NCBI RefSeq assembly: GCF_000981445.1
Contig: NW_012237264.1
Span: 1-43,559 of the forward strand
DNA: 43,559 nucleotides
Direction of reading: 5' to 3'
DNA from: Babesia bigemina
Lineage: Eukaryota
Below, in pieces: positions 1 through 43,559 of this stretch (position 1 is the stretch's first letter; each line of letters opens with the position of its first letter). The translations under genes and the position numbers were made by a program. The notes under the pieces were generated by a model. That model ran no database searches, was not told the origin of the DNA, and saw only the letters and a list, made by a program, of their open reading frames with translations.

Positions 1-207
1 GCTTCACTCGAGTCAAAGGCTCGACGCACTGGCATGTCTACTCTGACTTGACAGCTGTGCGACGGGGTATGGGATTTTGTATCAGGTGCTATAGGATGTC
101 AGCGAGAAACAGCTTTACAGTGTGGGTAAAACAATACTAATAGAGATGTTACTGAGCTAGAACATTATTTATCCGCCGGGCGTGAGGGTTTTAAGTTCAT
201 TGCGCAG

Positions 208-3200
208 GTGGCGAGGAAGTTGGGGGAGTATAATGAGAGAGTTAAGCAGGGGAACGATGATATGCAAAGCGTTGTAACTAAAATGCGAAATCACGTTGAA
301 ACTGAATTAACAAAAAAGTTGAACGCCATAAATGAAAATAATCTCACTCATGACCCTTTACTTTCCAAGGCCGTGGAGTCAGCCCAGGCCCTGGCCAAGG
401 AGTACGGTCAAAAAGGTGAAGACTTTAACAACGGTTTCAATAACATAACAAGAGACGAATTCAGTAGACGTTCCAAAGTTGAACTCAAAGAACAATTTAA
501 GGACTTAAACTCTGACTTGAGATCAAAAATCAACAACGCCAGGGACAACGTGTCGCATGAAGCCAATAGGCTTACAACGTTGTCGGCCACGCAGAAAAGA
601 AATTTGGAGGAGACGATTGAATTGATAAAACAGACGTGCACATCGCTTAAGAAGTGCGTGAATGATAAGATCAACAAAGACGTTACTGAACTAATGAACA
701 ATGTGGAGAAGAGGGTTGCAGAAATTTTGAAGGTGCTCAAAGAGATTGAAAGTAAGATAAGAGAGTATATTGACGATTTGGCAAAGTGGATTAACCATGC
801 GGACATAGACGTGGGAAAGGCAATGAAGGATATGAAAGGAATTATTGATAAAAGTATCGGCTGGCAAAATCAGGATGAAATCAGCGGCAAGGCAAAAGAC
901 TTGAGCAAAAAGGCTACTGATCTTTACTGGAAATTTGAGGGTGCAAAACGGTCAGTTGAGGAGGGAGTTGATAAGGCCAAAACGGAAAAAGTTAACGAGT
1001 TGACCAAGTGGAAAGCAGCGGGCGACGCAGCTGTTAAGCAGGCGAAGGAGAAGTGTGATGAGATAGTTGGGAAGTTGAATGGAGGGGATACTGAGAAAGA
1101 CGTTGGTACTAAAGGAGGCGTAAAAGATGCAGCTGAGCAGTTGAAAAGCAAAGCTGAAGAGTTACGAGGGAAGGCGTTGGCTACAAAGCAGAAAGTTGCG
1201 GAGTTGGTCAGGGAGGCATTGACGGCGGTGAAAAGGATGGACGATGCGCTGAAGAAGAATCTACTCCCCGCGGCGATCAAAAAGATTGAAAACGATCTGA
1301 ACAAAAATGCAGATTATTTGAAAAATGTTGACAACGATGGAAATGGCGATCAAAACTTCCACAACACAACCTTCTCCACCCTGCGCTCCACCGTCGACAC
1401 CAGCCTCACCGCCTTCACCGACAATGTCAGGAACCTCGTTAAAAAAGAAACCGCCGGCGATGACACTGACAGTGTCCACGCCTACCTGTTGGATTTGGAA
1501 CGGATGCTTAATCAGAATCCCGTTGACCTTAAGACCGACATAAAATCTGCCCACAAATCCGTCCAAGGCCTCGTGACGATCAAGCAGGAAATCGACGCCG
1601 CGCTCGACGGCATCGACAGCAAAGTTAAAGCGGAGTTTGGTGCTGCAAATACAGCCACGGAAAGTGCAACTATTTTCAAGAAATTGTCCGAAGAAGTAAC
1701 AAATAATCTTAAGGGCTTATTAAAAGCGTTTGCTGATAGAGGCCAAGCCGTAGAAAAGGCTCTGCAAAAAATAAAGGATGAGAAAATCGGCCGTAAAGAA
1801 CACGGTGACAAATCTGCGGCTACTAGGGGCACACTCCAAAAAATCCACGACGACATCGTCAACGTGCTTCGCGATCAACTGGAACCTGTCATCACATCGG
1901 TCACTGAACTACAACGATTCGCCCAAAACGAAAAGTATAAATGCATCAGCAGTATACACGGTTTCGTCGACAAGGAAGTCCAAGAAGCAACCAACAAGCT
2001 CATCACCCAGGCCAACAAAAACTACGTGACGTCCGTCAAAGACATGCTGCAGGCCTTCGCCGACAAGGTGCAGAGGGAACTAAAGCTCCTGCCCGGCGAG
2101 ATTGACACCGACAGGAAGCACGGCTTTAAGGGTTTCATGCGGACGTTGCAGGGGAGGATTAATGGTAATGATACGTCGAATGTGAATATGCAATTACTTA
2201 AAGAAGTTGCAGACGAACTATCCCGGCCACCACTGGATAATAAAGCAACGTTTCAAAAGTTGTCCAAGAATTTCCAAAAGTTTTTCTGGCCGCTTAAGGC
2301 ATATATTAACGGTGAAATTAAGAGACTACATAACGAGGAAAATAAAAAGAACCAAAAGACTCCAACTGAAGAGACGCTATACACCTCGATGCTTGGTGAC
2401 ATCAATGCCTCATTTAATGACTTACTTGATCACCTCAAGGAAACAAATAGGTACGATAGTCAGGTACCTGAGATGCTCGATAAGTTGAGTGGCGCGATCA
2501 GCAAAATGAAACCGGAAGACTTCTCTAAGCCAAACACTCCGACAATGGACAGTGTCACCGGAGGTTTGTCCCAGTTTGTAGACGAATTGAGGAAGGTTTA
2601 CATAAGCGTGTATGATCATCAGACGTTGAAAGGCGAGCTAATTAAAGACTATAAACAAGAATCTAGTCTAAGGGGGGTAGTGGAGAAGTATGACTTGACT
2701 GCGGAAGGAAGGGATTTGTCAAAAGTCTTCCTCACCATGATCTCAATCATGTCTAACGATGTTAGTGAAATGCGATCAAAATGCGTCTATTCATGGAAAA
2801 CGTTTAAACTTAACTTACATGACAAAAATAATCCTCTCGGATTGTGCTTTAAAGGGGTCGGTTACGCTGTATCAGATTCTGCCAGAATGCAAAACGGTGA
2901 ACTGCGTAATGAAATGAGTTGCCAAAGTATTAATGAGAAATTAAAAGCAATGGTCAACGGAAGTGAGAAGCTTAAACAAGTCAAACATTGGCTGTCATCT
3001 AACCACAATCGTGATAATGGCGATGAAAAAACTATCAGCGCAATTGACATACTTGACTTCCTGTATGATTGCCTTGAAACGTATTACCGTGTCTGCCACG
3101 TAACCAGTTCCTCAACCGGCAGACATCCATCGTCCGTCTACGATATGCTGCTTTGGCTGACTGGTCTCACGCATAATCGCGTGTACACAGAACTGACACT

Positions 3201-4920
3201 CAACGGCTTCGAAGATCTATTTGAAAAGCCGGACGAAGGTGCCGTTGAAGCTAATACGGAAGACGGTATAGCTGTTGGTGTTGAAAAAGAAGTATCCCTG
3301 GCAGCCTATCCTCACGATATCACGGCTCCAAGATTATCGGCCAGCCTTCGCGATGTTTGTGTCTACTCGGAGACCATACTAGTTGCCGTACTAGGCTATG
3401 GTCACGCAGAAGGACGTTACGCTTGCGACTTCAACACCAACGCAGATAAATTTGCATATCCCGCCGATATGATAACACTAGTATGCTGCTTGTTTGATAT
3501 CGTGACACGCGTTCACCATCAACTTTATTTCCTGTATCGTCAATGTTATTCCAGTGATCTCAGCGGCTGGGCCAACTGCTGGTATGGTCGTGATATCGGT
3601 GGGTCTAACTGGAAGTGCAACAACATCCAATGCCCTGAGCAACGTGCTGACCAAAGTCATAACCAAAGTTGTAACCAAAAGTGCAACCAAACAGTCAACT
3701 GCGGGCTTAAGTCGCCGCTTCAATCGTTTTTAGAAGATGGGTTGCAGGGTTTCCTACCGCATCATCTAAAATTCGAGAAAGGTAAACTGCAATGTTCATT
3801 AAAAAATCACTCCGGTGGTCCTTGTAATACGCCCATGGGATTCGGAGAAATTAGTCAAATGGCGTCACACAGATACACTGGTGAACATATATTGAATACG
3901 CTTCATGAATTCTGCGGTAGCAAAATGTCGCCTCTAACAAAACTCTGCAGTCAACTCAAATGCATCCTCCCTAGTGCACCGAAAACTTTAGGTGACATGT
4001 TCGCTTTCTATTGCACTCTGCTTAATGAGTGGGACAAGGCTGCCGGAACACGTCAGATGCACAGGGAAGACGCATTCCATAAAGCTGTCATGGATTCTAA
4101 CTTCGAGAATCCCCAAACCGAATTGGACATCACTACCATATTCAAGCACAGGGACCATGGCACGAAGCCCCCAAGCCAGAAGAGCTCGCATATTACGGGC
4201 GATCTATACGCACTTGTTGATTGCCATACCAATTCATCATCTGTTTCATCTCATCCTTGCGGTCCATACTTGAGGCCGATTTGTCAAGATATGTGCGCTA
4301 CTTTCACAAAAGAAAATGCAGACAAATATCTGTCTTGGATTGTCTACTGCACAGAGTCATTCCTTGATTTGCTAAAACAGCTGTACAAAGAATGCGCTAC
4401 TAACTGCAATTCTACTGGCTCTAGGTGCCGTGTCAGTAAATGTAGGAATAAATGTACAGCAACTGAGTTGCCGATGTCTCCAGGTTCTGCTCATGATGAA
4501 TCATGTGGATCCATAGTTGACTGCAAATTCATGCGTCCCACTTTCTACAAATATGGTTTCGTACTTGGAGATTGCAATAGTCTATCTGCCAAGACAACCA
4601 AGCGCACGTGCAAAGATTTGTGTATGGTATTGAAAAGCGTTACCAATGAAAAAGAAGTAGATGGGCATCCGCTTGCCAAATTGGTCCATGTCACAATACC
4701 CCAATTCATCTTCCAAATTCGCGCCCCCTTCATCTGGCTCAACGTAGCGCTCTGGCTCCTCTCTGTCCTGTACCTCATCCACATCATGGTCATCCGCCTC
4801 GACCTGCTCCACATCAAATCGCATTTGCACTCACCCTCATCACATCGTATCGCCGCTCAGTCACTACTTGCTGCTGCTCGCGTTAACAAGCTTAACAGGG
4901 TGTTTTATCTGCAACCATAA
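208..4920 (+). CDS. ves: VESA-like variant erythrocyte surface antigen, copy 1 (subtype A); 5' end incomplete or garbled at the window start
   Basis: 1570-codon ORF with a helical N-half, Cys-rich region (CGLKSPLQSFLEDGLQGFLPH), C-terminal TM (PFIWLNVALWLLSVLYLIHIMVI) and tail RLDLLHIKSHLHSPSSHRIAAQSLL…YLQP*. 208 is a GTG; the first in-frame ATG is at 262. Bases 1-90 are an indel-ridden version of the conserved GYDGSGIVYSDLDRLCDGVMGF block, so the real gene extends upstream. Confidence 0.88.
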   Translation: MARKLGEYNERVKQGNDDMQSVVTKMRNHVETELTKKLNAINENNLTHDPLLSKAVESAQALAKEYGQKGEDFNNGFNNITRDEFSRRSKVELKEQFKDLNSDLRSKINNARDNVSHEANRLTTLSATQKRNLEETIELIKQTCTSLKKCVNDKINKDVTELMNNVEKRVAEILKVLKEIESKIREYIDDLAKWINHADIDVGKAMKDMKGIIDKSIGWQNQDEISGKAKDLSKKATDLYWKFEGAKRSVEEGVDKAKTEKVNELTKWKAAGDAAVKQAKEKCDEIVGKLNGGDTEKDVGTKGGVKDAAEQLKSKAEELRGKALATKQKVAELVREALTAVKRMDDALKKNLLPAAIKKIENDLNKNADYLKNVDNDGNGDQNFHNTTFSTLRSTVDTSLTAFTDNVRNLVKKETAGDDTDSVHAYLLDLERMLNQNPVDLKTDIKSAHKSVQGLVTIKQEIDAALDGIDSKVKAEFGAANTATESATIFKKLSEEVTNNLKGLLKAFADRGQAVEKALQKIKDEKIGRKEHGDKSAATRGTLQKIHDDIVNVLRDQLEPVITSVTELQRFAQNEKYKCISSIHGFVDKEVQEATNKLITQANKNYVTSVKDMLQAFADKVQRELKLLPGEIDTDRKHGFKGFMRTLQGRINGNDTSNVNMQLLKEVADELSRPPLDNKATFQKLSKNFQKFFWPLKAYINGEIKRLHNEENKKNQKTPTEETLYTSMLGDINASFNDLLDHLKETNRYDSQVPEMLDKLSGAISKMKPEDFSKPNTPTMDSVTGGLSQFVDELRKVYISVYDHQTLKGELIKDYKQESSLRGVVEKYDLTAEGRDLSKVFLTMISIMSNDVSEMRSKCVYSWKTFKLNLHDKNNPLGLCFKGVGYAVSDSARMQNGELRNEMSCQSINEKLKAMVNGSEKLKQVKHWLSSNHNRDNGDEKTISAIDILDFLYDCLETYYRVCHVTSSSTGRHPSSVYDMLLWLTGLTHNRVYTELTLNGFEDLFEKPDEGAVEANTEDGIAVGVEKEVSLAAYPHDITAPRLSASLRDVCVYSETILVAVLGYGHAEGRYACDFNTNADKFAYPADMITLVCCLFDIVTRVHHQLYFLYRQCYSSDLSGWANCWYGRDIGGSNWKCNNIQCPEQRADQSHNQSCNQKCNQTVNCGLKSPLQSFLEDGLQGFLPHHLKFEKGKLQCSLKNHSGGPCNTPMGFGEISQMASHRYTGEHILNTLHEFCGSKMSPLTKLCSQLKCILPSAPKTLGDMFAFYCTLLNEWDKAAGTRQMHREDAFHKAVMDSNFENPQTELDITTIFKHRDHGTKPPSQKSSHITGDLYALVDCHTNSSSVSSHPCGPYLRPICQDMCATFTKENADKYLSWIVYCTESFLDLLKQLYKECATNCNSTGSRCRVSKCRNKCTATELPMSPGSAHDESCGSIVDCKFMRPTFYKYGFVLGDCNSLSAKTTKRTCKDLCMVLKSVTNEKEVDGHPLAKLVHVTIPQFIFQIRAPFIWLNVALWLLSVLYLIHIMVIRLDLLHIKSHLHSPSSHRIAAQSLLAAARVNKLNRVFYLQP

Positions 4921-5047
4921 TCGTACTCACGTGTTTACTATCTACACTCACCTAGCATATCACCTACTCACCTATACAACTAATTGTTGTCTAATGTTTT
5001 GAATCACTCATTAACCGTTGTACGTGATTGTGTAATAGTTAACTAAA

Positions 5048-5232
5048 GTGCTGAACAATGTGCTGACCAAAGTGCTGCCCAAAGTGTTGACCAAGGTGCT
5101 GACCAAGATGCTGACCAATGTGCTGACCAAAGTGGTGACCAATGTGCTGACCAAGGTGCTGACCAATGTGCTGACCAAGGTGCTGACCTATGTGCTGACC
5201 AACGTGGTGACCAATGTGCTGACCAACGTGAT
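5048..5232 (+). repeat. 12-bp tandem array (GTGCTGACCAA[A/T/G/C]), module part 1
   Basis: About 15 degenerate copies read directly; the same array recurs four more times. Confidence 0.95.
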
Positions 5233-5240
5233 GACAGTAG

Positions 5241-5261
5241 ATGGTTACGGCAGCGATGACA
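5241..5261 (+). repeat. single copy of the 20-bp unit ATGGT(C/T)ACGGCAGCGATGAC, module part 2
   Basis: atggttacggcagcgatgaca at the same relative position as the multi-copy arrays at 14692, 22729, 32166 and 42467. Confidence 0.85.
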
Positions 5262-5287
5262 GTTGATGACCTAAGTGGTTATTATTA

Positions 5288-6221
5288 CCCACCCTACATC
5301 GCTCCCTAATCCACTCTACATCGCTCCCTAATCCACTCTACATCGCTCCCTAACCCACTCTACATCGCTCCCTAACCCACTCTACATCGCCCCTTTATCC
5401 ACTCCACATCGCCCCTTTACTTACTCTACATCGCTCCTCTACCCACTCCACATCGCTCCCTAATCCACTCTACATCGCCCCTTAATCCACTCTACATCGC
5501 CCTATTACCCACTCTACATCGCTCCCTAACCCACTCCACATCGCTCCCTAACCTCCTCTACATCGCTCCCTTATCCACTCCACATCGCTCCCTAACCCAC
5601 TCTACATCGCTCCCTTATCCACTCTACATCGCTCCCTAATCCACTCTACATCGCTCCCTAACCCACTCTACATCGCCCCTTTACCCACTCTACATCGCTC
5701 CTTAGTCCACCCTACATCGCTCCCTTATCCACTCTACATCGCCCCTTTACCCACTCTACATCGCCCTTTATCCACTCTACATCGCCCCTTTATCCACTCT
5801 ACATCGCCCCTTTATCCACTCCACATCGCTCCCTAATCCACTCTACATCGCCCCTTATCCACTCCACATCGCCCCTTAACTTCCTCTAATCGCTCCCTAA
5901 CCCACTCTACATCGCCCCTTAACCCACCCTTCATCGCTCCCTAATCCACTCTACATCGCCCCTTTACCCACTCCACATCGCCCCTTTATCCACTCCACAT
6001 CGCCCCTTAACCCACTCCACATCGCTCCTTTATCCACCCTTCATCGCTCCCTAACCCACTCTACATCGCTCCTTTATCCACCCTTCATCGCTCCTTAACC
6101 CACTCCACATCGCCCCTTTATCCACTCTACATCGCTCCCTAATCCACTCCACATCGCCCCTTAACCCACTCCACATCGCCCCTTTAACCACTCCACATCG
6201 CTCCTCTATCCACTCTACATC
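5288..6221 (+). repeat. 22-bp C-rich minisatellite array (CCACTCTACATCGC[T/C]CC[C/T]T[A/T]A[C/T]), module part 3
   Basis: About 0.93 kb, roughly 42 units; ends immediately before the ves leader AATCACCTCGCC. Confidence 0.97.
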
Positions 6222-6226
6222 CGCCG

Positions 6227-6252
6227 AATCACCTCGCCATAATACCGCTATG
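6227..6252 (+). promoter_or_regulatory. conserved leader AATCACCTCGCC(A/T)TAATAC(C/T)G(C/T)T-ATG joining the 22-bp array to the ves ORF (also 16941, 26101, 34972)
   Basis: Near-identical 26-mer at four array/gene junctions; any function is inferred only from position. Confidence 0.45.
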
Positions 6253-9200
6253 ACCTCTATAAACCATAATAATAACTTGTGCCTTGTCACCCTTCACGTC
6301 CCTTCCTCCACCTCTTGCAACTGCCCTGACCATGTGCCGCCTAGGGAGCCTGGCAAGAAATTTGGTAAAATTTTGAACCTCAAAAATACCTCAAATAATA
6401 ACCCTACTAACATCCTTAATAACCTCTGTACTGGCCTCGAAACATTCCTCGGCTTCAACAAAGACTCCAAAGGCTACGACGGCAGTGGCATTGTGTACTC
6501 TGACTTGGATAGGCTGTGTGACGGGGTGATGGGATTTTTGAGTGGTGTGCTTGATGCGGTGAAAAACGAAAATGAAGTGATAACTTATGATCAATACATC
6601 AGTGGAGACAATAATAGACTCAAAAAAGTACTTGACACCTTAACTAAAAATATTGGCTCCGGGCGTGCTGGGCTTGCGGAGTCTGTCCGCGCGGTGAAGG
6701 GGTGGTTGGAGGGGTATGAGAGGGAGGTGAACAATAAAATTACTGCAGTTACAGAGCCCATTGAGATAATGAAAAATCTCGTTGAACACGATAAAAATGA
6801 AATTAAAATAGAAAAAGACAAGAACCTTATTACGCAGGTTGAAGAGTGGACTAAGAGAGCCAAGCAGTATGTTAGTCTTGCTGACAAGGCCAAAAAGGCT
6901 TTAAAAGATATTGATCCTACGCTATCAGGTAAGTTAAATAATAACATTTCATTGCTGGTTCAGGCCACGGGAACGTTCAAGGCGGCGGCGGAGAATGGAG
7001 ACCTGAAGGACGTGTATGAAGAGGCGGGGAAGCAGATTTACAAGGTAGTAAAGTATGCCGAGACGGAATTCGGAAACACTAAAAAATTGCTACTGAATTA
7101 TTTGAACGAGCATATTACTGCTTTACATGATAAATTAGTCTGCTTGCAACGTGCTCAATTTGATGATCTATTTACGTCTGTGAACAATGATCTCCTGGGT
7201 GCATATGACAAGGTGAGTGATGGTATAAAGGATCTTGAACATAAATACAGAATTAGTATTTTTGATGAGGTTCATGCGCTTCAAAGTAGTTCACATAGTT
7301 TTAAGTTGTCTTTTGAAACGGCTCAGCGAGCACTTAGCCATGTGATCATCGAAATAAAAGGGGACATGGAAAAGTTCAGGGACCTGAAAGAGGTTAACAA
7401 CATAGATGTTAGTCTACGGACTCGTGTGAAGTTGTTAAACAACCTACAAAATGACCCCTTTAAATCCCTTCGAGATTATTTCGAGCAGCTTGAATCACCT
7501 ACAACGCTTTTAGCTCTAGCTTTGGCAGAAATCGGAAAAGGTATGGATACAATTAGTTCGTTTACGAAAAAGTACGAAATGGGCAAAGCAATAAAACACG
7601 CCGCGACGGCACTGAAGGAGCTAAAAAGCTGCATTGAAGGTGAAGGCGATACACAGTTGCCGAACACCAATTCCATTACCATAGGTGGAGAGATGATTAC
7701 TGTTGGCGGTGCAGATAACCTGAGGGATACTCTACGATCTCACATGTCGAACATCTCCAATGTGCTGCAGAAAATTGAGACATCGCCTACGAACGTAAAT
7801 ATCGGTGACACAACTGCTATTTTTTCCGATCTATCATCCGTTGCCGAAGCTTTATCATCGCATTCCAAAGAAATTGTTGATGCAGTAATGAAAAAAATTA
7901 CCACTCAAGTTACGGAAGACATTCAAACCGTTGCAACTTATATACATCAGAAAATGGAAAAAATGGCTAATGCTATAGATTTCACAACGGAAGGTAAAAC
8001 AGACTACGGTACATATGGCGGCGGTGCCCAGCATGCAGCCGGCCTCAAGAAGTTGGTGAATGAATTTCAGAATGCGATTAATCAAAAACTTATCGAACTT
8101 CATGGGAATGTCGGAAAAAATGAAGAGCACGAAGGCAGCGTGTACAAGGATTTGGTTGTGTTGAGAAAAAATATCACAGCACTTGCTACACAAGTGGATG
8201 TAGTCAAGGAAAATGTCAGAGCAGTTGCGGCAGAACTCAGCGGATGTATCAGGAAATCAACACGGCTTGTTAATCATGCACCTAGAATAGCAGGAGATAT
8301 GATGAATAAATTGCAAACAGTAATCTGCGGCGATATTAATAAGGGGTTTCAAAGCGTCCAACAGAAGGCAAAAACGTTGTTCACCGAAACCAAGCAAAAC
8401 CTTACTGCAGCCTTACAAAAAATAGTTAACAAGCAAATTAAAAATGTTACTGAGATTGTTTACCAAGATAGCATCTCTGGAATGAAAAGTTTCTGCAGAA
8501 GGTTAAAAACGTATTTCGTCAATGAAATTGCAAGCTTATATCCACATCCATACACGCCGCATGAACAGACACCGAAATCTCTTCAAGATTTCTCTAAGCA
8601 CCTCACGTCATTCTATCATCTATTTTTACGCGAAGTTAACCATTCATCGTTTGACGAAAAACTGGACCCAGTGTCCACCAAATTGGAGACTCTTCTTAAA
8701 CGCATTAGCGACTCCAAACATTTCGATTATCTCGTCTCACATAAGTATAATGACCTCCAAAACGCCCTCGACAACTTCGCTCCCAAAAAATTTTCGACCC
8801 CTTGTTCCCCCCTCCTCGCCCCCCTCAAGCGCGGCCTCTCCAACTTCGCGCAACAACTCGGCCACGCGTACGTGAACAGGTACTCGGGTAAACAATTTGA
8901 GGGTGAATTGTTGAAGGAAGTTAAGTCTACTACTCCTGATAAACCTGTTTCTGCCCCTAAACAACCATCCGAAAAAATTTACGTTTTAACCCCTGAGGGC
9001 CGCAACTGCGCCAAGGTCTGCCTGACGATAGTGGAGATGGTGTATCACAATCTCGACCGATTAAGAGTTGAATGTAACGGTCTTACTAAACATCAAATTA
9101 ACAAATCCACAGACATAGGTAGACTGTTTTCTGAGCTAGGATTCAAAGTTTCTGAAAAAGGTGAACAAAACGGTGAATTGCATGACGACAAGAATAAGAT

Positions 9201-11139
9201 AGGTGACTACGTATTTAAGAGGATTATGTGGCCGATTAAAAAAGCCGTGGATATCGAACACCTTCATAATTGTGAATCGAGAAAGCCGAATAGATATGAC
9301 AACTTCCACATCTTCGACATACTGCGGTGTATATACAGTCACTTTGAGCAGTACAACGAAGTCTGCCACATTGCTACTTCCTCAGCTAGGAGGCAGCCGT
9401 GCAGCGTCTATGAAATGCTTATATGGCTCACTGGTCTTCCATACGCTTCTGTATACGGCACAATGCGTGACATAACTTTGTCGGAGTTTTTTGAAGACTC
9501 AACTAAACAGGTTGCTGCAGAAATAGAGGGTATTGAGATGACACTCACGGACATTGGTGCCGTACCCATACAAGCTTGTCCACGTGACATAACGTATAGC
9601 AAAGTAACGAAAGCAATCACCCATATCTGCGCGAAAGCATATGATGTTCTCGCATCCATAGCAGGTCACGGCGACGAATACACGCTGTACGCCAGTGACT
9701 ATTGCAACAACTCTCTAGGTCTCAAATATCCTAGTTCTGGTCAGGATTGTCTTGATATGCTCCTAGATGTACTACGGAGATGCTTGCCAGCACTCCGATA
9801 CATCTTCCAGCGATGCAACGTAACCGCTGAGCACCACGGCTGGCGCAATTGTGAGTACGGCAAGGATGTGCCGACAGCCAAATCGCATTGTAGCAACAAA
9901 GCAACGAGCCAACCAAACAGCCAACCAAAGAGCGAAGCAAAGTGCCAACCAACTTCCCCGCTGATGAGCTATCTTAACGACTGCCTGCCTGGTCACTTAC
10001 CGCATAATGTCAGCTCCATAGGGTGCAGATCGGTATGCAGCAACTGTCCCTCCGCTGCGAAGCTTGGTATGCCGTGTCTGACGCCCATGGGATTCCGCGG
10101 TTTCTCTGGCTCAACCAAAAGTGGCGCGGACCTATGTGAAATAATTCGCGAATTCTTCGGTAGTGGCCTGGTAGCATCATTGCTCGGCTTGTCACCGACT
10201 CCGCCGAAAACGCTGCCAGAACACTTCGGATTTGCTTTGTCGCTTGTCAATGGATGGGTTAATATTACCAATTTGACGCCCGAGAAACGCAGTGAATTTA
10301 GCTTTCAATCGTCATTTGAATCACGCATACGTGATGTCTCTCTTAAGTTATATCCCGATTCCAATAAGTTAATAAAAACGTTGATGAGAGCATATGGTTC
10401 ACAGGCGGTTTTGCATGAATATTGCAAGCATCCTCATCTTGTCAATTTCACTAGCTCAGATATATGTCGTTACGATGTTGCAGATGTAGCCTGCGCTCCT
10501 TATCTTCAATCGCTATGCTCAGGTTCCTATGAATACATGGCCATCAAACACTGTGAACTGTACCTCACCTGGGCCATATACCTCTCATGGGATTTCTGGC
10601 GATTGCTGAACAATTTGTACAACGACTTCTGCAACATATTCTGTGCCGATTGGGGTTGCCGCGGCTGCTTGAGAGGCGATACGTGCAAGAAAGGATCGCA
10701 TGGTCGTACTGACGAAAAAACTGGGAACCCACATTGCCAGTGTCCATCAATAGTGGATTGTAATGGCGTGTCACCGACGCTGTATCGATATGGATTCAGT
10801 TTCTGTGACGCTGTCAAATTGAATGATAGTAAATATAAGAAGAAATGCTCCGATTTCTGCAGTCAGTTAAACAAATTGTTAACTTCACAATACTTCAAAG
10901 ACCTCTTCAAAGAATGCGACAACTTCATTTGGACAATCAGAGAACCGTTCACCTATCTCGTCCTGGCACTCTGGTCACTATCCCTCTTCTACCTCATTTG
11001 CGTAATGGTTGGCAGACTGGACGTGCTCCACATCAGGTCACACCTGAGGATACCGTCATCGCATAAGATTACAGCGCAGTCATTGTTGGCAGCAGCGCAA
11101 GTCGGAAGGCTTGCCAAGATATCGTACCTGCAACCGTAA
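6250..11139 (+). CDS. ves: VESA-like variant erythrocyte surface antigen, copy 2 (subtype B, divergent TM/tail)
   Basis: 1629-aa ORF with the conserved N-block and motifs TSPLMSYLNDCLPGHLPH and DWGCRGCLRGD; TM YLVLALWSLSLFYLICVMVG; tail RLDVLHIRSHLRIPSSHKITAQSLL…YLQP*. Alternative start at ATG 6529 (MGFLSGVL). Confidence 0.9.
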   Translation: MTSINHNNNLCLVTLHVPSSTSCNCPDHVPPREPGKKFGKILNLKNTSNNNPTNILNNLCTGLETFLGFNKDSKGYDGSGIVYSDLDRLCDGVMGFLSGVLDAVKNENEVITYDQYISGDNNRLKKVLDTLTKNIGSGRAGLAESVRAVKGWLEGYEREVNNKITAVTEPIEIMKNLVEHDKNEIKIEKDKNLITQVEEWTKRAKQYVSLADKAKKALKDIDPTLSGKLNNNISLLVQATGTFKAAAENGDLKDVYEEAGKQIYKVVKYAETEFGNTKKLLLNYLNEHITALHDKLVCLQRAQFDDLFTSVNNDLLGAYDKVSDGIKDLEHKYRISIFDEVHALQSSSHSFKLSFETAQRALSHVIIEIKGDMEKFRDLKEVNNIDVSLRTRVKLLNNLQNDPFKSLRDYFEQLESPTTLLALALAEIGKGMDTISSFTKKYEMGKAIKHAATALKELKSCIEGEGDTQLPNTNSITIGGEMITVGGADNLRDTLRSHMSNISNVLQKIETSPTNVNIGDTTAIFSDLSSVAEALSSHSKEIVDAVMKKITTQVTEDIQTVATYIHQKMEKMANAIDFTTEGKTDYGTYGGGAQHAAGLKKLVNEFQNAINQKLIELHGNVGKNEEHEGSVYKDLVVLRKNITALATQVDVVKENVRAVAAELSGCIRKSTRLVNHAPRIAGDMMNKLQTVICGDINKGFQSVQQKAKTLFTETKQNLTAALQKIVNKQIKNVTEIVYQDSISGMKSFCRRLKTYFVNEIASLYPHPYTPHEQTPKSLQDFSKHLTSFYHLFLREVNHSSFDEKLDPVSTKLETLLKRISDSKHFDYLVSHKYNDLQNALDNFAPKKFSTPCSPLLAPLKRGLSNFAQQLGHAYVNRYSGKQFEGELLKEVKSTTPDKPVSAPKQPSEKIYVLTPEGRNCAKVCLTIVEMVYHNLDRLRVECNGLTKHQINKSTDIGRLFSELGFKVSEKGEQNGELHDDKNKIGDYVFKRIMWPIKKAVDIEHLHNCESRKPNRYDNFHIFDILRCIYSHFEQYNEVCHIATSSARRQPCSVYEMLIWLTGLPYASVYGTMRDITLSEFFEDSTKQVAAEIEGIEMTLTDIGAVPIQACPRDITYSKVTKAITHICAKAYDVLASIAGHGDEYTLYASDYCNNSLGLKYPSSGQDCLDMLLDVLRRCLPALRYIFQRCNVTAEHHGWRNCEYGKDVPTAKSHCSNKATSQPNSQPKSEAKCQPTSPLMSYLNDCLPGHLPHNVSSIGCRSVCSNCPSAAKLGMPCLTPMGFRGFSGSTKSGADLCEIIREFFGSGLVASLLGLSPTPPKTLPEHFGFALSLVNGWVNITNLTPEKRSEFSFQSSFESRIRDVSLKLYPDSNKLIKTLMRAYGSQAVLHEYCKHPHLVNFTSSDICRYDVADVACAPYLQSLCSGSYEYMAIKHCELYLTWAIYLSWDFWRLLNNLYNDFCNIFCADWGCRGCLRGDTCKKGSHGRTDEKTGNPHCQCPSIVDCNGVSPTLYRYGFSFCDAVKLNDSKYKKKCSDFCSQLNKLLTSQYFKDLFKECDNFIWTIREPFTYLVLALWSLSLFYLICVMVGRLDVLHIRSHLRIPSSHKITAQSLLAAAQVGRLAKISYLQP

Positions 11140-11298
11140 TGGTATTCACACTTGTAATTCACAACAACTCACCTAGCATATCACCTACTCACCTAACCGA
11201 CAAACGTAGTCTAATGTCTCGAATTACTCTAGCGGCAACCTGGGAACTAGATAGCGTTGAGATTATGTGATGATTGAACAACAATGCAACGTGTTAAC

Positions 11299-11710
11299 CT
11301 AGCAGACAAGCAAAGTGTTGACCTAGCACCCAGACAAAGTGCTAAGCTGGCAGCCAGGCAAAGTGCTAAGCTAGCACCCAGGCAAAGTGTTGACCTAGCA
11401 CCCAGGCAACGTGGTAAGCTGGCACCCAGGCAAAGTGCTAAGCTAGCACCCAGGCAAAGTGGTAAGTTAGCACCCAGGCAACGTGCTAAGCAAGCACCCA
11501 GGCAAAGTGGTAAGCAAGCACACAGGCAAAGTGTTGACCTAGCAACCAGGCAAAGTGCTAAGCGAGCACCCAGGCAGAGTGCTAAGCTAGCACCCAGGCA
11601 AAGTGCTAAGCTAGCACCCAGGCAACGTGGTAAGCAAGCACCCAGGCTAAGTGTTGACCTAGCACCCAGGCAAAGTGGTATGCTAGCAACCAGGCAAAGT
11701 GTTGAGCTGG
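11299..11710 (+). repeat. 24-bp tandem array (CTAGCACCCAGGCAAAGTGCTAAG)
   Basis: About 17 units; produces the repetitive ORFs LAPRQSAK (+) and LALCLGAS (-). Confidence 0.93.
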
Positions 11711-12217
11711 TGGATGAACCGTAATTTGGTGGGTGTTGTAGCACGTCGATTGCCTGGTGCGTTGAGTTAGGCGTTGACTGTGAGAGGTGTCCGCATTGCC
11801 CATTGAGTGAGTGTCACGTGAGGCTGGGTGATTGGTCGCTACGTAGGCGGTCGTGAAGGCCGCGGCGGGTGACCCAAGTCGTGTGTTGCGAATCACTGGC
11901 AGGGTGGCGTAATCCGCGTTGACCCGGTAAAGTAGCATTTATAGGCGACAATGTAGCGATTGTTAATATCACATTTAGGCACGTAGCCGACACGCTCCGC
12001 CAGCATGGCGCCGATACCGCGGCTCGTAGCACGGTGCTGCTGCACTGTGGGAGTTGAGTGCACGGGTCGCTGCAATTAATATGGCGTTGCGAATAGTGAA
12101 TAATTTAGAGTGACAGTTGGTGCTTATCACATGCGTCGCGTCAGGGCAGCCGTGGTATCCTGGGCAGCGTGGGTGTCGGAGGCCTGGGCTGGGGGGATAC
12201 AGGGGTGAGGGGAGTTG

Positions 12218-13145
12218 GTGAGGGGACTGGGAGCGGCAGTGGTAGTGTTGCAGTTGGTGAGTGCTTGCTAGGTGAGTGATATGTTCGCAGGTTGAGGGGA
12301 CTGGGAGCGGCAGTGGTACGTGTTGCAGTTGGTGAGTGCTGCTTAGGGATTGATATGTTCGCAGGTTGAGGGGACTGGGAGCGGCAGTGGTACGTGTTGC
12401 AGTTGGTGAGTGCTGCTTGAGTGATTGATATGTCTGCAGGCTGAGGGGAGTGGCATCGGCAGTGGTAGTGTTGCAGTTGGTGAGTGCTTCTGAGGTGATT
12501 GATATGTTCGCAGGTTGAGGGGACTGGGAGCGGCAGTGGTACGTGTTGCAGTTGGTGAGTGCGTTGCTAGGTGATTGATATGTTCGCAGGTTGAGGGGAC
12601 TGGGAGCGGCAGTGGTACGTGTTGCAGTAGGTGAGTGCTGCTTGAGTGGTTGATATGTCTGCAGGTTGAGGGGACTGGCAGCGGTAGTGGTACGTGTTGC
12701 AGTTGGTGAGTGCGTTGCTAGGTGATTGATATGTTTGCAGGTTGAGGGGACTGGGAGCGGCAGTGGTACGTGTTGCAGTAGGTGAGTGCTGCTTGAGTGG
12801 TTGATATGTCTGCAGGTTGAGGGGACTGGCAGCGGCAGTGGTACGTGTTGCAGTAGGTGAGTGCTGCTTGAGTGGTTGATATGTCTGCAGGTTGAGGGGA
12901 CTGGCAGCGGTAGTGGTACGTGTTGCAGTTGGTGAGTGCGTTGCTAGGTGATTGATATGTTTGCAGGTTGAGGGGATTGGGCGCGGCAGTGGTAGTGTTG
13001 CAGTTGGTGAGTGCGTTGCTAGGTGATTGATATGTTCGCAGGTTGAGGGGAGTGGGCGCGGCAGTGGTAGTGTTGCAGTTGGTGAGTGCGTTGCTAGGTG
13101 ATTGATATGGTTGCAGGTTGAGGGGATTGGGAGGGGAAGGGAAAG
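12218..13145 (+). repeat. ~75-bp tandem array built of a 40-41 nt exon-like part plus a 33-35 nt GT-AG intron-like part; probable spliced 5' UTR
   Basis: 12 GTGAGT…(C/T)GCAG segments starting at 12257, 12332, 12406, 12480, 12555, 12631, 12706, 12782, 12857, 12932, 13007 and 13082. The repeat itself is certain; the intron interpretation is inferred. Confidence 0.85.
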
Positions 13146-13682
13146 ATGGTTTGGATAATATCAGGAGCTCCGTGTTCGGAGTGTGATTATAAATGTATAA
13201 CGTATAAATCGTGTAACTGCTGCCGCTGGTGTTGTAAAGTATGTAAGACTAGCTGGGGTTGCCGTGTTTGTTGGAAAGATCGTTACTACAGTGGCCGAGG
13301 TGCAAAGGACTGCCATCCTGATGGATGTAAATTCCAAAAAAAAACATGTACTGAACCCACTTGTCCTTGTAACTGTTGTGATGAGAAACGTGCAAGTGGA
13401 CAAATTTCGTCTGCCTCCTCCGATTCCCTTCCTTCAACCAGTGGACAGCAACCCTCTGGTCTCCCCGGTGTTACCGCTGCTCAGTTAGGTGACCCCGGAT
13501 CCGACGGTGACACTCTGTCCACACCTTCCCCCCCTCCCTATACTACCATAGCCGCCGTCATCGTTGCCATCATCGTCGCCATCATCCTGCTCGACCTGTG
13601 CATCTTCCGCTTTCCGGTGGGCCGCAACATCCGCGATTTCCTCGTACGCAAGATACCCTTCTGCATCGCGTTCTACAGCTGA
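13146..13682 (+). CDS. small Cys/Lys-rich single-pass membrane protein, paralog 1 (178 aa)
   Basis: N-terminal Cys-rich domain (CNCCRWCCKVC…CHPDGC…CPCNCC), Ser/Pro/Gly linker, TM IAAVIVAIIVAIILL and tail DLCIFRFPVGRNIRDFLVRKIPFCIAFYS*. The paralog at 41729 keeps the Cys pattern and has an identical tail. Confidence 0.82.
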   Translation: MVWIISGAPCSECDYKCITYKSCNCCRWCCKVCKTSWGCRVCWKDRYYSGRGAKDCHPDGCKFQKKTCTEPTCPCNCCDEKRASGQISSASSDSLPSTSGQQPSGLPGVTAAQLGDPGSDGDTLSTPSPPPYTTIAAVIVAIIVAIILLDLCIFRFPVGRNIRDFLVRKIPFCIAFYS

Positions 13683-13814
13683 TCGCAGCAATTTATTGGT
13701 GCAAACATTGTAATCCAAATCCCACTGATCACCTATCTGGCAACTGGCTTCTAATGTTCTAGACAGAGTAATGATCATGTTGATCAATCACATGAGCAGT
13801 GAGGTGACTTAGCA

Positions 13815-13925
13815 CCCGCCCCTTACATCATCGTCCCCGTCGCTCTCATCATCATCGTCATCTGCGTCATGGTCTACTTCCGCATCCGGCCGTTCCACAG
13901 GGTGCGGTATCTACTGCGCAGCTAA
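13815..13925 (+). pseudogene. orphan TM+tail coding fragment type B (PAPYIIVPVALIIIVICVMVYFRIRPFHRVRYLLRS*)
   Basis: Hand translation gives a hydrophobic helix followed by an Arg-rich tail, with C-ending codons like the real TM segments. No in-frame upstream ATG; an in-frame TGA lies just upstream. Confidence 0.6.
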
Positions 13926-13971
13926 TGCCAATAACCTAACTGACAACTGACATCTAATGTTCTAGACAGTA

Positions 13972-14172
13972 ATGATTGCGTTGATAATCAATCAGATGAG
14001 CGGTGAAGTGACTACTTCCCCCCCTCCCTACTCCGCCATCGCCGCCGTCATCGTTGGCATCATCGTCGCCATCATCCTGCTCGACCTGTGCATCTTCCGC
14101 TTTCCGGTGGGCCGCAACATCCGCGATTTCCTCGTACGCAAGATACCCTTCTGCATCGCGTTTTACAGCTAA
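13972..14172 (+). pseudogene. duplicated TM+tail fragment (type A) of the small Cys-rich gene
   Basis: 66-aa ORF whose last ~50 aa are nearly identical to the C-terminus of 13146..13682; lacks the Cys-rich domain; part of a ~490-bp tandem duplication. Confidence 0.7.
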
Positions 14173-14305
14173 TCTCAACGATTTACTGGCGCATAAATCA
14201 TCAATCCAAATTCCACCGATCACCTCACTGGCAACTGACATCTAATGTGCTAGACAGTCATAATTGCGTTGATGATCAATGACATGAGCAGTGGGTGACC
14301 ATAAC

Positions 14306-14416
14306 CCCGCCCCTTACATCATCGTCCCCGTCGCCCTCATCATCATCGTAATCTGCGTCATGAGCTACTTCCGCATCCGGCCGTTCCACAGGGTGCGGTA
14401 TCTACTGCGCAGCTAA
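14306..14416 (+). pseudogene. second copy of TM+tail fragment type B
   Basis: PAPYIIVPVALIIIVICVMSYFRIRPFHRVRYLLRS*, 491 bp downstream of the first copy. Confidence 0.6.
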
Positions 14417-14509
14417 TCACAATAACCTAACTGGCAACTGACATCTAATGTTGTAGACAGCGTAATGATTGCGTTGATGACGAATCGCATGAGCAGTGAG
14501 GTGACCTAC

Positions 14510-14690
14510 CACCTGACCTAGTAACTGACCAAGACACTGACCAAGGTGCTGACCAAGGTGCTGAACAAAGTGCTGACCAATGTGCTGACCTATGTGCTGA
14601 CCAATACCATGACCAATGTGCTGACCAACGTGCTGACCAATGCCACGACCAGAGTGCTGACCAAGATGCTGACCAATGTGCTGACCAAGT
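14510..14690 (+). repeat. 12-bp tandem array
   Basis: GTGCTGACCAA-type units. Confidence 0.93.
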
Positions 14691-14691
14691 A

Positions 14692-14812
14692 ATGGTCACG
14701 GCAGCGGTGACATGGTTACGGCAGCGATGACATGGTCACGGCAGCGATGACATGGTGACGGCAGCGATGTCATGGACACGGCAGCGATGACATGGTCACG
14801 GCAGCGATGACA
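14692..14812 (+). repeat. 20-bp tandem array (about 6 copies)
   Basis: ATGGTCACGGCAGCGATGAC, period 20. Confidence 0.93.
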
Positions 14813-14838
14813 GTGGTGACCTAAGTGGTGATTATCAT

Positions 14839-16940
14839 CCACTCTACATCGCCCCTTTACCCACTCCACATCGCTCCCTAACCCACTCTACATCGCCCCT
14901 TTACCCACTCTACATCGCCCCTTTATCCACTCTACATCGCTCCCTAACCCACCCTTCATCGCCCCTTAACCCTCTCTACATCGCCCCTTTATCCACTCTA
15001 CATCGCTCCCTAACCCACTCTACATCGCCCCTTTACCCACTCTACATCGCCCCTTTATCCACTCTACATCGCTCCCTAATCCACTCTACACCGCTCCTTA
15101 ACCCACTCCACATCGCCCCTTAACCGACTCTACATCGCCCCTTAACCCACTCCACATCGCCCCTTAACCCACTCTTCATCGCCCCTTTATCCACTCTACA
15201 TCGCTCCCTAACCCACTCCACATCGCCCCTTTATCCACTCCACATCGCTCCTTTATCCACTCTACATCGATCCTTTATCCACTCTACATCGCTCCTTTAC
15301 CCACTCTACATCGCCACTTAACCCACTCTACATCGCTCCTTTATCCACTCCACATGGCTCCTTTACCCACTCTACATCGCCCCTTAACCCACTCCACATC
15401 GCTCCCTAACCCACTCCACATCGCTCCCTAACCCACTCTTCATGGCTCCCTAACCCACTCTACATCGCCCCTTTGACCACTCCACATCGCTCCTTAACCC
15501 ACTCCACATCGCCCCTTTATCCACCCAACATCGCCCCTTTACCCACTCTACATCGCCCCTTTACCCACTCTACATCGCCCCTTTATCCACTCTACATCGC
15601 TCCTTTACCTACTCTACATCGCCCCTTATCCACTCTACATCGCCCCTTAATCCACTCTACATCGCCCCTTAACCCACTCTACATCGCCCTTTATCCACTC
15701 TACATCGCTCCCTAACCCACTCTTCATCGCTCCCTAACCCACTCTTCATCGCCCCTTTATCCACCTTACATCGCTCCCTAACCCACTCTACATCGCTCCC
15801 TTATCCACTCCACATCGCCCCTTTATCCACTCTACATCGCTCCTTAACCCACTCTACATCGCTCCTTTATCCACTCTACATCGCTCCTTTATCCACTCTA
15901 CATCGCCCCTTAACCCACTCTACATCTCCCCTTTATCCACTCTACATCGCTCCTTTACCCACTCTACATCGTCCCTTATCCACTCTACATCGCTCCCTAA
16001 CCCACTCTACATCGCTCCCTAACCCACTCTACATCGCTCCCTAACCCACTCCACATCGCTCTTTAACCCACTCTACATCGCCCCTTTATCCACCCTACAT
16101 CGCCCCTTATCCCACCCTACATCGCCCCTTTACCCACTCCACATCGCCCCTTAACCCACCTTACATCGCCCCTTAACCCACTCTACATCGCCCCTTTACC
16201 CACTCCACATCGCCCCTTTATCCATTCTACATCGCCCCTTTACCCACTCTACATCGCTCCTTTATCCACTCTACATCGCCCCTTTACCCACTCCACATCG
16301 CCCCTTTACCCACTCTACATCCCCCCTTTATCCACTCTACATCCCCCCTTTATCCACTCTACATCGCTCCCTAACCCACTCTTCATCGCCCCTTAACCCA
16401 CTCCACATCGCTCCTTTATCCACTCTACATCGCCCCTTTGTCCACTCTACATCGCCCCTTAGCCCACTCTACATCGCCGCTTATCCACTCTACATCGCTC
16501 CTTTATCCACTCTACATCGCTCCTTTATCCACTCTACATCGCTCCTTTATCCACTCCACATCGCCCCTTTACCCACTCTACATCGCTCCTTAACCCACTC
16601 TACATCGCTCCCTAATCCACTCTACATCGCCCCTTAACCCACTCTACATCGCCCCTTTGTCCACTCTACATCCCTCCTTATCCACTCCACATCGCCCCTT
16701 AACCCACTCCACATCGCCCCTTAACCCACTCCACATCGCCCCTTAACCCACTCCACATCGCCCCTTTATCCACTCTACATCGCCCCTTTATCCACTCTAC
16801 ATCGCCCCTTTATCCACTCTACATCGCCCCTTAATCCACTCTACATCGCTCCCTAACCCACTCTACATCGCTCCTTTACCCACTCTACATCGCTCCCTAA
16901 TCCACTCTCCATCGCCCCTTAATCCACTCTACATCGCTCC
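14839..16940 (+). repeat. 22-bp C-rich minisatellite array (~2.1 kb)
   Basis: CCACTCTACATCGC… units directly upstream of ves copy 3. Confidence 0.97.
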
Positions 16941-17242
16941 AATCACCTCGCCATAATACCGTTATGACCTCTTTAGGCCATCCTAATAACTTGTGCCTTG
17001 TCACCCTTCACTTCCCTCCTTCCACCTCTTGCCACTGCCCAGACCATGTGCCGCCTAGGGAGCTTGGCAAGAAATTTGACAAAATTTAAAGCCTTAAAAA
17101 TACCTTAAATAACAACCCTACTGACATCCTTAATAACCTCTGCACTGGCCTCGAAACTTTCCTCGGCTTCAACTCTGAGTCCAAAGGCTACGACGGCAGT
17201 GGCATTGTGTACTCTGACCTGGACAGGCTGTGTGACGGGGTG

Positions 17243-20200
17243 ATGGGATTTTTGAGTGGAGTGCTTGGTGCGGTGAAAAACGAAAATGAAGTGACAACTT
17301 ATGATAAATACATCGAAAACAATGAGAAAAGACTTAATAAAGTAATAGAGAAACTAAATAATAAAATTGGCTCCGGGCGTACTGGGCTTGCGGAGTCTGT
17401 CGGCGCGGTGAGGGGGTGGTTGGAGGGGTATGGAAAAAAATTAGATGAAAAAACAAAAAATGTCATTACGCACTTAAAAACACTTAGCGAAAACATAGAT
17501 TCTAATATAATTAGTGTAACTGCATTGCGTGATTTTCATAGTGCCGCTAGTGGCTGGAAGAGTACCGTCATAGGCGATTTGCAGGGGACCTTAAAGGATG
17601 CCGTCGACGCCTTTGGTGAACTTGACAAAGATTTGCAGGGAACGCTTCAGACGGACATTAAGCATATTGAGGTACGAATTAATGATTTTGCAGGTATCGC
17701 AGAGAGGGATCACGAAGAACTGAGGTCTCTTGGCTCTAAGGTGATTGAGCAGTTGATGGAGCTTGATTCAGACACATCTGAATACGTCACCAAGCGAGGG
17801 CAGGTGTTGATTAATTCCATGAAGAAGACATTTGATGATGAAATAAAGCTACCTATGAGAATCTTAACACGTTCCTTATCGGACGCATATGGCGCTTTGT
17901 ATAGTTGGGGAGATGTTGCTATGAAAGTTGTAGATGCTGCTACTGTGAAAGTCGACGAAATATTGCAAGAGATTGGCGAAGGAGTTGAAGCAAGAGAAAA
18001 ACAGGCTGTACGACAGGCAGCGGAGGCGCTGCATCAAAAAGCAGGCGTGCTTCTACGCGCTATCAAGGCGGCAAAACTTAAATTAGTACAGAGGGTTCTT
18101 GGGGCGCAGAATGTAGTCCGATCAATGGATTATTCTCTGCGGACAGATTTGCATAAGTTAAAGCAAAAGATTGTGAGTGAGATGAAAAATCATGTTAAGG
18201 CGCAGATACTGGAATATATAAAAACGGAAGTTCATGAAATTAAGGGAACCAACGGTATTGAAGGTATTACTGGAAAAATGCAGAAGTATGTACAGGCCTT
18301 CAAGGACGATGCGTTCGAAGAAAAAGTAAAGGAATGGGTGAAACAAATATTGCAGGAGAATGAAGCAGTTAAGTATTGGATTACGCAGTACGTTAAGTAC
18401 AATGAAAGTAAAGGTAGTTTACAGTCGGATTATATAAATGTGACCAGGGATGGTATTAAGGACGAAAAGGCCGAAGAAATTGCAGGTATAATCACAGGAA
18501 AGATAAAAGATAGCGTCATTGCACCATCTGTTAAAGAATTCAAAGAACTGTTTCAACGAATTGACGCAGGCGGTGCTAGTAAGATTCAAGAACATATTGA
18601 AGCTGTTAAGGGAGGTTTGAAAAGTTTTGTAGCCCAACTCGGAAAATATATTACTGAACATTCTATGAATGTGGGAGAGATAGTTACAGCTGTTGAGGGG
18701 GTGCTTAAGAGCAAAAGTAATATTGGGGAATACGGCAATTACAATCTTAGGTCTGCTATTGAAAATATCGTAGCTGCTGTGCAATCATCTGCTAGTCGGA
18801 TTGCAGAAGAGATGGAAGCGTTTACAGGTGATACTGCTCCAATGGTAGGAAGCTGCGTGGATAAAGCGTTAGAAAAAACCACCGCACTTTTGCAGAATCT
18901 GCTAAACGCTACTATCGATCCACCTGGTTCCACTTTTGCGCATAGCTCAGCGCCTAGAGTAAATCTTGCTGAGGAGATTGATAAAATTGCTGATAAAGTC
19001 AAGGAGCAATTGCCGGATGGCGGTACTGACCACGATACTAAAGACACCGTTGATTTACTCAAAGCCGATAGAAGCTTCGTAGGTTATAAAACCTACATTG
19101 AACCCAAGGTGATCACTTCATTTTTCACAATTCCTCCAACCGGGGCGCTCCCAGATGCAATAAACGAGATAGAAAAACAAGTTAATGAAGACCTCGATAA
19201 TATTGAAGACAGTAACGGTCATATGATTACTGTAGAAGCAATAAAGGGTGCTCTAGCACTGTTTCAATCACAATTTAGAAGCTTCGCAAGCATCATATGT
19301 GTGTTGGTTGATCATAATGGCATACCAAATGGTGATGGCCCAAATAACAAAAGAGGCGTGAAACAATTATTAAGAGATTTGAATGAGATGTGCATTAGCA
19401 AAACCGCTGGCGGACTCTATGGCGTAGAGTGTGATTTAGCTAAAATCCTAACGAAAATTGATGGGATCCTATGTAAGGATTCAACTCACAATCTTAACAA
19501 ACTCATCGCCGCCGCTGGCGAATTCCATAAGACAACAATCGCAACAAGAGTGAATCAATGTGTTAGCAAAATGACCGATTTCATCCACGATCAAGTTAAC
19601 TTGAGAATCAATCTGATCATGTGCGATGCCTTAAGCCGGTACGTTAACAATGCGAAGCAGCAGTTGATGGAACTGAACACTTTGGTCAAAAATAAGATAA
19701 GGGAATTTGACGTTATAATTAAAAAAGATTTGACCACCAAAATGAAAGGACTGATGCTAACTCTTAGCGGCGTTCGGGTGGATTCGCAACGTTCCAAACC
19801 GAATAAGCTTGATGCTCTGAAAAGTGCCGTGACTGGATCCGATATGGATTTCGCTACTCAATTTCAAGTATTATCCGACAAATCGGAGAGATATCTGAAC
19901 TCGATTGTTACTTACGTATGGAACGATCTGGGGAAAGCGACGGACTCCCAAACTCGAGATGCTCACGTCTCAATGGTTGTAAAACTAAGAGACTCCGTTT
20001 ACAAGTTGCTCACCCACCTCAAGAACAATTTCAGTAAAACTTCTAACTTCGATCTTCATTTTGTTAATTTGCATGATGAGCTCAAAATGATCCTCGAAGG
20101 ATTAATTCCTGTGGAGTTTGGCGCCACGTCCTATCCCATCCTCGACGCTCTTAAAAGCGGTTTGACCGAGCTAGCAAATGAGTTAGACAACACATATGTT

Positions 20201-22432
20201 AACAAATACTCGGGAGCTAACGACATAACTTGGGAAGAGAGTCGAGGTTCAGCCGGTAAGAGGAAATTAACAGTTGACGGTCGAAAGTGCGCCAAAGTAT
20301 GCCTTACAATAGTTCCGATGCTAACCGACGGATTGAAGGAGCTGAAAGATGGGCTTGAGGATGAAGGTTGGCAAGAGTACAAAATATATAATGATTCCAA
20401 CTCCAACCACAGCTTACATAGACGCTTCTTCACCGAGAACGGATATGACGTCGGTGTCTCCATCGGTTCCAAGTACGGCGAATTGAATCACAATGACGAG
20501 TGCAATGGCCAGCGTATTCTTGGTCATCTAATGCATCAGTCTTACAAATTATTTACTTCCAGCTCCACCCAACAGCGTTCTCTACCTGCTACCGATGACA
20601 TCTCCGTCGTGGAGGTTGAGGAGGGCGGTCGACTCTCGGACCTATTTAGCCACCTTTACAACTACTTCCGCGTCTGCCACCTCGGCGCTCCCTCGAAGAA
20701 ACACCCGTGCTCCGTTAACGAGATGCTGTGCTGGCTGACCGGACTGCCACACAATGGCGTATATGAGAAGCTGCGGAAACATGTCAAAACGCTCTTCGAA
20801 GTGCCGGATGAAAACGATCCAACTAAGAAAAACATCGAACCCATCAATGCCTCTCCTCAGCGCATTACGCATGACAATGTCAATACCGTTATCGAACAAG
20901 TCTGTGCCAAGTCCTACGCCCTGCTGACCACATTCGTCGGCACAGGTGACGAGGCAACGTACTACGCGTGTGAGTTCCCTAACAACACGCTTGGTTTGCA
21001 GTATCCATCCAATCCAGCCGACTGCCTCGACACGCTGCTAGACATACTCCGTCGCATAATCCCGCCGTTGAAATTCCTGTTCATGCAATGCGGCCAGCCA
21101 GCGTCTGAAAATGGTTGGTTGCGCTGCCTGTACGGCAAGAATGTAGCGTCCTCCAAGTGGCCGTGCAAGGAGCACTCAAAGAGCAAATCAAAGTGCGAAG
21201 CAAAATGCCAACCAACGTGCGGACCAACGTGCCAACCAAATTGCCGGCCAACGTCTCCACTTCAGTCCTACCTATCCGACTCTCTCACCGGCCATCTGCC
21301 GCATTCTCTAACGTCCATCGGCTGCAGAGCTGAGTGTAATACATGTCCTAAGGGTAAGCCAGGGATGCCCTGTATCACTCCGCTCGGGTTCCGTGGCTTC
21401 TCCGGGTCGACCAAGACAGGCTCCTACCTGTCCGCAGTCATCGGGGATTTCTTAGATATTGCAAATATTCATACCCTGTTTGGCCTATCACCTACAACGC
21501 CAAAGACGCTGCCGGAACACTTCGATTTTGTTTCGTGTCTTGTGCGTGGGTGGCATAATAGTACAAACAAATACCGTAAGGTTGGAGTCCAAGAAGCATT
21601 CGAGAACTCCGCCCGCAGCTTGTCCATCAAGCTGTATAAGCAGCCTCACGAGCTTACTGATGCGCTGCGTTATGCCTATGGTGACACGAAGGCTGCTAAG
21701 GTTGAGCTTATCCATAAACCTCCACATGCTACGTTGGCAACTCTGTCGATGATAACATCAAATGACCCTAACCAAAAGGCATATTGTTCTCCTTATATGT
21801 TACCTCTCTGCACAAATGCCTACACGTGTCTGCCATTCAAGAACTCTAATACGTATCTCTCCTGGGCCATCTACCTCCCGTGGACATTCTGGGACCTGCT
21901 CAACAATCTATACAAGGCCTTCTGCTCCATCAACTGCCAGGACTGGGGATGCCGTGGATGTCTACGTGGTGATAAGTGTAAGAAGGGGGAGCATGGATCT
22001 GTCAACGACGTTACGAAGAAATGTAACTGCCAATGCAGATCCATCGTTGACTGCAAAGGCGTGGCACCAACGCTCTACCAGTTCGGTTTCGCCTTTGGTG
22101 AGGCGTCGACGTTGAATGACAAAGCATCGCCGAAAAGGTGCTCTGATTTCTGTAGTCAATTGAAGAATGTTTTAAAATCGAAATATTTCGAAAAATTGTT
22201 TGAAGAATGTGACAACTTCCTCTGGATCATCAGACAACCCTTCTCCTACCTTGTCCTCGCTCTCTGGCTCCTCTCTTTCCTGTACCTCCTACACATCATG
22301 GTCATCCGCCTCGACCTGCTCCACATCAAATCGCATTTGCATAGTCCCTCGAGTCATCGTATTGCTGCTCAATCACTACTTGCAGCCGCACGTGTTAACA
22401 AACTGGGCAAAGTGTTTTATCTGCAACCATAA
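17243..22432 (+). CDS. ves: VESA-like variant erythrocyte surface antigen, copy 3 (subtype B); upstream ATG 16964 is interrupted by TAA 17087-17089
   Basis: Long ORF with the family motifs and …YLQP* end. The first ATG after the stop is 17243 (MGFLSGVL); 17207 in the ORF track is a GTG. It could be a silent cassette or pseudogene. Confidence 0.85.
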   Translation: MGFLSGVLGAVKNENEVTTYDKYIENNEKRLNKVIEKLNNKIGSGRTGLAESVGAVRGWLEGYGKKLDEKTKNVITHLKTLSENIDSNIISVTALRDFHSAASGWKSTVIGDLQGTLKDAVDAFGELDKDLQGTLQTDIKHIEVRINDFAGIAERDHEELRSLGSKVIEQLMELDSDTSEYVTKRGQVLINSMKKTFDDEIKLPMRILTRSLSDAYGALYSWGDVAMKVVDAATVKVDEILQEIGEGVEAREKQAVRQAAEALHQKAGVLLRAIKAAKLKLVQRVLGAQNVVRSMDYSLRTDLHKLKQKIVSEMKNHVKAQILEYIKTEVHEIKGTNGIEGITGKMQKYVQAFKDDAFEEKVKEWVKQILQENEAVKYWITQYVKYNESKGSLQSDYINVTRDGIKDEKAEEIAGIITGKIKDSVIAPSVKEFKELFQRIDAGGASKIQEHIEAVKGGLKSFVAQLGKYITEHSMNVGEIVTAVEGVLKSKSNIGEYGNYNLRSAIENIVAAVQSSASRIAEEMEAFTGDTAPMVGSCVDKALEKTTALLQNLLNATIDPPGSTFAHSSAPRVNLAEEIDKIADKVKEQLPDGGTDHDTKDTVDLLKADRSFVGYKTYIEPKVITSFFTIPPTGALPDAINEIEKQVNEDLDNIEDSNGHMITVEAIKGALALFQSQFRSFASIICVLVDHNGIPNGDGPNNKRGVKQLLRDLNEMCISKTAGGLYGVECDLAKILTKIDGILCKDSTHNLNKLIAAAGEFHKTTIATRVNQCVSKMTDFIHDQVNLRINLIMCDALSRYVNNAKQQLMELNTLVKNKIREFDVIIKKDLTTKMKGLMLTLSGVRVDSQRSKPNKLDALKSAVTGSDMDFATQFQVLSDKSERYLNSIVTYVWNDLGKATDSQTRDAHVSMVVKLRDSVYKLLTHLKNNFSKTSNFDLHFVNLHDELKMILEGLIPVEFGATSYPILDALKSGLTELANELDNTYVNKYSGANDITWEESRGSAGKRKLTVDGRKCAKVCLTIVPMLTDGLKELKDGLEDEGWQEYKIYNDSNSNHSLHRRFFTENGYDVGVSIGSKYGELNHNDECNGQRILGHLMHQSYKLFTSSSTQQRSLPATDDISVVEVEEGGRLSDLFSHLYNYFRVCHLGAPSKKHPCSVNEMLCWLTGLPHNGVYEKLRKHVKTLFEVPDENDPTKKNIEPINASPQRITHDNVNTVIEQVCAKSYALLTTFVGTGDEATYYACEFPNNTLGLQYPSNPADCLDTLLDILRRIIPPLKFLFMQCGQPASENGWLRCLYGKNVASSKWPCKEHSKSKSKCEAKCQPTCGPTCQPNCRPTSPLQSYLSDSLTGHLPHSLTSIGCRAECNTCPKGKPGMPCITPLGFRGFSGSTKTGSYLSAVIGDFLDIANIHTLFGLSPTTPKTLPEHFDFVSCLVRGWHNSTNKYRKVGVQEAFENSARSLSIKLYKQPHELTDALRYAYGDTKAAKVELIHKPPHATLATLSMITSNDPNQKAYCSPYMLPLCTNAYTCLPFKNSNTYLSWAIYLPWTFWDLLNNLYKAFCSINCQDWGCRGCLRGDKCKKGEHGSVNDVTKKCNCQCRSIVDCKGVAPTLYQFGFAFGEASTLNDKASPKRCSDFCSQLKNVLKSKYFEKLFEECDNFLWIIRQPFSYLVLALWLLSFLYLLHIMVIRLDLLHIKSHLHSPSSHRIAAQSLLAAARVNKLGKVFYLQP

Positions 22433-22556
22433 TCGTACCCACCTGTTTACTACCTACACTCACCTAGCATCACCTACTCACCTAACTTATGAATTGTGCT
22501 TTAATCTGTTATATCACTCATTAATCGTTGTATGTGATTGTGTAATAGTTAACTAA

Positions 22557-22727
22557 AGTGTTGACCAATGTGCTGATCAATGTGCTGACCAATGCCATGA
22601 CCAAAGTGCTGACCAATGCCATGACCAGAGTGCTGACCAAGGTGCTGACCAACCTGGTGACCAATGTGCTGACCAGAGTGCTGACCAATGCCATGACCAA
22701 AGTGGTGACCAAGCACCTGACCAAGTT
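22557..22727 (+). repeat. 12-bp tandem array
   Basis: GTGCTGACCAA / GCCATGACCAA units. Confidence 0.93.
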
Positions 22728-22728
22728 G

Positions 22729-22771
22729 ATGGTCACGGCAGCGATGACATGGTCACGGCAGCGATGACATG
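22729..22771 (+). repeat. 20-bp tandem array (2 copies)
   Basis: ATGGTCACGGCAGCGATGAC x2. Confidence 0.9.
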
Positions 22772-22793
22772 GTGACCAAAGTGGTGATTATAA

Positions 22794-25700
22794 CCCACTC
22801 TACATCGCCCCTTAACCCACTCTACATCGCTCCCTAACCCACTCTACATCGCCCCTTTATCCACTCTACATCGCCCCTTAACCCACTCCACATCGCCCCT
22901 TTATCCACTCCACATCGCCCCTTTATCCACTCTACATCGCTCCTTTAACCACTCCACATCGCTCCTTAATCCACTCTACATCGCCCCTTTACCCACTCCA
23001 CATCGCTCCCTAACCCACTCCACATCGCTCCTGAATCCACTCTACATCGCCCCTTTACCCACTCCACATCGCTCCCTAACCCACTCTACATCGCCCCTAA
23101 TCCACTCTACATCGCCCCTTTACCCACTCTACATCGCTCACTAACCCACTCTTCATCGCCCCTTAACCCACTCTTCATCGCTCCCTAACCCACTCCACAT
23201 CGCTCCCTAACCCACTCCACATCGCCCCTTAACCCACTCTACATCGCTCCCTAACCCACTCTACATCGCCCCTTAACCCACTCTACATCGCTCCCTAACC
23301 CACTCTACATCGCTCCCTAACCCACTCTACATCGCCCCTTAATCCACTCCACATCGCTCCTTTACCCACTCTACATCGCTCCTTTATCCACTCTACATCG
23401 CTCCTTAACCCACTCCACATCGCCCCTTTACCCACTCCACATCGCCCCTCTATCCACTCTACATCGCCCCTTTACCCACTCCACATCGCCCCTAATCCAC
23501 TCTACATCGCCCCTTAACCCACTCCACATCGCCCCTTTATCCACTCCACATCGCCCCTTTATCCACTCTACATCGCTCCTTTAACCACTCCACATCGCTC
23601 CTTAATCCACTCTACATCGCCCCTTTACCCACTCCACATCGCTCCCTAACCCACTCCACATCGCTCCTGAATCCACTCTACATCGCCCCTTTACCCACTC
23701 CACATCGCTCCCTAACCCACTCTACATCGCCCCTAATCCACTCTACATCGCCCCTTTACCCACTCTACATCGCTCACTAACCCACTCTTCATCGCCCCTT
23801 AACCCACTCTTCATCGCTCCCTAACCCACTCCACATCGCCCCTTAATCCACTCTACATCGCTTCCTAACACACTCTACATCGCCCCTTAATCCACTCTAC
23901 ATCGCCCCTTAATCCACTCCACATCGCTCCCTAACCCACTCTACATCGCTCCCTAACCCACCCTTCATCGCCCCTTAACCCACTCTAGATCGCCCCTTAA
24001 CCCACTCTACATCGCCCCTTAACCCACTCTACATCGCTCCTTAACCCACTCTACATCGCCCCTTTATCCATCTACATCGCCCCTTTATCCACTCTACATC
24101 GCTCCCTAATCCACTCTTCATCGCTCCTTATCCACCTTACATCGCCCCTTAACCCACTCTACATCGCCCCTTTATCCACTCTACATCGCTCCTTTATCCA
24201 CTCTACATCGCTCCTTAACCCACTCCACATCGCTCCCTAACCCACTCTACATCGCCCCTTACCCACTCTACATCGCTCCCTAACCCACTCTACATCGCCC
24301 CTTACCCACTCTACATCGCCCCTTTACCCACTCCACATCGCCCCTTTATCCATTCTACATCGCCCCTTTACCCACTCTACATCGCTCCTTTATCCACTCT
24401 ACATCGCCCCTTTACCCACTCCACATCGCTTTTTAATCCACTCCACATCGCCCCTTTATCCACTCTACATCGCCCCTTACTCCACTCTTCATCGCTCCCT
24501 TACCCACTCTACATCGCCCCTTTATCCACTCCACATCGCTCCTTTATCCACTCTACATCGCCCCTTTATCCACTCTACATCGCCAATTAACCCTCTCTAC
24601 ATCGCTCCTCTATCCACTCTACATCGCCCCTTTATCCACTCTACATCGCCCCTTAACCCACTCCACATTGCCCCTTAACCCACTCTACATCGCTCCCTAA
24701 CCCACTCTTCATCGCTCCTTAACCCACTCTACATCGCCCCTTAACCCACTCTACATCGCCCCTTAACCCACTCTACATCGCCCCTTTATCCACTCCACAT
24801 CGCTCCCTAACCCACTCTACATCGCTCCTTTACCCACTCTACATCGCCCCTTTATCCACTCCACATCGCTCCCTAATCCACTCCACATCGCCCCTTTATC
24901 CACTCTACATCGCCCCTTTATCCACTCCACATCGCTCCTTAACCCACTCTACATCGCCCCTTAACCCACTCTACATCGCCCCTTTAACCACTATACATCG
25001 CTCCCTAACCCACTCTACATCGCTCCTTAACCCACTCTACATCGCCCCTTTACCCACTCTACATCGCCCCTTTACTAACTCTACATCGCTCCTTACCCAC
25101 TCTACATCGCTCCTTTATCCACTCTACATCGCTCCCTAACCCACTCCACATCGCTCCCTAACCCACTCCACATCGCCCCTTTGACCACTCCACATCGCCC
25201 CTTTATCCACTCTACATCGCTCCCTAACCCACTCTACATCGCCCCTTTATCCACTCCACATCGCTCCCTAACCCACTCTACATCGCTCCTTTACCCACTC
25301 TACATCGCCCCTTTATCCACTCCACATCGCTCCCTAATCCACTCCACATCGCCCCTTTATCCACTCTACATCGCCCCTTAACCCACTCCACATCGCTCCT
25401 TTACCCACTCTACATCGCTCCCTTATCCACTCTACATCGCCCCTTTATCCACTCTACATCGCCCCTTAACCCACTCTACATCGCCCCTTATCCACTCTAC
25501 ATCGCTCCCTAACCCACTCTCCATCGCCCCTTTATCCACTCCACATCGCCCCTTTATCCACTCTACATCGCCCCTTTATCCATTCCACATCGCTCCTTTA
25601 TCCACTCCACATCGCCCCTTTATCCACTCTACATCGCCCCTTTATCCACTCCACATCGCTCCCTAACCCACTCCACATCGCCCCTTATCCACTCTACATC

Positions 25701-26097
25701 GTTCCTTATCCACTCCACATCGCCCCCTAATCCACTCTACATCGCTCCCTTATCCACTCCACATCGCTCCCTTATCCACTCTACATCGCCCCTTCATCCA
25801 TTCCACATCGCCCCTTTAACCACTCTACATCGCCCCTTTATCCACTCCACATCGCTCCTTAACCCACTCTACATCGCTCCCTAACCCACTCTACATCGCC
25901 CCTTAACCCACTCTACATCGTCCCTTTACCCACTCTACATCGCCCCTTTATCCACTCTACATCGCTCCTTAACCCACTCCACATCGCCCCTTTATCCACT
26001 CTACATCGCCCCTTTATCCACTCTACATCGCTCCCTTACCCACCTTACATCGCTCCCTTATCCACTCTACATCGCCCCTTAACCCACCTGACATCGC
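22794..26097 (+). repeat. 22-bp C-rich minisatellite array (~3.3 kb)
   Basis: Longest array; contains an internal duplication at offset 636. Confidence 0.97.
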
Positions 26098-26123
26098 TTT
26101 AATCACCTCGCCTCAATACCGCT

Positions 26124-29100
26124 ATGACCTCTTTAGACCACAATAATAACTTGTGCCTTGTCCCCCTTCACTTCCCCTCTTCCACCTCTTGCCACTGCCC
26201 TGACCATGTGCCTCTCAGGGAGCTTGGCAAGAAATTTGATGAAATTCAAAACCTTAAAATTACCTCAAATAACAACCCTACTAACATCCTTAATAACCTC
26301 TGCACTGGCCTCGAAACCTTCCTCGGCTTCAACCCAGAATCCAAAGGCTACGACGGCAGTGGCATTGTGTACTCCGACTTGGATAGGCTGTGTGACGGGG
26401 TGATGGGATTTTTGAGTGGTGTGCTTGGTGCGGTGAAAAACACTCAGACATACAATGTAGGTAGAAAAACATTACAAAACCTGGTAAGTAATGAAATTAA
26501 CAAACATCTTTGCTCAGGTCACGAGGGCTTTAAAACGCTTTTCGACGAGTTGCCTCAGCGCACCGCGGCGTATAACAGTGAAGTGGACCAGGGGAATGAG
26601 AGGGTGAAGAGGCCGATAAAAAAACTGATAAACCACGTAAATGACGATACGAAATGGAAAAAAAGTTTGAAACAAATTTTAGAAGATGAAAAGGTTAATG
26701 ACCCCGACACAATTGAGAGGCTTTACCGTGAAGTCAATGACAGGTTGGCCGAGTGTAAGACTTTTGCAAACACGTATAATGTAGCTTTTAATTTAGAAGT
26801 AGACAGACAAATGAGAGACGCAGTTAATGATCTTAATGACAAATTGAGAAACGATGTAAAAAATGCTTCGAAAGCAGTCAAACATGAAACAAAGCGACTT
26901 GAACAGTTGGCGCAGAAAGAGTGGGAGGACTATAAATACATGAAGAAATCGGTGAGAGTAACAATGGACACTTTAAAATTAAAAGTGAATGGTGAGATAA
27001 AATACCAGGTGGATGAACTTGTTAAGCGTTTGAAATTGAAGGTTCAGCAAATTAAAACTAAGCTGGAAACAATAAAAACATCACTTGAAGAGTACATCCT
27101 AAACTTGACTAAGTGGAAGGAAGCGGGTGCGGAGGCTGTAAAACTGGCGAAGAAGCAATGCGGTGTGATTGTTGAGAAGTTGAATGGAGGAGATACTGAG
27201 AAAGACGCTGGCACTAAAGGTGGCGTAAAATATGCAGCGGAGCAGCTGAGAGAGAAGGCGGAGGAGCTTAGGGGGAAGGCGTACGCGGCTAAGACGCAGG
27301 TTGAAGGTTTGGTGCTGGCGGCCATAGGGGCTGTAAAGGACATGGACAGGACTCTTAAGGATGAGTTGGCGGCGGTGAAAAGTCAGATTAAGATTAAGCT
27401 GGATCAATATATCAAGAACAAGTTTATCGATCAGATTAGGGATGCGCTTGAGGGCATGACGGATAAGATTGCTCGACGGAACGGTCAAAATGCAAAACCC
27501 GAGGGCCATTTAGAAAGAATAGTTACTGGTGTAAGCGAATATGCGCGTTTGTTTGAACAGAAATTCAAGGCGGCAATAGTGGAATTAATTGGACGTTTGG
27601 TGGAGAGTGAGGGAATAAGGACGTATATTTACTGGTATGTCAGTGATGTTGCCAATAAGAGTACTTTGAGGGGGACGGATGAGAACGAAAAACTTGACGC
27701 AGTGAAGAGAACCATTCAGGAGTACATGAAGCATAATATTCAATATTATGTCGATACAGCTGCCCAGTCAGCCGGGCTTAGAGACGCCATCGAAGACTTG
27801 AGTCAACTTGTAGGAAGTTTTAGAATTTTTTCCAGGGATATCGAGAAGGAAATTAGAGTTCAGCTTAATGCTAATACCGTTACATCCACACTCGCAGGCA
27901 TGGTGACAACTAACGACTTACCAACAACCAGTAATGGCTTTCTGAATTCCGCCATCGAAATGATCGTATCAACAGTCAGCACCTTCAGTAAACATATGTG
28001 TCAAGAAGTCAAACTGTTGATTGAGACGGCTAATATTGCTGACTTGCAAAGAGCAATGGATAAGGTTAAGGGGCTCGGGCAGAGCCTCAAGGGAGAACTT
28101 AAAACAATTGGCTCGACGAACCTCTCCACCCAATATGATACAAAACTCATAGAAATACTTAATGGCCAACTGCCAGAAAAAAGCGGTACAGTCGACGTTG
28201 TTTCTTCGGCAAGTCTTGTAGCATACCGTTCCCATGTGAACACCGCATTCGGTGAACCAACCGGTAAACTTCCTTCAGCGATCAACAATATCCAGAAGCA
28301 AGGACTTGCATCGCTCGCAGAGCTGGTTAATGAACCTGGCAATGATGACACAATAGGCACTCAGACTTTTAACAAATTGCGCGCCACCGTCGACTCCAAC
28401 CTCGAAAAATTCACCACCGGCGTCAAGGACCTCGTCAAAAAGGAAAACACCGGCACCGACAAAGACAGTGTCCATGCCTACCTGGAAGATTTGGGAAAGA
28501 TGCTTGAGAGAGAAGATATTGTCCAGCTCTCGGCTGATGGCTTAGCTCGTGAACATACTGTCAAAGGCATAGAGAAGATTATTGAGAATTTCACCACTCT
28601 TAAGAGCAACCTGGAAACCGGTCCCATTGCCTGGGCCAACAACTTCATCGTATTCTATGCAGACGTAGAAAGACAAGAAACCATCCGACTACTGGCACAA
28701 TATGTTGACACCGAAGCCCAAAAGACTCAAACCACCCTCACCACTCTTGCGCGGAAACAATACGTCACCTCCGTCAAGGCGCTCCTCACCGCGTTCGCGG
28801 AAAAGGTCAGCGAGGAGTTGGCGCCGTTGCCGGCGGAGATTGATGAGGATCTGACGATCGGGTTCAAGGGGTTGATGAGGGTTATGGGAGGGGTTAGTAG
28901 TGATACTGGTAAGCCTAAAAGCGGTGCAGAAAGTTTGCTTGAAAAAATTAAAAAAGTAGCCGAGCGTTTTTCCGTTGGTTCAAGAGGTGCGATAACAACT
29001 AAAGAAAATTTCGAAGAACTATCCAAAGCATTTCAAGCATATTTTGCTCCTGTTTATCAGTACATCAATGATCAAATTAGTGCACAACTTAGAAGTAATC

Positions 29101-31748
29101 CTCAAGCCTTGCCTCCACCTCCTGCTACGGACGACAACCTTACTCACCTCACCGACGTCAACTCCAAATTCAACGAATTACTCAACCACCTAAAAACTGA
29201 AGTTTCCTCACCCAGAACATATATATTTGACAATACTTTCACCAAAAAGCATGATCTACTCTCCACCTCCCTCCACCATCTCACCCCCTCCGCCTTCGCC
29301 AACCCCCGGCACCCGGAGCTGCTCGATGCGGTTAGACAGGGGCTGGAGGGGTTTGTCGAGCAGATGGAGCGGGTGTATGTGAACGGGTATGAGGGAGATC
29401 CATCTATTCATTTTGCTTGGGATGGCACGTTTACAAGTAAATTAAGCGATCATGGTAAGAATTGCTGTAAAGTATTTCTCACAGTGCTGGAGATACTGAG
29501 TCACGACTTGGAAGAGTTGATGACAAAGTCTTCAAAGCAGTGGATGAGAAAACAAATTAATACTTATCAAGATGATACTTTTGGCAGATGGTTCGAGAGG
29601 CAAGGTTACAAGGTTAACACCGTTAAGGGCAAGCAGCATGGTGAGTTGCAGGACAAGGAGACTATGATGGGCAGCAAAATTTGCGATGAGATTCTAAGCC
29701 AACGCATTAAGAATTTTACTAAAGATAGCTTGCAGACGCCGTGGATTAAAGAACTTCTCGATCTCAAAAAAGCTACTAAGGGAAATACTCATCCACCCAC
29801 TGTCCTAGACATTCTTCAATACCTCTCCTACCACCTCCACCATTACTATGAAGTCTGTCATTTGGGCACTTCAGGTTCTAAAAAACAACCATCTTCGATT
29901 TACGAAATGCTCATATGGTTCGCAGGCCTGCCTAATAATTCGGTCCATCGCGAATTAACGTTTAACTATTTCAGTACATTATTCGACGAGGCTGATGAAC
30001 AAGCGTCGGATGAGAATAAGAAAGCGGTTATCGCTGTCGTTAATGGAGATGCGGAGGCAGGTGTACAAACTGAACCTTCAATTTCCGTCGTCAGCGACGT
30101 GTCCTTGCCAGCATATCCGCACAACATCACACCTGGTAGCCTCACTGCTGCGCTTACGGACGTATGCGCACAATCGCATTCAGTTCTCACAGCAATCCAA
30201 GGCCACGGTCATGCTGGTGGCGTATATGCTGTAGACTTCAACACCAATGAATTTAAATTCTCGTATCCAAGTGATCCTGCCAAATGCTTCGACGTGCTTG
30301 TAGATATGTTGCATAGACTCTACGACCAACTCTATTTCTTATTCATCCAGTGCTCACGTACGTACAAGACAAACAGTTGGCGTGAGTGTTGGTATGGCAG
30401 ATACGTAGGGGGCTCGGATTGGCGGTGCAATGATAAACAATGTCCTAACCAAATGAATGGCCAAACGTGTAACCAAATTGCCAATCAAAAGGCCGACCAA
30501 ACATGTGACCAACACCCTAAGTGCGGTCTTAAATCACCGTTACAGTCATTTTTGGAGGATGGCCTACCGGGGTTCCTCCCTCACCAGTTTGGCAAACCAG
30601 GTTGTAAGTTGGAATGCACAGTGGCTAAACACAGAGGAATTCCATGTATGACACCTATGGGTTTCTCAGATATCAGCAATGTAGCGTCGCATACTAAGCA
30701 AGGTGAACACATTAAAGAAGTCCTCGATGAGCTCTGTGGTAATTCAGAAGCGCCGCTTACCAGAATATGTAGCCAGTTGCTTTGTCTTTTGCAACGCCCC
30801 CCTCAGACTCTCGGCGATATGTTTGCATTCTACTACAATTTCTTTGTCGATTGGAATCGCAATATCAAAGGTAGAGTAGATGTTAAGACGCATAAGAAAA
30901 GCGCATTCATCGATGCCGTTACAGGGGCCAACTTCGGCGTACCCTATCCCCAATTGGACATGCCAACGGTATTCTTTACGAGAACGCAGAACGATCTCCA
31001 TACCAAAGGAGACATGTTGTGTCTCTTCAGCTGCGACAGTACGTCGTCGTCGACGGCAACATGTGGCCGTTATTTGAAGCCATTCCGCCTCAACACGTGG
31101 ACTGTGTTCTCCCAAGAGCACGCCGACAAATACCTATCTTGGATTTTATACATTACCGAAACCTTATACCAATTGCTTGAGCAATTATACAAAGAATGCT
31201 GCAGCAATTGCGATAAACCAGGCACGAGATGCTCAGGTAAAGTCTGCTCTAAAACATGTAAAGTTAAATATACCGACGAAGGTAAAAGCAGAAAATCCGA
31301 CAAGCCATGCCACACTGTGCACTGCAAACCTATTTCTCACTGCCCGTTCACACGTCCCACTTTGTGTAAGTATGGCTTCGTCTTCAAAAGCCTATCGAAC
31401 ATGAGCGGAGAAAGCGGCGAAGAAACGATACGTACTTGCAAAGATCTATGTAACGCATTGCAGAAAGTTCTGAGCGATAAAATAGATGACGAGGCTCCAC
31501 TCGCCAAATTAGTACACGACGTAATCCCCAAATTCATATGGAACATCAGAAGCAAATTCTTCTGGCTCAACGTCGCCCTCTGGCTCCTCTCCCTTCTCTA
31601 CCTCCTCCACATCATGGTCATCCGCCTCGACCTGCTCCACATCAAATCGCATTTGCACTCACCCTCAAGTCATAGGATAGCCGCTCAATCACTACTCGCT
31701 GCTGCACGTGTTGGCAGCCTTGGCAAGATATCGTACCTGCAACCATAA
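26124..31748 (+). CDS. ves: VESA-like variant erythrocyte surface antigen, copy 4 (subtype A)
   Basis: 1874-aa ORF with the conserved N-block, CGLKSPLQSFLEDGLPGFLPH, TM FFWLNVALWLLSLLYLLHIMVI and tail …YLQP*. Alternative start at ATG 26403. Confidence 0.9.
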   Translation: MTSLDHNNNLCLVPLHFPSSTSCHCPDHVPLRELGKKFDEIQNLKITSNNNPTNILNNLCTGLETFLGFNPESKGYDGSGIVYSDLDRLCDGVMGFLSGVLGAVKNTQTYNVGRKTLQNLVSNEINKHLCSGHEGFKTLFDELPQRTAAYNSEVDQGNERVKRPIKKLINHVNDDTKWKKSLKQILEDEKVNDPDTIERLYREVNDRLAECKTFANTYNVAFNLEVDRQMRDAVNDLNDKLRNDVKNASKAVKHETKRLEQLAQKEWEDYKYMKKSVRVTMDTLKLKVNGEIKYQVDELVKRLKLKVQQIKTKLETIKTSLEEYILNLTKWKEAGAEAVKLAKKQCGVIVEKLNGGDTEKDAGTKGGVKYAAEQLREKAEELRGKAYAAKTQVEGLVLAAIGAVKDMDRTLKDELAAVKSQIKIKLDQYIKNKFIDQIRDALEGMTDKIARRNGQNAKPEGHLERIVTGVSEYARLFEQKFKAAIVELIGRLVESEGIRTYIYWYVSDVANKSTLRGTDENEKLDAVKRTIQEYMKHNIQYYVDTAAQSAGLRDAIEDLSQLVGSFRIFSRDIEKEIRVQLNANTVTSTLAGMVTTNDLPTTSNGFLNSAIEMIVSTVSTFSKHMCQEVKLLIETANIADLQRAMDKVKGLGQSLKGELKTIGSTNLSTQYDTKLIEILNGQLPEKSGTVDVVSSASLVAYRSHVNTAFGEPTGKLPSAINNIQKQGLASLAELVNEPGNDDTIGTQTFNKLRATVDSNLEKFTTGVKDLVKKENTGTDKDSVHAYLEDLGKMLEREDIVQLSADGLAREHTVKGIEKIIENFTTLKSNLETGPIAWANNFIVFYADVERQETIRLLAQYVDTEAQKTQTTLTTLARKQYVTSVKALLTAFAEKVSEELAPLPAEIDEDLTIGFKGLMRVMGGVSSDTGKPKSGAESLLEKIKKVAERFSVGSRGAITTKENFEELSKAFQAYFAPVYQYINDQISAQLRSNPQALPPPPATDDNLTHLTDVNSKFNELLNHLKTEVSSPRTYIFDNTFTKKHDLLSTSLHHLTPSAFANPRHPELLDAVRQGLEGFVEQMERVYVNGYEGDPSIHFAWDGTFTSKLSDHGKNCCKVFLTVLEILSHDLEELMTKSSKQWMRKQINTYQDDTFGRWFERQGYKVNTVKGKQHGELQDKETMMGSKICDEILSQRIKNFTKDSLQTPWIKELLDLKKATKGNTHPPTVLDILQYLSYHLHHYYEVCHLGTSGSKKQPSSIYEMLIWFAGLPNNSVHRELTFNYFSTLFDEADEQASDENKKAVIAVVNGDAEAGVQTEPSISVVSDVSLPAYPHNITPGSLTAALTDVCAQSHSVLTAIQGHGHAGGVYAVDFNTNEFKFSYPSDPAKCFDVLVDMLHRLYDQLYFLFIQCSRTYKTNSWRECWYGRYVGGSDWRCNDKQCPNQMNGQTCNQIANQKADQTCDQHPKCGLKSPLQSFLEDGLPGFLPHQFGKPGCKLECTVAKHRGIPCMTPMGFSDISNVASHTKQGEHIKEVLDELCGNSEAPLTRICSQLLCLLQRPPQTLGDMFAFYYNFFVDWNRNIKGRVDVKTHKKSAFIDAVTGANFGVPYPQLDMPTVFFTRTQNDLHTKGDMLCLFSCDSTSSSTATCGRYLKPFRLNTWTVFSQEHADKYLSWILYITETLYQLLEQLYKECCSNCDKPGTRCSGKVCSKTCKVKYTDEGKSRKSDKPCHTVHCKPISHCPFTRPTLCKYGFVFKSLSNMSGESGEETIRTCKDLCNALQKVLSDKIDDEAPLAKLVHDVIPKFIWNIRSKFFWLNVALWLLSLLYLLHIMVIRLDLLHIKSHLHSPSSHRIAAQSLLAAARVGSLGKISYLQP

Positions 31749-31872
31749 TCGTACTCACGTGTTTACTATCTACACTCACCTAGCATCACCTACTCACCTA
31801 ACTTATGAATTGTGCTTTAATCTGTTGCATCACTCACTAATCGTTGTATGTGATTGTGTAGTACTTAACTGA

Positions 31873-32161
31873 TGTGCTGACCAATGTGCTGACCAAGGTG
31901 CTGACCAAAGCGCTGACCAAAGCGCTGACCAAAGCGCTGACCAAAGCCATGACCAAAATGCTGACCAACCACCTGACCAATGCCATGACCAACGTGGTGA
32001 CCAACGTGCTGACCAATGTGCTGACCAAAGTGGTGACCAAGGTGGTGACCAATGTGGTGACCAACGTGCTGACCAATGCCATGACCAAGGTGCTGACCAA
32101 TGCCATGACCAAGGTGGTGACCAACGTGGTGACCAACGTGGTGACCAACGTGGTGACCAAG
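31873..32161 (+). repeat. 12-bp tandem array (about 24 copies)
   Basis: GTGCTGACCAA / GTGGTGACCAA units. Confidence 0.95.
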
Positions 32162-32165
32162 TTAA

Positions 32166-32370
32166 GGTCACGGCAGCGATGACATGGTTACGGCAGCGAT
32201 GACATGGTCACGGCAGCGATGACATGGTTACGGCAGCGATGACATGGTCACGGCAGCGATGGCATGGACACGGCAGCGATGACATGGACACGGCAGCGAT
32301 GACATGGTTACGGCAGCGATGACATGGTCACGGCAGCGATGACATGGTTACGGCAGCGATGACATGGTCA
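32166..32370 (+). repeat. 20-bp tandem array (about 10 copies)
   Basis: ATGGT(C/T)ACGGCAGCGATGAC. Confidence 0.95.
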
Positions 32371-32387
32371 CAAGTGGTGATTATCAT

Positions 32388-34966
32388 CCACTCTACATCG
32401 CTCCCTATCCCACTCCACATCGCTCCCTAATCCACTCTACATCGCCCCTTAACTTACTCTACATCGCTCCCTAACCCACTCTACATCGCTCCTTAACCCA
32501 CTCTACATCGCTCCCTAACCCACTCTACATCGCCCCTTTATCCACTCCACATCGCTCCTTAACCCACTCTTCACCGCCCCTTTATCCACTCTACATCGCT
32601 CCCTTATCCACTCTACATCGCCCCTTTATCCACTCTACATCGCTCCTTTATCCACTCCACATCGCCCCTTATCCACTCCACATCGCCCCTTTACCCACTC
32701 CACATCGCCCCTTTACCCACTCCACATCGCCCCTTAACCCACTCTACATCGCCCCTTAACCCACTCTACATCGCCCCTTTATCCACTCTACATCGCCCCT
32801 TAACCCACTCTACATCGCCCCTTTATCCACTCTACATCGCCCTTTACCCACTCTACATCGCCCCTTATCCACTCTACATCGCTCCCTAACCCACTCCACA
32901 TCGCTCCTCTATCCACTCTACATCGCCCCTTTACCCACTCCACATCGCTCCTTAACCCACTCTACATCGCCCCTTTATCCACCTTACATCGTCCCTTAAC
33001 CCACTCTACATCGCCCCTTTACCCACTCTACATCGCCCCTTTACCCACTCTACATCGCTCCCTAACCCACTCTACATCGCCCCTTATCCACTCTACATCG
33101 CTCCCTAATCCACTCCACATCGCTCCTTAACCCACTCTACATCGCTCCCTAATCCACTCTACATCGCTCCCTAACCCACTCTACATCGCCCCTTTATCCA
33201 CTCCACATCGCCCCTTTATCCACTCTACATCGCCCCTTTACCCACTCTTCATCGCTCCCTTATCCACTCCACATCGCTCCCTAACCCACTCTACATCGCC
33301 CCTTTATCCACTCTACATCGCTCCTTTATCCACTCTACATCGCTCCCTAACCCACTCTACATCGCTCCTTAACCCACTCTACATCGCTCCCTAACCCACT
33401 CTACATCGCCCCTTTATCCACTCCACATCGCTCCTTAACCCACTCTTCACCGCCCCTTTATCCACTCTACATCGCCCCTTTATCCACTCCACATCGCTCC
33501 CTAATCCACTCTACATCGCCCCTTTATCCACTCCACATCGCTCCTTTACCCACTCTACATCGCTCCTTTACCCACTCTACATCGCTCCCTAATCCACCCT
33601 ACATCGCCCCTTTATCCACTCTACATCGCTCCCTTATCCACTCTACATCGCCCCTTTACCCACTCCACATCGCCCCTTTACCCACTCTACATCGCTCCCT
33701 AACCCACTCTACATCGCCCCTTAACCCACTCTGCATCGCTCCCTTATCCACTCTACATCGCTCCCTAACCCACTCTACATCGCCCCTTTATCCACTTTAC
33801 ATCGCTCCTTAGCCCGCTCTACATCGCCCCTTTATCCACTCTACATCGCCCCTTTATCCACTCTACATCGCTCCCTAACCCACTCTACATCGCTCCCTAA
33901 CCCACTCTACATCGCCCCTTTATCCACTCTACATCGCCCCTTTACCCACTCTACATCGCTCCCTAATCCACTCTACATCGCCCCTTTACCCACTCTACAT
34001 CGCTCCCTAATCCACCCTTCATCGCTCCCTAATCCACTCTACATCGCCCCTTTATCCACTCTACATCGCTCCCTAACCCACTCTACATCGCCCCTTTGTC
34101 CACTCCACATCGCTCCCTAACCCACGCTACATCGCCCCTTAACCCACTCTACATCGCTCCTTATCCACTCTACATCGCTCCCTTATCCACTCTACATCGC
34201 CCCTTTACCCACTGTACATCGCTCCTTATCCACTCTACATCGCTCCCTTATCCACTCTACATCGCCCCTTTACCCACTGTACATCGCTCCTTAACCCACT
34301 CTACATCGCTCCTTTATCCACTCTACATCGCTCCTTTATCCACTCTACATCGCCCCTTAACCCACTCTACATCTCCCCTTTATCCACTCTACATCGCTCC
34401 TTTACCCACTCTACATCGTCCCTTATCCACTCTACATCGCTCCCTAACCCACTCTACATCGCTCCCTAACCCACTCTACATCGCTCCCTTATCCACTCTA
34501 CATCGCCCCTTTATCCACTCTACATCGCCCCTTAACCCACTCTACATCGCTCCTTTATCCACTCCACATCGCCCCTTTATCCACTCTACATCGCCCCTTT
34601 ACCCACTCTACATCGCCCCTTTACCCACTCCACATCGCCCCTTTAACCCACTCTACACCGCCCCTTTATCCACACTACATCGCTCTCTAACCCACTCTAC
34701 ATCGCTCCTTTATCCACTCTACATCGCTCCCTAACCCACTCCACATCGCCCCTTTATCCACCTTACATCGCTCCTTAACCTCCTCTAATCGCTCCTTAAC
34801 CCACTCTACATCGCCCCTTTATCCACTCTACATCGCTCCTTTATCCACTCTACATCGCTCCTTTATCCACTCTACATCGCTCCTTTATCCACTCTACATC
34901 GCCCCTTAACCCACTCTACATCACTCCCTAACCCACTCTCCATCGCCCCTTAACCCACTCTACATC
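32388..34966 (+). repeat. 22-bp C-rich minisatellite array (~2.6 kb)
   Basis: Directly upstream of ves copy 5. Confidence 0.97.
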
Positions 34967-35273
34967 CCTCGAATCATCTCGCCTTAATACTGCTATGACT
35001 ATCTTAAACCATCCTCATAACTTGTGCCTTGTCCCCCTTCCCTTCCCTTCTTCCACCTCTTGCCACTGCCCTGACCATGTGCCGCCTAGTGAGCTTGACA
35101 AGAAATTTGACAAAATTTAAAACCTCAAAAATACCTCAAATAATGACCCTAATAACATCCTTAATAACCTCTGCTCCGGCCTCGAAAAATTCCTCGGCTT
35201 CAACCCTGACTCCAAAGGCTACGATGGCCAGGGGATTGTGTACTCCGACCTTGACAGGCTGTGTGACGGGGTG

Positions 35274-38200
35274 ATGGGATTTTTGAGTGGTGTGCTTGAT
35301 GCGGTGAAAGATGATGATGCGGTTAGAACGTACGATAAAGATATCAGTGGAGATAAAATTGATACAGTTATTAACACCTTAAATAAAAAAATTGGCTCCG
35401 GGCGTCATGGGCTTGCGGCGTCTGTCGCCGCGGTGAAGGGGTGGTTGGAGGGGTATGAATTAGAATACCGCAAAAAAGCAAGCAACGTCACAGAGGTTCT
35501 AGGTGAGTTGAAAACCAAAATTGCAGGTAAATACACTCATGATGTTGCAGGTGCTGCGGGTGAGAAGCTGGAGACCCAGTTGACCAGGTGGACAGAGACA
35601 CTTGAGTCCATCGAGCTGGACGTTAATAACACTGAAAACCAATATGTTAATATGCTAGATAGTACATTAAAACGTGATGCGATGCGTGAAGTTAAGCCGA
35701 TTAACACATCGGTTAATATGTTGCTTGATGCTGCTCAGAATCCTGAGGTGACTGAACAGGTGAAGGTCGTCGACTGGATGCTGGATGAGCAAGAAAAACG
35801 CGTAAAGAATGAGATTCGGAAACATTCGAAGCAGTTGAGAGAAACCTCTGATGGTGAGTTCCGCAAAGTATTAGGGAAAATATTTGAATTGAAAAATAAT
35901 AAGCATGAGCAATTTGGACATGTCCGAAATGTAGTGGGGATGGCAAAGGAGGAGGCGCAGGGCTTGTTGGCAAGATTCGACGGAGAATATCGGAAGCAGA
36001 TTATTCGTCATTTTGACGCAATCAAAGGAGCGCTCGCTGACGTTAATATGAAAGAAAATCCAACTGGTAAAATGAATACATCTAAACTCAAAGAGGATGC
36101 TGAAAAAATAAAAACTTCGTTGGAAACCATATCCCTCAGGTTGGGAGGCCATGTTGGTGAGTTGGAAAATTGGATGTACAAGACTAAAAACCACATAAAT
36201 GAGTTCAAAGAACAGGAAGTTGAAAAAATCATTGAGCTAAACAAAGGGGGATTTGGGAGTTGGAAAGAAAATATAACGCAGGCCGCAAAAGAGGTTTATA
36301 CGGAGACGAATAGGTTCGATGAACAATTTCAGTTATTAAAGGCGAAATTGGAAGAAGAGGTTGAACATGTTAATGGAAGAGGCGGCGCGTTGTCACAGCT
36401 TACCGCGCTTGAGAATCATATGAACGGAGAGGTGCCTAGGGAGTTGGCCGGTTTTAAAACAAATGGGTGGACGTTGACTGAGCAGATCACTGAGCTTACG
36501 AGTAGAATAACAACAAACGTAAAAGAATACGTTAAAACACATTTAGGAAAACAGATAAAGGGTGAAGTAGAAAAAAAAACAAATAAAATCATAAAGCAAG
36601 ATGCGAGACAGGGCGGAGATAATGGCTTTCTTGGTGATATCGAAACAAAGATTTACGCGTATGCGAAGACCTTCCAACTGCAACAGTTTGGCAATAAGGT
36701 CGAGGAGTGGATTATAAACATATTACAGAAAGATCCGGTTAAAGAATGGCTTGCAGCGTATATATCGTCCAACGCGAATGGAAGGCTCGGAAACAAACAA
36801 ACACATGAGTTGCATACTCCGATTCTGAATGCAATAAAAATAGCTGTGGAGGCAGCTATTAGAACAGCCGGTGAAATGATCGAAGTTCAAGGCAAAGATC
36901 AAATTAGAGACAACATAGAAACTGTTAAAAAAGCCTGCAACCATTTTGCTACCCAACTTGAAGCGCATTTTACGAGTGCCAAAATTAATGGTTTTGTGAA
37001 GGATTTAGTTGACAAAGTGGAGAAAACGTTGACGGGTGCACACTCGAATACAGTTTACAGCGCACATCTCGTAATCGCCTTGCAAGCTACCCTTGCTTCA
37101 CTTGCCGCTAAAGCTAGGCAGGTTGCTTCTGAACTGGATTCGTTGGTAATCAGTAGTCAGCACAACATTGCACTGAATTTGCAAAGTGCGATACGAGACG
37201 TTAAAGCACTCGGTAACAGTATTGAGATGGAGATTGGAAAGACTGATAGTGTCCCCCACGGCTCTGCCGAGAATCTTGGTCACCAAATTCAAACTCAACT
37301 TGGCAATCAAGCGACAAATAGGGACTTTGACAACCAGCTCTGTGAGCTTTTGCAAGCTGCAATAAAAAATGGTGTCAAGAAGTTGCAGGAAGCACTTAAC
37401 GGTTCTGCTATCAGCAAACTCAAAAGTGTTGATAAAAGCGTTGAAGGCGTTGTTGAATCAGCCAAACAGGCCAAAGAAGGGGTTGCAGGTCGAGTGAAAG
37501 AAATTGAAACGAACCTCACCGAACTGATGAGCTGGATTACCGAAACCGGAAATATCGTTAAAAATGAATTACAAAAGCTGATTAACTATAAAATATATGG
37601 CTCGCTAACTGAAGTCAAAAACAAAATTGGAACACTGCGTACTACTGATTTGTACAACGTGATAGATACCGACATTAAAGCCGTCAATGCGATAATCGCC
37701 TCACTGGAATCGCTTCCCGGAGTTGTTGACACGATGAAAGGGGAGACGGAAGCGAAAATGGAAACTTTGCAAGAAAACGTAGATGTACTTCAAAAGCTAT
37801 TGGTAAACATCGAAGTTAATGTCAAACTTGCCGACGAACAGATCGAGAAGTCTATTGATGTCGTTCAACAATGTCTTCAAGATTCCTGTGAGAACGTCAC
37901 AACAGCTATCGAATTACTTGAAAACAACCTTATTGCCGTCGTTGCAGATGCATTTCAACGAGTGACGCAGGAAGTCCGGGCAATGTTCGCCAAAGAAAGA
38001 ACCGCCCACCTCTCCGCCCTCAAGACCCTCCTCTCCACCCAGCTCAAGATCATCACCTGCACCGTCAACAAAAACCTCAACACCGGCCTGAAAGGCTTCC
38101 TCAAGACGCTGAGCGGGGATTCTGTCGACGATTACGCGGCTGGTTATAAGGAGCGTCCGAAGCATCTCCCTCCTAAAACTCAGAAGCCCAATCTGCTCGA

Positions 38201-40874
38201 CCCAGTGAAGACCGCTCTTGGCGGAGGTGGACATGGAGAGAAAGTGAAATCGCTGTCCGATAGATCACAAGCCTATTTCCTTCACCTTTTCACCTACTTG
38301 CGTAAAGATATGGAGAAACATTTTACTTCTCAGCCTCAGGTCCACGGTGACTATCATAGTCGTATCAACACCATCCGCTCGAACCTCACCACCCTCCTCG
38401 ACCACATCAGCACTCACAAACACTTCGACCACCAGGTGCCCCAAATGCTCGACACACTCAAGAAGTCCCTTACCACCTTCACGTCCTCGCACTTCGGCAA
38501 CGCATCCTACCCCGTGCTCGACGCCTTTCCCCGAAGCCTGGAGCAGTTCGTCGACGAGCTGGAGAGGATGTACGTGAATAGGTATGATGGGCATAAGCAG
38601 AAGGTTAATATGGGTAAATTGGTTATTAGTGATGGTGATAAAGGTGAAAAATTAACGGATGACGGCAGAAACTTGTCGAAGGTATTTTTGACGAGTTTGG
38701 TGACTTTGAAAGCCGGGTTAGACGAGTTAAAGCAGAATGCTCCAAACGCCTGGAGAGGAAGACAAATTTATTTGCAAGACAGTAACGAAGATGAAAACTC
38801 ATTTGGTCAATTTTTGAACAAGTGCGGTTACAAAGTTTCCAAGTCGCATGATTCCCATGAAGGTCACCTGAGGAATAAGGAGCAGTGCAAAGGTCAATAT
38901 ATCCACGACGGTCTTCTTGTAGGCGATAAGCAGCATATTTATCACTCAGATAAAAACGGTAAACGTGCACTCGAGATACTTTTCGACTATTTGGAGACAT
39001 ACAACGACTTATGCCATCTCTCAACATTAACCTCCAAGAGACAGCCATGCTCCGTGTACGAGATGCTCGCTTGGCTCTCGGGACTAACGCACAATCCGGT
39101 ACACCAAAGTAAGCTAAGCGTAGCCATCATGAACGTTTTGGAAGAGCTATACAAAAGAGGTAGAGAAGATGAGGGAGAACATGGCGACGTATTAGCAGTA
39201 GAACGACAAGCAGACGGAGGGGAGTTCAAAGTGTCATTGGTTGATGCACGCTCCGTATCCCTGGAAGCCTACCCACGTGACGTATCATATGATGAACTGT
39301 GGGCAGCCGTGACGCATATATGTTCGACTTCATATGACGTCCTTTGCGCAATTGCCGGTCACGGCGACGAATTCACGACATACGCTGTGGACTATTCCAA
39401 CAATCACATGAAATTCAATTACCCCCAAAACGGGGAAGATTGTCTCGATATGCTCCTTGACATCCTTCGTCGAATGTTGCCAACATTACAATATTTGTAT
39501 AGTCAGTGCAGGCTCAGCAATGGGCTCAACGGTTGGCAAGCGTGCAAGTACGGCAAGGATATCATGACAGCCAAATGGCCATGCAAAGTTCATCCATCCG
39601 ACGAACCAGATAATAAATCAAACTGCCAAGCAAAGTGTAAACCAACGTGCCAAGCAAAGTGCGAAGTAACGTGCCAAGTAGATTGCCAACCAACATCGCC
39701 ATTGATGAGTTACCTGAACGACTGCTTGCCGGGTCATTTACCTCATCAACTTACTAAAATTGGATGTAAGTACGAGTGTTCCAATTGCTCAACTTCTAAA
39801 AAGGGTAAGCCTTGCCTGACGCCTCTTGGATTCAAAGGTTTCTCCGGATCCACACGTATGGGTAAGGACATATGTGAAGTGCTGACCAAATTCATCAACA
39901 TCAAGCATCTTACGGGTCTATTCACGCTGATTCCCAAGCCGCCTTCCACGTTGCCAGAGCACTTCGGTTTTACCTTGGCGCTGGCGATTGGTATTAATGC
40001 AACATCTAGAACTAATAATTACGATCCTCATGCGTTTAGAGGCGTGTTTGCCGCATCCATCTACGAGCAAACTATTAACCTCTGTACCGACCAATCCACA
40101 TTGACCAATGCGTTAACCGACGCATATGGGTCGCCGTCTCCAACACATGGCGTATGCGAACATGCCCACGTTAGAAATCTCACGGCGTCCGATAGCTGCA
40201 AAGGGAAGACCAATTTGGAACTCGAATGCGCTCCGTACCTTGCCAATTTATCTGTCGACTGTTATCGATACCTCGGTAAAAAGCATTCCAACCTCTACTT
40301 GTCATGGGCTGTCTACCTCCCTTGGAGCTTTTGGACGAATCTTAAAAATCTATATGACGCGTTTTGCAACATTTACTGTCAAGACTGGGGCTGTCGTGGT
40401 TGCTTAAGAGGCGACAAGTGCAAACGTGGAGAACATGGATCAATAAGTGACGCTTCCAAACAACCTAATTGCCAATGCCACTCCATTGTTGACTGCAGAG
40501 GCGTCGCTCCAACTTTGTACAGTTATGGCTTTTCCTTCGGTGACCCATCGAAATTGCAGAACGAGCATTATCCAAACACATGTGCCGACTTCCGCAAGCA
40601 ATTGAAAAATGTATTGAAGTCGGAATACTTCACAAAATTATTTGAAGAGTGTGACAAATTCTTATTCACCATCAGAGAGCCCTTCATCTGGCTCAACGTC
40701 GCCCTCTGGCTCCTCTCCTTCCTCTACCTCCTCCACATCATGGTCATCCGCCTCGACCTGCTCCACATCAAATCGCATTTGCACTCACCATCATCACATC
40801 GCATCGCCACGCAATCACTACTCGCCGCTGCACGTGTTAAAGCACTCAACAAAGTGCTGTACCTGCAACCTTGA
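35274..40874 (+). CDS. ves: VESA-like variant erythrocyte surface antigen, copy 5 (subtype B); upstream ATG 34995 is interrupted by TAA 35118-35120
   Basis: Long ORF with TSPLMSYLNDCLPGHLPH, DWGCRGCLRGDKCK, TM and …YLQP*. The first ATG after the stop is 35274; 35238 in the ORF track is a GTG. Confidence 0.85.
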   Translation: MGFLSGVLDAVKDDDAVRTYDKDISGDKIDTVINTLNKKIGSGRHGLAASVAAVKGWLEGYELEYRKKASNVTEVLGELKTKIAGKYTHDVAGAAGEKLETQLTRWTETLESIELDVNNTENQYVNMLDSTLKRDAMREVKPINTSVNMLLDAAQNPEVTEQVKVVDWMLDEQEKRVKNEIRKHSKQLRETSDGEFRKVLGKIFELKNNKHEQFGHVRNVVGMAKEEAQGLLARFDGEYRKQIIRHFDAIKGALADVNMKENPTGKMNTSKLKEDAEKIKTSLETISLRLGGHVGELENWMYKTKNHINEFKEQEVEKIIELNKGGFGSWKENITQAAKEVYTETNRFDEQFQLLKAKLEEEVEHVNGRGGALSQLTALENHMNGEVPRELAGFKTNGWTLTEQITELTSRITTNVKEYVKTHLGKQIKGEVEKKTNKIIKQDARQGGDNGFLGDIETKIYAYAKTFQLQQFGNKVEEWIINILQKDPVKEWLAAYISSNANGRLGNKQTHELHTPILNAIKIAVEAAIRTAGEMIEVQGKDQIRDNIETVKKACNHFATQLEAHFTSAKINGFVKDLVDKVEKTLTGAHSNTVYSAHLVIALQATLASLAAKARQVASELDSLVISSQHNIALNLQSAIRDVKALGNSIEMEIGKTDSVPHGSAENLGHQIQTQLGNQATNRDFDNQLCELLQAAIKNGVKKLQEALNGSAISKLKSVDKSVEGVVESAKQAKEGVAGRVKEIETNLTELMSWITETGNIVKNELQKLINYKIYGSLTEVKNKIGTLRTTDLYNVIDTDIKAVNAIIASLESLPGVVDTMKGETEAKMETLQENVDVLQKLLVNIEVNVKLADEQIEKSIDVVQQCLQDSCENVTTAIELLENNLIAVVADAFQRVTQEVRAMFAKERTAHLSALKTLLSTQLKIITCTVNKNLNTGLKGFLKTLSGDSVDDYAAGYKERPKHLPPKTQKPNLLDPVKTALGGGGHGEKVKSLSDRSQAYFLHLFTYLRKDMEKHFTSQPQVHGDYHSRINTIRSNLTTLLDHISTHKHFDHQVPQMLDTLKKSLTTFTSSHFGNASYPVLDAFPRSLEQFVDELERMYVNRYDGHKQKVNMGKLVISDGDKGEKLTDDGRNLSKVFLTSLVTLKAGLDELKQNAPNAWRGRQIYLQDSNEDENSFGQFLNKCGYKVSKSHDSHEGHLRNKEQCKGQYIHDGLLVGDKQHIYHSDKNGKRALEILFDYLETYNDLCHLSTLTSKRQPCSVYEMLAWLSGLTHNPVHQSKLSVAIMNVLEELYKRGREDEGEHGDVLAVERQADGGEFKVSLVDARSVSLEAYPRDVSYDELWAAVTHICSTSYDVLCAIAGHGDEFTTYAVDYSNNHMKFNYPQNGEDCLDMLLDILRRMLPTLQYLYSQCRLSNGLNGWQACKYGKDIMTAKWPCKVHPSDEPDNKSNCQAKCKPTCQAKCEVTCQVDCQPTSPLMSYLNDCLPGHLPHQLTKIGCKYECSNCSTSKKGKPCLTPLGFKGFSGSTRMGKDICEVLTKFINIKHLTGLFTLIPKPPSTLPEHFGFTLALAIGINATSRTNNYDPHAFRGVFAASIYEQTINLCTDQSTLTNALTDAYGSPSPTHGVCEHAHVRNLTASDSCKGKTNLELECAPYLANLSVDCYRYLGKKHSNLYLSWAVYLPWSFWTNLKNLYDAFCNIYCQDWGCRGCLRGDKCKRGEHGSISDASKQPNCQCHSIVDCRGVAPTLYSYGFSFGDPSKLQNEHYPNTCADFRKQLKNVLKSEYFTKLFEECDKFLFTIREPFIWLNVALWLLSFLYLLHIMVIRLDLLHIKSHLHSPSSHRIATQSLLAAARVKALNKVLYLQP

Positions 40875-41580
40875 TAGACCACCTCACCACCACTCACCTA
40901 ACTCACTACCTAGCAACCCACCGCCTAACCTAATACTCACCCAAATATATTACGTAATTCCTACTCAGCAATTGGCAGTTAATGTAGTTCATGCAATTAT
41001 AGGTTCTTGTTTTGCGATATAGAGTTGTGAGCTACAGGTGAAATGTGCCCACGCCCTCCCATGGCTTTAGTGGGTAGTGATGTCGGGTTATAAGTCATCA
41101 ACCTACGCTGCTTAAGCGTGTTGTGATAAGTGAACGTGAAGCGTATGAAACGTGACTGTGTTGAACGTTAGCTATCATGTGCGATGTTAGGCAATGAATG
41201 TAGCTGCGGTTACCCTATGTGATGGCCAGTGGGCGGCGTAGCTATGTGACATTGATGGCAACGGTGTAAATGAGAAGCACGTTAATCAAGTGATGTGGCT
41301 CAGTTAGGCACTAATGATGACACAAAGGTGATGATATTTATAAGCGGAATTGGCAACGTCGGATGGACTGCAATGGATCAAATTGCCTTATCAAATGACA
41401 CCGGGTGACCTGCATGCCACGGCGAGGATACCAGCCACGTGCTCTACCTCGGTAGTACTTCAGCTTTGGCAGCTGCATAGTTGTGATGTAATTGGATGTA
41501 AGTTTTATGGCGGTTAGCCGGGTGGCTGTGGAACTTATGGAAGACGGCAGTGTCCTTGGCTGAGGTACGTGGTTCATGGT

Positions 41581-41728
41581 TGCAGTTGGTGAGTGCGTTG
41601 CTAGGTGATTGATAAGGTTGCAGGTTGAGGGGACTGGGCGCGGCAGTGGTACGTGTTGCAGTAGGTGAGTGCGTTGCTTGAGTGATTGATATGTTTGCAG
41701 GCTGAGGGGACTGGGACTGGGAGGGAAG
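41581..41728 (+). repeat. two copies of the ~75-bp exon/intron-like leader unit
   Basis: GT-AG segments at 41589-41623 and 41665-41700, homologous to the 12218-13145 array. Confidence 0.8.
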
Positions 41729-42244
41729 ATGGGTTATTACGATTGTATATGTGGTACTGGATGTGTAAGATTAGTAGTATGTTATTGCTGCCCGTGGTGT
41801 TGTGAAAAATGTACTACTGGCATTGGTTGCAATGGATGTTGGTATGATTTTAATTATACGCGCAAAAAGAGCAAGCACTGCCATCCTAAAGGATGTGAAC
41901 AACAACAAAAGCAGTGTACCGACTTTAAAAAATGTGGATGTGAATGTTGCCTGAAGAAACGTCCACCTGAACAGCTTGCTGCCTCCCATTCTTCCTCCGG
42001 TGCAGAGTCTTCTGCTCCCTCCGGTGTTGCCGCTCGGACTGGTGGTCTCGATTCCCACGGTGAAGATCTGTCTACCACTTCTACACCTTTCCGCCCTGAC
42101 CCCCAAGCCATCGCCGCCGTCATCGTTACCCTTATCGTCGCCATCATCCTGCTCGACCTGTGCATCTTCCGCTTCCCGGTGGGCCGCAACATCCGCGATT
42201 TCCTCGTACGAAAGATACCCTTCTGCATCGCTTTCTACAGCTGA
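41729..42244 (+). CDS. small Cys/Lys-rich single-pass membrane protein, paralog 2 (171 aa)
   Basis: CYCCPWCCEKC…CHPKGC…CGCECC, Ser-rich linker, TM and a tail identical to paralog 1. Confidence 0.82.
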   Translation: MGYYDCICGTGCVRLVVCYCCPWCCEKCTTGIGCNGCWYDFNYTRKKSKHCHPKGCEQQQKQCTDFKKCGCECCLKKRPPEQLAASHSSSGAESSAPSGVAARTGGLDSHGEDLSTTSTPFRPDPQAIAAVIVTLIVAIILLDLCIFRFPVGRNIRDFLVRKIPFCIAFYS

Positions 42245-42369
42245 ACTCCGCAATTTGTAAGTGCATAAATCATTAATCCAAATTCCACCGATAACCTAAC
42301 TGGCAACTGACATCTAATGTTGTAGACAGAGTAGTGATTGCGTTGATGAACAATCGCATGAGCAGTGAG

Positions 42370-42461
42370 GTGACCAAGCAATTGACCAATGCCATGACCA
42401 AGGTGTTGACCAAGGTGCTGACCAATGTGCTGACCAACGTGTTGACCAAAGTGCTGACCAA
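42370..42461 (+). repeat. 12-bp tandem array
   Basis: GTG(C/T)TGACCAA units. Confidence 0.9.
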
Positions 42462-42466
42462 GTTAG

Positions 42467-42706
42467 TGGTTATGGCAGCGATGGCATGATCACGGCAGGG
42501 GTGACATGATCACGGCAGGGGTGACATGGTTACGGCAGCGATGACATGGACACGGCAGCGATGACATGGTCACGGCAGCGATGAGATGGTTACGGCAGCG
42601 ATGAGATGGTTACGGCAGCGATGACATGGTTACGGCAGCGATGACACGGTCACGGCAGCGATGACATGGTTACGGCAGCGATGACACGGTCACGGCAGCG
42701 ATGACA
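42467..42706 (+). repeat. 20-bp tandem array (about 12 copies)
   Basis: ATGGT(C/T)ACGGCAGCGATGAC. Confidence 0.93.
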
Positions 42707-42732
42707 GTGGTGAACAGAGTGGTGATTATTAT

Positions 42733-43559
42733 CCACTCCACATCGCCCCTTAACCCACCCTACATCGCCCCTTTATCCACTCTACATCGCTCCCTAACCC
42801 ACTCTACATCGCTCCCTAACCCACTCTACATCGCCCCTTTACCCACTCCACATCGCCCCTTAACCTCCTCTAATCGCCCCTTTACCCACTCCACATCGCC
42901 CCTTAACCTCCTCTAATCGCCCCTTAACCCACTCCACATCGCTCCCTAACCCACTCCACATCGCCCCTTTATCCACTCTACATCGCTCCTTAACCCACCC
43001 TACATCGCCCCTTTAACCACTCTACATCGCTCCCTAACCCACTCTACATCGCCCCTTTATCCACTCTACATCGCTCCCTAACCCACTCTTCATCGCCCCT
43101 TTATCCACTCTACATCGCTCCTTTACCCACTCTACATCGCCCCTTTACCCACTCTCCATCGCTCCCTAACCCACTCTACATCGCCCCTTTATCCACTCTA
43201 CATCGCCCCTTTATCCACTCTACATCGCCCCTTTATCCACTCCACATCGCTCCCTAACCCACTCTACATAGCTCCCTAACCCACTCTACATCGCTCCCTA
43301 ACCCACTCTACATCGCCCCTTTATCCACTCTACATCGCCCCTTTATCCACTCTACATCGCCCCTTAACCCACTCTACATCGCCCCTTTATCCACTCTACA
43401 TCGCCCCTTTATCCACTCTACATCGCCCCTTTATCCACTCTACATCGCCCCTTATCCACTCTACATCGCCCCTTAATCCACCTTACATCGCTCCTTAACC
43501 CACTCCACATCGTCCCTTATCCACTCTACATCGCCCCTTAACCCACTCTACATCGCTCC
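42733..43559 (+). repeat. 22-bp C-rich minisatellite array, truncated by the window end
   Basis: Same unit; runs to the last base. Confidence 0.97.

Follow-up and report, generated by a model that had tools for sequence, protein, structure and literature searches.

A contig of the cattle parasite Babesia bigemina, analysed here over its whole 43,559 bases (the window), carries a head-to-tail run of ves1b genes, with all features lying on the + strand. The canonical N-terminal head of expressed VESA1B is missing from all four complete copies, and each of these follows an ordered module of 12-bp, 20-bp and 22-bp tandem repeats. This headless run may be a silent subtelomeric donor archive accompanied by TARE/rep20-like arrays, a tentative reading to which we give slightly less than even confidence. 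An archive had been proposed in an earlier note on this DNA, and the idea is strengthened by the missing head, which did not figure in that account.

A run of headless ves1b genes

Five ves1b genes were delineated from open reading frames, translations and homology. Gene 1 (130..4920) comprises body and TM tail; its 5' end coincides with the contig edge and its frame is disturbed over bases 1-130. Counted from the leader ATG, gene 2 (6250..11139) has 1629 codons and gene 4, with its leader block (26101..31748), 1874. In genes 3 (16941..22432) and 5 (34972..40874), both including the leader block, the frame opened by the leader ATG meets a stop at codon 42; their bodies are open over 17090-22432 and 35121-40874, respectively. 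All five bodies are open over 1,500+ codons with the TM tail intact, which is unusual for pure patch donors and counts against an archive. Between adjacent bodies, protein identity is about 30%. Window proteins share 26-36% identity across their length with labelled ves1b proteins and end in one C-terminal hydrophobic helix, so that homology and the conserved C-terminal TM domain place them in BbigVes1b. The Pfam scan returned no family name for the window proteins, and VESA1_N matched neither these nor any of the four head-bearing B. bigemina proteins scanned (0/4); an Rfam scan gave 0 matches.

The leader motif was found at 6227, 16941, 26101 and 34972 (the last with one mismatch), with the ATG 23 bases further on. 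The earlier claim of about 300 bp of highly similar 5' ves sequence held, as the four blocks are 83-96% identical per 30-nt bin across 330 bases, beyond which identity drops to 34-62%. In gene 2 the block (6227..6556) likely consists of a non-coding leader up to about position 6393 followed by a family-wide conserved segment. The leader-block ATG is probably not a real coding start, since the first 48 codons look unconstrained and are interrupted by a stop in two of the four window copies; both stops lie at one codon and therefore probably go back to one event. Among 16 other block proteins, codons 2-48 showed 49 substitutions with a mean BLOSUM score of -1.18, compared with 25 substitutions and a mean of -0.04 for codons 49-94 (p=0.0007), where random single-base changes give about -0.6. 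A codon-position test on the DNA of the four window copies alone was not significant (p=0.17). Judged from these substitutions, protein-level constraint is lost over the first 48 codons.

A tblastn comparison of the window with 28 head-bearing homologues (residues 1-130 of each) matched only the 5' blocks and detected no head-encoding DNA. The leader begins 21 other database proteins, never together with a head, and among 127 proteins 23 carry the block, 28 the head and none both. The segment of codons 49-104 is common to head-bearing and headless genes.

An ordered repeat module upstream of each complete gene

Tandem Repeats Finder (TRF) and a mismatch scan confirmed five modules, as the earlier note had described them, in the order 12-bp array, 20-bp array, junction, 22-bp array. 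Module 1 consists of a 12-bp array of about 16 units (5048..5235), which starts 128 bases past the gene 1 stop, a single 20-mer with the junction (5241..5284; junction at 5275) and a 22-bp array of about 42 units that is C-rich on the + strand (5289..6221). In module 2 the 12-bp array (14510..14690; TRF start 14537) is followed by six 20-mers and the junction (14692..14834; junction at 14825) and about 96 22-bp units (14839..16937). Module 3 has its 12-bp array, two 20-mers (TRF start 22729) and junction (22781) at 22558..22790, and about 151 22-bp units with an internal 345-base duplication at 22791..26097. The corresponding parts of module 4 are a 12-bp array, ten 20-mers (TRF start 32166) and the junction (32374) at 31874..32383, and about 118 22-bp units at 32388..34970. 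Module 5 comprises a 12-bp array (TRF 42371-42395), twelve 20-mers (TRF start 42474) and the junction (42719) at 42367..42728; the 3' edge of the window falls inside its 22-bp array (42733..43559; TRF to 43556). The mismatch scan agreed exactly with the reported 20-mer copy numbers of 1, 6, 2, 10 and 12, and the 22-bp arrays range from 0.9 to 3.3 kb. All 437 matches to the 22-mer lie on the + strand within five clusters. No stray 20- or 22-mers occur in the 30,527 non-array bases, nor in any of five shuffles of those bases.

The claim that a module precedes every ves gene stands for the four of five genes whose 5' flank the window includes; gene 1 abuts the edge of the contig. Assignment of the whole module to the ves 5' end was borne out in its association with ves genes but not for the 12-bp part, which goes better with the 3' end of the gene before it. 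In four of five modules the 12-bp array starts 123-128 bases past the preceding stop, three of these gaps of about 125 bases following a ves gene and the fourth belonging to module 5. Furthermore, a 24-bp array related to the 12-mer (11286..11708, TRF) starts 147 bases past the gene 2 stop and is followed not by a ves gene but by a small Cys-rich one. The 12-bp-type arrays thus track gene 3' ends, and two unrelated 3' flanks of similar length each terminate in a 12-bp array.

Two small genes, each encoding a Cys-rich protein with a single TM segment, interrupt the run. The first (13146..13682) belongs to a B. bigemina family with 36 homologues and follows a 75/76-bp array (12219..13133) whose units each include an intron-like GT-AG stretch of 33-35 bases. 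A 491-bp duplication has left three additional TM-tail fragments, of two types, behind this gene (13800..14420). The second (41729..42244) follows about two 75-bp units (41557..41716). The two spacers before the small genes showed no mutual likeness (score 19; shuffles up to 24).

A HMMER search with the 233-residue translation of an array gave 14 matches, of which one (P0161) is a true array-plus-block locus and 13 look like unrelated low-complexity proteins. The module was also seen in two other DNA sequencing runs (X2 and X3), and the junction in another sample; no RNA run was listed as carrying the sequence in the sequencing-run search, and an exact two-unit 22-mer pattern had 0 matches in metagenome contigs. 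The repeat units are degenerate (118 distinct of 408), therefore the array is not a collapsed perfect repeat, and together with the P0161 locus and runs X2 and X3 this makes an assembly artefact unlikely. The arrays are nowhere described in the literature searched, which took in few subscription papers and lay apart from older B. bigemina repetitive-probe work.

Genome position and expression of relatives

Chromosome-scale contigs carry 3 of 29 block or leader proteins compared with 13 of 14 head-bearing ones (p=2e-7; 30 unclassified rows left out). Block and leader genes lie on small contigs or scaffold ends, and head-bearing ones on chromosomes. Headless relatives are found 7-109 kb from scaffold ends, for example the block gene BBBOND_0212310, 21 kb from an end on the reverse strand; these positions rely on an assumed order of concatenated coordinates, and scaffold ends need not be telomeres. 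No telomere lies within the window, and its subtelomeric location is inferred from these relatives.

The dominant expressed VESA1B (BBBOND_0303890, P0075) carries the head, as do all eight checkable proteome rows labelled ves1b, the other 10 of 18 falling outside our hit set. The published proteome also contains BBBOND_0212310, labelled ves1b in a table of PMC5660447, with 6 peptides, one of which served for quantitation, and a level near 8% of that of the dominant VESA1B; four further genes annotated without a head are listed as well. Peptides of a headless relative count against an archive. They may represent shared or converted segments of another isolate matched to the reference, and in-situ expression fits them equally well.

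These peptides, together with the five open bodies and intact TM tails, are what an expressed short-form ves1b subfamily would predict, in which the module would act as promoter and 5' leader, perhaps partly spliced out, with translation from the later conserved Met at codon 95, where 8 of 120 database models start. A pyrimidine tract closed by a conserved YAG, some 115 bases from the start of the block, is consistent with such a leader, the small genes likewise have an array in theirs, and the sense strand of the 22-bp arrays has hardly any ATG (0, 2, 0, 0 and 0). However, the scarcity of ATG is explained by each unit having just one G, the arrays range from 0.9 to 3.3 kb in length, the checkable proteome rows all carry the head, and the stretch upstream of the later Met, untranslated under this model, still shows protein-like constraint. 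We therefore regard short-form expression as unlikely.

Visible edges of exchange tracts lie at internal motifs

Exchange edges were read from proteins, so that upstream tract edges are invisible. Residues 673-1596 of gene 1 are near-identical to P0111, and 38580-40871 of gene 5 is near-identical in protein to P0045 while its whole 5' part differs. Each of the five tracts with 480 or more near-identical residues has an edge lying no more than about 30 residues from a GFKG or YxNxY motif, and both motifs are also peaks of DNA depth (summed contig depths, used qualitatively only). As read from the proteins, recent swaps of half-genes have their breaks at conserved blocks inside the gene rather than at the conserved 3' end. 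A tree built from the C-terminal 650 residues mixes head-bearing and headless genes, the head label needing 9 changes, at least 4 of them forced. Of 34 tracts of 100 or more residues, none joins a strictly head-bearing to a headless gene, and the longest joining run is 47 residues, which again counts against an archive.

The breakpoints also bear on the model of the earlier note, in which the arrays serve as an upstream conversion border, as the 70-bp repeats do for VSG genes, and an array-bearing expression site receives whole cassettes. The module does precede 4/4 complete genes and recurs at a further locus, the arrays exchange sequence, and the first ~75 leader bases are joined to differing downstream sequence in other samples and proteins; the 5' difference between gene 5 and P0045 could come from a tract that starts upstream. 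Nevertheless, VSG-style borders, with the array upstream and the conserved 3' end downstream, find no support in the visible tract edges, which lie at internal motifs. No array-bearing expression site was seen, as the leader is absent from head-bearing proteins (0/127), and the most widely shared 5' DNA is the block at 26284-26477 and not the leader. Head-bearing genes, moreover, were assembled into chromosomes, an outcome that long arrays tend to hinder, and conversion in B. bovis is described in the accessible text of PMC6630957 as short patches. We consider this model improbable. It is possible that arrays start exchanges, as upstream tract edges fall outside the protein view.

Sequence properties of the arrays

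Arrays 2 and 4 share 210 exact bases, compared with 64-74 in unit-order shuffles, by which measure the arrays exchange sequence with one another. Quadruplex motifs are frequent on the array minus strand (36, loops up to 12; 2 on either strand in 21.9 kb of ves sequence), and the G-rich strand can be read as quadruplex-prone. Selected G-quadruplexes were rejected, since same-base shuffles give as many or more (loop-15 count, G4Hunter); the potential appears compositional. The 20-mer is predicted to be able to fold back on both neighbours; the fold z of -6.2 was discounted because dinucleotide shuffles destroy periodicity. A coding role of the 22-bp array was rejected, its period being no multiple of 3 and stops being frequent, and so was a telomere-repeat origin, as the exact CCCTAAA heptamer was not found in the arrays.

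That the archive is real and the arrays are inert, minisatellites grown by slippage in one ancestral spacer and spread by tandem gene duplication, would suit their freely varying copy numbers, the compositional quadruplex potential, the likeness of the 12-mer to a coding 12-base repeat inside ves genes and a 20-mer that may have arisen by inverted copying of a 12/22 junction, but it is a doubtful account, because order, polarity and junction are preserved in 5/5 modules beside such divergent bodies, the junction recurs in another sample and both unrelated 3' flanks end in the 12-bp array at about equal length.

Proposed function

In the archive reading, the headless window genes would form a chromosome-end store of donor sequence whose silence we infer. 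Body segments would pass from it into head-bearing expressed ves1b genes by ectopic recombination running through family-wide blocks, namely the 5' conserved segment, the two mid-gene motifs and the TM tail. By analogy with the telomere-associated repeats of Plasmodium, the modules are predicted to act in silencing, clustering and pairing, and not as fixed swap borders; exchange between arrays, the quadruplex-prone strand and the fold-back of the 20-mer would suit a heterochromatic or break-prone element. A bolder proposal, to which we assign low probability, is a dedicated two-part system of antigenic variation, undescribed in Apicomplexa, in which chromosome-end headless VESA1b cassettes feed half-gene swaps into head-bearing loci, the middle unit of the module folding back on both neighbours and the G-rich strand licensing breaks.

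Surface-antigen variation in B. bigemina has so far been inferred from B. bovis and from trees. A headless class with its own repeat tag would divide the ves1b repertoire into donors and expression-competent loci, supply markers for ChIP and long-read switch mapping, and account for many such genes sitting unlabelled on unplaced contigs, where two block genes without a ves label were found. Since the conserved 5' segment also contains matches to the primers of the standard SpeI-AvaI diagnostic PCR, the copy number of their target depends on the ves1b family.

Comparison with known systems

The following comparisons draw on the accessible parts of the cited papers. The window genes resemble BbigVes1b in belonging to the same family with a conserved TM tail, and recombination and transposition of ves1 are established (PMC4066756). 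In its accessible part, that account (Jackson et al., 2014) makes no mention of headless copies, a conserved leader or flanking arrays; the word 'repeat' occurs three times in the main text, and flanking recombination motifs 'may exist'.

As in the VSG cassettes of Trypanosoma brucei (PMC4227765), variable-length arrays lie upstream of archive genes, here before 4/4 window genes and at one more locus. The 70-bp repeats of T. brucei are a border for duplicative transposition into an expression site bearing the same repeats, whereas the B. bigemina module has three ordered units and no such site was seen. The msg-I archive of Pneumocystis (PMC10622565) consists of subtelomeric tandem genes without the 5' part required for expression and with a conserved starting block also present in the expressed form, to which codons 49-104 correspond in B. 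bigemina. The Pneumocystis CRJE is 33 bp long without kilobase arrays and serves one expression site (UCS); B. bigemina has many head-bearing loci (15 strictly head-bearing among 91 proteins) and also uses mid-gene blocks in swaps. In B. bovis, silent donors feed transcribed ves genes by segmental gene conversion at the LAT, and predicted G4 motifs are enriched near ves loci (PMC6630957, PMC9047050). Divergent gene pairs, a bidirectional promoter and short patches characterise that system, in contrast to the head-to-tail headless genes and half-gene swaps of B. bigemina.

The rep20/TARE and SPE2 repeats of Plasmodium falciparum (PMC2169929, PMC3218844) were compared by description, not sequence. 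Both they and the ves1b modules consist of short tandem units, degenerate in sequence, that lie before variant-antigen genes, in P. falciparum the subtelomeric upsB var genes; rep20 promotes the clustering of chromosome ends, and chromatin is compacted by SPE2 arrays. P. falciparum has one repeat set per chromosome end, separated by more than 2 kb from a gene that is complete and has a promoter of its own, while the window has one module per gene, abutting a truncated gene. As in P. falciparum, the headless B. bigemina relatives point away from the scaffold end.

Results

The repeat module is real. As the earlier note had claimed, the same series of 12-bp array, 20-bp array, junction and 22-bp array was found five times, with order, strand and junction alike in 5/5 modules, and its 20-mer counts (1, 6, 2, 10 and 12 in modules 1-5) and varying 22-bp array lengths (0.93, 2.1, 3.3, 2.6 and at least 0.83 kb) were reproduced. 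Within the window, neither the 20-mer nor the 22-mer occurred outside the modules. The 12-mer gave 16 matches outside the arrays at two mismatches (5-8 in shuffles), in part because ves genes contain a coding 12-base repeat. This repeat lies in their Cys-rich part (3620-3680, 9902-9952, 21189-21254 and 39624-39694) and resembles the non-coding 12-mer.

At another locus (protein P0161, 2.6-kb contig), translated 22-mers run directly into the same conserved 5' block that follows the arrays in the window. The 22-mer was very abundant in two other DNA sequencing runs (X2 and X3); there, the leader, the stretch following the 22-bp array, was shared over its initial ~75 bases before the continuations diverged, and in X3 the junction was present ahead of the array start. 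One loose end in X3 (3 contigs) exits the 22-bp array into non-leader sequence; therefore, not all arrays need end in the block. In modules 2 (14827/16941) and 3 (22783/26101), and imperfectly in modules 1 and 4, the 22-bp array is bracketed by a 7-base inverted pair, which may be due to chance.

The module had been assigned as a whole to the ves 5' end. This holds for the 22-mer array, which adjoins the ves leader in 4/4 cases, but less well for the 12-mer, which is better tied to the 3' side of the preceding gene: in modules 1, 3, 4 and 5 it starts 128, 126, 126 and 123 bases after the preceding stop, behind two unrelated 3' flanks, and in module 2 it lies ~95-120 bases past the last TM-tail fragment. 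Since the 22-mer abuts the leader and the 12-mer keeps a set distance from the prior stop, the module amounts to an intergenic spacer with a fixed order of parts: one associated with 3' ends, a hinge, and one associated with ves leaders. A 24-mer related to the 12-mer begins 147 bases past gene 2, with a small gene as the next gene after it; no array was found behind gene 5. Each unit of the 24-bp array (11286-11708) contains a 6-base inverted repeat around a loop of 3 bases. On the minus strand, 9 of 10 copies of a perfect splice-donor-like 8-mer were located within 60 bases past the five ves stops (4946, 4966, 11167, 11187, 22458, 22476, 31774, 31792 and 40892).

The small genes (13146-13682 and 41729-42244) belong to an unnamed B. 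bigemina family with 36 homologues and no Pfam match, encoding Cys-rich proteins of ~180 residues whose TM tail hardly varies; by locus number, members adjoin a block gene on chromosome II. Directly ahead of them lies a 75/76-bp array (12219-13133 and 41557-41716) that contains 12 intron-like GT-AG segments, each 33-35 bases long; translated traces of this array occur in many database models of the family. Behind small gene 1, two types of TM-tail fragment alternate (A-B-A-B) as the result of a 491-bp duplication (13525-14505), and both types are present in database models.

The window, which is an entire contig of 43,559 bases, contains five long plus-strand ORFs, whose homologues (best 120 of 150) were B. 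bigemina and B. ovata proteins. In the PMC5660447 supplement, BBBOND_0212310, which carries the same 5' block, and the dominant expressed VESA1B, BBBOND_0303890, are both labelled ves1b; of six accessions looked up there, four bear this label and two, on unplaced contigs, bear none. The ves1b copies of the window lack the N-terminal head and are here called headless. In full-length ves1b, the head starts at a conserved motif and typically extends over ~160-180 residues up to the SDLxRLC motif; the window copies begin 83 codons ahead of the latter. Using the N-termini of 28 head-bearing homologues, tblastn matched only the 5' blocks in the window. Among 127 proteins, 23 had the block (two being the window's own), 28 the head and none both. 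As part of the block aligned with the final stretch of the head region in full-length P0064, the block is decayed coding sequence. In 16 block proteins from outside the window, codons 2-48 showed no protein-like constraint: mean BLOSUM was -1.18 there vs -0.04 in codons 49-94 (p=0.0007; three seemingly frame-shifted rows dropped, -1.13 with them). In genes 3 and 5, codon 42 is a stop. Variable columns by codon position in the four window copies were 11/12/12 (codons 1-48) and 6/4/12 (49-94), a difference not significant by itself (p=0.17). The segment of codons 49-104 was the 5' DNA most widely shared in the other DNA runs.

The two primers checked from the SpeI-AvaI nested PCR in wide use for B. 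bigemina (PMC3979951) matched this segment at four and two sites with at most three mismatches (0 expected), at 6500-6523, 17161-17237, 26374-26397 and 35192-35268; what this diagnostic assay amplifies is probably multicopy ves1b DNA. Homology of ves2 to the 5'-most 500 bp of ves1b is on record; this stretch would roughly correspond to the part absent from headless genes, and head-only and headless families may exist side by side.

Position classes were derived from 77 proteins with intact C-terminus, 30 of them unclassifiable. On chromosome-scale contigs were 3/29 non-window block or leader proteins vs 13/14 head-bearing ones; automated models on small contigs may lose a short first exon, to which the leader class is more exposed than the block class. 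By proteome coordinates (concatenation in chromosome order assumed), BBBOND_0212310 and four further genes whose annotation lacks the full head lie on the reverse strand, at 7-109 kb from right scaffold ends, whereas the dominant expressed gene lies 0.98 Mb inside its scaffold. If the window resembles these scaffold-end relatives, its genes would be directed away from the telomere, an orientation also found in P. falciparum upsB var genes, and the G-rich 22-mer strand would run telomere-ward.

The ves bodies of the window are ~27-43% identical to one another. The last 924 residues of gene 1 are near-identical to P0111 and the last 764 of gene 5 to P0045, with mostly 10-60% identity before. Among 91 proteins, 34 tracts of 100+ residues were detected; each of the five tracts of 480+ residues has an edge within ~30 residues of a GFKG or YxNxY motif. 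The visible swap points are internal, be the pairs two loci of a single genome or the same locus in two genomes. A FastTree tree of the last 650 residues mixes head-bearing with headless genes (9 changes vs 12.3 in shuffles, 12/500 as low). Tracts common to both did not exceed 47 residues, apart from a 200-residue tract in P0013 and P0049, where the model retains only part of the head. The 22-bp arrays exchange sequence too: exact shared stretches measured 210 bases between arrays 2 and 4, 126 between arrays 2 and 3, and 345 within array 3, compared with 58-96 in unit-order shuffles (three per pair).

The 22-mer is rich in G on its minus strand (plus-strand mean G4Hunter ~-1.0; 36 quadruplex motifs when loops of up to 12 are allowed), with no excess of the quadruplex signal over base composition; G4 enrichment has been reported close to B. 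bovis ves loci (PMC9047050). The 20-mers at 14692-14812, 32164-32371 and 42466-42708 are partly reverse-complementary to a 22-mer variant (9/10 bases, p=0.027) and a 12-mer variant (10/11 bases, p=0.002; several variants tried, uncorrected), and modules folded better than with position-permuted 20-mers (non-independent z values of -1.7 to -3.9). This is a modest signal, for which an old inversion could also account.

Discussion

We tentatively favour a reading in which headless ves1b genes would be silent subtelomeric sequence donors, exchange with this archive would run through internal conserved blocks and the arrays would, by analogy, act like telomere-associated repeats. In the PR proteome, 8/8 checkable ves1b-labelled rows (18 in all) were head-bearing. 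The main evidence against silence is the entry of headless BBBOND_0212310, with six peptides, one for quantitation, and an iBAQ of 700 vs 8525 for the dominant VESA1B. Its peptides may stem from converted or shared sequence, because its last 702 residues are common to BBBOND_0313910, which is also listed. In-situ expression of short-form ves1b seems less likely to us. The VSG-type model of the earlier note, with arrays in the role of 70-bp repeats, is possible but rather unlikely: an expression site bearing arrays was not found, and visible breakpoints fall elsewhere, at internal motifs. That the arrays are functionless is about as unlikely.

No description of the module or the headless ves1b class was found in the openly accessible text of the literature searched, and both are probably undescribed so far. 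Besides the systems below, the literature drawn on for comparison included PMC4066756, PMC10463595, PMC6630957, PMC4227765 and PMC9500797. As far as the sources cover it, the B. bigemina system, although not a member of either, resembles the Pneumocystis msg-I archive (PMC10622565) in its missing heads and common junction block, and rep20/SPE2 (PMC2169929, PMC3218844) in having arrays upstream of antigen genes, here putatively subtelomeric.

What the first reader, a model, noticed from the sequence alone, without database searches (positions are those of the whole stretch)
12218..13145. Minisatellite whose unit is a micro-exon plus mini-intron: 12-intron 5' leader vs 2 introns in the paralog
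Seen: each ~75-bp unit is a 40-41 nt G-rich segment plus a 33-35 nt segment starting G|GTGAGT and ending TGATATG…GCAG|G. There are twelve units before gene 13146 and only two (41589-41623, 41665-41700) before paralog 41729. All 12 intron-like parts contain an ATG while the exon-like parts contain none. Exon lengths are not multiples of 3, and an in-frame TGA lies in the last exon, so the leader is non-coding. Known: piroplasm introns are typically very short GT-AG introns. Inference: intron number changes by tandem repeat expansion, and complete splicing removes 12 upstream AUGs, giving a copy-number-tunable expression control.
Basis: partly seen in the sequence, partly recalled or inferred. 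Interest (0 to 1): 0.8.

Follow-up and report, generated by a model that had tools for sequence, protein, structure and literature searches.

The report
Intron-copying repeat in Babesia gene leader
In the cattle parasite Babesia bigemina, a 75-base repeat that looks like one whole tiny intron plus its flanks stands 12 times in front of one predicted membrane-protein gene and twice in front of its sister gene, so these genes likely gain introns by simple repeat expansion, but splicing and any effect on expression are untested.

Summary
The sequence observation holds. Twelve G|GTGAGT…GCAG|G segments of 33-35 nt, each with one ATG, alternate with 40-41 nt ATG-free spacers before gene 13146; two precede paralog 41729. 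Both genes belong to a family of short Cys-rich, predicted single-membrane-helix proteins found only in B. bigemina; it is not ves2. Repeat-derived peptides head 21 of 44 public family records, so the unit is family-wide. Indirect support for introns: the strict pattern arises in 0.33% of shuffled units (13% if looser), and variation clusters mid-intron, sparing splice sites (p about 0.05). No RNA could be laid, so splicing is unproven. Corrections: each intron ATG opens only a 4-codon uORF; other ATGs lie upstream; the spacer holds alternative splice sites; the paralog's first intron has no ATG and its last exon no in-frame stop. The unit also resembles the reverse complement of ves1 3' ends, which keeps a non-intron origin open. 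Best reading: tandem amplification of a 5' UTR intron, likely spliced, likely near-neutral (0.5). Copy-number rheostat: 0.12.

The parts
12217..13116 (+). Array of 12 units (about 75 bp): 40-41 nt G-rich spacer (exon-like) plus 33-35 nt G|GTGAGT…TGATATG…GCAG|G segment (intron-like); 10 distinct unit sequences, units 6=8 and 7=10
12257..12290 (+). First intron-like segment (34 nt); the other eleven are listed in the observation check
12281..12295 (+). First of 12 four-codon uORFs (ATG-x-GCA-GG(T/C)-TGA) that straddle each acceptor and exist only if that segment is retained
13082..13116 (+). Twelfth intron-like segment (35 nt), 1 edit from the paralog's first segment
13117..13145 (+). Last exon-like piece: first 16 nt of the spacer plus purine-rich stretch before the ATG; in-frame TGA
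13146..13682 (+). 178-aa ORF: Cys/Lys-rich N-terminal half, Ser/Pro linker, hydrophobic helix (residues 132-153 in the model), conserved tail; B. bigemina-specific family of hypothetical proteins
12131..12216 (+). Unique upstream sequence 'type A' (ATG at 12131 starts MRRVR…), shared with 4 public family models
11969..11975 (+). Only TYAYWWW initiator-like match between 11720 and 13146; weak candidate transcription start
   Evidence: motif from PMC4148916
41565..41588 (+). End of the paralog's first exon-like piece: GTACGT…GTTGCAG-TTG, the sequence that forms the 3' end of every array spacer; upstream of it the two loci do not align
41589..41700 (+). Paralog leader: segment (35 nt, no ATG), 41-nt spacer, segment (36 nt, ATG)
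41701..41728 (+). Paralog last exon-like piece, open and in frame with the CDS
41729..42244 (+). 171-aa paralog, 54% amino-acid and 72% nucleotide identity to 13146
40863..40897 (-). 35-nt GTGAGT…TTGCAG stretch antisense to the stop codon and 3' UTR of the ves1-like gene 35274; best match to the unit elsewhere in the window

Best explanation
The array is likely a complete short intron in the 5' untranslated leader that has been copied head to tail together with its exon flanks, so each added unit would give the transcript one more 33-35 nt intron and one more 40-41 nt non-coding exon. Shown: the repeat, its splice-like ends, 12 versus 2 copies, and that each spacer consists of the start of the last exon joined to the end of the paralog's first exon, which is what duplicating [exon end, intron, exon start] produces. 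Inferred: transcription through the array, unit-by-unit splicing (with some use of the second donor in the spacer), and copy-number change by unequal crossing-over or gene conversion as in the neighbouring arrays. The copy number is likely close to neutral. Side effects would be a longer G-rich leader (at least 517 nt spliced) and a minority of transcripts with a retained intron and a 4-codon uORF.
For: Donor and acceptor at a fixed short distance in all 14 copies; strict pattern in 0.33% of shuffles and absent from 8 other regions tested. Mean pairwise distance per site among the 12 copies is 0.000 in the first 8 intron bases, 0.245 mid-intron, 0.084 in the last 14 bases and 0.072 in spacers. 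None of 12 donor and acceptor positions varies, reached by 4 of 77 rotations of the mask. A TGATA block that could be a branch site is invariant. Intron-like parts are 48% GC, spacers 61%. The two loci share only the unit and its flanks, not the upstream DNA. Units 6=8 and 7=10 show internal re-duplication. Repeat-derived peptides start 21 of 44 family records, 1-6 spacers' worth each, and 9 of 9 hits to such a peptide are family members. Mean B. bovis intron length is 60 bp (PMC5081931 Table 1).
Against: No transcript evidence of any kind. Looser splice patterns are common by chance (13-41%). The rotation test is borderline (p about 0.05), and the branch-like block was picked because it was invariant. 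The spacer's own GTAC…GTTGCAG block is as conserved as the splice sites. The same ab initio models use an internal donor equally often (11 of 44) and pick junctions that keep a frame open. The unit resembles the reverse complement of ves1 3' ends, so the motifs may have another origin. The spliced leader would be 517-763 nt against a B. bovis median of 152 nt.
Confidence: 0.5

Rival explanations
1. Not introns. The unit is a DNA-level minisatellite (promoter, boundary or recombination element), possibly derived from an inverted piece of a ves1 3' end, and the splice-like words are inherited or compositional. The array lies upstream of the transcription start, or the gene is silent.
For: The intron-like half is matched best in the window by the antisense of the five ves1 stop and 3' UTR regions: p 0.002-0.006 against 500 shuffles; with other scoring p 0.004-0.013 (5 of 5), and 0.005-0.034 for the coding tail LDLLHIKSHLHSP (4 of 5, the fifth 0.65); 8 of the 9 best non-overlapping windows are ves1 3' ends. 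The locus is full of non-spliceable arrays (12-, 20-, 22-, 24-mers).
Against: The five ves1 ends are paralogs, not independent. Part of the match is splice-consensus words and the G/T versus C/A skew; similar short inverted matches exist to the small gene's own 3' region. A non-splicing element does not explain why variation falls mid-intron or why the array starts and ends in exon-like phase at both loci.
Confidence: 0.2
2. Mirage-like decoys. The unit came from a real 5' UTR intron, but the extra copies are skipped or used irregularly (first donor to last acceptor, or the internal GTACGT donor), so the mature leader does not scale with copy number.
For: Precedent: amphioxus mirages do not disturb normal splicing (PMC3087553 passages) and human F7 IVS7 pseudo-donors stay silent (PMC1557585 abstract). 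The spacer has alternative donor and acceptor sites.
Against: Those repeats copy one boundary. Here each unit has both a donor and an acceptor 33-35 nt apart. A 5'-to-3' scanning or intron-definition mode would be expected to remove each one (inference).
Confidence: 0.18
3. Copy-number rheostat. All units are spliced imperfectly, each retained intron adds a uAUG, and selection uses unit number to set the output of each family member.
For: All 12 ATGs sit in the intron-like part and none in spacers, and each ends in the invariant TGA three bases into the next exon. If each intron is removed independently with probability 0.95, fully spliced RNA is 54% for 12 units and 90% for 2; at 0.99 it is 89% and 98%. 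Intron 1 of B. bovis ves1 genes is recalled to repress the opposing gene (memory, no call).
Against: The ATG lies inside the TGATATG block, so it may be a by-product of a branch or acceptor motif; one paralog intron lacks it. Four-codon uORFs are usually weak repressors (general knowledge). Other uATGs lie upstream. No evidence of selection on copy number was found.
Confidence: 0.12

Closest known systems
Amphioxus 'mirage' minisatellites (Adh3, globins BflGb6 and BflGb9; PMC3087553, passages read)
   Same: Tandem repeat whose unit spans exon-intron sequence, with variable copy number; proposed as a route to intron gain.
   Different: A mirage copies one boundary and lies inside a long intron, and normal splicing is reported unaffected. 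Here each unit carries a whole short intron, in a 5' leader, across a gene family.
Human F7 IVS7 37-bp VNTR (PMC1557585, abstract read)
   Same: Minisatellite that multiplies a splice donor.
   Different: Donor only, copies silent, inside a coding gene's intron.
[quoted passage not shown]
   Same: New introns from tandem duplication with inherited splice signals; paralogs differ in repeat number, and some cases are in UTRs.
   Different: Those cases make a new intron out of exonic or boundary sequence, one at a time, and have cDNA support. Here an entire intron appears multiplied up to 12 times, without cDNA support so far.
B. bovis ves1beta genes (PMC2034396 and PMC4066756, passages read)
   Same: Paralogs of a Babesia surface-antigen locus that differ in intron number (2 to 11).
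   Different: Those introns are described as inconsistent in length and location within ves1beta gene models, not as tandem copies in a 5' leader. The gene here is not a ves1 homolog.
BbigVes2 and smORF (PMC4066756 section 22 part 1 read)
   Same: Short multicopy genes interspersed with ves1.
   Different: VESA2 is homologous to the ves1b 5' end, has a signal peptide and no membrane anchor. This family has a C-terminal hydrophobic helix and no detected ves1 homology.

Membership tests
U2-type spliceosomal intron | GT donor with extended consensus | tested here: met
   G|GTGAGT in 14 of 14 copies
U2-type spliceosomal intron | YAG acceptor | tested here: met
   GCAG|G in 14 of 14 copies
U2-type spliceosomal intron | Branch site before the acceptor | tested here: inconclusive
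   Invariant TGATA 10-14 nt before the end; no Babesia branch consensus was available to score it
U2-type spliceosomal intron | Length typical for the species | tested here: inconclusive
   33-36 nt; only means were found (B. bovis 60 bp); no B. bigemina length distribution
U2-type spliceosomal intron | Removed from the transcript | not testable with these tools
   No run listed, so no reads could be laid
Mirage / splice-junction minisatellite | Tandem unit spans exon and intron sequence, copy number varies | tested here: met
   12 versus 2 copies; exon/intron status itself is inferred; alleles and isolates not tested
Mirage / splice-junction minisatellite | Unit copies a single boundary | tested here: not met
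   Each unit has both donor and acceptor
Mirage / splice-junction minisatellite | Extra splice sites unused | not testable with these tools
   No RNA
Intron gain by duplication of an AGGT exonic segment (Rogers model) | New intron formed from duplicated exonic sequence between two AG|GT sites | tested here: not met
   The unit contains a distinct intron-like half and exon-like half, consistent with copying an existing intron
BbigVes2 | No membrane anchor | tested here: not met
   Hydrophobic helix 132-153
BbigVes2 | Homology to the 5' end of ves1b | tested here: inconclusive
   hhalign E 0.34 against one ves1-like ORF (35274) whose class, a or b, was not determined
VESA1 | Conserved VESA C-terminal domain | tested here: not met
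   Different tail; no profile match to ORF 35274

The most novel reading that the evidence does not exclude
A previously unnamed family of about 40 B. bigemina Cys-rich membrane proteins sets its expression with a variable-number array of whole introns in the 5' leader: every unit is spliced, every miss leaves a stop-terminated uORF, and unequal crossing-over dials protein output up or down per gene copy.
Probability: 0.12. Interest if true: 0.8.

Novelty: new variant of a known kind. Interest (0 to 1): 0.45.

Why it matters
Proven cases of recent intron gain are few (PMC4974935 abstract). If the units are spliced, this family is a natural series of 1 to at least 12 near-identical introns made by repeat expansion, and existing B. 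bigemina RNA-seq could test it directly. Regardless of splicing, the result points to a B. bigemina-specific multigene family beside ves1 that my ten literature searches did not find described, and shows that about half of its public gene models likely have false repeat-derived N-termini.

Tried and rejected
No whole genome is held for this window, so no genome-wide unit count or intron model could be made. RNA run search with the paralog region 40880-42370: none was listed; this is no evidence on expression, and no reads were laid. Metagenome contigs: no relative of the protein; one 20-nt pattern match, L001, is a lone match in unrelated sequence. Pfam: nothing for the two small proteins at E 0.1. 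PDB sequences: nothing. Rfam 11000-14600: nothing at E 0.1. Longer or fused forms, 313-2000 aa: none, weak evidence. Atlas look-alikes of homolog P0001: best 0.84, under the lead bar; structure TM under 0.3. AlphaFold model pLDDT 49.7, pTM 0.27, too poor for a fold search, which was not run. Expression tables: 0 of 14 family ids in the blood/kinete RNA-seq table of PMC9806345, but three ves control ids and the term 'variant erythrocyte' were also absent, so uninformative. 0 of 23 family ids in the proteome table of PMC4066756, where the control id was found; that is another strain and 366 proteins, so weak (its supplementary file 1 could not be searched and may bear on the family). 0 of 6 ids in PMC9531838 supplements and 0 of 6 terms in PMC5660447 supplements, id format not checked. 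Coding micro-exons rejected: stops in all frames of the spliced leader of 13146. Antisense RNA against ves1 not supported: duplex of intron 11 with ves1 tails is -27 to -34 kcal/mol against shuffle means of -25 to -27, sd about 2.6. No stable hairpin in the introns (about -4 kcal/mol).

Full report
Setting. The window holds five long ORFs of 1552-1874 aa whose C-terminal membrane segment and tail mark them as ves1-like (my recognition; Pfam gave no VESA hit), and two short ORFs, 13146-13682 and 41729-42244. All 36 homologs of the first short ORF in the 97-312 aa range are B. bigemina hypothetical proteins. A profile search of 1.84 billion representatives gave 24 hits: 20 already seen and 4 new, which are also B. 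bigemina. The family has a variable Cys/Lys-rich N-terminal half, a Ser/Pro linker, a hydrophobic helix and a nearly invariant tail. It is not ves2, which is described as secreted and anchorless (PMC4066756 section 22), and shows no profile match to the one ves1-like ORF tested. All homologs come from one public annotation, so they are paralogs; nothing here tests variation between isolates.

Observation. Confirmed as written, with additions. The paralog's first segment has no ATG. Its last two exon-like pieces are open and in frame with the CDS, though no in-frame ATG lies upstream in the stretch translated. Every intron ATG in the array begins M-x-A-G-TGA, whether only that intron or all are retained. 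The spacer carries a second donor-like site and two more GCAG.

Anatomy. The two loci do not align upstream of the unit. In the paralog the first exon-like piece ends in GTACGT…GTTGCAG-TTG, and in both genes the last piece starts with G(T/C)TGAGGGGAYTGGGA. The array spacer is that start, nine further bases, and that end. This is the product expected from duplicating an intron with both flanks (inference). Ten of 12 units are distinct, with 6=8 and 7=10, which argues for real internal re-duplication over a simple assembly stutter. The unit is family-wide: 21 of 44 family records (two of them tail-only fragments) start with peptides that translate the spacer, 1 to 6 spacers' worth, a lower bound. 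All 9 hits to such a peptide region, among 7998 scored candidates of 144-461 aa, carry a family tail. These models are ab initio, trained on B. bovis and manually improved. They use two reading frames and at least three junction types (11, 11 and 3 of 44; 2 read into the intron), so they show that the sites look like Babesia splice sites, not that they are used, and they suggest the extensions are annotation artefacts.

Is it an intron? For: strict pattern in 0.33% of shuffles and in none of 8 other regions; variation confined largely to mid-intron (0.245 per site against 0.000 at the donor and 0.072 in spacers); no variable column among 12 donor and acceptor positions, 4 of 77 rotations; lower GC in the intron-like half. 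Against: looser patterns are common (13% and 41%); the tests are post hoc or borderline; the spliced leader would be 517 nt at least, and 763 nt from the one initiator-like site, against a median of 152 nt in B. bovis (PMC4148916 passages); and there is no RNA. I found no B. bigemina intron length distribution; that 33-35 nt is the typical short class in Babesia is recalled, not checked.

An unexpected resemblance. The reverse complement of the unit resembles both the stop codon plus 3' UTR and the LDLLHIKSHLHSP coding stretch of the window's ves1-like genes (figures under the first rival). One such place, 40863-40897 on the minus strand, is itself a 35-nt GTGAGT…TTGCAG. Either the unit descends from an inverted ves1 3' fragment, or ves1 ends have antisense transcripts with similar introns, or shared skew and splice-consensus words produce the match. 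Short inverted matches to the small gene's own 3' region favour a compositional share. Pairing energies give no case for antisense regulation. This is unresolved.

Regulation. Arithmetic alone shows unit number matters only if splicing is leaky: 54% versus 90% fully spliced at 0.95 per intron, 89% versus 98% at 0.99. A longer G-rich leader (G4Hunter 25-nt maximum 2.1) could also lower translation. Nothing here shows such an effect or selection for it, and expression of the family is itself undocumented in the tables I could search, which were uninformative or weak.

Comparison. It works like intron gain by tandem duplication and like mirage minisatellites, but differs in copying a whole intron, in a 5' leader, across a gene family. 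B. bovis ves1beta genes are a Babesia precedent for paralogs with 2 to 11 introns (PMC2034396 passages). Ten literature searches listed no paper on this repeat or family; PMC4066756 section 20 mentions unnamed species-specific genes with a conserved C-terminus and membrane segment, which may include it. Also seen as passages only: PMC9806345, PMC9531838, PMC6630957, PMC5660447, PMC5081931, PMC9323827, PMC6381282 (plus its section 6). Earlier notes of this scan on other genomes report one-boundary repeats whose extra sites were unused; they are unchecked leads and raised the decoy rival slightly.

Verdict. Real feature, likely a multiplied 5' UTR intron, splicing unproven, rheostat unsupported. 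New variant of a known kind, interest 0.45.

Noticed in passing
window 4830-4970, 11126-11190, 22421-22487, 31657-31803, 40783-40910 (minus strand): The antisense of every ves1-like 3' end carries several GTGAGT words followed by GGTTGCAG at the YLQP stop; at 40863-40897 this forms a 35-nt intron-like stretch. Possible spliced antisense transcripts, or the source of the array unit.
   Followed up: partly
window 16964-17089 and 34995-35120: Two ves1-like genes have an in-frame TAA at codon 42 of the upstream frame (17087, 35118), so their long ORFs start later (17243, 35274); the copies at 6250 and 26124 are open there. They may be silent donor copies.
   Followed up: no
window 13810-14417: Three orphan membrane-helix and tail cassettes follow gene 13146 with a 491-bp period, alternating a second tail type (…RIRPFHRVRYLLRS) with the gene's own. 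Other family members end in that second tail. Possible reservoir of alternative C-termini or duplication debris.
   Followed up: partly
window 5048-6221, 14537-16937, 22555-26097, 31874-34970, 42371-43556: An ordered set of 12-bp, 20-bp and 22-bp arrays, the last C-rich and up to 3.3 kb, lies between gene ends and the next ves1-like start; the 22-mer contains TAACCC words like a telomere repeat (recalled).
   Followed up: no
window 41498-41517 and 41565-41585: Two further 20-21 nt GT…AG stretches (GTAAGT…TTAG, GTACGT…TTGCAG) upstream of the paralog's units, each holding an ATG.
   Followed up: no
window 13146-13400: The small protein's N-terminal half is cysteine- and lysine-rich, while PMC4066756 says B. 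bigemina VESA1 lacks the B. bovis CKRD domain; homology to CKRD was not tested.
   Followed up: no
P0002, P0008, P0011, P0027, P0029, P0034, P0036, P0037 and others: Public gene models of this family likely have false N-terminal extensions translated from the repeat.
   Followed up: yes
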